The position numbers and the translations under genes were made by a program. DNA of 64,000 nucleotides, from the NCBI RefSeq assembly GCF_000315625.1, contig NW_005434655.1, forward strand, positions 618,807 through 682,806, given 5' to 3'. The stretch comes from Guillardia theta CCMP2712 (lineage: Eukaryota; Protista; Cryptophyta). The notes under the pieces are model-generated. The model was not told where the DNA came from, made no database searches, and saw only the letters and a program-made list of their open reading frames with translations. Positions 1 to 64,000 of the stretch are shown here, in pieces. Within the stretch, counting starts at the first letter, position 1. Each line of letters begins with the position of its first letter.

Positions 1-3000
1 GTCTTTCAGGCTCAGGCTCGTTTCTTGACCTTTTGAGAGAGAGTGTTTCATGAGATGAAAGGAGAGAGAGGAGAGAGAAGAGAGGAGGAAGGAGGGGGGA
101 GGGAGGAGAGAGGAGAGAGGAGGGAGGAGAGAGGAGGGAAGAACAAAGGGCAGAGAGGAAGGTGGAGCGGGGGGGGGAGGAGGGAGGAGAGAGGAGGGGA
201 GGGAGGGAGAGGAGTGACCACCTGATAGACAAGGAGAATCTGAGTTCTTCCTCATCGGAACTAGAAGACATCTTGGATTGCTTCTTCGCCGAGACCTTGA
301 CAGATGAGTATGAGGAGCAACAACTTGCGAACAGCCGCCATGAAGCCAACAAACCTCCTGCGATCTCCTGCCTCCTTGCACCTGCGACCACTTCTTGGTC
401 GAGCTTGACTTGTGGTTGTTGGAGGAGCCGTCAAGGCTGTAGGGTGTCGGTGATGATGGGAAGCGGAGACGACTTTGTCACCTCCTCCTCGTCATGTCCA
501 GGGCCGGTGGCGGTGGTGTTGGTTGGGGCTCAGGCCTGACCTCTCCCCGCGACTTGGAGGAACTGAAGGAGAAGTGTGAGATGAGGAGGAAGGGGAGGAG
601 GGAGGAGGAAGAAGAAGCACAGAGGGACGAGGGGGGAGGGAGGAAGGAGGGAGGAGGGAGAGAGATTCAAAGAGGAAGAGTATCACCTGGTTGTTTTAGA
701 ATCTTTTTTGGAGGATTCATCGCTGTTCTCCTCCATGTCCAGTCGCTTCTCCAACAATCGGTGGAGTCTTCGATTTTCAAGCTGCGAGATGCGTGAGGTC
801 AGAACGTGAAGCAAGGGGCGCGTGAAAAATCTTATCGCATCACATGACATGGCTTTCATGCCACACACATACGAGTACTCCGTGATCAATCAAACTCAAC
901 ATAATGCCGCATCACAAAAGAAAAGATAGGTTGCAATTACATCATAACCACACTCTTTCTTACTTGCAATCTTGCCAGCTTCGAGTTCGCTTGCTGCAGC
1001 GAGGTATTCAGCCTCTCCTGCTCGCTCCTCTTCTCATCGCGGATGTTGCTGATGCTTTCCTCCAGCTGCGCGATCTTGTCCTCCTTTGCCCTCACGTTCT
1101 CTACAGGAGGAAGTCATTCACTCCATCTCCTCGTTGTCACTTCACCTCTCCTTCACCTCTCCCCTCCCCTCCCCTCTGCCCTGCTCGCATCTCGTAGGAC
1201 CTCCTCTCTCTCTCCTCTCCTACCTGGGTTGCTTTTGGACGTCAGCTCCTCTAGCTGCTGCTGTAAAATCGCGATCCTCATCGCCCTCAGGGTTGCGATC
1301 CGTCGAACAACTTTGAGCTCGTCTTGAAGGTTTTGAACCTGATCAGCCTCATGTCAACCTTGGCTCTTTCCCTCTGCTCAACCTTGTCGTTGGCATCTCT
1401 CGTGTCTCGGCTGTGCTGCTTGCTCAATTCCTGAGGGGAGGTTTCGATCAACTCGTCAGGTCAAATACCCCCTCCTCCTCCTCCTCCTCCTCCTCCTCCT
1501 CCTCCTCCTCGAATCATCATCGTTACCATGATCATCGTGATCATCACTATTCTCTTTGACTTTCACCAGCAAGTCTCACCTCTATCGCCTGGCGGGATGA
1601 CTCGAGCAGCATCTTCTCGCCCTGCTGCATCTTCAGCATGCTCTCTTCCAGCTGTCGCTTCTCCAGCATGACTTGATCCAGCTGCGGGGACATTGTAACT
1701 CACTCTCATCGCAGCACAGACCAACTTCACCTGTCTCTGCACATCCCTCGCTTGACCGGACTGACTCTGCATCGACAAGAGCTTCTTCTCCGCCTCTTCC
1801 TGCCGTCTCAAGTAACCACAAGCACGTGCTCCTCTCCTCCTCAACCCACCAGCTTCCTCGTCAAGTCTGCCGACTTCTTCTTCGACCCCTCCAGATGCAT
1901 CTCAACATCCTTCAACTTAGTCGTCATGACCTCCTGGTCCCTCAGGTCTGCCTGCAGCCGCTCCACCCTCGCCGTCAGCATCTCCTTGTCTCCTTTGAGG
2001 CCCCTGATCGCTGCCGCCTGAGCCTGGATCTTAGCCATGCTGGCGTTCCTCTCCTTGTTGAGCTCATCTATTCTCCTCCTCTCCTTCTCCAGCTCCTTGA
2101 ACACCTGGTCCAGCTTCTCCTTGAACACCTCAATCGCCTCCTCTTCCTTCTCAAGATGTTCCCTGCTGCTCCATGGCGAGAAGTCGTCCTCCCTTCTCTC
2201 CTCCTCTCTCCTTGGGCTCGCGCGATCTTTCCTCAGCTTCGACTCCACGCTCCTCGGGCTCATGTACTCACGGTTCATCCCAGTGATCTCTGCGGCCACG
2301 TTGTATCCTGGCCCCTGCCCGACCGACCAGGGGGAGGAGGGGCGAGAGGGGAGCGATCGCATGATAGTCGAGCTAGTGGGGGTGGTGTAAGGGGAGGATG
2401 TGATCTTGTGCTCCATCGTCTCTGCGCGACTTCCAGAGCTGACGAGCAGCGGAGAATTCTTGTCGTCTCGCTCCGGTCCCTTCTGCCGCACAGGTCAGCA
2501 GCAGCAGCAGCGGCAGCAACAGCAGCAGCGGCCTTAACAGTTCCCCACCTGCTCCTCCTGCGGTGTGTCTGCTGTCCCGTGGCTGCAAGAGATGAGCAAC
2601 TCCTGCCAGCATTCCATCACAACCATGACGGGGAACAAGCACAACTCGTCTCCCAGCTCACCACAGTGGACTTGGGCTCTCCAATAATCATCTGCGTCAC
2701 CTGCAGAACCCTTCAGCGTCAACCTGCATGCGGGAGGCTCGCTGCCCCCTACCTCGTCCGGAACTTTCTCGTAGACGGAGATCTGGTCCACAGCATGCAG
2801 AAGGTCGCCAGGATGGACTAGGCAGGAGGCAGCAGCAGGGCCGTGCTCCTTTAGGGCTGCGATGGTGAAGGGGCCGACCGGGTACGTCTTCCAGAACGTG
2901 ATCCCGATGCCGCACTTGCTCCCCGGAGGCCCGTCCGATCTCTTGAGCATCAGAGACTTGTACTCCTTGCTCCTCCCCGCCGACGTCTGGCTCGTCGAGC

Positions 3001-3142
3001 CCACTGATCTTGGGGAGCTCGGGACCCGCGGCAGAGGTTTGGAGGGCGGAACGGACATGTCTTTTGTCAAGCTGTCATGCCCATCTCCTTTGGTCATCCT
3101 GGGGAGAGGAGGAGGGATGTAAGAGAGAGAAGAAGCTTTCAT
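1..3142 (-). CDS. Multi-exon PDZ-domain and long coiled-coil protein; 3' end runs off the window start, 5' end uncertain
   Basis: ORF 2534..3142 contains CGIGITF (GLGF-loop equivalent) followed by FTIAALKEHGPAAASCLVHPGDLLHAVDQISV, a typical PDZ pattern. ORF 1841..2491 and further exons down to position 1 are E/K/L/Q-rich heptad coiled coil, separated by short GT-AG introns. Confidence 0.7.
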
Positions 3143-3990
3143 GCTTCCACGGGCGCCAGATCCAGATTACTGAGCCTCGCAAACGAAGGATTTCTACAGG
3201 ACAAAAGCATCGTTCTTGCCCTCCATCTACACAGATATGTCAGCAGGCACGCAATCCTTGTCGGAACTTACTGTCTTTGAAGGAATCCACCGGAAAATGC
3301 GTCACTCTTGGCACATATCCTGCTAAGCAATGAGGCGTCACACCAGGAAGTGATAGCAATTGCGGGAGTGAGGAGTCAACTTTGAGAAAAATTTGATGCT
3401 GAAAGGTGAGATGGAGAGCCACAAAAAAACAAAATGATCCAGGAAGACCAAAAACTATTCAAACATGCAATGTAGTTCATGGTATGGGCGCCTTGAGTCA
3501 TGGAACTTGGCAGCAACAGGAGTGAGCTGGTGAACATGGACGAAAGACGATTCACAAAGTTGTAGCGGCTCGTGTCAGAGGACGCCGGAACGATCTTCTG
3601 CATCGCTCCTCCTCACGGGTGTTTCCCTCACAACCGCTGAGCTGCATGACCTGCGCTGCTGCTCCTCTTCCCTTCCCCTCCTCCTCCCCTCCCTTCTTCC
3701 CTTCTCGACCTCACTAGTTTCCTTCGCCATGTGACTGAAGCCAGTCAAGTCTCACTACCCTACCCCCCGGCCCGGGAATATGATGCAGAAGTTGGGAATA
3801 TTATTGCTCTCGGTTCGAATTATGCTTTAGTATCATGGTACCGTATTTATTAGGTTCCTCTCTAAGTAAAAAGGCTATACATACCACCTGAGCCTCAAGT
3901 ACTCGATCGAACAGGCTCCCCCAGTACCCACTCCCGGGAGTAAAGTTCCTCCTTGTCAACGGACTGAAAGGATTTCGAATTGAGCGAAAG

Positions 3991-4120
3991 AAACTTCAAA
4001 CTTTCAATGCTGAAAACTTCAAACTTTCAATGCTGGAAACTTCTAAAACTTCCGTGCGGCCATGATAAATTACTCAAACTTTGTATGCTGGGAAACTTTG
4101 AAACTTTGAAGCTTTGAAAT
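3991..4120 (+). repeat. Degenerate 23-bp tandem repeat (AAACTTCAAACTTTCAATGCTG[A/G]) with decaying AAACTTTG copies upstream of the nucleotidyltransferase gene
   Basis: Near-identical units at 3991-4013 and 4014-4036, partial copies at about 4037-4052 and 4076-4120. Confidence 0.75.
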
Positions 4121-4205
4121 TTATTCAATGCCGCGAGTTTTTTTTTGAATCAAAGTTTCAAACTTATTTTTGATTTTGCCGATTCTGACCGCTCCTGTAG
4201 CCTCC

Positions 4206-5871
4206 ATGTCCGATCAAGGAACCGACAAGGAGGGGAGGCTGGTAGAGAAGAAGGCGGGAGAGGAGGCGGAGAAGAAGGCGGAGAAGAAGGCGGAGAAGCA
4301 GGCGGATGCAGTTGTAGTGAACCACCTGCCTGCCACTGTGATGCTACATACTCCCTCCAGTACGCCCAAGGCCGAGGAGTGTTACGACAAGAACGCTTAC
4401 CTGAGCAGAGTGATATCAAGTGTCGAGTCAAAAGACAGCATGCTATTGAAGATCAACTCATTCGTCTTGCAGCTTGGAAGGTCTATCAGCTCTCTTCCAT
4501 CCTCTGTCTCAGTTGCTCTTGACTCGATTCACAGTGTCCTTAAGGAAACATTTGGGCCGACAACCACACTGTCTCTGTACGGATCAACAGTTTATGGGTG
4601 TGCGACAGTTGATAGCGACTTGGACATTACATTTTGCATTGGTGATCAGGTGAGAAAAGCCTTTTGCCTGCTGGCCCGTTCGACTTCTCAACTGGCTTCC
4701 AGGACATGGGACTTGAAACGAAACGAAAGTTGTTGAAGAGACTCTCAAAGGTCCTCCGTCAGCGACTTCAATGTCAGTGTTTGGCAATTTTGCGATGTCG
4801 CGTGCCCCTGATCAAGCTGGAGGACAAGAACACAAACGTACCTGCCATCCTTACCTTGTGATGTTCTGAAGAGGTTGGCTGTAGATCAAGGCTGACCTTT
4901 CCACTGGAAATGCTGCCCCGATACCCCAGGCTAGACTCCTTCAAAGATATTCGAACATGGACTCAAGGTTCAGACAGGTATCTAGCTTTCTATCCCCAAC
5001 ACTTCTGCACTTCTGTTCCTTTTTCCCCCCTTTCTCTTGGCCTTTGCATTCAAGATGCTACTCTCTTGTTTTTGTTTGTTGCATGGACTGACAGAATCTC
5101 GAAGCTTGCCATCCTCGTGAAGCATTGGTCCAGAACAAGGGGCATCAATGACGGAGCGAATCTAATGAATTCGTATTGTTATTGTCTTCTGGTTCTGCAC
5201 TTCTGTCAAACGTAAGTCCATCAACATTGCGATCAGCACTCACGAGCTGGTTTGTGTCAGGATCCAACCTCCGATCTTGCCGATTTTGGACTGTAACAAA
5301 CCAATCCATGGTAATGTACTGAAGTTATCGAGTCGAGATCAATTGCTGCAGGATTCGAAGTTTCAAGGGTGAGTTGATCTGTTGTGTGTGCAAACAGCCC
5401 TCGCACCTGTTTGCTCCGTCCAACATTGACCAGTCCTATGCTCCAGCCGTCGCGAGTGGGTTTCTGAGAACGTCCAGACCCTTTCAGAGCTTCTGGGAAA
5501 GTTTTTCAAGTATTATGCGGAGGTGGATATGAATGTGATAAGTGAAAAGGATTGATGGACAACAGGATTTTGATTGGAACGAAGAGGTTATCTCAGGGAC
5601 CAATGCAAAACCATTGTTAAAATCAGCTGTCGAATGGGGTGAAGAGCAGGGCCAGGTCATTTGCATTCAAGATCTTTCGAACCCTCAGATGAATTGCGCT
5701 CGAAACGTACTTTTTTTCGGTTGTGTTGCCTGAGACTGAGCGAAAAACATTTTATCAGGTGAGGGATTTTGGGTTGGAGAAGATAGTCAAGGAGTTCCAG
5801 AGAGGAGATATGGTGATGAACTCGACACAGATCGGAGATTTATTCATTCCAAGTAAAGGAAAGAAGAAGTG
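4206..5871 (+). CDS. Non-canonical poly(A) polymerase / terminal nucleotidyltransferase (Cid1/GLD-2/TUTase family), multi-exon
   Basis: Pol-beta NTase signature LYGSTVYGCATVDSDLDITF, then RVPLIKLED..KADLS, LAILVKHWSRTRGIND..MNSYCYCLLVLHFCQ, and PAP-associated IQDLSNPQMNCARNV. Exons are joined by short GT-AG introns; stop TGA at about 5869-5871. Confidence 0.85.
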
Positions 5872-5952
5872 AAGATTCTCAGTGGTGATACCTCCACATC
5901 TTTGAGAAAGGCACATAAGTGTTGAGATTTATTTCAATTCACTTCCCGCAAT

Positions 5953-6819
5953 CTACTCGTCCCACATTTCGCTCAGGCGGCTAATTTGCATCTTTGTGAG
6001 GACTTGTTCCTTCGAGCAACCATACTTGTCAACAATAATCCGAAGAGATTCAATGTCCAGTATCCGCTTTCCAAGAAGGTTCAGCTCGTCCAAGATGGCC
6101 TGCCGGCTCAAGTTCACCTTCCGAAAAGAACTTGGCGTTGCTTTTCCCTGCCCTCCCTGTCCTCCCCGCACACTCTGCCCTCCCTGCCCCTTCTGCACGA
6201 CTTGTCCTCCTTGTGCGTGCTTGGCTGCTGGCTTCATAGCAGCCAGCTGGCTCTTGTTCTCACGGTTAACGGGCACCACCTGCTTCGGCGCAGTGGCCTT
6301 GGAGGCCAAAACTTCTTCAAATGAAGATTCGTCAGACAAAGAGTTCTCGTCCGACATGTCGCCATCATCATCCTTCGCGTCCGTGGCTTGCTTTGCCCTC
6401 TTGCTTGACGGTTCTTCTGGATGCTGGCCCGTAGGTTTGGGGATCCTGTCTGTTTCAGTCTCCTTAGAATGAGCGGCTCTATGTGTGTCGAGCTCTTTTG
6501 ATTGGACGCTGTTCCTGATAATCATCGAAAATTCAGTTTGAACTTCGTGAAGTTTGTCACGTATAGTATCCACTTCTTGTGAGATGTCAAAAATTTTGCG
6601 AGAAAGTCTCTGTAAAGCCGGCATCATACTCCTGCTGCCGTCAGGCTGAAATTTGCCTTTTGAAAGGCCAAGAAATTGCCGCTCACGCATGGACTTTGCT
6701 TTGTTACCAACATTCTTATCGTGCGATGTATTCATGCTCGAGCTCCTTCGTGCTTCAATTTCTCTGTGGTCGAGCCTTGGGGGTCCACTACGTCGTCGAG
6801 TATTGGTCGAAGCCACCAA
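5953..6819 (-). CDS. Hypothetical intronless protein (short coiled coil, acidic patch, GQG repeats, possible small C-terminal helical domain)
   Basis: 288-aa uninterrupted ORF of protein-like composition, convergent with the nucleotidyltransferase gene; no family recognised. Confidence 0.6.
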   Translation of the reverse strand: MVASTNTRRRSGPPRLDHREIEARRSSSMNTSHDKNVGNKAKSMRERQFLGLSKGKFQPDGSRSMMPALQRLSRKIFDISQEVDTIRDKLHEVQTEFSMIIRNSVQSKELDTHRAAHSKETETDRIPKPTGQHPEEPSSKRAKQATDAKDDDGDMSDENSLSDESSFEEVLASKATAPKQVVPVNRENKSQLAAMKPAAKHAQGGQVVQKGQGGQSVRGGQGGQGKATPSSFRKVNLSRQAILDELNLLGKRILDIESLRIIVDKYGCSKEQVLTKMQISRLSEMWDE

Positions 6820-6993
6820 TAGTCAATGAGGCATTTCTGCGGCTTCGGAGGCAGTCCTTCCTCCACTGGCAGGCTGTGATCCTCCTTCGAACTCTCTCAC
6901 TACAGTATACTCATATCTTATCGAACCTCCGTCCCCTCCGCCGCTCCTCCTCAGTTCCTGGTCGCAGCCATCGCTTTCCAGGTTTGAAAGTCG

Positions 6994-7029
6994 TTTACTC
7001 AAAGTTTAGTTAAAAACAGCACGAATACA
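6994..7029 (-). repeat. Copy 1 (inverted) of a dispersed ~40-bp conserved intergenic element
   Basis: Reverse complement reads TGTATTCGTGCTGTTTTTAACTAAACTTTGAGTAAA, matching copies at 41236, 53393 and 54212. Confidence 0.75.
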
Positions 7030-9596
7030 TGACGGGCGGTCATAGGAGGGATGAGGTCTACCAGTGCAATGGTCAGTGGAGGGATGTGGGTCAGGATGTG
7101 GAGGGGGGATGAGGGTCTTGTTTAAAATGTTTTAAATTTTATAAAAGTATTGTAAAGGTCACCATCCAAATACGTGGGGGAATAGGTGATGACTACTACC
7201 CCTGGTACTCGGTACCCCATCTTTTGACAGGACACCTTACCAGAAAATACCCCACCACTGGTTTACTTGTTTTAAAATGAGTCACCTACACCCACCCCCT
7301 CTTTTCCAGACCATGACCACTGTTTACAACCCCTTCCTAGCAGCAATTACGAAGCCCCACCCCTTCTTAGGGCCCTTATGATGCCCCTCGCCTACGTAAC
7401 ATAATCAACTTTAACAAGGGGGTAGGGTCATCATATGACCCACTATCTTTCCTCGAGCACCCCCTCATTATACATACAAGTACCCCACCCTTATAGACTT
7501 TGCTGCACATTTACCCATTTTGTGATCTGTACCCCACCCTCTATCAAGGTGAAGTACCCACCGTGTATATTCTACCCCTGCTCGATCATCCGACCCTACC
7601 AATGGAACGATGGTCATACCCTATGCACCCCTTGCCGACAAGACTCTATCCGACTCTCAGCAAGTCTTGACACAGGGACTCATCCTCGTCCTCCCCCTCA
7701 CTCCTCCTCCTCAAATCGTCCTCGCCTCTCCTCCTCCTCCTTCTGCTGCTATCATTCGCTTTCCTCCTGTCATATCCCCGCGTTTCGCGGCCTACCACCC
7801 CTATCACCAGTCTGCCTGGTATAATCTGCATTGCGCAAATCAACGCATGTCTGCTTGCAAACTAGGTGGATGTATTAGCAGGATGGTGTATCCTCCGCCC
7901 CCTCATGCACCAGCCTTTCTCATAGCACGCTACCTCTCCTCCTCCTCGCCCTCCCCCTCCCTCCCTCTTCCCTGTTCGTTGAATTGGCATTTCATCGCCA
8001 ACAAATCAATTGCACTACCCCCCACCCCTCTACCTACCCCACCCCTACCTCCTCCTCCTCCGCGCCGCTCCCATGCGTGCTGCTGTGTTCAACTTTGCAG
8101 CCTATCACTTCAATCCAACTTTCCTTCCTATCCACTCCCTCCTCCCTCTCCCGCTCCTCCCGCTCCTCCTGCTCACGATCCCGCTCCTCCTCCTCCTCCT
8201 CCCCACCCGTCCTCTAGTCCCTCAAGTCAGGGTGGCGGCTGCGGTTTTAACGTGCCGCGGGCCCCGGCGGCTCCTTTTTGTCGCCGGCTCTATTTCCTTC
8301 TGCTGCGCGCTTATCGCGCCGACGGCGACTTTGCGAGTCAAGATCACCGCCTAGAGTGCGATGGTTGAAACTGGAATGCCGCCCCTCCTCCTTAGCCCTC
8401 CTGCCCCTCCTCCTCCTCCCTCTGTGTTTCTTGCTTGTCATGCGCCCCCGTGTACGAATGCTCTGCATGCATGGTAGCTGTTGATGAGTGCTGAGAGGGT
8501 AGGCGGCATGGAGCGGCAGCCATGTTCGACCGGCAACCTTTTGCTGTTGTCATGACTTTGAATACTGATTCTGGTCTTACTGCTCTCGCGCTCGCTGCCG
8601 ATTCTGCCATGCGCTTCTTCGTTTGTTCTTGCGATGCTGCCTCTCTGATGCATTATTGTTCTCCGCAAGTCAAAGACAGATCTCATGCCTCCTCCTTCCT
8701 CCTCCTCCTCCTCCTCCCCATGACCCCCCTCGCCCCTGCATCCCCCCCCCCCCACCACCACCTCCTCCTCCTCCTCCTCCTCCCTCGCTTCCATCTGCTG
8801 CTGCTGCTTCTTCTTCTGCTTCTGCTCCTTCATCCTCTTCCTCTTTTTTCTCTCCTCTACCTCACCTGCATTTCCCGATGCTCTTGGTTGTGTTCCGACA
8901 TCAGTTATTCGTATCTCTGTTCTTGCGTAGCTGGCAGGGCTCCTTCTCCTCGTGCTTGTTTTCGTTTGTGCGATGTTTGAAAAACATATCTTTCTTTCTC
9001 ACTGTTTCCTACTTTGTCGTGTCTTCCTCTTCTCGGAGGTCTACACCCTTTTGTCCCAACAACCAAGTCCACATCCATCCTTGCTGTATTCGCTGCTTTT
9101 ATGCTGTTTGATATTTGTAATCTTGACTTGGTTTGTAATCTCTTGGAATGTCTTGTTTTCTTGAGTTTTCTCATCGTACATTCATTGGTGCCATGGAGAT
9201 TTGGATTCATCAAAACCCTGTAAAACGCATGAATAGTTTTCAAAGCAGAAGCATTTTGACGGTGTTAGTTGATTGTTAGAAAGCAGCTTGAATGTGTCTG
9301 AGAGGTTTATGTAAAGCCCTTCTGTTCCTGACCCAACACTACAGTTCAATGACTTTGTCTCTGAAGCGGCAATATTGTCTCAAGATGACATGTGCTTGAT
9401 TTGATTCTGTTCGGAATGCTGTCTCTTTAGTAGAAATATTTCTTGGATTGTTTCAGACCAGACTCCAAAGTTCCTTCTTTTCCTGCCTCCTCCTTTGTCA
9501 ATCACAATCTTTACATGTTTATGGGAAGTTGGATCTTTTTGAAGCTAGTATTGGTTCTTTTCATCTCTGTCTCTTTGTAAGACTTGCTTTTTCCAG

Positions 9597-12500
9597 GCAG
9601 AGCAGAGTTCGAAAACACTTGTCCAGGTACTGCTTGCTTGTAAGTTGCGCAACCGTGAAGTTTGATCGCGTTTGACCACAGGTCCTATCAACAAAGGAGC
9701 TTTCGTGCTTCCGGCAAGCATTCATGCAGACACAACCAGAAAACGAGGACTCCAACACAGGTCCAGCCCAACGGATTTCTACCAAGGTCGAGAATGGAGT
9801 GAATGATACATGTGCTGTCGACTATGAGCTAGCATCGCTGCCTGACGCACCAACGTTTTTTCCTACAATGGAGGAATTCCGCGATCCGATGCGATACATC
9901 GAAAGCATCCGACTGCAGGCAGAGGAAGCTGGCCTTATCAAGATTATCCCTCCCAAGGAATGGAAGTGTCCGTTCACAATCAAGGAAAAGGGAGACTCCT
10001 TTCATTTCCAGACCTGCGTGCAATCCATTGATCAACTTCGCCATCGCCAAGGACCAAGCTCAAATTTCCTGAGGAAATTGAGACATTTTCACAAGAAGCG
10101 AGATCTGTCGGTACCTGCTGAGGTCGGAATGTCCCTCTTGCTTCCATCAGCTATGGCTTGATTGTTCTTTTTCGGCAGATTCCGTTCATCGACGGAAGGC
10201 AAGTGGACTTGCACTTGCTGTACAAGATAGTTGAGGAACGAGGTCCGCATCGCCTTTGCTTCCAACTTTGAACCGATTGACGGGATTCCCAGGGGGCATG
10301 ACAAAGGTGGACCAAGAGAAGAAATGGAACGATGTGGCAGCTTCTCTGAAAATAGGCAAGAACAGCCAGTCTGGGCCTGTAGCGCAGCGAATCAGGTTGG
10401 CGATTGTTGTCACTCCATCGCTACCTCGAGGTGACTGAAGTCTGCGCAGGGATGTTTATCGTCTGTATCTGGAGAAGTATGCGATGGCGATCTCGCAGGT
10501 TGGACGGCAGGATGTCTTGAGTCAGTGAAGAAGTCTGAAACAAGTGTGCAGGGACTGAAGCCTGAAGAAGAGCTCAAGGAGGAACCTCTCTTTACGGTCC
10601 GCAAGCGCTTCGCTCGCATGGCGGCTGCTGCAGGTCTCGATGGCTCAAGAGGACAAGTTGAAAGTTCCTGATGGCTCTTGTAGGAAACGCTGGAGAGGAG
10701 GGAGAAGAAGGAGATGCGGGCGATTCTTTTGGTTTCGGGGAAGGAGGCTTCTACACGTTCCATTCCTTCAGACGACGAGCGGATGACTTCAAGAGCAAGT
10801 GGTTCAGCGACTGGGAAAGGTGAGGAAAGAAGGTGGGGGAGAGACCTTGTGATGTGTCTTGATCAGGCCTGTCACCGTTGAGGACGTCGAGAAGGAGTAC
10901 TGGAGGGTGGTCGACGGTGGAGGTGCATCTCACTCAGTTCGATGAGCTTCCAATCTGATGCTTTTCTGATTTTTAGATTTGATGCTTCGCGTGGAGTATG
11001 GAAACGATCTTGACGTCTCTGGTCACGGAAGTGGCTTCCCTACAGCAACAAACTGCAAGCCGGAAGACAAAGTATGTCTCTTGTCTCTGTGTGCTGACGT
11101 GATGAGATGTGGTAAGTGTCCTTACCTTCTTACTTGCAGGAATATGTTGAATCGCCATGGAATCTCAACAACCTTCCGCTTCAGGTACTGATCCTGCAGC
11201 AGAAGTGTGTGAGAAGATGATGGTTGTCATAGGAAGCATCGCTCTTGAAATACATCTCGCCCAATGGCGAGATCAGCGGAGTCTCAGCGCCGTGGGTGTA
11301 CGTTGGGATGCTGTTTTCAACCTTTTGCTGGCACAACGAGGACAACTACCTCTACAGCATCAACTACATGCATCATGGAGCAGGCAAGACATGGTATGGC
11401 GTGCCTGGTGGTGAAGCAGAGAAGTTCGAGCAAGTATTTTACAACGAGGTCCCGGAACTCTTTGAGAAGGATCCAAAGCTCCTGTTCAAGCTTTGTACCA
11501 TGATTTCTCCGAAGGTGTTTCAGGAGAGAGGGGTGAGGGTGTACCACACGGTTCAGAGGCCTGGAGAGTTTATCGTGACGATGCCTCAGTCATATCACGG
11601 TGGGTTTTCTCATGGATTCAACTGCAACGAGGCCGTCAACTTTGCTCCAGCTGACTGGCTCCCGTTTGGTCGTGCGTCAGTGGAACGATATAAATGCAAA
11701 AAGAGGAGCCCTGTGTTCTCGCACGAACGATTGGTGATGACGTTGGCCCATCGCAACTTCTCTGACGCGATTCACGCTCGCGCCTCTGAGTGGATCGAGT
11801 CGGAGATGTTGTACATTGCTCGGAGGGAGTTGGAGGAGAGGAGGTTCCTTTGCCCCGGCGACTGCGACTCGTCGATCCCCGACTCCAAGAGGCCCAAGTG
11901 CTTCAGAATCCCCAGGGACATGAGCAATGTCGTCAACAGCAAGGACGAGTGGATCGGAGGAGTCTCTGAAGCTGAGATGCCTCAATGTCACTGCTGCCTC
12001 CACTACTTATACCTCTCGGGAGTGATGGACAGACGAAACCCGAAGAAGGTTTCGTGTCTGAGCAAGATGTGCCTGGCGAAGTTGCTGGGTGAGGAGTCGG
12101 ACTCACTGAACCTGGCGTCGCATGCAGAGCACTTGATCCTCGCCTACCGCTTCACGATGGAGGATCTCTTCTGTGTCTCCTCGTCGAGTGACGCCAACAT
12201 GATCTTGGAAGCGCGGAGGCTCGATCACTACTTTACGATGCTCAAGAACGATTCAGATGCCGCTGCTCTGACTGTCTGGTTCTTGCCTCACGGGGTAGAC
12301 GATGGGAAAGAATCTCCGCGATCCTCGATCGCCGAGATTGAGAACAGACCCAAGAACTCGCCCCTCGTCCACGGCAGCATGAAATCTGCACCTGTGAAGA
12401 ATCCTGCTATGGCTGGGATCAAGAGAGAGAACGGCGCTCCTGCTCCCGTGGTGAAGGATGCTCGTCCTGGCTCTCCTCTCCTCCTCACTTGCCATGCTCA

Positions 12501-13430
12501 GGTTCCCGGCAAGTTCTACTTCGGTTTCTGTGAGGAAGTCATCAATGTGCTGAAAAAGGTCCAACAGCAAGTGACCTCTCCCTGTCTCTGACCCTCCGCT
12601 GCAGCTCGCGGGGCAAGAGACGAAGCAGAACGGGGGGCGAGGTCTGTGCAAGATCGAGTGGGACGATGCAAGCGGGTTGCCAGTGCTTCCCATCCAGGTG
12701 TGTCTGCTCATGACACGGGGGAACAAAATCGTCACGAGCCCTGCAGGTGGGCCATGGTTGTGTCATAGAAACCCTGGGAGAGATTCAGGTGCTGAACCTC
12801 CGCCGCCTCCTCCTCTGCCTGAGTTTCTTTCTCGGCGCAGGCTCGTCCTAACTGGCAAGACCCGGAGGGCTTGTTCTACTGGCCCAAGGGATTTGGTCGA
12901 TCGGAATCCTCCAGCAGCTGCCCTGCTGACTTTGTTGTTCTTCAGTCTCGAAGAGGAACTTCCCGTCGATGAAGCAGGAGGGCAAGTGCTCGTNNNNNNN
13001 NNNNNNNNNNNNNNNNNNNNNNNNNNNNNNNNNNNNNNNNNNNNNNNNNNNNNNNNNNNNNNNNNNNNNNNNNNNNNNNNNNNNNNNNNNNNNTCTCCCT
13101 CTCCCTCTCACTCTCCTCTCCTCTCCCTCTCCCCTCTGCATCTCCCTCTCCCTCTCCCCTCTCCCCTCTCCCTCTCCCTCTACCTCTCCCTCTCCCTCTC
13201 CCTCTCCCTCTCCCTCTCCCTCTCCCTCTCCCTCTCCCTCTCCCTCTCCCTCTCCCTCTCCCTCTCCCTCTCCCTCTCCCTCTCCCGCCTGATCGCCTTT
13301 CTTCTTCTCTCTTTTCCTCCTGTTTCTCTTCTCCCGCTTCGATTCAGCGGGTTCTGACTGTGCTCACGGTGTTCAGGTTATGCAACGTGTGAACAATCTG
13401 CGAGCTGCGAAGAGGCCACGGACAGGATGA
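9597..13430 (+). CDS. KDM5/JARID1-type H3K4 histone demethylase: JmjN-ARID-JmjC-C5HC2 zinc finger plus C-terminal FYR module; multi-exon, contains an N gap
   Basis: Jmj[31 protein letters not shown]; [37 protein letters not shown]; Jmj[67 protein letters not shown] with Fe ligands HxE..H intact; CHCC..YLSG zinc finger; FYRN-like exons at 12677-12993. First in-ORF ATG is at 9724 and the true start may lie upstream. Confidence 0.9.
12994..13093. other. Assembly gap (N run), followed by a (CTCTCC)n microsatellite to about 13286
   Basis: Run of N seen directly; other gaps lie at 32985-33084, 35539-36237 and 37598-37697. Confidence 0.99.
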
Positions 13431-14285
13431 AGAAGAAGATCACACGCTGAACCATTTCTCTCCATTACATGTGACAGTAAATTCTCTTTGCCAGTGGATT
13501 TCTTCTCAAGAGTAGCTGAATAGCGATGGAGGAAAGGATTCCCCTCCCTCATCATTTGATATCCGTCCGATCGCTCCTCCTTGCACAACATGCTCCAAAG
13601 TCCTGCACCGCCTCTTCCTCTTCCTCTCGCGCCCCCTCGTGCCAGGACTTGCTTCCGCTACGGACATGCATCTCGACTGACGTCGGCTTGAGCAGACTGT
13701 AGGCATCAGCCTAACGACCGTACCTTCAAGGCGAGCTCAGTGCCAACGGCCCGGCCGGCATCAGGCGATGGCCCGCGCATGTCTACCCGCCGATGATACT
13801 CGGTCGGACGGGACACGCCAGACGAACACTGTCTTGTTCCACCAAGGCCCTCACAGTACTAAGTCCCTTTACTCACCAAAAAAGTTGCCAGGGGGCATTT
13901 TAAGTTCACTGAGTCAACTTATGGCACTGACCCGGGCCCGCGGGGCCAGCACTCAGCAGTGACTACCGTACCGTGGCACCCGCTAGGCAGCAGCCGGCTG
14001 GGCCCGGCGCCGCTGGGGCCAGCGCTGGGGCCGCCGGCAGGCGGCCGCCGGGCTGGGCCCCCGGCTGGGCCCCCGGGGCCTGCCGTGGGTTTGAGCGGGG
14101 AGTAGGCGTCGGGCAGGTCCATTCCGATTGGCAAGTCTACCGTTGCGATGGCCGGAGGGCAGAGAAGACGGAGGATGCGAACGAGCGGGAGCATGCGAGA
14201 GAGGAGGAGAGGGTTAGTGGCAGGGAGTGTGAAGTGAGAATCTGATGAAGACGCTCTGGTGACTGATCGACCTTGAAAGCTCACG

Positions 14286-17200
14286 ATGTGGTCGTCACCA
14301 TCAAGAGAGAAGGGGAAGAGAAAGGGGAAGGGAGCATCGGCTCCGAGCTCCCCCGCTACCAGGAGAAGAGCTGATGCAGTTTCACCGGTGGCGGCAGCAA
14401 AGGCTGCGAGCAGACCTGATGACATGTCACCATCCATCATTGCGTATCACAAGATCAAACAGAAGCTTTCAGCAATCAGGGACAAGAGCTCCGACAAGCA
14501 CCGCACTCAGGTCGCTGTCCGCCTCTCCCCGACAGGCTGCACCTCAGGCAGCGACGAGGATGTGGATAAGTTCAGGAGAGGTGTGCACGTGCAAGACGGT
14601 CAGACGGTTCGAGTGTCTCTTCCCTTCCTGAACTCGAAGGAGTACAAGTTTGACAGCGTCTTCGACGAGACCTCTAGCAACCAGCGCGTGTTCGACACGC
14701 TCGTCTCGCCTCTTGTACACAAGATGATCGATGGCTACAAGTGTGTTTGTGTTGCTTACGGTCAGTCCGGAGCCGGCAAGTCTCACACCATGGGGACTGA
14801 CTCGTCGTCGCTCGACAGCGGATGCATCAGCCAAGCATGCCGGCAGCTGTTTGACTTCATGAGCGCAGACACCTGTCGATGTACATGGAGTGTCAGCGCG
14901 ACGTGCCTGGAGCTGAAGGATGATGCAGTCAGGGATCTACTTGAAGCTGATCCTGCGGACTCCAGGAGGGGGAGGCTCAGGGCTGCGGGGACAGAGGCCC
15001 TGAAGCAGGTGGCGCTGAGGTCGATGGAGGACTGCTCTCTGCTCCTTAGGATCGCGTGCAGGAGGAGGAGCAGGAGCAGCCGTGCCTCCTCCTCTCAGGG
15101 TCACACGGGCCACATGGTCTTGAAGTTCACACTCACTCGCACGTTGAGAACCTCGGAGGAAAACTTCCCTGACTCGCCCCAGCAGGTCGTCAGCAGCCTC
15201 ACCTTCGTTGACCTCCTAGGGTGCGACAAGGGCAGGAGCGAGGTGAGCTCCCCTGGGCCTCCCAAGCAGATGGACCCCTCCCTCTTCCACCTGTGGTCAG
15301 CCGTACACGACAGCACGGAGCTGGAGCACAACAGAGACTCGAGGCTGCTCCAGCTCATGTCCGACTGGCTGACTGGCAAGGCTCACAGCGTGCTCCTCCT
15401 CCACGTCTTCGTCTCGTCCGAGTCCATCCATGAGACGTCCAGCTCCCTCCTGCTGGGCAGGAAAGCCATGCTCATTCCCGCAAAGCCGAGCTGGAACGAT
15501 GAGAGCTTGGAGGTCACGAAAGTTTCTCAGATGGAGGAAGTCGAGAAGCTGCTGGAGAGTGAGCCGGGGAGCCCAGCTGAGAACAAGGTGCAGACTCCAG
15601 CAGGGGAAAGAAGGTCTAGGTCACCAAAGAGAAGACACACACCTCAGAGGATGCGCGGGAAGTCGCCCAAGGTGAAGAAGAGGATCGGGTACGGAGATTC
15701 TCTCGCTCTCTACCAGACCCTCGACGCCATCGACGCTGAGCTCCATGACTACGTGCAGCAAGAGATGAGCGAGTCGTCGACGAGGGACGTGACCACGTCC
15801 AAGGCCTCCTCCCTCAACCTCGACGACCCTCCCGAGGCTCCTCCACCGCAGCCTCCCGCCCCCCGCGAGGACGCAGCGAGGTACGAGAGGGTTTTGAGGA
15901 ACCTTGAAGATCTGCTTGATCTTCACTCGGAACGGTTCCGCATCTGCTTCCACAAGGCGAACAAGCGCTGGCGCAGCTTCTCTCAGATCCACAACGAGAT
16001 GGACTCCTTCTCCTCGGTGCTGCACCTCATGAACGACAGCTCGCAGACCGTCTACTCGTTCCCTCCCTCCATCCAACAAGCGGTCGATGCGATGGCGCGG
16101 GAGCAGTTGAGCAGGGAGGAAGGCGAGCCATCAGACGTGGAGGAAAGTGCTGGGCTGTTTGCCAGGATCCAAGAACGCATGCTCGGTCAAGGTTCGGATG
16201 CTGAACTTGAGAGACTTGTCTCTTCAGCCACGGTTGACTCTCGAGACGCATCAGCCAACCAGTCGTTGCGAGCTGGGAAGACACTAGAGGAGGTGGGCGG
16301 CAGCTGGCAGGGGCTCGAGGAAGACTCGCAGATGTCTGAGGCTGTCAGGAGTCTCACCACCAAACTTCTCCAGCTGCAGACCTTCCAGGCGACTTGTGAG
16401 CTAAAGTTCTGTAAGCTCTCTGTGCTGGGTGACCCGGAGGAGGAGGAGGAGGACTGCGAGTCGATCAGCAAGCTCCGGTCGCTCCTGCAAGCGCTGGAGG
16501 GATACTCGAGAGAGATGAACAGAGCTGAGTACGAGAGGAGCGCCGGTGCCATGGTCTGCGACTTCTTGGGACAGGTAGGGTTTAGGGGAGGAGGAGGAGG
16601 AGGAGGAGGAAGAGGAGGCGAAACATGACGAAGACGGGGACGAGGAGGTGGTGACAGACGTTGCGGCTAAGCTGCTGCTGGTTCAGGTTGCTGTGAACGA
16701 GAAGAAAAAAGTCGTCGAGCTGTCAAGGCTCCTGTCCTCAGCTCGAGCCCAGCTGAACGAGAAGGAGGAGGTGAGAAGTCTTATCGTGCCTTGTCTTTCC
16801 CTCAGGGTCCTTGCAGGCTCCCCGACACAGAGCAGCCGCACGAGGGGACGAGGACGAGCGCTTGGCGAGGATGGAAGCTGCTGTCAGCTGTCTAGAGGGC
16901 ACCATTGCCAACCTGACGGTCGTTGGCGAGAGAGGAGGAGAGGACTCGCTTATGTTGCTACAGGGAGCGATGAAGCAGCCAATGAAGTTTCGAAGAAGAG
17001 GGGAAGCGCAGGAGGAAGAGGAGACGGAGGAGGAGGTGGTGGTGGTGGAGGATGACGAGGAAGAAGTGGCGGCAGCGGCGGAGGTGAAGGGGCAGGACTC
17101 AATTCACAGCAATGAGCAAGAGGAGGAGGCGAGTGCGCCGAGAACGAACCCTGCGCTCCTGCATGGCGTCAGAGGCAACGCACAGGAAGAAGCTGAGGGA

Positions 17201-17381
17201 AGAACTATTTCAGAGGAGGAGGAGAGAAGGTTGCTGCAAGTGGCGAAGGAGGTCACGGCCAAGAGCGCGTCCTGTGCTCAACATTTCTACACGCGGTGAA
17301 GGAGGATCTGGGAGCAGGGATGCCGCTGACGATTGCGAGGATGGCAGGTGCTTCAACTGGTTTGCTATGGAGAAGAAGTAA
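14286..17381 (+). CDS. Divergent kinesin-like protein (N-terminal motor domain, coiled-coil tail)
   Basis: VAVRLSP, YKFDSVFDE..NQRVFD, P-loop AYGQSGAGKSHTMG, LTFVDLLGCD and RDSRLLQLMSDWLTG. Introns at about 16575-16686, 16771-16816 and 17297-17339; stop TAA at 17379-17381. Confidence 0.85.
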
Positions 17382-17838
17382 ACCTACTTGTCTTGTTTGC
17401 GCCATTTGACGGATGCGATCAGGAAAAACTTTCAGAAGAAGTTCCAGGTCGATGGGAAGCAATCGAAGTGTTTCCTGTGACGGAGAGAAGAGAAGGGAGG
17501 AGGAGGAGAGAGCTGAGATGAGGAGGGAGAAGACGGGAGAGAGAGATCAGGGAGCAGGATGGGAGTTTGAGAGGGGACGTGTGGAGTTTGTATCTTTGTA
17601 GGGCTGTATTATTTCTCGTGATCTTCAAAAACGTTTCAAATCTAAATAAGCATAACAAAAACAACTTGAAATAGTCGAGCACCACGTCATCCTCAACCAT
17701 TCTTTCCTCTTGTCCTCTCTTACCCTTTCCCTCGCGCTCCGCTGTTGATTCAAATACCTCCCTCCATCATCTCCAACCCCCCCCTTCCCTCCTCCCTTCC
17801 CCACCGCCAACACTCGCTTCCCCCTTCTTGATCTCCTT

Positions 17839-19479
17839 TCACTTTCTCTGCAAGCTCTCCAACACGCCGATCGCCTCCCTCAGCTTCGTCTTGGCTCTCT
17901 CCTTCCATCCTTGCTTCGGCTGCTCCGTCTCCTGCACCTTCACCACAGTCACTCCGACTCGTCCGCTAGCACAGAGCAGCAGTCGACACCTCAGCAGCAG
18001 CGGGTGACGACGGCGTCTGCTGCCGCAGGAAGCGGCCGATCTCAACGTAGGACAGGTCAATGTCCCGCTGAAGATCCTTCCATTTGAGGTCCTCCCTGCC
18101 AGCTGTCACCGGCCTGGGAGGACGAGGAGGAGGAGGACGAGGACGAGGAAGAGGAGGAAGAGGAGGAGGAAGAGGAAGAGGAGGAAGAGGAGGAGGAGGA
18201 GGAGGAGGAAGAGGAGAAGAGGAGGAGGAGGAGGAGAGAGGAGGAAGAGGAGGAGGTCGAAGAGGAGGAGTCAAGTCCCACCTGTCTACTTGCTCAAGGG
18301 CAGATTGTGCGGCGCAGATGATTCGTAAGTATTCGTCAACTCCTATCAGTTTGATGCGGAAGGCCTGACGGACCAAGTCAACTTCCTCCTACCCCGACCC
18401 TCCCCAACCCCCTGCTCCTCCTGCCCCCTCCACCCGCTTGTCCTCCTGCCCTGCTCCACCCCACTCTCCTTCTGCTCCCTCCATATCTCCCTTACCTTTC
18501 TCGCGGCCCCGACATACGTCCTGAAGTAGCAAACAGGCACTCCGTTGAGGTACCTACGACCCTGAATGACCTTCTGTCTCCCCCATTCTCCTCGTCCTCG
18601 TCTTTTCTCTTCCTCCTTCCTCGACATCCCCCTCCCTCGTCGTCCTCGTCCTCCTCTCTACGTCCTTCGTCCTCCTGCCCTGATCTCTGCTGTCTCTCAC
18701 CTGTCGATCGGCATGGGGATACCGTCCTCTCCTGCCTCCTTCCAGTCATGCTCCGAGACCACGTGGAAGAACATGCCCTTGACAAGCTCAGGGCAGAACT
18801 CCGCCATGCGCTCGCCACACTCGAAGTCGTACTCGCCAGTGTCCCCGACCAGCACGTAACGGGTCCTCTCGTCGTTCATCTCCTTGAGCTTCTTGAAGTT
18901 GTCGAATTTTCTCCATCCCTTCCTGAACTGCAGGATCCACTCCATGACGCTCCCGTACAGTACTGTCCTCTCACAGTCTACCCCCCATCTCGGCGACCCG
19001 ATCCCCCAGCTCTCGAACGTCTCTGTAGCTGCCTTCACATACTGCACGCACAGCTTGGTCTTGGGCTTGAGGGCGAGGAACAGCTTCAGCTCTCGAGCTC
19101 GAGCCGTGAGCACAGCGAGAGGAGCTGGCTCCTTGTTGGGAGGAAGCCCAAAGGACGCGAGCTCTAGCCCGAACTGGAAGACGCCTGGGTAAAAGTCTCC
19201 CCTCTTGTACTGCGTGTCAATGCCTCCCAAGGCAGGGCCAACCCGCCAGAAGAGACGAACACCTCCACTAGACTTGACCGTGTCGTCGATGTCTGTGATC
19301 ACTTGCACCCTGTTCTCTCCGTACTTCTCTCCCGCGGGCATGCTCGACATCGCCGGGGCCCGCTGCCTGGCTCCTGCTCGAGCTGTTTGACGATGGGTGG
19401 GCAGGGCGGCTGGGAGCCATGCGGAGATTGCTGGGAGGAGCCCAATGAAGAGGAGGAGAGAGAGATGACTTCTCATCAT
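17839..19479 (-). CDS. APP1-like (HAD-type) phosphatidate phosphatase with probable bipartite plastid-targeting presequence; multi-exon, 3' end approximate
   Basis: Motifs VITDIDDTVK, LAVLTAR and YVLVGDTGEYD match the APP1 catalytic domain pattern (ISDIDDTIK..IGDSGEQD). The N-terminus MMRSHLSLLLFIGLLPAISA|WLP.. is followed by an R/A/T-rich segment. Confidence 0.7.
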
Positions 19480-20155
19480 GCGGGCTGCGGCACTCCTCCT
19501 ACGACTCCTCTGCAACCTCAGTCGGTCTAGCGCAGGCGCACAACAGACGAGCGACAAGGGAGGGGATGGTGGCCCCAGGTGTCTGCAGGGCGACAGGTCA
19601 GTCATGTGAGAGGGGCAGGAGGGAGATGGAGATGGGTGTAAACCCGCTCAAAGCTCTCCTGCTCGAGCCTGGGAGCCTGCAAGCTAACAAGCGAAACTCC
19701 TCTACCCTCACCCGCATCTCACCTGCCCGTCTGACCCATCGTCCCACCTTCCTCCTTCGTTGATTGCACTCAGAACTGTTCTCTTCCTCTCTTGTCTTCC
19801 TCCTTCCCTCTCTCGCTCTCTCGCTCCTTGCTCTCCCCACCAGCAACTACTGCCATGGCCCCGGCCGGCCCATTTAGATGTATTTTGTTGAACTTTTCGA
19901 AAACTCTTACGGAACATTGTGCGGCTTTTTTCGCAAAAGTTCTACTTTGGGCCCCAGCAACCGTTACGAATGGTGTCCAAGGACGTTACGGTGAATCCGC
20001 GTCAGCGCCATGGGCGGGGGGTCGGTGGAGTAGGAGTAGGAGGAGGAGGAGGAGAAAGATGGAGGGATGGAGGGATGCGATGCAAGAAAGAGGACGTGAG
20101 GAGGGAGAGAGGATGATGTAACCTTGGAGAGAACAGCAGAGGGAGCAGCAGCAAC

Positions 20156-21076
20156 ATGGACTTCCTCTCTGCCGACAACCTGGCAGGACAGAACCTTCTA
20201 TCCATCGTGTCCAGAGGGTCTGCCATCATCGCCGAGCTGCTGCGTCTCAGTGACAACATCCCGTCGGTCTTCTATCTCGCCGACAAGGCTGACCAGGCCA
20301 AGTATGGGCCCCTCCTACATGACTTCTCGTACCTGCGGAACATGGAGCTCTACGAGAATCGGATCAGCTCGGACCCTCTCCTCATCGACCTCGACGAGGA
20401 GTTCCGTGAGAGTCACATGCAGCTGCTCGAGCGATTCTTCAAGCTGTTCGAATCGGTGTACAAGTACGTGAAGGACCTGACTAGATACCTGGAGGACGTG
20501 GAGGAGGGGGTCTACATTCAGCACAGAATCGAAGACATACTGGCAAGCGACAGCGGCAAGCAGCTGCTAGCAGAGGCCTACTACCTCTATGGCTTGATGC
20601 TCACCCTGATGGACAACAGGATCGAGGGTCCCGTCAGAGAGCGTATGCTCATCTGCTACTACAGGTACAAGGGGTCCTCCGACAGCCACAGTGCCGTATG
20701 CAACATTTTCCGCAGCTCGGGGTACCTTCCTTCCTCCCAGAAGAGGCCTCCTCGGTACCCCGAGGATTTCTTTGCTCGACTGGCTCCTCCGATCCCCGTG
20801 GCTCGGATGGTGATCAACAGGCTGCGATCCGACGATATTTACAGCCAGATGAAGGAGTGGCCGAACCCGGAGCATCGGTGCACTGCCTTGGCGACTCAGG
20901 CAGCGATCTTGTACATTATTCTCTTCTTCGTTCCGGACATCCTTCACAAGGAGTTTGCGACGATGAGAGAGATTGTCGACAAACACTTCTCTGACAACTG
21001 GGTGAGTGAAGCTACGGAGATGATGTCGATACAACGCAAAATGTTGTTGTTGTTGTTGTTGTTGGTGGTGGTGTTG

Positions 21077-21108
<32 letters not shown>

Positions 21109-21180
21109 GTTGGTGTTGTTGTTGGTGTTGTTGTTGGTGGTGGTGATGTGGTGGTGGTGGTGGTGGTGGTGTTGTTGTTG

Positions 21181-21212
<32 letters not shown>

Positions 21213-24158
21213 GGTGGTGGTGGTGGTGGTGGTGGTGCCTCTGGTAATCTGCTGGTGCTGCTGTCAGTTGGTGGTGGTTCAGTAGAGGAGAGCGATGGCT
21301 CCGACTTCTCGCTCATCTTCTTTGCCAGGTCATCTCCTTCTACATGGGTTTCGTCGTCGATCTCAGTGTCATGTGGGAGCCGTACAAGGCAGCATCCTCC
21401 GCCCTCAAGAACACGACGGAGACGAAGCTAGTTAAGGAGATCCATCGGACGCAGCTGGAGCGAGTGGAGGAGCAGCTGAAGCAGCTCAGCGAGTACCTGA
21501 CTGAGGGCATCTTGGTCGAGGAGTTCATCCTTGACCAGGGGCACAAGATCCTCAATTGCCTCCGGAACTCGAACGCAGCTATCCGCTGGACGATGCTGCA
21601 CCGGAACTGCAAGAACAAGAAGCTCAGGGACGTGATCAGCGCCGGGCCCAACCCCGAGAAGATCCTGCTGCTCCTCATGCGGACGGCCCAGCTGGAGTTC
21701 AAGGTTGGGGACCTGTATAAGGCGCTGCTGGAGGGGAAGGAGACGAGGTGGAAGAAGGCGAAGGAGGAGTGCGAGGACAGGCTGAGGGAGCTCTCGCACT
21801 TCTTCTCGGGGGACCAGATGCTGACGAGGGCAACGAAGGATGAGAAGCTCAAGGATTGGTTCGCCAGCCTTGCGGCTGAAGTCTCCTCCCTAGATCACCA
21901 GGACTCGACGCTGGCAGGGAGGAAGATGCAGCAGCTGGCAGCAGCGCTGGAGGACGTGGAGCAATTCCACCAGATCGAGACGAACTCGCATGTGAAGCAC
22001 TTCCTGGCGGACGCGCGGTCGTTTCTGAAGCAGATGGTGAGGATAGTGAACGTGAAGGAACAGATGCTCATTACCCTGGCGTCCATCGGGGACCTGAGCT
22101 ACGCCTTTGACATCATCTCCGACTACGTCCACCTCATGCACCAGCAGATCAAGCGGGACCCCTTCTCCGTCCTCCTCCTCCGCGCCACCTTCCTCAAGCT
22201 CGCGTCTGTGCTCGAGCTTCCACTGATCCGCATCAACCAGGCAGGGAGCGAGGACCTGACGAGCGTGGCCGAGTACTACAGCAGCCAGCTGGTGGCGTTT
22301 GTGCGGAGGGTGCTGGAGGTCATCCCGGTCAACGTCTTCCTCATCCTCAACGAGATCATTAGCGTGCAGACGAGCTCGATGAAGCAGATCCCCTCCCGCC
22401 TCGAGCGCGCGCAGCTCAAGGAGTACGCGCAGATGGAGGAGCGATACAAGCTCGCGCGCTCCACCCACCAGGTCTCCGTCTTCACCGAGGGCATCCTCGC
22501 CATGGAGAAGACGCTCATGGGGATCGTGGAGGTTGACCCGAAGCAGCTGCTGCAGGAGGGGATCCGGAAGGAGCTGGTGCGGCAGATCTCCATGGCCCTC
22601 CACGGCATCCTCATCTTCTCGAGCGGCAAGGTAGAGGAGTTCGAGATGCGCCTTGAGGAGCTGAGGAGAAACTTGGACGGGTTCCGGCTGTCGTTCGAGT
22701 ACATCTCAGACTATATCAACCTCTACGGGCTCAAGATCTGGCAGGAGGAGTTTACAAGGATCATAGACTTCAACGTGGAGCAGGAGTGCAACGTGTTCCT
22801 CAAGAAGAAGACCTATCCCTGGGACAGCAGGTTCCAGTCCACCGCCATTCCCATCCCCCTCTTTGCTCCCGTCGACGAACACTCGGTCTCCTTCGTCGGC
22901 CGCCTGCTCCGCGAGATCCTCCTGCAGACGGACTCGCACAAGTCCTTGTTCCTCACCTCTCACAGCGGCTGGTTCGACATGAGCGGCCGGGAGATCTTCG
23001 GCATCAGGACTTGCGCCATCCTGCACCGCAGCTTGGGCACAGCTGGGATCAGGGGGCTGGACAAGACCATCTCCTTCATGATCGTCCGCGATCTCAACGA
23101 CGTCATGCGCTTCTACCGCCGCCAGGTGCTCGAGGGCCTCAAGGTCCTCCTCCCCGAGCTGCAGAGCGAGCTGAACCCCACCACAACCCTCCCCGCCATG
23201 GCCGCTCGGATCTACAGCAACGCGCTCGCCCGCACCAGCCGCCTCTGGCCGTGGCTGTCAGATGTTCTCGCGCGCATTGGACAGGCCCAGCTGCTCCGAC
23301 GGCAGTTTGCGGCCGAGCTGAACTTCGTGGGAAAGTTGGACTCGGCGACACTCTCAGGTGAGGTGAACGATGAGCTGGGAGAAAGGTGGAGTTGGAGGAG
23401 AGGCTGGGGCAGAGACCGGGGCAGGAGGAGGAAGAGGAGGAAGAGGAGGAGAAGACAAGGAGGAGGAGGGAGAGTTGAGATGGAGGAGGAGGAGGAGGAG
23501 GAGGAGGAGGAGGAGGAAGAGGAGGAGGAGGAGGAGGAGGAGGAGGAGGATTGACGGGGTGAGAGAGGTGGGGGTGGAGTTGGGGATCTGAGGGCCTGCG
23601 GCAGGAGCGCTGGAGGTGATGAACCAGGCCCTCCTCAGCGACATCGCGATGCACTACAAGCAGCCGGAGACTCACGCGTACCCTTCGGAAGAGAAGCAGC
23701 TGCTGCCCCAGCTCGCTCCCTTCCTCGACGCCCTGGGGTTGTCGTCCCCAATGCTCAAGATCTACGTGACCACGGAGCCGCTGGAGGGGATCGCCTGCTT
23801 CATCGCCCTCTTCGTCATCTCCCTCGCTCCCATCCTGAGCTACAACAAGAAGCTGGGGACCCTGCAGGTTAAGGATCGCAACCTCACCCTCGACGGCTCC
23901 ACCATCATCGTCGGCGTCGCCACCTTCCTGCGGCAGTTCCACTCGTCGAACACCCACAAGTTCATCGCCTACCTCGCCCAGTACGTTCGCTGTCAGGTAA
24001 TCATCACCTCCAAGGACGCGAAGCTGCAGGAGCTCCCGGGCGAGGTCGCCAGCATCCTCATCTTCCTTGACGAGTTCTGCCGCTATGGGGAGATCAGCAG
24101 GTCGCTCGTCCGTCAGCACCTGCCCCCCTACGTGTTTGATAAGTTTCCTGTGCAGTGA
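20156..24158 (+). CDS. WASHC5: Strumpellin, WASH complex subunit 5 (3 exons: 20156-21001, 21329-23357, 23605-24158)
   Basis: MDFLSADNLAGQNLLSIVSRGSAIIAELLRLSD, REIVDKHFSDNW|VISFYMG, GIVEVDPKQLLQEGIRKELV and LKIWQEEFTRII are characteristic of strumpellin; the splice phases join in frame. Confidence 0.97.
21042..21236 (+). repeat. Compound (GTT)n/(GTG)n microsatellite in strumpellin intron 1
   Basis: Seen directly; intron 2 carries (GAG)n at about 23483-23549. Confidence 0.95.
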
Positions 24159-24443
24159 AGCCTGTAGCTTGTTCTGTCCCTCTTCTTTACTTTTATTCCT
24201 TTCTTATCACCATATACATCCCTCCTCCTCCTCCCTCCCTCCATCTATCCATCCACCTTCCCCCTCCTTCCTTCTCCCTTCCTCCCTCCCTCTCCCTTTC
24301 TCCCTCTTCTTCCGCGGCGTCGCCATGCTCTACCGCACGTTGGCTCTCCTCCCGGCCTTCGGTCCAGCTTTCTCTGCTGTCCATCGCGTGAGCAGGATGA
24401 GCAAACCGCTCGTCCCTTACCTGCTCTGGCCATGCTGGGGTTG

Positions 24444-27400
24444 CTAGCTGCCCGCCGCCCTCCATAGCATGTCAGGTCGACAGGAGAGGAGCAGAAGAAC
24501 AAGAACATGACAAGAGGACGACGAAGAGAGGAGGGAAGGAAGAGGGGAGAGAAGGTAGTGAGGGTTGAGCAGGTTGATGATATAGTCCAAGGGATCATTA
24601 GAGCGAAGAGACTGCGCGGCAAGAGGAGGAAGAGGAAGGAGGGCGACAAGGAAGAGAGAGGAGGAAGGGGAGGACGGGAGGGGAAGGAGGGCACGGAAGG
24701 AGGGCGGAGGAGAGTCACCTGCTACCGGCGGTTTCTTTGCTGCTTTCTCAGTACTCAGCGACTCCAGCAGCTGGTTTTGCTTCTCCAGCTGACTTTGCAT
24801 CGATTGCCTGCTCGGGTGTCACCAAGAAATCTGCTCCTCCTCCCACGTCCTCCTCCCTCCTTCTCTCCCTCACATCTGCGCGACAAGGGCGTCATATGCC
24901 TCTTGCGACACTGAGCCAGCTTGACTGGGAGTGTAGGAGGAGCCCTGCACGCCGTATCCTCCTCCAGGGAAGTACACCTCCGTCTCCACCGAGCTCCTAG
25001 CCGAGCTCATTTGTCGGGGGTCCAGAGGAGCCGCTAGCGCATGGCCAGGAGCAAGAGACCGCTGCGGAGGAATGAGCACGGGAAGTAGCGAGGGAGGGGA
25101 GGCAACCATGACAGGAGGATGTGAATCAGCGTAGGCGTTGTGATAGTCCTGATGGAAATCGTGTAGAGGAGGGTCATGGTGAACTCGGGGAGGAGCTGGG
25201 AAGCATCGGTCAGAACTCCCCTCAGTCATCGTTGCTGCCTCCTGACCTTCTGATCTCGTTGGAGCTTGCGGAGGATGAGAGGGAGCTGAGCCTGGCAGGA
25301 GGAAGGGACACCTTGGGTCAGCGACGGCAGAGCAGGAAGGTGAGAGTCACCCCTGTCATCGGCGTCGGAGAAGAAGGAGGAGTTTCCGCTGAGCCTCCGG
25401 GACCGCGCGCTGTCCCCCGTCCGGCTCCTCTCCTTCTCCCGGATCTGATAGAAACCCTCACAAGCATGTAGAGGCAGGAGGTTCAAGCACGCTCCACCTG
25501 CTGCATCAGCTCCTCCCTGTACGACTTCTTCCTGTCCTCGGCCTCGTACCATTGCTTGACGTCCCGTTCTCCCCAGTGCATGCTGCTGACCTGAAGCAGA
25601 CGATATGACTCAGGCATCCTCTTCCTTAACATCTTCTTCCTCCTCTCCCTGAACATCTTCTTCCTCCTCCTCTCCCTTAACGTCTTCTTCCTCCTCCTCT
25701 TCCTGAACGTCTTCTTCCTCCTCCTCTCCCTTTCCCTCCTCCTCCCCCTCTCCCCCTCCCTCCCCCTCCTCCTCTCCCTTTCCCTCCTCCTCCTCCTCCC
25801 CCCTTCCTCTCCCCCTCCCTCCCCCTCCTCCTCTCCCTTTCCCTCCTCCTCCTCCTTCCCCCTTCCTCTCCCTCCTCCTCTCCCTCCTCCCTCAGCTACC
25901 TTGCCCGCAGCTTCCTTGAGGCCAGGAGATGTCGGGTTCTCTGGAACGATTATAGATGTCGGCTGACAATTGCGATCAGATTGAACGAGCCACACTGAAG
26001 CAGAGCATGATACTCGATTAGCCTGGCTCCTGCTCCTGTCCTGTCCGCCCTGATTCTTCTCTTGAATCTGACGATCAAGCTCTGCCTTGTACCTGCAATC
26101 ATCATCATCAACACCTCCACCTCCACCTCCACCTCCAATCGCAACAAACCAGCATTAGCACCATATTAATCATTATCACGAGCATCACCACGACCGTGAA
26201 CTTCGTCGTCATCATCATGATCATCGTCATCGTCTTCATCTCCATCTCCATCATCATCTCCATCCTGCCCCCTCATCATGATCATCGTCATCATCATCAT
26301 CACCATCATCATCATCACCATCATCATCATCATCCACATGTTGTCAGCACCTTCGTTGCTGTTCATGCCGAGATTCACGGCTGTCAGAGTAGCTCGAGGT
26401 ACGGTTCCGTGGCTCTCCGAAGCTCATCACAGAGCTGCTGCTCCCTGGGCCGGTGCCCTTGGCATGATCGTCTGCTGCCATTCCCTGCTCATCGATCAGC
26501 CCTGACGTGCCTGACTGAAGGAAAACGTCAAACCTGATATCCATCGTAGCCACGATAGTCCTGAGGAGCGTCGTAGTTCCTGGGTTCCCGTCAGGGATTG
26601 CTCAGTGCGCAGCTAGATATGGCAACCTGTTGGGCAGCTGCGATCTCAAGTCATCGTGATAGCTTCGCTCGTTGTCAAAGGGTTGCATCCTCTTGCTGTC
26701 GTAAGGAGCTTGATCGCTCCCGTCCGACACAATCCGGTGCGATCGGGCAACGTTCACTGCAGAGCCGCGCGGAGGAGAGTAAACGGAGCTGGCGTCTTGA
26801 GCAAAGAGTCAGTTACCAAGGAGGAGGAGGAGGAGAAAGAACAACCATCTCCTCCACCATCTGCAAGCGAGTGATAGTCACTGGTCGTTTGTCTGATGCT
26901 TCAGCTGTATGACATGCGTCAGTGAGTTGTCAAAGAAGATTTCGGCCTTTTACATAACGAACAGCAGTGGATTCATCAGCTCCTAAGATCTGCGCATCAA
27001 GCTTCTGGTCCTTCCCGAAAACATGCCAGGAGGACTCGTCTTTATGCTTCGAGAGTGCCTGGAACCTGTCGTTACACACGAGTCCATGTCGTTGTTGTCG
27101 TCACCGATAACTCATTGATGAGGATCGGGTCTGCAAGTTCTCCATGATAGCTCTTCTTGTGCGTACCTTGGTGTCCGCATCAAATTATCGCTCAAGTAAC
27201 AATCCTCCTCACCATTGCTCCTTCCTCCTATCGCACCAGGAGCTTGAGGGGCAGGGAACCTCGATCTTGCTTCCTGTTCATAACATTCCGATCAGTCTTC
27301 CAGGATCAGCAGAGTTTGGGGAGGGCAACGAAGGCAAGAGGAGCGTGCGAAGTTGTCCTCTGCATGGGGACACTTGTCAACCTGTGCTGATTGCTGGATG

Positions 27401-27447
27401 ATCTCGTCCGCCGTCCTCTCCTTCTTCCTCCCCCGTATCGCCGCCAT
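24444..27447 (-). CDS. Hypothetical multi-exon protein (may be more than one gene) with short charged coiled-coil motifs
   Basis: Chain of exon-like segments bounded by GT-AG sites, from MAAIRGRKKERTADEIIQQSAQ through EDRKKSYREELMQQ|IREKERSR to MQSQLEKQNQLLESL; microsatellite-filled introns lie between them. Confidence 0.45.
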
Positions 27448-27878
27448 CGAGAGCCCGGTGGAACAGACCACCCCCTTCTGCACTTGACCCCATATCGGTG
27501 TATCACCCTACCATTTCATGAGTGTACCCCACAAAGTAATATTTAAGTACCCCCTTCTCATCTACTATTTGATCACCCCACCCTATCTTTTTCAGTTCAT
27601 GTTTGCACCCTACCCTCTACCAATAGGAGAAAGTCATGAGGGATCATAACCGATGTAGCGCAGGCACACTGGTCTGTGCTGAGTACTCAGGGCGGCCTGC
27701 CCAAGGCGATCGGCGTCCGGGGCCCGGCCCGGCTCGGCTCTCGGAACCGGCCGAAAAAAAATTGACAAGGGGATGACTGAAAACGGCCGCTCCTCGCGCA
27801 CTGCGCAGGCGGCTGTGGGGAGCAAGGAGTCATTCCGGTGGGGAGGAGCGCATGTCGGCCCTGTGGCACTGGACAGGG

Positions 27879-29167
27879 ATGTCGAAGGAGGAGCTGGAGA
27901 TGAAGATATTTGGAGGAGGGGACGGAGAGCTGCGGTCATCGGCGAGCTATGCAATGAGTGCTGTCAGCGGCAGCGATCATGGGAGAAACTGGGAGGACCA
28001 ATCGCGCGCCACGCGTGCGCATGATCGAATTCCAGCCGCAGCTGAGATGATAGTGAGCCACGATTTTTTGCAGGGGAAAAGGTTGACGATGATTTATATG
28101 TGGAACTATGTGGATTCTGATCGTTCAACCATCAGGCTTGCTGGAGTACAAGATTTTGATAAGAAGATATCAGGGGGACAGAACCTTTATGTCAATAGAA
28201 GAAGTGCAAAGGAAACAAACAAATTCTTGCTCCAGGTAGGCCTCGCTGCTCATTGAATTCATACCCTAAATGCTGCGCACAGCAAATGGAAAATGAGCTG
28301 TTGCAGTGCAGAGGCAGAAATGCAGACCAGCTGGCAAGTACTCTGACTGAGATCGACAAAATGTACGACAGGAAGCTTCAACGCGAAATCGAAAAGTGCC
28401 ACCAAAACTATCACACCCAACTAAGCTCAAGTCTCGCCTCCCTGAGGGCTTACAGGCAAAATCAGGATCGTTGGCATCAGGTGACTTTTGCACAATGTGA
28501 CCGAAAAGTTTTTGACGGTGATGAAAGGAATCTTTCTTGCAAGTCATTTCTATTCATGACGAACAGAATTGGCCGATCCAACAGGCAAAAACCCCGATGG
28601 AAAATTCTTCCAGGATTGCAGACAGCCAGTTTAAGATTCACGATCTCCGACATAATGCAGAAAACCTCTACAACGGATTTCAGAAAATCCCGTCCAAGAC
28701 TCCCTTACCTCATCGACAGCAGTACGTTTCAGATTCCTGGAGAAAAGAAGCAAGCGCCCTCCGGTTCGGTCCCTTGTATCCTGTTGCTGACCACCAGGAA
28801 TCTTTGATGTGGATATGACAATCACGAGTGGGACGAGACGACGGGGGCCAAATTTTCTAGCACATACCTAAACCAGCTTTAGCATGACTGAAGATGCAAT
28901 GGTGAACTTTGCTAAATTGCTGATCCCAATTGACTGCAAGAAAACAATTCACGGGCGGAGTTCAAGCGTTAAAGTTTGTCTCATCGTGGAATGCTTAGCA
29001 CGGGGGTTCCCTTCGTCAAGCAGAGGATAGTGCTGTACAGGCAGAAACAAAACCTTCTTCTGCTGTGCAAATTGCACTGGAAGGAGCACAGAGTATCAGT
29101 CATGGATATGGAGAGATCTGATGGGAATGCTGAGGCAGGAGGAGGCTCTCGAGAACAGTTTCTTTGA
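27879..29167 (+). CDS. Hypothetical multi-exon protein
   Basis: ORF segments MSKEELEMKIFGGG.. and QMENELLQCRGRNADQLASTLTEIDKMYDRKLQREIEK.. are linked by short GT-AG introns; end approximate. Confidence 0.5.
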
Positions 29168-29265
29168 ACACGCTTTCATCCTAAGATGAGATCTTGGGGT
29201 CAAAATGCAAAAAAAATCGCACAATCGCGAAGGACAACCAATACAACGAAGAAGTGTCAAAATGT

Positions 29266-30557
29266 TCACTGATTCAATTTAGAGGCATTTGCATTCATTC
29301 TCTTCGCAATTCTTGGCGCAATCGCCTCTGCTCTCTCTCGACGTTTGAAATAGCCATGTTTGTGTCTGACAACATACGTTCTAGAGTCGATAGCTCTGTG
29401 ATTCGAAGAAAAGAAAAGAGTATTCACAAGAATTAAAACACCGTCAGCTATGTAACAAAGATATAGTTCATTGAAATTTCCTTGCGTGGCTCTCGCGTGT
29501 CGCTCCGCTGCCTCATTCATCTCATTCGAAATGTCTGCCATAGTCCTTGTGGACTTGTATTTCAGTACAAGGGTTGTCGCATTTCAGACGAAAGCAGAGA
29601 TTAACGCAACCTTTCAAACGAAGTCGCTGACACCTCAGATTTTGTCTTGAGACTGCGAAATTTCATTTTTAATCTGCAAGCTGCACTTAGTATTGCTTCA
29701 AAACTGCGACAAAAATTCCTGTGCAGTGTTGCTTCTCTATCCTGTCACGTTCAAAGTCAACGATGTCTATTGCAAAGCTTTTTCGTACTTTCAAAGCCTG
29801 TCGCATGGCTTCGTTTTCAATCTTCACTTCATGTTCATAATCTTCGAGTCCTTGGATATCTGCTCCTAATTGCTTCTTGTCAACATGTGCCATCGCACGC
29901 TTAAGCATCCGAAGTTTGGTAATCTGCTCCAACGATCAAACGTTTTTGCAAACAAATGATTGGGACAATTGGATGTGCAGGAAATGCAATAGAGAGAGGA
30001 CAATACATAGTTCACACCTCTTGAGAATTTTGGAAATATTTCTTTGCATCTTTCTTGGCTGATTCCATGACGAATGAACAAATTTTTGAGGTTTCATCAT
30101 ACAGCTTGAAAAGACGGATCTTGTGACTTATTTTTCGATGAATTTGCTTGATCTTTTTGCCTAGCATGTCATCTTCTTTCATCAGTTGGTTGAATGTCAT
30201 CGACTTTTCCAGCATCATTTTCTCTGTTTCGAGGACTTTGACCCTCAGCTCGCTGTTGGACTGTTTTCTCAAATTCGCCAACAAGGTCATCCTGCATTGA
30301 GAGAATTCGATTTTGTCTTTCAAATACAGAACGAACCTGTCCAAGTTCTCTTGAAGACCTTCATTCCTCTTTAATTCGGATGAGATGGACTCTTCAGCCT
30401 GAAGCACGTCAACCAAATCTGCTTTACACAACTACAACATCTTTCAATCATTATTGGATCGCCATATCTCTTCTCCATTGACATCATATGACAAGACGAC
30501 CTCAGCATGAAATACCTTGAGCGTCTTCTCGATCAAGAAGGTCGCAGCATCTGCCAT
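29266..30557 (-). CDS. Coiled-coil protein, possibly a divergent CCDC96/CCDC113 (DUF4201)-like ciliary protein
   Basis: Consecutive heptad-rich exons; KKQLGADIQGLEDYEHEVKIENEAMRQAL resembles the DUF4201 motif ELGExLHxIDFEQLKIEN. The similarity was judged by eye only. Confidence 0.45.
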
Positions 30558-31153
30558 GGCGCAGCCTAAGGCCACAAACTTTTTTTTGGCGCCAGATCGG
30601 ACAACTAGGCTTGACTCAGCCTCCGCTCCGACTGACACGAGTCACGGCTCACCCCGGGCGGGCCGGCCCGGCCGGCCCGGGCCGCGTTCAACGAGTCCGG
30701 AAGTTCCGGAGACTCGACCGTCCGATCGAGTCCGAACATCCGATCGACGCAGTCAGAGTCTTCGGGCGGGCCCGGCGGGCATCCGGGGCTAGTATGAGTG
30801 CCTCCGTCCGAGGCTGAATAGTTCGACCGTACTCAGAGTCCCGGAGCCATACAAGGCCCGGTCTGAACTCTGTGCGGACGCCCGCCGGTTATACCCGCTG
30901 TGGACACCCGGCGGTCTGACCACTGAGTCACGCTACTGTACTCAGGCTATCAGTAACTACCCGGCCCCGGCGGCACTTCACGGACTCGCAACTTCGCTGT
31001 CCGAACTCGCCGGGCCCGGGCCACTGTCACTGGCATGAGTAATAATCGTCCAGCTAATTAGATTTCAGGACATTCAAGGGCCCTCCATTTCCATGGCGGA
31101 GCGCCAGGGATTAGGCAGGAGGACGAGTGGGGGTGGCGGGAGCGAAGGAGAGC

Positions 31154-33421
31154 ATGAGAGCTCGCAGCAGTAGACATAAGCTGTGTGCTATGGATGAAAG
31201 GCGGGTGCTGAGCTTGTCAGGCATTCTGAGCTGCCCACGGCGATTCTGTGAATCATTCCTCTGCAGTTTCGGAGGTGTAGTTAGTATTTTTGCAAGCGAG
31301 AAGACGCAGAAGCAGGAAACTACCTGTTGTCTTTCTTCCCCTCGATTATCTGTCTAGCTTGTTTTTCTCATCGTGGATCCCCTCCTTTGTTCTTCAAGCT
31401 CTGCTAACCGAGGCTGCCCAACAGATGTTTGGCCATGTCCTACGAAAGGGAAGGGAAGTCATCGATTGAACGCGAGATGGAGCCACCAACATCACGAAAC
31501 AGAGCAATGACATCATGCTCAAACGTACCTGGAGGTCTGCTGGAGGGACTGATATCCTCGGACGTCTTCGTGTTCGTACTGTCAAGCATGCTGGAACCGG
31601 ATCAGCTAGCTCGCATTGCAATGTATCCCTGCTTCTGCTCCTCTGCGTTCCCTGAGACGATCCTTGTGCAGGACATGCCGTGCAGGTTACGTTGCAACGT
31701 CTCTTTCCTCCATCTGGCTGGAATGCTGCCAGACGAAGTATCGATTCGCAGTCACTTCCAGGCAAAAGCAGGAGATTGCGAGGCTGGCACATTTCCTTGC
31801 AGGAGGAGGAGGAGGAGGAGGAGGAGGAGGAGGAGGAGGAGGAGGAGGAGGAGGAGGAGGAGGAGATGAGAGGCAGTCTTGCTTCTCCAATCTGCCTCAT
31901 CAACCGATTGAGCAAGAGCTGTGTTCTTGGAGGCAAGTTAGCAGGCATGGAGGAGAAGAGCAAGAGGCGCCAGAGGCTCGACAGGCGGACGCCTTGGACA
32001 GAGCTGAGATGATCCGGGCATCAGTGCTACTGGTGCGGACGCTGAGGAAGGTAGTGGGGTTCCTTTGGCTGCAAGGACACGGGTACATGCAGTCCCCTGT
32101 AGAAAAGGCCTTGCAGATGATGACGGTGAAGCCGCCGTGCGGATGCCTGTCGGCTGTGGTGTCAACTCCGGTCTGCTTTGAGGTGTGTGCAGCGAGGAGC
32201 GAGGAGCGAGGAGCGAGGAGCGAGGAGGTCTTTGCTGAGGGTGATGGCAGGGAGTGCACGCGTACTGGTACGAGCTGACCAAGGTGAGGAAGGGAAGGCG
32301 GCAGAGTGAAGAAGGGCAGGAGGGGGAGAGGGAAAAGGGAGCAGGGGCGGGCGGGAGGGGAAAGCTACGGTATAGAAGGGAGGGAGGCCGATCGAAGTTT
32401 GGGAACAGGGAGGAGGGGAAGGATGGAGAGTGGGAGGACGGCATCGTTTGTGGTTGACGAGACCCCGGGGTGCAGGAGGAGAGGGATCTTGCGATCTGGC
32501 ACAGAGAGTACCGCCTCATCTCGACGATGCTCCGCAGCCTGTCGTTTCTCAGCCCCTTCCTGAACACTTTCCTGCACAATCACTGCTCGAAAGTCAAGCA
32601 GGTGATACGAAGGGGGGATGCTAGAAGAAAGACAGGAGGAGGGGGACGCTAGAAGAAAGACAGGAGGAGGGAGGAAGAGAAGAGAAGGACGAGGAAGAGA
32701 GAAGAGGGATGAGGATGGGAGTATCGGAGGTGGAGAAGGAGGATGAAGGAGGATGGGAGGGGCGGGGGAACAGAAGCGGGAAGCAGGAGAAAGCAAGGAG
32801 GAGGAGAGGAAATGGGAATGAGGAGTATGTAAGAGAAAAGTAACATTCTTATGTTCAGACATGTTGCGAGGAGGGTGGGGGAATGGCGACAGAGATGAGC
32901 GAGGAGGAAGTACTCAGAGGCTCTCGCGTGAGCAGCTCCTGCTGCCTCCTCCCTCTGTCTGTGAAGGAGATTCAGGTAGGTGGGNNNNNNNNNNNNNNNN
33001 NNNNNNNNNNNNNNNNNNNNNNNNNNNNNNNNNNNNNNNNNNNNNNNNNNNNNNNNNNNNNNNNNNNNNNNNNNNNNNNNNNNNCCTCCCTCCCTCCCTC
33101 CCTCCCTCCCTCCCTCCCTCCCTGCTCTCGTAGTTGCACCCCTTCATCCCTCAGTTCCTCCTTTCACCCTCCTCCTTCCCTTCTCCTGCCCTGCGTCCTA
33201 CTCTCAAACCCCTTCGTCCTCGTCCCCGTCTTCGTCCTCCTCCTCCATTCTGCCCCCTCGCTCTTTCGGCTCGTGATAACTCTTGGTTGGGGCAGGGCGC
33301 AGAGTATTTTGGTGCTGGGAAGCTGCTGGGGAAAACAACTCCGATAGGAGCGACGGAGTGTGCGGTGGTGCTGCGATACCTTGGTAAGAGATCGATCACG
33401 ACGATGATGGAGATGGAGATG

Positions 33422-33503
<82 letters not shown>

Positions 33504-33908
33504 ATGATGATGATGATGGTGAAGAAGAAGAAGAAGAAGATTATGATGTTCATGTGTTTTTCGTCAGGATTTCGAGCTGGTTTGTTCGATTTTACCTTCC
33601 CGAGTCCGGAGACTGGATGCCATGACACCATCCTTGAGTTCTGCAAGAGGTTTTCACCTCCTCCTCCCTCCCTTTCCCTCGCTCTCTCCCTCTCTCCCTC
33701 TATAATCTCTTCGTCACTCCATGGATCTCTCGTTATGCTTTCTCGTCCCCCTCCCCGCCCCTACACTTCCCTGCTGCTCTCCTTTCCTCTTCTCCTGCTC
33801 TGCTTCGATTTTCTCCTGTTCCTCCTGCTCCTCCCTGACATCCCATCTCAGGTGGTTCCTGTCTGATGAAAGTTGTCGCTTTCCTCTATACCTACAGGTG
33901 CTCAAATA

Positions 33909-33943
<35 letters not shown>

Positions 33944-34505
33944 AACTTCCTACACCTCCTCCCTCCTCCCTTCCTTCCTCTTCTTCTCACGTCTTCTATC
34001 AGTACGGGACTAGCGGGGATCAGCCCGGAGGCTCCTTGCTTGTCCTCGGCATCTACCGCTCCTCCGCCTTCCAGAGCACGCGCACCGAGTCTCTCACATC
34101 GGTACGAGCCGCAAGGGACCAGGAGGGCGTGCGCAGGAGGAGGCTGAGAGAGGAGGAGAGGAGGAGGGAGGCGCTGTTGGACTGGTCGTCCCGCCATGCT
34201 GCGGTGAGCGCCGGCTCCTGTCTTGCCTCCTCCTTGACCAGGACGGCAGGTCTCCGAGCCTCGAGGACGAGGAGGAGCTGCAAGTGGAGGAGGAAGAGTC
34301 GTCCCTCGCGCTGACGTAGCAGACGGGAGTGAGAGAGGAGGAGGAGGAGGAGCAGGAAGAGAAGGGGCAGGGGATGGGGAGGGAGGTGGGGATGGGGAGG
34401 GAGAGGAGGAGGTGGGAGAGTCGGCCAGCATTTTACTGGACTGGGCTGGGTGCGAGGGATGTTCTCCTGGTCTGGGGAGGAGAGGGTAAGGTTACCACTA
34501 CTCTT

Positions 34506-34568
<63 letters not shown>

Positions 34569-35228
34569 GCCCGTCGGTGAACTGGTTGTGTTCCTCGTTC
34601 CCGTCCTTTTCCTCTCCTCTTCCTCGTCCCTCTTGTCCTTGTCCATGTTCTCCCCTCCTCCTCGTCTCGCTCCCTGCAGCTGCTCTTTAGCCCCCCTAAC
34701 CAGGAAGCAGGAACCCCAGAGAGTGCGGGAGGAGCGAAGGATGGGACACCCTGCTTGTCCTCAACCCTGACGCCCCTCATCGCCCCTTGAACGAACATCC
34801 TCCTCCGCTGATCAGCAGGTCAAACCCTTGAGCTGCAGCAGCTACTCCCACTGCACTGCTTTGCTTTCCTGCTCCTCTCCTCTCCTCTTCTTCTCTCCAC
34901 TCCTCTCCACTCCTCTCCACTCCTCTCCACTCCTCTGCTCTGCTCTGCTCTGCTCTGCTCTGCTCTGCTCTCCTCTCCTCTCCTCTCCTCTCCTCTCCTC
35001 TCCCTCTTCCTGCTCTGCTCTCTTCCTGCCTTCACTCCTCCCTTCATCTACATTCCACCGTTCGCTCGTTCAAGGCCGTCGCTTGACTTTCCTTCAGAAT
35101 CGCTGGTCTTGTTCCTAAGGGAGATGATTGTCTCCATAGCCTTTCTCTCCGAGAGCTCGACTGGCCTCTCTGTCAGGTCACCAGCACCTGCTCCTGCTCC
35201 TGCTCCTGCTCTTGCCTCTCTACCACCA

Positions 35229-35259
<31 letters not shown>

Positions 35260-36314
35260 TTGCCTCTCTACCACCACCTGCTCCTGCCCCTGCCCCTGCT
35301 CCTGCCCCTGCCCCTCTACCACCACCTGCTCTTGCCTCTCTACCACCACCTGCTCCTGCTCCTGCTCCTGCTTTACCTTGCGTCCTCCTCTTTTTTCCCT
35401 GCTTTTCCTTCTCTTCTTCCTCTCTTGGGTTCTCATGATGACGCAGATGGTGGGCGTTGGCTCCTTCGGCGAGAGCTCTGTGTTCCTCTCAAGAGAAGGT
35501 GCAGGAGGGGAGGAGAGGGAGAGGACGAGAGGGAATGGNNNNNNNNNNNNNNNNNNNNNNNNNNNNNNNNNNNNNNNNNNNNNNNNNNNNNNNNNNNNNN
35601 NNNNNNNNNNNNNNNNNNNNNNNNNNNNNNNNNNNNNNNNNNNNNNNNNNNNNNNNNNNNNNNNNNNNNNNNNNNNNNNNNNNNNNNNNNNNNNNNNNNN
35701 NNNNNNNNNNNNNNNNNNNNNNNNNNNNNNNNNNNNNNNNNNNNNNNNNNNNNNNNNNNNNNNNNNNNNNNNNNNNNNNNNNNNNNNNNNNNNNNNNNNN
35801 NNNNNNNNNNNNNNNNNNNNNNNNNNNNNNNNNNNNNNNNNNNNNNNNNNNNNNNNNNNNNNNNNNNNNNNNNNNNNNNNNNNNNNNNNNNNNNNNNNNN
35901 NNNNNNNNNNNNNNNNNNNNNNNNNNNNNNNNNNNNNNNNNNNNNNNNNNNNNNNNNNNNNNNNNNNNNNNNNNNNNNNNNNNNNNNNNNNNNNNNNNNN
36001 NNNNNNNNNNNNNNNNNNNNNNNNNNNNNNNNNNNNNNNNNNNNNNNNNNNNNNNNNNNNNNNNNNNNNNNNNNNNNNNNNNNNNNNNNNNNNNNNNNNN
36101 NNNNNNNNNNNNNNNNNNNNNNNNNNNNNNNNNNNNNNNNNNNNNNNNNNNNNNNNNNNNNNNNNNNNNNNNNNNNNNNNNNNNNNNNNNNNNNNNNNNN
36201 NNNNNNNNNNNNNNNNNNNNNNNNNNNNNNNNNNNNNGAGAGGAGGAGGAGGAGGAAATGATGTTTGTGCAGATGTCGGAACTACCTGTAGGGGAGATGA
36301 ATAATCTCGTTTGA
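31154..36314 (+). CDS. ZUP1/Mug105-like peptidase C78 homologue, apparently catalytically dead; multi-exon, two N gaps, both ends uncertain
   Basis: Spliced exons give, collinearly with ZUP1: DLAIWHREYRLISTMLRSL, LSVKEIQ, GAEYFGAGKLLGKTTPIGATECAVVLRYLGFRAGLFDF, GCHDTILEFCKRWF, FPLYLQY..GGSLLVLGI and LLVLNP. Confidence 0.7.
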
Positions 36315-36434
36315 GACTTGTAATCTTATGTAAATATCTTATTTGCCTTTGACTCTCCCGCTATCATCGCTTCTCTCTCCCTTCCTTCCTGCCGTTCTCA
36401 CTGCTGCTGCTGCCGCTGCTGCTGCCGCCGCCGC

Positions 36435-36467
<33 letters not shown>

Positions 36468-36498
36468 GGCTGCTGCTGCGGCTGCTGCTGCTGCTCCT

Positions 36499-38079
36499 TC
36501 ATGAGTGCAGCGGATGCTTTTCGGTATGTTTCCACATCACAGTCTGTACCTCCTGTTTGCTGTTGCTTCTGCCGTTGAAGTCTGCCTTGTTGTTCATGCT
36601 GCCGATGTTGTCACTGTTGTTGTTGTTGCTGCTGCTGCTGCTGCTGCTGTGATTGTTGTTATTGTTATTGTTGGTGTTGTTGATGAAAGAAGCTCCCGAC
36701 GTGAAAGTTCTGAAATTCTCCATCAAGATCCCAAGCTTCTCATCGACCTCCATCACCGTCTTCTTCATTGAAAACACCTCGCTCTCCATCCTTCTTATCC
36801 TCCTCGATAGATTTCCCACCTTTTCTCCTCCTCCTCCTCCTCTTCCTCTCCCCCAATCCTCTCCCCCCTCCACCTCCTCCTCCTTCTCCTCCGCCTCCTC
36901 CACAACAATCTCAGAGACTCTAACTCTCTTGTCATCTCTTTTCAAACTGTTCGCGCCAGACCTGACCGCGATCTCTCTGTTGGCAGCAACCAGCAGGTCC
37001 ACGAACTTCTGCTTCTCCCTCACGCTCGCAAACTCAAACTTCCTCCTCTCCCCGTCGCTGATCATCATCTCCAGCCGCGTCTGCGCCTCCACCGTCTCGT
37101 CGAGCAGGAGCAGCGACTCAACCTCCGTCGCCTCTTCGCTCCAGAGCATCTGCCCGATTGCCGACAGGCACCTCACCCTCACCGCCCTCCCTTCCCCCAC
37201 CAGCTCCCCTCCCAGCTCCTCCTCGAACATGAGCTTGCAGTCTACTGCCTCCCCCTTCTTCGTCCACTCCGTTACCTTGAACATGCTCCCGTGCCGCACG
37301 CTCCCTGTGCTCGTCAGCTCTGCAGCGACGCTGGTCCAATCCATCGTCCCCTCCCTGTTCGCGTTCAGGAGCTGCTGGACCAGCGCAGCCCAGCGCTCGA
37401 AGATGATGATGGCTTCCCCCATGGACCTGCGAGGGATGTGAGGAGAGGATGGAGGGAGGAGGGAGGAGGGAGGAGGGAGGAGGGAGGAGGGAGGAGGGAG
37501 GAGGGAGGAGGGAGGAGGGAGGAGGGAGGAGGGAGGAGGGAGGATGGACGAGGGAAAAAAAAGCAATAAGGAACGAGGGAGGAAGGGGTATGTTATANNN
37601 NNNNNNNNNNNNNNNNNNNNNNNNNNNNNNNNNNNNNNNNNNNNNNNNNNNNNNNNNNNNNNNNNNNNNNNNNNNNNNNNNNNNNNNNNNNNNNNNNAAG
37701 AGAGGAAGAGCAAAGCGATGAGCAGAGAGAGAGAGGGAGAGGAGGGAGAGGGAGAAAGAAAGAGTGGGGAAGGAGGGAGGGAGGGAGGGAGGGAGGGAGG
37801 GAGGGAGGGAGGGAGGGAGGGAGGGAGGAGATGAAAGGAAGGAGGAGCAGGGAGTCATCGTACGAAGAGCTGGTAGTTCTCTGAAATTTTCCCTTGAGCG
37901 ATCGGTTCGCTCCACCCGGCGATTTGGCGACTTTTGCTCTCTCAACGGCCCTCTGAACCCCCCGCTGCAGCGACCTCGGGAACCTCGAAAGAATCTTGTT
38001 GAAAGTCTGGAAGCAACTTCAGGGAAGAAGAGAAGAAGAAGATGAAGATGATGACGACGAGGATGACGATGATGATGAC

Positions 38080-38112
<33 letters not shown>

Positions 38113-39300
38113 GAATAGTGATGATGATAGTGATGGTGGTGATTATGATTATGAATATGATTATGATGGTGATGGTGATGGTGATGGTGATGGTGATGAG
38201 AATGGGAGGAGGAGGAGGAGGAGGATGAGCAAGGGGAGGATGGTTGGGATTAGATGAGATTGGATGGGATGATGTGAAGGAAAAGAGGAGGAGGAGGAGG
38301 AGGAGGAGGAGGAGGAGGAGGAGGAGGAGGATGAGCTTCTGACCTTCCTTGTGATGAGTCTCACATAGACTTGACTAGCAGCTGTGAAGGTGAAGGCCCC
38401 ATCACGAAACCTTGAATCCTCTGCAGCAGTCAAATCATTTCACTTCCTCAGTCAACTTCAGTCTCCCCTCTCCTCCTCTTTTTCCCTCCTCTCCCCTCCT
38501 CTCCCCTCCTCTCCTCTCCTCTCCTCTCCTCTCCTCTCCTCTCCCCTCTTGTCTCCTCCTTCCATTTCCCCTCCTCTTTCTCCTCTCTCCTCTCTCCTCT
38601 CTCCCCATTCTCACCAATCGACGCAAACTCTCCGAAATAATCTCCACTCGAGAGGAAGACTTGAGTCTCAATGCTATCCCCGGAGTCTGAAACCACCTTG
38701 ACGCTTCCTCGTAGAATGATGTAAAGGCAGTCGACAATCTCTCTCTCTGTAGCCACCACCTACAACCCTCCGTCATGATCGCGCTCTCCTCCAACTCCCG
38801 CTCCCGCTCTTTCCCCCCTCCCTCATGCGCGCCTGCTCCTGCTCCTGCTCCTGCTCTTGCTCCTGCTCCTGCTCCTCCCTCCGTCACGCTTGCATTCTAC
38901 GCGTGCATCCCCCCCCCTCCCTTTCCTCCTTTCCCTTCTCCCTCCACCATACGCGCTTCCTCCTCCCTCACCTCGTTCAGCCTCAGCAGCATGTACTCGG
39001 CCTCCAGGATAAGCGCGCACAGGAAGCTCGGCAGGAAGGGGCTTGAGACCTATAGAGCAAGGCGACACGTCATCTCAAGATCCTCCGACCATCGTCAAGA
39101 CCGTTGAGAAGACGGGCATGCCAGCAAGAACTCCCCGGTCGATGCACTGAGCGAGTTTCTCCCTGAGGTCATCCGGGAGAGATTTCATTAACTGTTTGTT
39201 CTGTGTCAGATGCAGCAACCCTCTCCTCCTCCTCGGTGTCGTCATCACACACGTAAGGCATCCAACGAAAGCAACTGGCAAACATTGCAACTACAACTAC

Positions 39301-39383
<83 letters not shown>

Positions 39384-40587
39384 CTCCATCTTTTAATCTC
39401 TCACCTTCAAGGTTTCTTCCTGATCTTGATCGATGGTGTGAGAGAAATTCACCCACGACAAGATTTCCTCGTACAGAAGCTTGTCGCAATTACACGCCTG
39501 CAATGTGATCTTCGCATCTTCAAGCCGCTCCTTCCTTGAGTTCCCTGACAACCAGTCAACTCCCTTGAACACGCGTTGACATCCAGACTTCACCTCTCGC
39601 GTTCATCTTCACGACTGTCTCCTGCATTTCACTGACAAAGACCGCAAAGCACGTCGTTCCGATCCACAGCAAGAAGATACAAAAAAGTCTCTCGGCCGTG
39701 TTAGTCCCTGTCACATCTCCGAACCCCACCTGAGCAGCACATCAACTCTCTCACAACATCTCAACTTGCACTCCACCCACCGTCGTGAAGACCGTGTTCA
39801 CAAAGTATGCTGAAAGAATGTACTTGCCCCACAGATCTCCGTCGTCGAGCCCGTATGACGACACGAAGTCGACCAGGCTTTCGTTAGTCAGCTCCTTGAC
39901 CAGCCAGAAGGCGCAGAGGCAGATGTGTGCGAGGACGACGAGGGTAACTAGCAGGTACAGAGCCTTCCTGACCCACAGGCTGAAGGAGGAGTTGTACTCG
40001 CTGATGGAAGACATCATCCTGATAAGGCGAAGCAGGCGGAACACTTTGATCATCCTCAGCGGGCGAAGCATGCGCAGGGGCGCCCGAGCGAAGATGTAGC
40101 CGAAGTCAGCATACGAGAGGTCCGTCTCCTGCTTGCAGATCCCCAGCAGCACGAAGAACTCGACCCACGAGATCGGAGCCGTTGTGATCGCATCGAAGAT
40201 TAAGGAGCCTCTGAGGTATGAAGACGCTACGACATTAAGATCGTCCACGTACTCCCCGTCCACACGGTAGAAGCCAGTGAAGAAAGCCAGCGCAAGCTCG
40301 ATGACGAACACAGCTTCTGCCGCCATGTCGACCGGCAGCTCGATGGGCCTTGGACACACCGGTCGGTTCCACAAGAAGGAAAGCTGGATGGGTGTGGTGA
40401 TACAGCAGTAGATCAGTGCTACTCCTGACACGAAGGCCAGATTCTTGCTGAAGGGAGACAGCGGATGGATAAGTCGAGACCCTCCTCGTCTTCCGATTCC
40501 GCCATGTATGCCAAACACTCGTCGCACAATCGATGTGGAACGCTGGCTTAGCTGCCAAGCCTGGAAGTGTGATCCGGGCTGATACAT
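36499..40587 (-). CDS. Six-TM potassium channel with cyclic-nucleotide-binding (homology) domain (KCNH/CNG/AKT-like); multi-exon, N-terminus probably extends upstream
   Basis: S1-S3 hydrophobic helices with FFTGFY..YLRGSLIFDAI; S4 LRMLRPLRMIKVFRLLRLIRM; pore YFVNTVFTT|VGFGDV split by an intron; C-linker LMKSLPDDLREKLA; CNBD CLYIILRGSVKV..LSSGDYFGEF. Confidence 0.9.
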
Positions 40588-41235
40588 GCTTCAATGTGTT
40601 TGCGGGAGCTAGAAGCAAGAGTGACAAGAAAGGGCTGCTGTCAGATGGTCGCAACTTGTCAAGCTTCTGTTGATTGGACCTTGCTCACACGTCCGTCGTT
40701 CACCTCCAGACTGTTATCCTTCAAACGCCATGGTGAACTTCACAGCTCCGTGCCGCAGAGTTCTGTCGTCACAACTCATCATCTCCACCCAATCTCAGCA
40801 GAACATGAGTGGTCTGACTTCTCTTGTCCTTGTCCTTGTCCTTGTCCTTGTCCTTGTCCTTGTCCTTGTCACGATACGATTCCGTCCATTCTTGGCTTTG
40901 ATGTTCACGTTGACTTTGGACCCTTTGAGGGGGGTGGTGGTGTCAGGTGGTAACGTCATATCAACATCATGGGTGGTTTCCCTAGGGGTACTTGGAGGGT
41001 AATGGAGGGGTACTGGAGTCATCATGACCGTTGTAAGATGGGGTACAAGGGGCAAACGACAGGAGGGTGGGGGTGGAGGGTGACGGGGTAGTTGTTTTTC
41101 TTTGTGACCCCAGGACTACCCGGTCATTGCCCAACCAAAAGGGGGGTAGTTGGTCACAACCTGGAAGTCAAAAAGCCAACTTAACTTTGTATGGACCTTA
41201 TAATTTACCTAAGTTTCACCGGACTGGACAGCTCC

Positions 41236-41280
41236 TGATTGTGCTCGTACTTTGTTTTACTTAACTTTGAGTAAAGAAGT
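41236..41280 (+). repeat. Copy 2 of the dispersed ~40-bp conserved intergenic element
   Basis: TGATTGTGCTCGTACTTTGTTTTACTTAACTTTGAGTAAAGAAGT. Confidence 0.8.
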
Positions 41281-41409
41281 ATCGAATTGTGGCTGGCGGA
41301 CTCAGTGAGTCGGATGAAACCCGGTGGCCGGGCCCGCCGCCGGGTTACAAGTGTAAAAGATAAAAAAAGAAACCTGACATGGCACCATCTTGTTTTGCGC
41401 GATGAGGAG

Positions 41410-42572
41410 ATGGCGTGCGTGGCGGGGGCGGGGGGGGGGGGAAGGGGGACGAGCTGGTTGTAGCTGAGATGAGAGAGCGACAATGCTGACATAGTCACTG
41501 CCTTCAACAATCCTGACATCACAACTTCCTTCAACATGGCATCACCAGCTGATGAAGATGGGTCCTGGACGTTGTTCACCCTGGATGTGAAATCGTTGCG
41601 TCAGAATGGTCCAAGTTGCGGCCTTGTAGCATTGCGGATGGCGTCTGTCTTTGTTTGCAGCAAGGAGACGGGAGGAGAGAATGTTCCCAGTGTCCAGGAT
41701 ATTCTGAAAGTTGCGACAGAAAAGGGTTTCAGCAGAAAAGGGGAGATTTTCTCCTGCCAACATCTTGCGGTGATTTGCGCATTGCATTACATTAAGGATC
41801 TCACGTTATCCAGGCATTGGGAAGAGAAGTCTGCAATGTATCAGCAGATGTCATCGAGGATCCTTCGACTGAATTGATTTGCTCCGCGATCTCCTATGGA
41901 AAACCAGTGCTGATCGCCTACGACGCTGACAAGGACAACTCTCCCTGCCTCCTGCAAGGTGGGTCCCTTGTCTCGAGGTCTCGCTAGTTGAACCAGAGGT
42001 CTCTTCACAGGTGCTCGAGCTCATTGGGCAGTAATCTGCGGGGTGGCGTTGCCCAGCACGGCTGGCCTCTCCGATCGGCTCGGGCCCCTCCTGGAGAAGG
42101 TGAAGGAAGTCGAGCAGGGTCGTACGAAGCTGGAGGTATTCGTGGTCTGATAGCTTCACTCAGCCCCTCATCTGCTTTTTCCCAGTGCTGCAAACAGTCG
42201 TCTCCTTTCACGGAGGAGGGTCGAGGAGTATGCTGCTGCTGCACCTGGTGCTCGGGTACGTCGCTGGGAACCCCAAGGGAGAAGGCAGACAACAGGGTCA
42301 TGGGGATATGTCTCCATGGAAAAGTGAGTACTCCCTGGGTAAGGAGAAGGAGGTATTGACCCTGAACTTTCCAGAGCTCCAGGCTGAACTTTTGGGACCT
42401 GGAGTCCCTGTTGGCGTCCAATGCAAACTTGGCGCAGCCGAGGTCTGACTTGAGCAGAGGTGAGGGTTCCACCAGGGTGTTTGTTTCGATTCTGATCTCA
42501 CTGGCAGTTGAGATGGTTGTTCCTGAGGGACTGGATGGCCTCAAATGCAAAATGATTGTGATCTCGATGTAA
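41410..42572 (+). CDS. ACTMAP: Actin maturation protease-like (C19orf54/UPF0692, C39-like cysteine peptidase), multi-exon
   Basis: RQNGPSCGLVALRMA (catalytic Cys), KGFSRKGEIFS, PVLIAYDADKDNSPCLLQG|ARAHWAVICG (catalytic His) and LHGKS, all in the order found in ACTMAP. Confidence 0.85.
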
Positions 42573-42659
42573 GTAGATTGACCTCAACCTGTTTGTTCCA
42601 AGGAAGTAGTATATTTGTATTTGTTTGAACGAAGTTTGGTAGAGATACAAGCCCATGCT

Positions 42660-43104
42660 TTAAAATTTAAACAACAAGATAGCCAGGTTTCCATTCAGAA
42701 ACATGTACAAGAGCGAATTTCTTTCACACATCACCTCAAATCCAAAGCCCTGCACTCATATCAGCTCAAAAAGATCAGGGGAAAGGTCACTCTACCTGTC
42801 CAATTATACAATGCCAGTTGGGTGCGAATTTCTTGTCCATCGTCTCTTTCACCACCTGGAGGGTAGCCGTGAGCTCCAGATACTACCACAAGAAGAAAGA
42901 TGATAAAATTCCCACCTTTGCAGCGAGGTCATATTTGTTTTGAAATTTCTCCACAGAAGATACAATCACTTCAACTGCCTCTGCTCTCATCTCCTCCTTC
43001 ATGTCTGTATGCTTGTATGCAGACAAGTCAGAGCCGTAACAAGCTCTTTGTTCACCTCTTACCCGAACAAGAGGATAATTCATCTCCTTTCTTGCTTCCT
43101 CCAT
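42660..43104 (-). CDS. DNAL4: Dynein axonemal light chain 4 (LC8 family); may have an extra 5' exon up to about 43359
   Basis: Spliced product NYPLVR|HTDMKEEMRAEAVEVIVSSVEKFQNKYDLAAK|VVKETMDKKFAPNWHCIIGQ|GFGFEVMCERNSLLYMFLNGNLAILLFKF matches the DNAL4 pattern. Confidence 0.9.
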
Positions 43105-43738
43105 TCTTAATCCAGTATCTATCAATCTGAGTTAGTCAGAGCACCAGCAACTGAGCAAATATCGTCCTCTTTGAATGATGCAAATGAAAGCAATTGATGA
43201 CCACTGTGATGAATTGTGTACAGTTTCAGGATCATGAAAGTCAAGGGGACTTGAACAGAACATGAGGAATCGCATCCTAGTTCATCATCTTCTCAGTCAA
43301 AAGCTCTTTCTCTCCGATGATTCCTCCATTCTCTTTGCTCCCCTTGTCCGCTGACCATGGCCTACTCTAGTCAAAGAGACCAACCGCCGTTAACCGGAAC
43401 GTAACGGCGCCCTCACACAACAGTTACATTATCCCCCAGTGTAACGGAATAGGCTTTGTGAGGGTTGGCCTGTCCCTGCTCTCTATTTCCGCCATCGATG
43501 GCCAAGTGACCGCACCGTCCTGCTGCTCCTGCTCATTCTACTCCTCCCTCTCCTCCTCCTCGTTCTTCCCCCTTCACTTGATCTCATCGTCCTTGAACCT
43601 CTTCTCCTGTCCCTTTCTGTCGTACTATCCTCCTGCTCGCCTCCGGGCTATACACCACTCTCTTCCCACTCGGAGTTACATCTGAAAACCTCTCTCTAGC
43701 ATGTCGAGCCATTCTAGCGTGCAAGGTAAATAGCCTCA

Positions 43739-45062
43739 ATGGAGCGCTTTGCACCTTACTCACTCTTCCTCAAAGCAGGACACGACCTGGTTGTGAAGCA
43801 TCCGAGGAGACAGGGCGATGTCTTCAGATGGTCTGTGGCTATCACCTCTGCGATTATGTTTCTGGTGTTGTTCGCATGCTATGGCAGCAGCAGCAGCAGC
43901 AGCAGCAGCAACGATACGGCTCGTTCCTTTCTGCTTGCAAAGCAGCTGCAGACCAAGGGAACGAAGCGGGCGGGCGAGGCGTCTGGGTCTTCATTCCTTG
44001 CGCTTCCAGCCGGGGAACCAGCTTCCATCGACATCATCCTCGGCAGGAACGACAGGATGATGCAGGACCAGGAGCTCCTGGCCAGCCTGGAAGCACAGTC
44101 GCAGCAAGTGAGGTCGGAGCTCGCAGATGCCAGGAAGGAGTCCCTTGCTCTGGTGAAGCAGCAGGTGGACGACAAGAGAAGCATGCTGCAGCTACTTGCA
44201 AGGCAGAAGAGCCTGGTTCAGGACATGGGGGAAGTCAGCCGTGCCGGGAGTTTTGCTGGGGATGAGAGGAAGGCCGTCAGTGGTGAGCTCTCTCGTTGTT
44301 GTTGTGACTGCTACTTTAGAAGCATGTTTTTCTCCCCCCCCTCCTCCCTCTGTCCTCCCTCTCTCCTCCCTCTCTCCTCCCCCTTCGAGGCTCCTCTTTC
44401 TCCCTCCGTTCCCGTTCTCGCACTCTCCCACTTCCATCTCTCTGCCTGTTCTCTCATTGTCTTTTGTCCTGCTGAATGGCTCATATCGATCTCTAGTGAT
44501 GTGCACCTTGTCTCTTATGTTCCACCCCTGCGTTATTTCCCCCCCTGCATCCTGACTGTTTCCTTCTCTCCTCTCCTCTCCTCTCCTCTCCTCTCCATGT
44601 CCTTTTCTCTCCTCTCCTCTCCTCTCCTCTCCTCTCCATCTCCTTTTCTCTCCTCTCTCTCCTCTCCATCTTCTCTTTGTCTCTTCTCTGTCTCTTTCCT
44701 TCCCCTTCCTCTCTCCTTTCTTCTCTTCAGGTCATGGAGCATCTTCAGCTCAGCAGCAACAAGCAGGTAGCTGCGCGCTGTCTTCTGATATTTATGTTTC
44801 AAGCCCCTCTCTCCCCCCCCTCCACCCCCAAACCTATCTTTTTCCTTGTCTCCTGATCACCTCCTCCTTCGCAAGCTCACTCTCCCTCTTCCTCGTCTTG
44901 TTGTATCCGTCAGCTTTTTCTCATCCTCGCGATCTTCTCCCTCCCCTCGCTCGTCTTTCCATCCTTCTGCTAATCATTTGCTAGCAGGCGACCAAGTCAT
45001 TCATCGAGGGCCTCCGTAAAGGATCGTGGGCACGTCGTAGTTCAACATCTTATTGTTTATAG
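43739..45062 (+). CDS. Hypothetical type II membrane protein with lumenal coiled coil (about 3 exons)
   Basis: Single hydrophobic helix WSVAITSAIMFLVLFACYG, poly-Ser, then coiled coil; downstream exons VMEHLQLSSNKQ and ATKSFIEGLRKG..; CT-rich introns. Confidence 0.55.
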
Positions 45063-45832
45063 AACAGTTGTCTGTGACAGTGTGGGCAAGGTCTTCACGG
45101 AAGAGGAGAGCGCGATGGAGGCATACTGGGCGGGAGGGTGAAGGGAAAACCAGGAGGGAGAAGGTGTGAGGTAGGTAGATAGGGAGGAGGAAACAGGAGA
45201 GGAATGAGCCGGGAAGACGAGGATAGGAAAGATGGGCATAATGCAAATAGCAAGTCTCTTGCCTTGAGAAACGACAAAACAGGTCAAGAGAAACTTTCGA
45301 AGTTGCCAAACACAACTATCCAACCAAACACAACTATCTAACCAAACCTCTTACTCAACGTCTGTTCTTCCGCATCCCTCTCCCTCTCCCTCCCCTCTCC
45401 CCTTCTCTCCCCTCTCCCCTTCCTCCCCACATCTCCGGAAGCATCGCCGGCATGTAACTAAACTTTCCCTGTCACATTCTGCACCCCGTGAAATTGTGAA
45501 ATCCCCCCGACTCATTTCGTTCCCGTTCCCAAGTCCCTCCCTCCCCCCTCCCTCCCTCCCTCCCCCGTTCCCCTTCTCCACCTTCGCGCTTCCTATCTTC
45601 CTCTCCTCGCTTCTTCTCCTCTCTCCTCCTGTCCTCCCCTCCCTCCCCTCCCTCCCTCCCTCCCTCCCTCCCCCTCTCAGATCTCCAGCTCCTCCCCCCT
45701 CCTTCTCCCTCCCTCCTTCTACCCCCCGGTTCCCTCCTCATTCTGCACCTCTAGACACGAGCAGATCTCTCCCTCCTCTCTCCCTCTCTCCCCTCACCTG
45801 CCACTTTAATTAGATGCTTCTGTCTCCTCCAC

Positions 45833-48800
45833 ATGTCCTCTCAGTGGAACTTTCGCACATGTTCGGTGCTGCTGCTGCTCCTCCTCCTTCTCGATCGCTC
45901 CATGAATCATGCCATCGAAGTGACCAACTTCATCGTCGAGCGATTCGATGCTCCGAACGAGTCGTTGTTGGTCCTGTCCTACAGCATTGAAAGTCGGCGG
46001 GCAGAACTTCCACGCTGTGGAGGCCTGAGACTTTCATTCCATGGCATTAGCAGCTTGTTGTTTGCGAACATGACGAGAGTCAGGTTGTTTGACAGTGAGA
46101 ATGCGATCTGCGATGACTGTGAGCTCGTCGTACCTCGAACAAGCTTGACGTGCGTCAAGTATGCAAGGCTGACCAGCCAGCACTGGAGGGAGCAGGTCAG
46201 GTATGTAGAGGCACACGTCATGCAGGGAGCAACAGCTGCCAGCATCGGCACGTCCCAGCTCATTGAGGGCGAATGGTGTGTGAGCAGCTCGCAGCCGTAT
46301 GCTTGCGCTCCTGACATCTTTCCCAGCATCCATGGCAGCATCGAGGAGCTGGCAGCAGCACGGCAGCAGCAGAGGCTCCTGACGTCCATGCACAAGGGAC
46401 GGGGGCAGGGGTGGGGGCGGGGGCAGGTGGAGCAGCAAACTTTCATGCTGTGGTGGCTACCCGTGGAGGATTATCTTGTGTTCCAACCTGACCGGTCGCG
46501 TGCTCGCCGTCTCACGTTGTTCTCTCCCCTCCAGCACAGCGTCCATGGCTCCTCCTCCTTGGAGTTGGCGTACCAGGTCGACGACCCACCTCCTCGCTTC
46601 CTCGTTCAAGTGCTGCTGCAAGACACGGAAGTCCTCTCCTCCCGTCAAGCATACCATGCAGAGACTCTCAAGGGCATCCCAGCAGGGGAGCACCTCCTCC
46701 GACTCCGCCTGATCGTGTTCGAGGCCCAGGAAGGGGCCGAGAGCACGGTCATCGACCTTGACGAAAGCTTGTACGAGGAGGTAACCGTCGATCTCAAGAT
46801 AATCTCAGGTTCCTTCTCCCCCCCTTCTCTCCTCTCCTCTTCCCCTCCACTTCCCTTCTCTTCTTTCCCCTCCTCTTCCTTTCTCTTCCCTCCCCTCAAC
46901 TTCTTTTCTCTTCCTCCCTCTCACCTTCTCTCCTCATGCTCTCCCTCTCCCTCCTCAGACTCTATCCGGTCTGCTCCCGTCTCCTTCAGCCACCCCAAGA
47001 TGGAGTTGACCTGCCACGGGCGCTTCTCTCGCTTCTGGAAGCACCAGTACGTCTCATCCTGCTCCTGCTCCTGCTCCTGCTCTCTCGTCAGATCGCTTAC
47101 TCCTCCACCTCCTCTCTAGCTGCAAGAACGTCGTGTTCTCCAGCACCAGCTCTCAGGCTTTGTTGAGGTTTCTTCCGCTCCGACAGGAGGCAGACGAAGA
47201 GGGTGAGGCAGCAATTGAACTTTCTTCATCCTCCGTTGTCCTCGTCCTCGTCTTCATACCTTTCTCCTCCTCCTCCTGCTGCTCCTCCTCCTGCTGCTCC
47301 TCCTCCTGCTCCTCCTGCTCCTCCTCCTGCTCCTGCTCCTCCTCCTCCTAAGTCAGTGACAAACCTGTTCGCAGTCTGCTTCCTTATCTCCTACATCTTC
47401 CTGCGGGAGCTGCAGGATCAGGACGCAGCCCCGCTGCTCCGGCTGGAGGAGCTGAAGGAGGAGGGAAGAGGAGGAAGTCTTGCCTTGTCCAGCGGGGAGG
47501 TATCCAGAGGGTGTGTGCTGGTTCCGCCGCTCGAGAGCTCCAGCGATCGTCTTCTGCATGCTACTCTGCTCGACGCGCAAGGGGAGCCAGTGGAAGGAAG
47601 CACCTTCATCCTCCACTTGTCCTATCCCGAGGCCCTAAGGAGGTCCGGAGGCAACCTGTCTGCTCCTGCTTCTCCTTCTCCCACTGCTGCTGGTCCTCCT
47701 CCTCCTCCTCCTCCTCCTCCTCCTCCTCCTCCCTCTCCCCCCGACGCATCCCAAGGAAGCTCCAAGACCGCCTGGGTCACGTTGGCTGCTACCGACAGCT
47801 ACGCCGTTGGCGCCCTGCTCGCCCTGCGCTCCATCCGGTGACAACCCGCGCAATTGTCAACCTCCTGAACCTCAGCTGAATGGCAGCTGGGCCTGTCGCG
47901 GTCGTGCTTCAAGAGACTTTGTCATCCTGGCGTCGAGAGAGGCGAGTCAGCACGCGCAGTTACGCCCACCTGACGTCGAGCTTGAGACCAGCTGCTTTGG
48001 AAGCAGCAGCTGGAGGAGGAGGCGAGAGTCGAGGGCTTCCTCATCCGTTGGGTCGACCCGATCAGGTCGAAACTCCCCCAGCTCGATAGCCGCAACGAGC
48101 TGGAACTGGTGAGCTGGGCCCAAGCTGGGGTGTGCGAGTGACTCGGGGCAGGGATACTCGAAGCTCCACCTGTGGCAGCTCGTCGAGTACCAGCGGGTCT
48201 TCTACGTGGATGCTGACAGCCTGGTGAGCTGCGGGCCAGCTGACTGCCCAGCTGTTGACCTGAAGGCTCTTCCCAGCTCTTCAGCTGCCCAGACGAGCTC
48301 TTCGACGGCTCTCAAGGCTTTCTTGCTGGCTCCTCCCCCTCCGCTCCGCCCGACGGTGACCTGCGACTCTCTTGCCCTCGCTGCTCTGCTCACCCGCCAG
48401 CTGCAGTCCAATTCAATGACCATCTAGGAAGGAAAGTTCTCCGTCACTCTGCCGCAACTCTGGCCATCGCCACCTGCATCATGATCCTGACGCCCTCCCT
48501 CGCCACCCATCAGCTCCTCCAACTCTACGCCGAGTCAGCGCAATCCTTCGATGTGACGTCTCCCGCATCTCCTCCATTTAGTCCTCCCCCCCCCCCACTC
48601 CTCCTCCTCCTCCTTCTCCTCCTTCTCCTTCTTCTTCTTCTCCTTCTCCTTCTCCTTCTCCTCCTTCTCCTTCTTCTTCTTCTCCTTCTCCTTCTCCTTC
48701 TCCTCCTTCTCCTTCTTCTCCTTCTCCTTCTCCTTCTCCTCCTTCTTCTCTTCCTCCTGAAAATCTGTTTCTCGTTCTGTCCTTAACTTTCGTGACTCTG

Positions 48801-49694
48801 CTTCCTGCGCTGACCGCGCAAGCACAGGGTTCGGATCGCGGGCTGTTGCTCCCTTTCGTCGATTCCTTCCTACCACCCACCGTTGTAGCGTGGAAGAGGA
48901 CGGTACATTCTATTCTATGTTCACCGCACTCCTCTGCCTCCTCCTGTATACTTCCCTCCTCCCACTCTCTACTTCTTCCTCCCTCTCTACTTCCCTTGTT
49001 TCTTTCTCCTTCCTGTTCCTAGTCTCCTAGTCCTGCATGATCGCTGACGTCTCTTGCTCAGGCCGGTCTCTTCAAGCACATCTGGTCCGATCCTCATCTC
49101 CCAATTATGGGAGTCGATTACAGTGGCGTGCCGAAGCCATGGCAGGAAGGGAATGACAAGAGAAGGAGGAGGAGGAGGAGGAGGAGTTGCGCTGGGGGGT
49201 GCGGGGGTGCGAGGTGGTAGAGAAGAGGAGTAGGAGAACGGAATAGGTGGAGGGTGTGGCGGAAGAGGAGGAAGGGAGGGGGTAGGACTGAGTTTGCCCC
49301 AGGTGGTCTTCGCCATTTGATCCGATCGACAAGCAGAACTACTGGCCCATCCTGCTTGAGTGGTGGGAGGAATACTGGTGAGAGGAGCCGAGAAAAGGGA
49401 AGGGAGAGTGAGGGGAACGGAGGAAGGTCACTTGGAGCAAGGGCCATAGAGAGGAGGAAGGGGATGAGGTTGATTCGAGAGCAGGAGCTACAAGGGAGTC
49501 TTTCCCCATGAAACGCCGACAAAATGGGCAGCGACGAAGAGCATGTATCAGGTGATGACAACAAGCAGTAAAGTCGCACAACACTGTAGCTTCCGGTGAC
49601 ACTTTCGACTTTCAGGAGGCCACCACTGGAGCGCAGGAGGAGGAGCAGAGATAAGACCAGGACAGGCCCCGACTCCCTCAGAGAGGACACGTGA
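45833..49694 (+). CDS. Secretory-pathway glycosyltransferase family 8 (glycogenin-like catalytic domain) with a long N-terminal extension; multi-exon
   Basis: N-terminal hydrophobic signal (VLLLLLLLL); AWVTLAATDSYAVGALLALRSIR; YSKLHLWQLVEYQRVFYVDADSL (DxD); SFD|GSDRGLL; DYSGVPKPW. Confidence 0.8.
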
Positions 49695-49785
49695 AACAGA
49701 TAAAATATTTTGACTGTTCTCGACCAGGAGGAAGGGTCATATCCCACTGAAGATACTTTCCTCGTCCCCTCTCTCGTCCTCCCTC

Positions 49786-52580
49786 CTATCTCACGTTGCT
49801 GTTCTCCTTCACTCGCTCCGCAACCTACACCAATCATCAGCAAGACCCCAGCAGAGGGCACGATAGAGGCATTACAATCGGATGCCCTCCAGCCAAGACC
49901 GGCATCGACTTCTTGTAGGTCACCTGCAGCCCAGCTCCGACCTGCCACCTCATCATTATCATCCCAGCAAGAACCCCAGCAGGGATCTCACCTTAAGCTC
50001 GAGCTTCTGGAACACCTTCAGCTCCATGTTCTCGGCCACCACTGTGTCCGCCCCCTTGGCCTCAAGCTTCGTCCCAGGGGCGACGGAAGTGTCAGCAACC
50101 TGCAGGAGCCCCTGGACTTTGGTGGGCTTCTGCTGGTCACCCACAAGCACCATCCCCTCGCTCTTGATCCCCTTGAACTCCGCAGGCTTCAGGTTCATCA
50201 GCACGACGACGCTTCTGCTCTGCAGCTCGCTGACTTCATACTTCCCCTTGAGGCCAGCACAGACCGTCTTGACTCCCAGCTCGTCTCCAAGAAACACTTT
50301 GAGGACGTACAGGTTCTCTGCCTCTGGATGGTCCTCCACGCTATCGATCCTGCCCACACGCATGTCGCAAGGGAAGATCTCTTTCTGCTCGGTGACTGTC
50401 TTCTCAATCTTCGCATAGAGAACATCTCCCACATGGGTAGTGGTTCCAGGTTTCAGATTGTTGAAACTAGGATCGAGCTTGGGAATGCTGACCGGATTGG
50501 TTCCCAGCTTGCAGAACATCTCTAAGGAGCCGTTGGGAAGCAGAGGCTGCAGAAAGTGAGCGAGAATGTACATGGCCTCCAGCACCGATCGACAGACGAC
50601 CATCCTCTTGTGTTGCGCTTGCTCCTCTGTCACCCCGTTGGCCGGGTCGGCCTTGATGTGCCAAGGAGCCAACTCAGTAAGATACTTGTTGGTATCCTTG
50701 ACCGCTGTCAAGACAATCATGGCAGCATCCTGCAGTTGAAAGGCCTCGTAAGCTGCACATGATTCGGCGCACAGTCGGAGGAAGTCAAAGCAAGGTTCAG
50801 CTGTGACATCCGGAACCTTACCACCGCAGTACTTCTGAGTAATGTTGGTCGCTCTGTGCATCAGATTTCCAAGTGAATCGGCAAGTTCTGCATTGTGCAT
50901 AGTGGACAGACCCTCCTCTGCAAAGGGGATGTCCTGACCAAAGGGAGAGGCGTAGGCAAGGTAGAAGCGGAAAGAGTCCGAAGAGAATTTGTCTAATTGC
51001 TCATGAGGGTCAATAACATTGCCCAAGCTCTTTGACATCTTCTTGCCCTCCTTATCATTGATGAAGCCGTGAGCATACACACACTTTGGAAGGGGCATCT
51101 CGCAAGAGAATAGCATACATGGCCAGATTACACAATGGAACCAAATGATATCTTTGCCAATCAAATGAATGTTGGCGGGCCAAAAGTCACGATTTGGGCC
51201 ATCGGGCCAGTCACACCCGGTGACATAGTTGGAGAGGGCGTCAAACCAAACGTACATGACATGCTTCTTGTCTGATTTCAACGCAGGGTGCTCAGGCACA
51301 GGGATACCCCAATCAAAGTTTGTTCTAGAGACGCTGAGGTCCCTCAGGGGCTCACGCAGCTTCGCCAGGATTTCATTGCGTCTGAAGACGGGCTGAATGA
51401 AGTCTGCATTCTTCTCGATGTACGCAAGGAGGCGATCTTGATATTTAGACATGCGGAAGAAGTACGATTCTTCCGTGCGCTTTTCGAGTGGCTTTCCAGA
51501 TGAGGGATCCTTGTAATCGCTTGCTTGGGCTTCCGTTTCAGTTACGAATGTTTCTTCCCTCACATTATACCATCCTTCATAGGTATCGAGATATATATCC
51601 CCAGCATCTGCAGCCTTCAAGAACAAAAGCTGTGCAAGTTTCTTATGCTTATCCATGGTGGTTCGGATGTAGAAATCATTTGAAATTCCGAGCCTCTTAT
51701 TCAGCTCTTGGAATGCATTGGCATACTTGTCACAGATGTCAATCGGTTTCACACCAAGGTTCTCCGCAGTGTCTGCAATCTTCTGTCCGTGTTCGTCAGT
51801 TCCAGTGAGGTAGAACACTTTCCGTCCATACGCGCGATGCCACCTAGCGATGATGTCGGAGGTCACCGCCTCGTAGGCATGACCCATGTGTGGGTTTCCG
51901 TTGGTATAGTTGATGGCCGTAGTAATGTAGAATCTCTCCTCACTTGCATCCTTCGGTTTTGAAGGAGGAAGCAACGTGCGAGCAGATCGGCACCTCAGTC
52001 GTACAAGCGCGTCCTTGCAGCATTGAACCCCCGACATCATGTTGAACCACTCCTCCACTGCTGGATACTTTGACTTGTCTGCGTCGCTCAGAACACCACC
52101 AGCACCATAACCAGGGTAGAGCGCAGCCCATATGGCTACGTCAGCAAGAGATAGACTGCTGAGCAGGGGCTTCGGAGCACCCGCTGTACAAACCTTCTCC
52201 ATCTTTTCCAAAAATTTGGCAGCCTCTGACTGATGCGCAGAAGTGTCTGCGGCACCGAACGCGATGTCTGTGAACCATCCCAGTGCCGACTTGTCAAGGG
52301 CTGTTTCAGCCTGTTCCAACCACTCCTCGACCAGTTTCCCTTCACTCGCGTGATCGGGCCCAATCACCGTTTCCTTGTCGGACGCCACAGACAGGATGTA
52401 TCGGCAGATTGCGTTCGAGCCAAAGACCTCCACCGTTCCAGCACTGTAAAGAGGATAGCCTTTCAACTGCGTGCTCAACGGGACTTTATCAAAGACGACG
52501 TCTTCCTTGGTCGCCTGCACTATTGCCGCACATTTGAGAGTGTGGATGTCGTGAGCTCTGAACCTGATAGGAAAGGACAC
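49786..52580 (-). CDS. MARS: Methionyl-tRNA synthetase with N-terminal GST-like and C-terminal EMAPII/Trbp111 tRNA-binding domains; 5' exon unresolved
   Basis: FYITTAINYTNGNPHMGH (HIGH), GTDEHGQKI, YVWFDALSNY, IGKDIIWFH, KMSKS; anticodon domain LADSLGNL; OB-fold DMRVGRI..HPEAENLYVLKV..NLKPAEFKGIKSEGMVL. Two short 3' introns lead to ..GGHPI|VAERVKENSNVR*. Confidence 0.97.
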
Positions 52581-53239
52581 GTCAGAGAGATCGACCGATC
52601 ATGTGAGGTCAGGACGATGAATGTTGATTGTTTGCATGATAGTCAAATCAGAGATGCTCTAAATCCTACGATCCTTCAACCCTTCTTTCGATCCGTTGCT
52701 TCCTTAAAACAACCCGAACCAAATTTCTAGTCACTCATTCCTCTTGCCGTCATCCTGTACTTTGCCAGTGCAATGCTCTATAGAACCATTAGATTCTCGC
52801 CCTCCTGCTCTGCATCGCAACGACGTTCCCTGCATTTCGCTTACCTGATGCTTCCTTTGCTTGTTGCCATCGCTCGCCACGCGTCTGATCGAAAGCGACC
52901 CTCGCCCACCCCACCCCTCCATTTCCCGATAACTACCCTTCTTTGGGTAGGCACAAATCCCTACCAATCATATACCACCCTACCTGGCAAACAATTTTGA
53001 CCCCACCTACTCTGAAAATACGGAAATTATTACCAAATCAAGGGGTATTTTTATTGGGATAGTATGAACATTTGACAAGCGGGGTGGGTACTTTAATAAC
53101 TCAATTTCTATTCATTAGCCCCCCTTCCCTACTGATCGTTGTACTGATATCTCTTACATGTTTTTTTATTTTGTATTATTATAAATGTATATATATTTGT
53201 TAGTACCATGAACTCAGTACAATTATTGTTCTATTCCTG

Positions 53240-53900
53240 CCACTCAGTAGTTATGAGCCTGACTCAGTCGGATCGCCGTTTGGCGGCGCCGCGGGCCCCG
53301 GCGCGGCCCGGCCGGCTCACAGTCACACTTTACTCAAAGTCAGTCAGTCGCAGTGACTCAGGCCGCACTCGGAGTCACACTGGCTGACTCAGTGATTGTC
53401 CTCGTACTGATCTTTAACTTAACTTTGAGTAAAAGTAGGCTGCCATTCGGCCGCCCGGCCGGAATCATGGCATCCGTGATGGCCGCGCAGTCGCGGCCAG
53501 TCGGATCGGGCAGTGACTCTGACGGATCAGACTCTGTCAACGGGTTCGCCGGGTCGCCCCCGCGCGGCCGCGGCCCGGCCGCGGGGCAACAGTGAAACGC
53601 CGGGTTCCGTGTTCGGTTCCGGGGCCCGGCGACAGGCTCAGTGGCCCAGGCCGCCGGAGCCAGGCCCGGTCAGTGTACCGGGCCCGGGCCGGTGGCAGGC
53701 TCGGCCCGGCACTGAACGGTGATAGGACCGCCGGACGCGGTGCGGCTGCCGGCCGGTCTGGGCCGGCCAGGGACTCCGGGAGCCGCGGGCCCGGGCCGTG
53801 CGGCCCGGCCCCCGGTGCGGCCGCCCACAGCCCGCCCGGCCGCCGCGCTCGCCGCAGTGGGCGGCCGCGGGGCCGCGTGGCGCGGCCGGCCACCGAATAT
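53240..53900. promoter_or_regulatory. GC-rich quasi-palindromic intergenic block with clustered TGACTCA motifs upstream of MetRS
   Basis: TGACTCA at 53260, 53354 and 53385; dense GGCCCGG/CCGGGCC/GCGGCC words; same style as blocks at about 13730-14110, 27680-27760, 30600-31030, 41290-41345 and 58430-58800. A regulatory role is inferred from position only. Confidence 0.45.
53393..53436 (+). repeat. Copy 3 of the dispersed ~40-bp element, with an inverted 12-bp half-site at 53329-53340
   Basis: TGATTGTCCTCGTACTGATCTTTAACTTAACTTTGAGTAAAAGT; TTTACTCAAAGT (53329-53340) is the exact reverse complement of ACTTTGAGTAAA (53422-53433). Confidence 0.85.
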
Positions 53901-54211
53901 CCGTAGCCTGATCCAAGCGACGATTCCGATCCAGGCAGGATGAAAAATCAGGGCATCACTGCCGTTCTGTGATCAGTCCCAGATGGCAGTTATTACTACT
54001 AGGCTTCACTGACGCCGACTTACGTCTAGATCTGTGGTGAAACGCAGCTTGAATCTATGCAGTCTGTTGCCGGAACTTCCGAGAAGGTATATAATTTTCA
54101 ATCTCAATTGTACTAAGTTGGAATTATTTTCTGTGAAATTGAACTGTCATAGTATAGAGACGTGAAAATGTATCTGAATGGAACCCCTGATTCACTGATA
54201 CCCTTCTGTTT

Positions 54212-54243
54212 CTGATCTTTAACTTAACTTTGAGTAAAGAAGT
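54212..54243 (+). repeat. Copy 4 (5'-truncated) of the dispersed element, with an inverted half-site at 54306-54315
   Basis: CTGATCTTTAACTTAACTTTGAGTAAAGAAGT, identical to copy 3 over 27 bp; TTTACTCAAA lies downstream. Confidence 0.8.
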
Positions 54244-54763
54244 TAGCTAGCTTCTGTTTCGTTGTGTGGAGGCCGGAGGCTGTAAGGCCCGCCTACTCGA
54301 AGGAGTTTACTCAAATATACTCGAAATAATTTCAAGCAGATCGAATCTTGAAGGGCAAGTAAAAATTGTTTCCGAAATCTCTGGATGAATCATGAATAAT
54401 CTCTACTCCAAATTGAACATGACTTAAACTGAATACGAAATCGTTTTGAAATCCTTGATTGCGGAGGGATGCACCGATGATTCCTCGTGACCGGCTGGTA
54501 GAAATTGAAAGCACCTCTTTTCAGTTATCAAAAAGGAGTACTTCCCCCAGAACAGGTTATCAGCGATCAAAGAGGGCATAAAACCAGGATGGTGGGGTAC
54601 TTTTCCGCAGAATATCACGGGTACCTTATTGCGGAGTTCCGGTCCGTGACAGCTTTGCATGTGACCATGTGACGAGAAAAGGTTTCGGACCCTTTATTAC
54701 CCTCCTGTCCTCTCCTTGAGCCAGCTGTTCTCGAGTCACACGTAAGCGCCAAGACCCAGTATA

Positions 54764-54790
54764 GTTCTCGTTCTCGTTCTCGTTCTCGTT

Positions 54791-54823
<33 letters not shown>

Positions 54824-55050
54824 CTCGTCCTCCTCGTCCTCCTCGTCCTCGTCCTCGTCCTCCTTGTCCTCCTCGTCCTCCTCGTCCTCGTCCTCCTGGT
54901 CCTCCTCGTCCTCCTCGTCCTCCTCGTCCTCGTCCTCGTCCTCCTCGTCCTCCTCGTCCTCCTCGTCCTCCTCGTCCTCCTCGTCCTCCTCGTCCTCCTC
55001 GTCCTCCTCGTCCTCCTCGTCCTCCTCGTCCTCCTCGTCCTCCTCGTCCT
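54764..55050. repeat. (TCCTCG)n/(TCCTCCTCG)n low-complexity tandem repeat
   Basis: Seen directly; it produces spurious poly-S, poly-EDE and poly-RT ORFs. Confidence 0.95.
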
Positions 55051-56392
55051 CTCCCAACTTCTCCTGTTGTTATCCATTTCTGTCAGCTTTCGAGGCAAAG
55101 TATTCGATCCAGCTCAGCCACTACGTACGACAGTCGTCAACGTATCTTTACACATTCTACAGTGGATGTCACTTGCATCCAGCGTTACTATCAAGCTCCA
55201 AGAAAACTTTTCACTTCAGTTTCCCTCAACTGAAAACTCTTCGGAGGATGAATCAGAAAGCAATGTCTTGTACAATGAATTCGACGAAACTCGCCTGGCT
55301 GGATTGTCCGAAGAAACCTTAAAACGTGTTAGGTGTCTGCAAAACTCGATTGGGCTGATACTGCGGCTCCATGATCAAGCAAAGAGGAGTGGACTTCCAA
55401 CAAGGTTGCCTAGTGTCAGTGATAGTTCGTAAGTATTAGTTTATGTGATCTAATTTGAGACAACATTTGTACATTAATTTATGACAAACTCGACAAGTTT
55501 CTTGTTTGCTCGTCTGCACGTGAGAGGAATTTTGATTACTCTACTTGTTTCAGATCCCATGCAGCAGAAGAGCGTGTTCGTTGATCCCGTACCATGCTAG
55601 CAGCTGTTGGGTTCACTTCTATACACGATTGACACAACTTGTTCCCAAGGAAGGTTTCGCTCAAGGTCGCGAGGCTCGTATGTCAGTGTTGAGCGGTTGA
55701 AGCTCAACCTTGGAAGAAGCAATCTTGCAAAAAGCTCTGTTAAACAGTTGCATGTTTTACAGAAAGAGCCTAGTCTAAGTGATGAACATTACTGCTGCTG
55801 ACATCAGTCGCGGCGCGCGGTCCTCCTCCAGCAACGTCGATCAGCTGATGACGCCATTTTGCTTGTCGCGTGCGTGCGTGCAGTCGTCATTGCAGCAGCC
55901 AGGTCTCCACCCCTTGATATCTGCGGCTCCCCGGATGGAACAGGGCCCGGTAGCTTCATCACGATGGGATGTAACTCCAAATCTGCGATGGAACTTCAGC
56001 ATCAAACTACAGGTGCTCAAGAGAGAATTGACATCTTGTCGGAGGATTCTTATTTCTCGAGTTCGACTTTCTTTCTCACACGACTCTTTACCTTCGAGTA
56101 GCTGTTCATCGCATCGGAATGACAGTGTCGTTCTTGAAGGCCGTGATATTGCGCAGTTCGACTGTTTGATTGCTCTGCCATGATCTTTCAATACTACTAC
56201 TACGTGACACTTCAATGACTGCAACCACGCAAGCGACGGCAGGCACGATAAGCAAGGGAACAAGGATCAGGACGAAGAGCAGTAGCGCAAGGCTCCTGTG
56301 AGGAGGACCGGGCAAGACCCATGCGAGAGCGTTACTGCCGCATTTGCCCTCACCCAAAAGCGAAATTATACGATTAAATTTGAAATATAAAC

Positions 56393-58435
56393 ATGCATTT
56401 GAAAATGGTTCCTAGCTGGCAGAAGCCGTCGGATCAAAGACAGCGAGGAATGAAGCGGCAACGCAGGAACGGAGGGAACGAGGAGGAGGAGGAGGAGGAG
56501 GCTGCAGCTGCCAAACGCATCAAACGACTGAAACCAAGCGATGAAGGCTTCTGGAATACTGTCAAGATATGTAGAGGCCACACTGACGAGGTATCCAGCG
56601 TTGCCTGCTCTCCTGGAGGGGACTGGATTGTATCAGGTTCTTGGGACAAGACAGTGAGGATCTGGGACCAAAGAAGCCTAGAAGAGATCTGTTGCATGAA
56701 AGGTCATGCACAGCGAGTGACTTGTGTCGCATGGATCGGAGATCCAACAAGAGAGGTTGTCGCGTCTGCTTCTGAGGATGGTACAATCAGGACGTGGGAG
56801 ATGAGTGGAAGAGAGTTGAAACGTTTCGAGGGACATACAGGCAGTGTCACAAGTATTTCATGTTCCCCCATCTTCCTGGATAGGTTTGCCTCAGCGTCTG
56901 AGGACATGACAGTGAGGATATGGGGGATAAGCAGTGGAAAGCAAATCAATATTTGCAGAGGACATACAGACAAGATAACAAGCGTTGCATGGTCACCACA
57001 TGGGCATCGAATTGCGTCGAGTTCCATGGATGATACGGCGAGGATATGGTGTGTATCGTCTGGGCATGAAATAACTCGCTATCAAAGAGGCCAGTCCTTC
57101 TTTACCATGCTGTTTTCAGCATTCAAAGCCTCTCCCAAGGCTGATCGATCAACTTCACCCTCGGGAATCATGAGCGTAGCATGGTCGCCGTGCGGAATGA
57201 TAATAGCCTCGGGATGTTCGGACAAGACAATCAGGTTATGGAGTGCGGCAATGTCCACAGAGTTATATCGCTGTGAGGGACACACAGGTTTGGTCACGGG
57301 TCTCGCATGGTCCAAGAATGGGGATCTGATCTCTGGTTCTGATGACGGCTCAGTGAGGATATGGAAAAGACAACCCTCGTTACTGTTCTCGCAATGGGAA
57401 CAACTTCTTTGCGGTCAGAATTCGAATTCTGCTCCAGTGAACAGCGTTGATTGTTCACCTAATGGACTGAGCATCGTCTTGGGCTCCCGTGACAAGACAG
57501 TGAGAATATGGCAGCAAGATTGTTGGAAAATTCTACAAAGCTATAAAGTGCACTCTGACCGAGTTGCAAGCGTCGCATGCTCCCCAGATGGAAAGATGAT
57601 TGCCACTGGATCTTGGGATAAGACGATGCGGACATTCAATCTGACTGGCACGAAACTTCACGCACAAAAGCTCTATCAAGGACATGCCGGGTATGTCAGG
57701 AGTGTCGCATGGTCTCCATGTGGAAAGCTGATTGCCTCGGGCTCGGAGGACAAGATTATCAGTCTATGGAGCAGCGGGAGCAACCCTGGCAAAGTCAGAG
57801 ACTTGATAGGACATCAAGAGCCGATCACAAGCGTCGCTTGGTCTCCGGATGGAGCTCTGCTTGCATCAGGGTCCTGGGACATGACTCTGAGGCTGTGGGA
57901 GGTCAGCAGCGGCTCGGAGATCAGGTGCTTTCGAGGCCACGAACGTCGCGTCACGAGTGTCGCTTGGTCGCCAGATGGGAGAAATATCGCCACGGCTTCA
58001 TGGGATAGGACTGTGAGGATCTGGGAGGTGAGCAGCGGAAGATGTTTCAAACGCTGCTTTATCGAACTGGAGACTGCTGTCTATACCAGCGTCGCATGGT
58101 CACCAGACAGTAGGAAGATTGTAACTGGATCTGATCAAGGATCCGTAATTGTATGGGAGGTGAGCAGCATCAAGCCTTTGAAGCTCAACAACAACAGTAG
58201 AACACGTACGGCCGCTAGGATGGTGACAAGTGTTGCTTGGTCACCAGATGGAGACAAGATTGCTTCTGGATTTGAAAATGGCGTTGTGACATTGTTAGAT
58301 GTATGCTGCTGCACTACAGAGAACGTGCTTTGCATAGGCAGAGGAAATATCATGCACCTGGCATGGTCAAGTGATGGATCTCATTTCACTTGTGGGTCAG
58401 AAGACGGCACCATCACCATAATTTCGTCGGAGTGA
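56393..58435 (+). CDS. Intronless WD40 protein with 14 repeats (probable tandem 7-bladed propellers) and an N-terminal basic NLS-like segment
   Basis: 680-aa ORF; 14 repeats of consensus GH..VTSVAWSPDG..IASGSxDxTVRIW counted by eye; KRQRR..KRIKRLK near the N-terminus. Confidence 0.93.
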   Translation: MHLKMVPSWQKPSDQRQRGMKRQRRNGGNEEEEEEEAAAAKRIKRLKPSDEGFWNTVKICRGHTDEVSSVACSPGGDWIVSGSWDKTVRIWDQRSLEEICCMKGHAQRVTCVAWIGDPTREVVASASEDGTIRTWEMSGRELKRFEGHTGSVTSISCSPIFLDRFASASEDMTVRIWGISSGKQINICRGHTDKITSVAWSPHGHRIASSSMDDTARIWCVSSGHEITRYQRGQSFFTMLFSAFKASPKADRSTSPSGIMSVAWSPCGMIIASGCSDKTIRLWSAAMSTELYRCEGHTGLVTGLAWSKNGDLISGSDDGSVRIWKRQPSLLFSQWEQLLCGQNSNSAPVNSVDCSPNGLSIVLGSRDKTVRIWQQDCWKILQSYKVHSDRVASVACSPDGKMIATGSWDKTMRTFNLTGTKLHAQKLYQGHAGYVRSVAWSPCGKLIASGSEDKIISLWSSGSNPGKVRDLIGHQEPITSVAWSPDGALLASGSWDMTLRLWEVSSGSEIRCFRGHERRVTSVAWSPDGRNIATASWDRTVRIWEVSSGRCFKRCFIELETAVYTSVAWSPDSRKIVTGSDQGSVIVWEVSSIKPLKLNNNSRTRTAARMVTSVAWSPDGDKIASGFENGVVTLLDVCCCTTENVLCIGRGNIMHLAWSSDGSHFTCGSEDGTITIISSE

Positions 58436-59476
58436 CGCCGCCGCGGTGAGCCGGGCTCAGCCTCCGAGGCTCCGACTGTGACCCTGGCAAGGGCCTGGCC
58501 GTCAAACAGGCTTGTGACTTTTTTCAAGAGCCAAGTACACTGTGACTGCAGTCAGTAAAGCAAAGCCTAATTGCGCGGCCACTGATACGGGACCGGAGGC
58601 TTGCTATTGAACTTCGGAATGTCCGGCCCCACCCGTCACGGCGGGCCCTCAGTGACTACCCTAGTACCGTAGTACGCGTGACCGTGGCGGCGGGGACGCC
58701 GGCCCGGCCCGCGCCCCCCCCCTCAGCGGGACCGCGCGGCCCGGCGGCCCTTGGCGACGGGCCGCGGGCCGGGCCTCGTCAGAAGCGGCGGGCCCGGCCG
58801 GCAGTGCAAGAAGTTGAAAGGGGTGGGGTACTGTAAGGGTATGGAGGGGGTGGGGTAGTGTGGGTGAAATCCTGCCATTGAGGGATAGGGATGCCTTGGT
58901 GAATGACTGAAATCTGAGACTTGAAAAGAGGTATTTTCGATGTATTCGTTTAAAACTAGGAGGAACGAATGATTAATTTTGAGTAATTTCCAAATTTTTC
59001 AATAATTTAGACTACAAAATTGGAAATAACCTGATTAATTTCAGAATATATTTCATTTAATTTTGTTTTAAGAGCTGTTCTGAAATCGATCCTCTATATT
59101 TTATGTATAAAACCCTTCAGTACAAACTCGAGTAGAGGTACCGAGTTATTTCCAAAGATAGCGACACTTTTAAAATCTAAAACCCGGTGTCTTACAAACT
59201 CATACGAAAGATGGCCTGTGACGGGCGCTGGTGCAGGGGTACGAGGCGATGGAGGGCGCGGGGAGGGTATGAGGAAGGAAAGGATGCGATGATCTATGAT
59301 GAACAAGCTGAGGGCCATGCCGGCATGAAATCATTCAAAACTCGATGTATCTCGATTACATTGAGGGTCGACTATGAGTTCCATGATGTAGTGAGTGATT
59401 CCACCACCAATGATGACTTAGTTTGAAAGAGAGTGCTCTGTAACAGCCGCTTCCATGTTGGTCCTTACTTACTCTT

Positions 59477-61075
59477 ATGATGGCAGGGATGCGCGGTGTC
59501 GAGCGAAGGAAATGCTTGTTGGCCTCGGTAAGAGGCGACCTCTGTTGCAATGACAAATCATGACAATTCTTGCAGATGCTGGTTCTTTGCCTTCGATCTT
59601 GTGAGAGTTTTCATGTTTGCAATCCCATTTCTGCCCATAGAAGTCTTTCTGCGTCCAGAAGCATGTGCTCCAGGAGACTCGGGGTCAAATCGAGCGCCGT
59701 CATCCCTGCAGACGAGCCCCTCGAGAGGAATTTGGTGGACAGACTGAAGGACAAGCTGAAAGACAAGCTTTACCAGAGGAACTCCAGGAGAACCGATGTC
59801 GAGAAGAGGCAAGTGTGGACGGTAGATGAGATGGATGAGCTGCTAGATGCTGGGAGACTCTCGTTCGAGGAGATGAAGATCGTGGGAGATGTTGCACTGG
59901 ACAAGAAGGCCACTATTCATCCAGTCCTCCAAGTGCTCATGCAGCGCCGAAGAGAGTCTTCCAAGCCCGGGCAGAGGAGCGATGGCTTCAAGGTTGCTCT
60001 AGCCATTGAAGGAGGAGGCATGCGCGGGTGCGTGGCGGCGGGCATGGCTGCGGCAGTGAAGGACGCTGGATTCCATGATTGCTTCGACGCGGTCTACGGG
60101 TCGTCGGCGGGGTCGCTCATCGGAGCCTACTGGATCGCGAATCAGTTCGGGATGCCGCAGTACGGCTGCTCCTTGTACTACGACCTGCTGACCGACGAGC
60201 GGGCTAAGGAGAACTTCATCGACCGCTCGCAGATCCTCCCGCTCATCGGGCTCAGGTGGCTGCGATGGTTGATGCCGAGGTCGATCAAGGAGACGCTCGG
60301 GATGAGGGCGCGGCGTCCGCTGCTCAACCTGCCGTACCTGCTGCAGACCTGCGTGGAGGAGCTGCGTCCTCTTGACTGGGAGGCGTTCAGCAGGAACGAG
60401 GCCTTGGTGCCTCTCAAGATCGTCGCGAGTGACGTCAGCAAGCAGCGGGCGGTGGTCTTCGACCGGGAGCATGGTCACTGGACCTCCCTGCGGGAGATGA
60501 CAAGGTGCATGACAGCTAGCATGAATCTTCCTGCCATCGCCGAGCCGCTTGTCACCCTCCCTGGGCTCGACTCGCTCCTCGCCGATGCACAGCTGTACGA
60601 GCCCATCCCGTTCAAGTCGGCGGTGGAGGATGGGTTCACGCACGTGCTGGTGCTGCGGACGAGGCCAGACCAGCAGGATGTGGTTCCGAAGAAGTCGAAG
60701 ATGGAGGAGAAGATGATGGATCATTTCTTCCTCCGCAGGTATCAGCTCCCCCACATCTACGACTACCTCGTCAACCAGGAGCACAAGAAGACGTACGCTA
60801 GGGACATCCTTGCGCTCAACCACGCGGCCCACCACCCCCCAGAGGACACCCCCCAGCTCCTCGCCATCGCTCTCGGCTCGAACAGCTCCGAGATCGGAAG
60901 GTTGGAGTGCAGAAGGGAAGCAATCTTCCAGGGGGTCTGCGACGGATACCGCTCGGCATGGCAGGCGCTGCATCCTCCAGCTGCTGGAGTTGACCATCGC
61001 AATCCGGACGAGGCAGTGGCAGCAGCGTTTCCTCATACGATCGTAGAGGAGACTCCTCAGCTCACTCAGAGGTGA
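59477..61075 (+). CDS. Patatin-like phospholipase with probable bipartite plastid-targeting presequence (2 exons; intron 59528-59575)
   Basis: Oxyanion loop LAIEGGGMRG, nucleophile FDAVYGSSAG, ASMNLP and catalytic Asp in LLADAQL. The spliced N-terminus ..KCLLASMLVLCLRSCES|FHVCNPISAHRSLSASRSMCSRR has Phe at +1 followed by an S/R-rich transit-like segment. Confidence 0.88.
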
Positions 61076-61516
61076 CTATCCTCCACCCCTGCTCCCGTCC
61101 GCGTCCGCCCCCCCCCTGGTCTCAACGTCGTCTTCATCCTCATCCTTTTCCTCTCCCTTTCCCTCTTTCTTCCACTTGCGTTCTGCTGTTCGCCCTGCTC
61201 TTTCCTCTCCGCTCCCTCTTTCCTCTCCGCTCCCTGCCTTGCGCCATTCATCCCTTCACTCGTCCCTTCACTGATCAATTTTTCCCAGCTCCTGGATTGA
61301 ATCCTTCAAGAGGCGAGCAAATCAGCGCAAGGAAACATAAGGAAACGAAACATGCAGGAATCTGTGTACTCGTTGTGACTATAACTTCTCCTATTGTAAC
61401 TTTTCCTTCTCATCCGCCTGCCTTTTCAGCCATTCTCACCAGCTCCCCCCGGCTCCCCCCGGCTCCCTCCCCTGTCCTTCCCCTCGGATCCCTCCCCATT
61501 TGATCTCCGAGAGCGT

Positions 61517-62171
61517 TCATCCGATGTAAGAGCAGGGAGGGAGATGAAATCCTTTATCCTCATCCTCTGCGACTCCGACGAGTTGCTGGAGCCAGCAAAT
61601 CAGCACGTTGCTGGAAGGAAGAAATAACAGAGGCATGAAGGGAGAAGGGGAGGAGACGAGGGGAGAGGGATTGGGGATGGAGATCATCAAGTGGGAGGGA
61701 AGGAAGTGGGAGGACACGAGGAGACAAGTCGGGAGGAGGGGCAGCGGAGGAGGGCGATGACCTTGTGCAAGTTGAAGAGGATGTCTTCGTTGTTTCTGCC
61801 AACGAACCACAAGATTTCCTGTGCGGCGGAAACCATGTAATGCTGCGTAATCATGATAAGACTCCTCCTCCTCCTCCTCCTCCTCCTCCTCCTCACCCCC
61901 CCCGACACCTCCTCGTCTTCCTCCTAGACCTGCTCCTCCTCGTCCACCACCACCATCATACTGTTCACTTTCTCTTCGTCCTCCTCTCACCAGAAGTGAA
62001 GAAGGAACGGCATCCTTGAGCTCGTCGAGCAGTTGTGAGAGAGGAGGAGATAAGTAAGGAGGAGAGACAGGCGAGTTGAAGCGAAGGCTGAGAGCAACAG
62101 CGCTGAGAAACAACATCCTTTGACGACTCCTGTAGATAAACATGAGATTCTCTTGAATTACTGAATTGCCG

Positions 62172-62262
<91 letters not shown>

Positions 62263-62708
62263 CCTCGATCAAGATGCACTTTCGATTCCTGAGCGAACTC
62301 CCTTCCATCTCTACATGCGTTTCCTCCCACTTTCCTTCTTTCTGCAGAGCACGAAAGCACCTGCCTCATTTCCTCTCCTCTCCTCTTAACCATCGTATGC
62401 TTTCTCTGCTCTCGCTGCCTCCCTTTCTTCTCCTCACCCCCTTGCGATTTGCTGCCATCCAGGATGCTCTGCAACCCGGTCGATGAATGATCGTCCTGCG
62501 TTGATGTCACCAGGGGAAACAACAGGGAGAAGATAGTGTGCGCCAAAGACAAAGACAAACCAACAGATCATTGCCTCCGTCATCACCGTCGTCGTCATCA
62601 TCATCATTATCATCTCCATCATCGTCATCGTCATCGTCATCATCATCATCATCATCATCATCATCGTCATCGTCATCGTCATCATCATCGTCATCGTCAT
62701 CGTCATCG

Positions 62709-62758
<50 letters not shown>

Positions 62759-64000
62759 TCTGTCATGATCATCTCATCATCACCTGCCGCTGAGCCCAGA
62801 ATAGACCCCAGCGAGCAACACGTCAGGTCCAGAGCCTTCACGTCCTCCTGCCCCTCCTGTCACCAACAACACCCCCGCGCATGATCTGACCTGCTGGAGG
62901 AGGAGGAAGAAAACTCGTAAGACTTCTTGCAGAGTCCGAAGCCCCTCCTCCATCCTGTCCTGCCGATCGGACGGCAAGCAGTGGACACGAGAAGCAGCCA
63001 AGTTCCTCAAGATGCGGACTGACTTCTTGGTTGCACCCGAGTCGCCCGTGCTTGTCACTAGCTGGATCAATCGGCTGACTGTATCATCTATACTGTCACT
63101 GTATATGAGAACACTGTGTAGGTTCTCGGTGACCTGCCGTTTCGTGAGCTGTCAGCACGTTGGGTCCTCAAGGTGAAAGGAGAGAGTGTTCAAGGAGATG
63201 AGATACCAGTAGGTAGAGGAAGGGATGTATCAGGATATGAGGAGGCTAGGATGCATTATGAATCTTTCAACACTCACCGTCGTCATCAGCCTGTCTTGGT
63301 CCTCCTCAGGTCGATTGTCTTTGCATGACATCAGCATTTTCAGCACGAGGTCCCCGACCGTCCGTTGACGTCTCTTGCTCAACGACGGAAGCTTCATCAT
63401 CTCCGAGGCAAAGATCGTGATTGCCTCAGCACTGCTCGCATCACAAGCTCTTGTTATGTTTGCAAAGTCTTCCATCAGTCTGTCACACTCCGAGCTGATC
63501 TCCAGACACCCAGCAACAAGTCTGGCTGACTCCCTCCTGACCATCCACCATTGCGATCCAAGGAAGTGAACGCCACCGATCTGGCGTGCAAGCTCCTCGA
63601 TGAATGCTTTCTCCTCCTCGTTGAAGCTTGTCCTCGATTCGACCAACGTTACGGCCATCTTCAACAATCGCATCGACGACATGTAACTTTCCTTCTTTGA
63701 GCTCGTCAATACTTTGAGCTGTGAGTGCAGGAACTCCAACATCTTGCTCGTGATCTTGGAAATCCTCATCTCCATAACTTCCCGGGCAGCAAGAGCTAAA
63801 AGAACAACCCCGTCCAGCTCTTGTGATAAGAAAGCAATCTCGAACAACTTTTGTGAAAGAGCCACAAGATGACCGTCCTGAGCCTGGAAAGACAAGAATG
63901 AGCGTTGATCGAGATGGCGGGCAAATGACAATTAGTGGTCTCAAAACGACGAGTGTGATAGAACGTCTCAACGTCGGGCAACGTGAACAGTTTCTAAGGG
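61517..64000 (-). CDS. Hypothetical multi-exon alpha-helical (ARM/HEAT-like) protein; 5' part lies beyond the window end
   Basis: Leu-rich amphipathic ORFs 63230..63931 and 62780..63070 (e.g. KSVRILRNLAAS, WMVRRESARLVAGCL) plus small downstream exons separated by microsatellite introns. Confidence 0.55.

What the first reader, a model, noticed from the sequence alone, without database searches (positions are those of the whole stretch)
6994..54315. Dispersed ~40-bp conserved non-coding element (…CTCGTACTGATCTTTAACTTAACTTTGAGTAAA), four copies in 64 kb
Seen: copies at 6994-7029 (inverted), 41236-41280, 53393-53436 and 54212-54243, all outside recognised CDS and flanked by unrelated sequence. 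The 3' core AACTTTGAGTAAA is invariant. Inverted half-sites lie at 53329-53340 and 54306-54315, and looser cores at about 4068-4083, 13867-13874 and 58977-58988. Copies 1 and 2 sit 130-180 bp upstream of a gene start and point towards it. Inference: it is too long and complex for a chance match or a single transcription-factor site. It could be a high-copy cis-element marking promoters or boundaries, the terminus of a non-autonomous mobile element, or a small RNA-derived relic. I know of no named element with this sequence.
Basis: partly seen in the sequence, partly recalled or inferred. Interest (0 to 1): 0.75.

Follow-up and report, generated by a model that had tools for sequence, protein, structure and literature searches.

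The report
Truncated LINE retrotransposon tails
The repeated ~40-base motif is the last stretch of a 4.35-kb jumping gene (an R2-like LINE retrotransposon) of the alga Guillardia theta; it has left about 2,000 mostly very short, truncated copies across the genome, so it is ordinary transposon debris rather than a promoter signal or an RNA gene.

Summary
The core AACTTTGAGTAAA occurs exactly four times in the window (chance 0.02). Two further termini of 10-12 nt lie at the "inverted half-sites". The terminal 16-mer occurs 2,050 times in the 87-Mb genome against 3 for the control.

The motif is the 3' end of a ~4.35-kb non-LTR retrotransposon. The reference copy is L103:5617-9968. It has one 1,348-aa ORF with a reverse transcriptase. 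Its C-terminal zinc-knuckle/nuclease domain folds like R2 retrotransposon proteins. No APE endonuclease was found.

- All copies share the exact 3' end and are cut off at the 5' side at every length from 10 nt to full length.
- Counts by distance from the 3' end are 2,050, 562, 373, 31 and 11.
- Direct repeats of 7-12 bp flank even 21-33-nt copies. This is the signature of target-primed reverse transcription.

Rejected readings:
- MITE: inverted pairs are no commoner than other arrangements, and the duplications flank single arms.
- Spliced leader: the G. theta leader is a different sequence.
- Oriented promoter element: ORF starts are not enriched downstream.

An earlier scan note on other DNA of this genome also inferred a retrotransposon tail. 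Novelty is low: a new member of a known kind. Minor oddities are extreme truncation, clustering of insertions, and a YADN catalytic motif.

The parts
6994..7026 (-). 5'-truncated LINE copy: last ~21-32 nt of the element, diverged, with one indel
   Evidence: Exact 13-mer core. BLAST to the reference element gives 6994-7014, 95% over 21 nt, ending at the last base of the element. The extension to about 7026 is by eye. No clear target-site duplication.
41232..41275 (+). 5'-truncated LINE copy: last 45 nt of the element, 89% identical
   Evidence: It ends exactly at the element's last base. Only a weak 6-nt flank repeat (CGGACT) was seen by eye.
53329..53340 (-). 12-nt LINE terminus (ACTTTGAGTAAA): an extremely truncated copy, head-to-head with the next copy
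   Evidence: Exact terminal 12-mers: 5 in the window against 0.008 expected.
53393..53433 (+). 5'-truncated LINE copy: last 41 nt, 100% identical to the reference copy
54213..54238 (+). 5'-truncated LINE copy: last 26-27 nt, 100% identical
54239..54250 (+). 12-nt extra tail (gaagttagctag) between the LINE terminus and the second copy of the target-site duplication
   Evidence: Tails of 0-12 nt are seen in other copies too.
54203..54212 (+). Target-site duplication, first copy (CTTCTGTTTC)
   Evidence: It is a 10-nt exact direct repeat with 54251-54260.
54251..54260 (+). Target-site duplication, second copy (CTTCTGTTTC)
   Evidence: read directly.
54306..54315 (-). 10-nt LINE terminus (TTTGAGTAAA): an extremely truncated copy facing the 54213-54238 copy tail to tail
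   Evidence: Six exact terminal 10-mers in the window against 0.12 expected.
3378..3390 (+). Possible diverged short copy (AACTTTGAGAAAA, one mismatch)
   Evidence: The 13-mer with up to one mismatch is expected 0.02 times by chance. Not examined further.

Best explanation
The element is the 3' terminus of a recently active non-LTR (LINE) retrotransposon family of Guillardia theta. The family is about 4.35 kb long. It has one ORF of 1,348 aa that encodes a reverse transcriptase followed by a CCHC zinc knuckle and a restriction-like (PD-(D/E)XK) endonuclease, which is the R2-type architecture. There is no APE endonuclease.

Shown here:
- Every copy ends at the same base (...CTTAACTTTGAGTAAA).
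- Copies are truncated from the 5' side at every length, from 10 nt to full length.
- Many copies, including ones of only 21-33 nt, are flanked by 7-12-bp direct repeats of target DNA.

Inferred from what is established about LINEs: the endonuclease nicks the target, with a weak preference for ...ACT|GA.... The freed 3'-OH primes reverse transcription from the 3' end of the element's RNA (target-primed reverse transcription). Synthesis usually aborts within a few dozen nucleotides. The second-strand break, about 10 bp away, produces the duplication.

The invariant 13-nt core is therefore simply the first piece copied in every insertion event. The sharp outer edge is the insertion junction. The fading inner edge is the truncation point. 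The four window copies are inert insertion footprints of 21-45 nt.
For: Copy number:
- The terminal 16-mer with up to one mismatch occurs 2,050 times in the 87.1-Mb genome, against 3 for the reversed control.

Parent element:
- A 311-nt 3' query matched many loci at 95-100% identity over its whole length.
- Copies share the 3' end and extend upstream by 238, 270, 297 ... 1,390, 1,718 and more than 1,799 nt.
- Three copies reach about 4.35 kb at 98.5-99.8% identity.
- ORF L103:5757-9803 is 1,348 aa, and it is intact in 2 of 6 long copies.
- Pfam RVT_1 matches at E 6e-8. The best PDB sequence match is the R2Bm reverse transcriptase.
- For the C-terminal 274 aa, the AF2 model has pLDDT 69.9 and pTM 0.69. 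Its top five Foldseek hits are R2 retrotransposon proteins (probability 0.90-1.00, E from 4.7e-4), followed by PD-(D/E)XK nucleases.
- No APE was found in the N-terminal 581-590 aa.

The window copies:
- They align to the last 21-45 nt of the reference, and each ends at its final base.

Truncation curve (16-mers with up to one mismatch):
- 2,050 at the terminus, 562 at 32-48 nt in, 373 at 100-116 nt, 31 at about 1 kb, and 11 in the 5' UTR.

Target-site duplications:
- Exact flank repeats of at least 7 nt occur in 29 of 112 copies, against 5.2 in shuffled pairings. For at least 8 nt the counts are 21 against about 1.8.
- Examples include copies of 21, 26, 29 and 33 nt and the window copy at 54213-54238.

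Short copies are truly short:
- Upstream flanks of 77 short copies share no family-level similarity.

Organism:
- Guillardia theta CCMP2712.
Against: - Only about a quarter of copies show a clean duplication of 7 nt or more. The rest have short, imperfect or no duplications, which is compatible with R2-like integration but was not demonstrated.
- Some junctions carry unexplained extra tails of 1-12 nt, or more.
- Insertions cluster about eightfold more than a uniform model predicts. The simple mechanism does not explain this.
- The RT motif C reads YADN rather than YADD. That would normally raise doubt about activity, although near-identical copies argue the family was recently active.
- The clade assignment rests on a medium-confidence structure model and weak sequence matches, not on a phylogeny with reference LINEs.
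- The 16-mer counts could understate longer copies if internal sequence diverges faster than the terminus.
Confidence: 0.93

Rival explanations
1. It is a MITE or another terminal-inverted-repeat DNA transposon family. The motif would be the TIR, and the 105-215-bp units with TTTACTCAAAG... on the left and ...CTTTGAGTAAA on the right (for example window 53329-53433) would be complete elements.
For: Some loci look like TIR elements of 105-215 bp. L020 has two ~50-nt inverted arms within 112 bp. A TA duplication inside a TTTAAA target could be read into the termini.
Against: - Only 18 of 92 termini have an inverted partner upstream within 450 bp, and 21 of 92 have one downstream, which is the wrong arrangement for a TIR element.
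- Among close neighbour pairs the orientation is random: 5 heads facing, 6 tails facing, 6 same strand.
- No duplication flanks the pairs. Duplications of 8-12 bp flank single arms instead. In L057 one arm has its own 11-bp duplication.
- The arms are different lengths of one sequence that continues into a 4.35-kb RT-encoding element.
Confidence: 0.02
2. It is a cis-regulatory element (a promoter, TSS or boundary mark) kept by selection near gene 5' ends and pointing towards the gene. It might have been exapted from a mobile element.
For: - All copies lie in non-coding DNA. ORF-start frequency on both sides is below the window background.
- The 53393-53433 copy sits about 35 bp before an ATG.
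- Copies cluster in short regions, and their flanks are enriched 5-7-fold in GTGACT/ACTCAG words that could be promoter motifs.
- Earlier scan notes describe several dispersed intergenic elements near 5' ends in this genome (unchecked).
Against: - There is no directional relation to ATG-initiated ORFs: 25 of 89 downstream against 32 of 89 on the opposite side.
- Copy length varies continuously from 10 nt upward with a fixed outer edge. That is what truncation predicts, not what a binding site predicts.
- Copies of 100% identity next to unrelated flanks, with target duplications, indicate recent insertion rather than conservation.
- Absence from coding DNA is what purifying selection against insertions would produce anyway.
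Confidence: 0.03
3. It is a spliced-leader exon or a retroposed relic of a spliced leader or small RNA. The ...TTTGA|GTAAAG junction would act as a splice donor.
For: The pattern of a fixed 3' edge with 5' truncation resembles the retroposed spliced-leader relics of dinoflagellates. GTAAAG resembles a 5' splice site. G. theta does perform SL trans-splicing (PMC5619915).
Against: - The G. theta spliced leader is the 17-nt CTCGGCGGCTGGTCAAG, encoded about 20 times. It is unrelated to this motif.
- The sequence downstream of the motif is not conserved and there is no Sm site.
- There are no Rfam or tRNA hits.
- The motif continues upstream into a LINE 3' UTR and ORF.
Confidence: 0.01

Closest known systems
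R2 and the other LINEs with a restriction-like endonuclease (the R2, R4, NeSL, CRE and Hero clades)
   Same: - A single ORF with the RT in the middle, followed by a C-terminal CCHC zinc knuckle and a PD-(D/E)XK-type nuclease.
- No APE domain.
- Fold-level match of the C-terminal 274 aa to the R2Tg, R2Pm and R2Bm proteins, and the best PDB sequence match of the RT is R2Bm.
- No poly(A) tail, a precise 3' end, 5' truncation, and small variable target duplications.
   Different: - It is not site-specific. More than 2,000 dispersed insertion sites have unrelated duplications and only a weak ...ACT|GA... preference. R2 and R4 insert in 28S rDNA, and CRE and NeSL insert in spliced-leader genes.
- No N-terminal zinc-finger or Myb motif was detected.
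- RT motif C is YADN, not YADD.
- Sequence identity to R2 is very low (11-13% in the structural alignment).
- Its placement among the RLE clades was not tested by phylogeny.
Dualen/RandI-type dual-endonuclease LINEs, which earlier scan notes report at G. theta telomeres
   Same: A LINE of the same genome with a C-terminal restriction-like endonuclease. Truncated copies are common.
   Different: No APE domain was found in this ORF. Insertions are dispersed in unique DNA rather than in TTTAGGG arrays. The relation between the two families was not tested.
5'-truncated 'dead-on-arrival' copies of L1 and other LINEs
   Same: A fixed 3' end, variable 5' truncation and flanking target-site duplications. 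Most copies are inert fragments.
   Different: Truncation is far more extreme. About 73% of the copies that keep the terminal 16-mer do not reach 48 nt, and copies of 10-33 nt are common. There is no poly(A) tail.
MITEs (for example Stowaway or Tourist)
   Same: Short, high-copy and located in non-coding DNA near genes. Some loci mimic inverted-repeat units.
   Different: There is no consistent TIR pairing, the duplications flank single arms, and the sequence is the tail of an RT-encoding element.

Membership tests
Non-LTR (LINE) retrotransposon integrating by target-primed reverse transcription | Encodes a reverse transcriptase of the non-LTR type | tested here: met
   Pfam RVT_1 at E 6e-8 (33.1 bits against a cutoff of 29.6) at aa 592-735. 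The best PDB sequence hit is the R2Bm RT. 724 relatives at E<=1e-3, and most of the scanned ones carry RVT_1.
Non-LTR (LINE) retrotransposon integrating by target-primed reverse transcription | Copies share a fixed 3' end and are truncated to variable extents at the 5' end | tested here: met
   Extents run from 10 nt to 4.35 kb with a common last base. Counts fall 2,050, 562, 373, 31, 11 with distance from the 3' end.
Non-LTR (LINE) retrotransposon integrating by target-primed reverse transcription | Target-site duplications of variable length flank individual insertions | tested here: met
   Exact flank repeats of at least 7 nt in 29 of 112 copies against 5.2 in shuffled pairings, with lengths of 7-12 nt. 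About three quarters of copies lack a clean duplication.
Non-LTR (LINE) retrotransposon integrating by target-primed reverse transcription | No LTRs or terminal inverted repeats on full-length copies | tested here: met
   The 5' end (TGGCTTTTTGAAATGG...) and the 3' end (...CTTTGAGTAAA) of L103 and L104 are unrelated.
RLE-bearing LINEs (R2 supergroup: R2, R4, NeSL, CRE, Hero) | CCHC zinc knuckle and PD-(D/E)XK restriction-like endonuclease C-terminal to the RT | tested here: met
   The motifs C-D-x-C...H...C, GD(F/I)x(L/I)P, LxD(F/V)(S/T) and K(I)RxHR are conserved among relatives. The AF2 model (pLDDT 69.9) has R2 proteins as its top five Foldseek hits (probability 0.90-1.00), followed by PD-(D/E)XK nucleases. 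Confidence is medium. Catalytic residues were not assigned rigorously.
RLE-bearing LINEs (R2 supergroup: R2, R4, NeSL, CRE, Hero) | Absence of an N-terminal APE endonuclease | tested here: met
   No Exo_endo_phos hit at E<=5 in aa 1-581. No APE-like PDB hit in aa 1-590.
R2 sensu stricto (also R4, CRE, NeSL) | Site-specific insertion into a repeated host gene (28S rDNA or a spliced-leader gene) | tested here: not met
   There are 2,050 dispersed termini with unrelated flanks and duplications. The DNA between the window copies is single-copy. The window has no rRNA, tRNA or SL hit.
R2 sensu stricto (also R4, CRE, NeSL) | Placement within the clade in an RT phylogeny with reference elements | not tested
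   No reference LINE sequences (Repbase or Dfam) were available through the tools.
MITE / TIR DNA transposon | Two terminal inverted repeats bounding each element, with a duplication flanking the pair | tested here: not met
   Only 18 of 92 termini have an upstream inverted partner, against 21 of 92 in the opposite arrangement. Pair orientation is random. No duplication flanks the pairs, and duplications flank single arms.
Spliced leader / SL RNA gene of G. theta | Identity with the 17-nt leader CTCGGCGGCTGGTCAAG followed by GT and an Sm site | tested here: not met
   The published leader (PMC5619915) is unrelated to the motif. The downstream sequence is not conserved.
Core-promoter / TSS element | Fixed orientation and distance relative to downstream gene starts | tested here: not met
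   ATG-ORF starts within 300 nt: 25 of 89 downstream against 32 of 89 on the other side, with a background of 0.56. This is a crude proxy. No TSS annotation or RNA-seq data were available.

The most novel reading that the evidence does not exclude
The parent element may represent an undescribed, non-site-specific branch of the R2-like (restriction-like endonuclease) LINEs. Its reverse transcriptase would use a (Y/F)ADN catalytic motif in place of YADD. Its integration would abort so early that it seeds the genome with thousands of 10-45-nt footprints, concentrated about eightfold in short intergenic hot spots rich in GTGACT-type motifs. Some of those footprints might since have been taken up as regulatory or splice-signal sequence.
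Probability: 0.15. Interest if true: 0.45.

Novelty: new member of a known kind. Interest (0 to 1): 0.25.

Why it matters
This mainly clears up an apparent mystery. The high-copy 'unknown cis-element' of the Guillardia theta genome is LINE debris. It should be masked before motif discovery, promoter analysis or gene prediction. Several annotated 'hypothetical proteins' (for example GUITHDRAFT_110080) are pieces of this element's ORF.

There is secondary interest for transposon biology. An R2-like LINE that inserts all over a genome, rather than at one site, with near-identical intact copies, is a possible natural comparison for the site-specific R2 enzymes. Its very early abortion of reverse transcription and its YADN motif would also be worth studying.

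Tried and rejected
- **Spliced-leader idea.** GA|GTAAAG looked like a splice donor. Rejected after reading PMC5619915, where the leader is a different sequence.
- **MITE/TIR idea, including a TA duplication in TTTAAA.** Rejected on pair statistics and on where the duplications lie.
- **Introner-like reading.** CTTAAC could be a branch point and TTTGAG an acceptor. It was considered only by eye and dropped once the LINE was found. Not tested against gene models.
- **tRNA or Pol III gene targeting, as in Dictyostelium TRE elements.** There are no tRNA or Rfam hits in the window.
- **TE-island explanation of the clustering.** The 778 bp between the two window pairs is single-copy.
- **A second LINE/SINE family sharing only the tail.** The upstream flanks of 77 short copies share no family-level similarity.
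- **Structured 3' UTR.** The fold z-score is -1.32, which is not significant.
- **Double-TPRT origin of head-to-head pairs.** No duplication flanks the pairs I examined. Left open.
- **Literature.** Searches for the motif letters and for G. theta non-LTR elements found nothing relevant.
- The 5' junctions of the other roughly 8 full-length copies were therefore not examined.
Full report
**1. Observation**

The 13-mer AACTTTGAGTAAA is exact at 6994 (-), 41263 (+), 53421 (+) and 54226 (+). One-mismatch hits lie at 3378 (+) and 53329 (-). The chance expectation is 0.02 matches.

The two 'inverted half-sites' are exact 12-nt and 10-nt matches to the end of the motif. The window holds six exact terminal 10-mers against 0.12 expected and none for the reversed control. 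The looser cores near 4068, 13867 and 58977 are not distinguishable from chance.

The four assembly gaps lie at least 3.5 kb from any confirmed copy, so they do not affect the finding.

**2. Genome-wide picture**

The window is G000:C19:618807-682806 of an 87.1-Mb, 669-contig assembly. The terminal 16-mer CTTAACTTTGAGTAAA, with up to one mismatch, occurs 2,050 times on both strands. The reversed control occurs 3 times.

Protein matches identify the organism as Guillardia theta CCMP2712.

I aligned 34 copies and then 98. They show a knife-sharp outer edge after GAGTAAA, where only +1 G (64%) and +2 A (48%) are biased. Conservation decays gradually inward. The length of the match to the consensus runs continuously from 12 to more than 52 nt.

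**3. The parent element**

A subset of copies shared 150-245 nt upstream of the motif. A 311-nt query from one of them matched dozens of loci at 95-100% identity across its whole length, with 1,292 first-look candidates.

With 1.5-kb flanks, the copies all end at the same base. Upstream they stop at 238, 270, 297, 314, 338 ... 1,390, 1,718, 1,780 and more than 1,799 nt. Ten-kb fetches showed copies of 1.87, 3.0, 3.65 and about 4.35 kb at 98.5-99.8% identity.

The reference copy is L103:5617-9968. Its features are:
- One ORF, 5757-9803, of 1,348 aa. It is intact in L103 and L106.
- A Pfam RVT_1 domain at aa 592-735.
- The Bombyx R2 reverse transcriptase as best PDB sequence match.

The C-terminal 274 aa contain a CCHC knuckle and conserved GD...LxD(F/V)(S/T)...K motifs. 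An AlphaFold model built on 17 relatives has pLDDT 69.9 and pTM 0.69. Its top five Foldseek matches are R2 retrotransposon proteins (probability 0.90-1.00), followed by PD-(D/E)XK nucleases such as bunyaviral cap-snatching endonucleases and MspJI.

The N-terminal 581-590 aa show no APE endonuclease by Pfam or by PDB sequence search.

The element is therefore an R2-type LINE, meaning one with a restriction-like endonuclease. Its nearest relatives are other G. theta 'hypothetical proteins' and unnamed metagenomic ORFs.

**4. The short copies are real insertions**

The window copies align to the last 21, 45, 41 and 27 nt of the reference, and each ends at its last base.

Counts of 16-mers (up to one mismatch) placed at increasing distance from the 3' end fall as follows:

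| Position in the element | Count |
|---|---|
| Terminal 16-mer | 2,050 |
| 32-48 nt from the 3' end | 562 |
| 100-116 nt from the 3' end | 373 |
| About 1 kb from the 3' end | 31 |
| 5' UTR | 11 |

Exact direct repeats between the 5' junction and the DNA just past the terminus are strongly enriched. Repeats of at least 7 nt occur in 29 of 112 copies against 5.2 in shuffled pairings. Repeats of at least 8 nt occur in 21 against about 1.8.

These repeats flank copies of 608, 342, 160 and 136 nt, and also copies of 33, 29, 26 and 21 nt. Window copy 54213-54238 has the 10-nt duplication CTTCTGTTTC at 54203-54212 and 54251-54260, with a 12-nt extra tail in between.

The upstream flanks of 77 short copies share no family-level similarity. 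They are therefore not long copies of another family with the same tail.

A fixed 3' end, 5' truncation and variable duplications of 7-12 bp are the classic products of target-primed reverse transcription.

Reconstructed empty sites show only a weak ...ACT|GA... preference at the first nick. Unlike R2, this element is not site-specific.

**5. Mechanism**

Three things are shown: the anatomy of the element, the truncation series and the duplications.

The rest is inferred from established LINE biology. The nuclease nicks the target. The 3'-OH primes cDNA synthesis at the RNA's 3' end. Synthesis usually aborts, very often within the first 20-50 nt. The second nick, about 10 bp away, yields the duplication.

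- The invariant core is the first stretch copied in every event.
- The sharp edge is the junction.
- The unrelated flanks are the target DNA.
- The variable length is the truncation.

**6. Rival readings**

- **MITE.** Inverted partners are no commoner in the TIR-like arrangement (18 of 92) than in the opposite one (21 of 92). Close neighbours have random relative orientation. Duplications flank single arms.
- **Spliced leader.** The G. theta leader is CTCGGCGGCTGGTCAAG (PMC5619915). Rfam and ARAGORN found nothing in the window.
- **Oriented promoter element.** ATG-initiated ORFs start within 300 nt in 25 of 89 cases downstream and 32 of 89 on the other side. Both are below the window background of 0.56. 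This proxy is crude because no annotation was available.

**7. What remains unexplained**

- **Clustering.** Insertions cluster: 17 of 92 neighbour gaps are under 1 kb against 2.1 expected (P about 5e-11). The 778 bp between the two window pairs is single-copy, so TE islands are not the explanation.
- **Flank motifs.** Flanks are enriched 5-7-fold in GTGACT/AGTGAC/ACTCAG words within about 40 nt of the junctions, but at no fixed offset. This could reflect a target or chromatin preference, or simply the composition of intergenic DNA.
- **Extra tails.** Some junctions carry tails. Two full-length copies share AGTTTTTT after the terminus.
- **Catalytic motif.** RT motif C is YADN in all five long copies that cover it, and (Y/F)ADN in 40 relatives.
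- **3' UTR.** It has no significant predicted structure (z = -1.32).

**8. Comparison, novelty and verdict**

The element works like the RLE-type LINEs and meets their architectural criteria. It fails the site-specificity that defines R2, R4, CRE and NeSL. Its exact clade was not tested, because no reference LINE library was available.

No paper in the searchable library describes it.

I could not confirm that it is the same sequence. My result agrees with it and supplies the parent element. Two other notes describe Dualen-type telomeric LINEs in this genome. This ORF lacks their APE domain.

The verdict is ordinary transposon debris: a new member of a known kind, of low interest, with a few oddities worth a transposon specialist's look.

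Noticed in passing
L103:5757-9803 (aa ~690, PAYADN); also L101, L102, L104, L106: The reverse transcriptase motif C reads YADN instead of the usual YADD in all five long copies that cover it. 40 of the retrieved relatives carry YADN or FADN. The asparagine therefore looks like a clade trait rather than a lesion in one copy.
   Followed up: partly
G000 contigs C1-C4 (places listed); window 53329-54315: The LINE insertions cluster strongly. 17 of 92 neighbour gaps are under 1 kb against 2.1 expected, and relative orientation is random. In the window, two pairs of termini bracket a single-copy 778-bp stretch (53434-54211).
   Followed up: partly
window 53340-53400 and 41296-41312; flanks of many loci (for example L011, L013, L027, L028): Short GTGACT / AGTGAC / ACTCAG words (as in cagtgactcag and gactcagtga) are 5-7-fold enriched within about 40 nt of the insertion junctions. 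They share no longer consensus. They may be an intergenic or promoter motif of G. theta, or part of the endonuclease's preferred target.
   Followed up: partly
L018:1210-2000 (G000:C2 around 123629-123835); L008:1501-1691: In L018 the two facing LINE termini sit inside a larger palindrome. The flanks on both sides are reverse complements of each other for nearly 290 bp at 87-100% identity. This is an inverted duplication that includes the insertions.
   Followed up: no
L103:9969-9977 and the oriented copy L104 just past its terminus: Two full-length copies carry the same extra AGTTTTTT after GAGTAAA. In L104 it is followed by A7 and then a 5-nt GCCAG duplication. This suggests read-through of a shared source locus or untemplated tails.
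   Followed up: no
P0002 = GUITHDRAFT_110080; also GUITHDRAFT_100273, _103214, _105260 and _110103: Several annotated 'hypothetical proteins' of G. theta are fragments of this LINE's ORF or of sister LINE families. One gene model joins LINE sequence to an NXPE4_C-like segment. These are probably TE-derived or chimeric models.
   Followed up: no
window 41420-41450: A long G-rich tract (ggcgggggcggggggggggggaaggggga) lies about 150 bp downstream of the 41232-41275 copy. Its nature was not examined.
   Followed up: no
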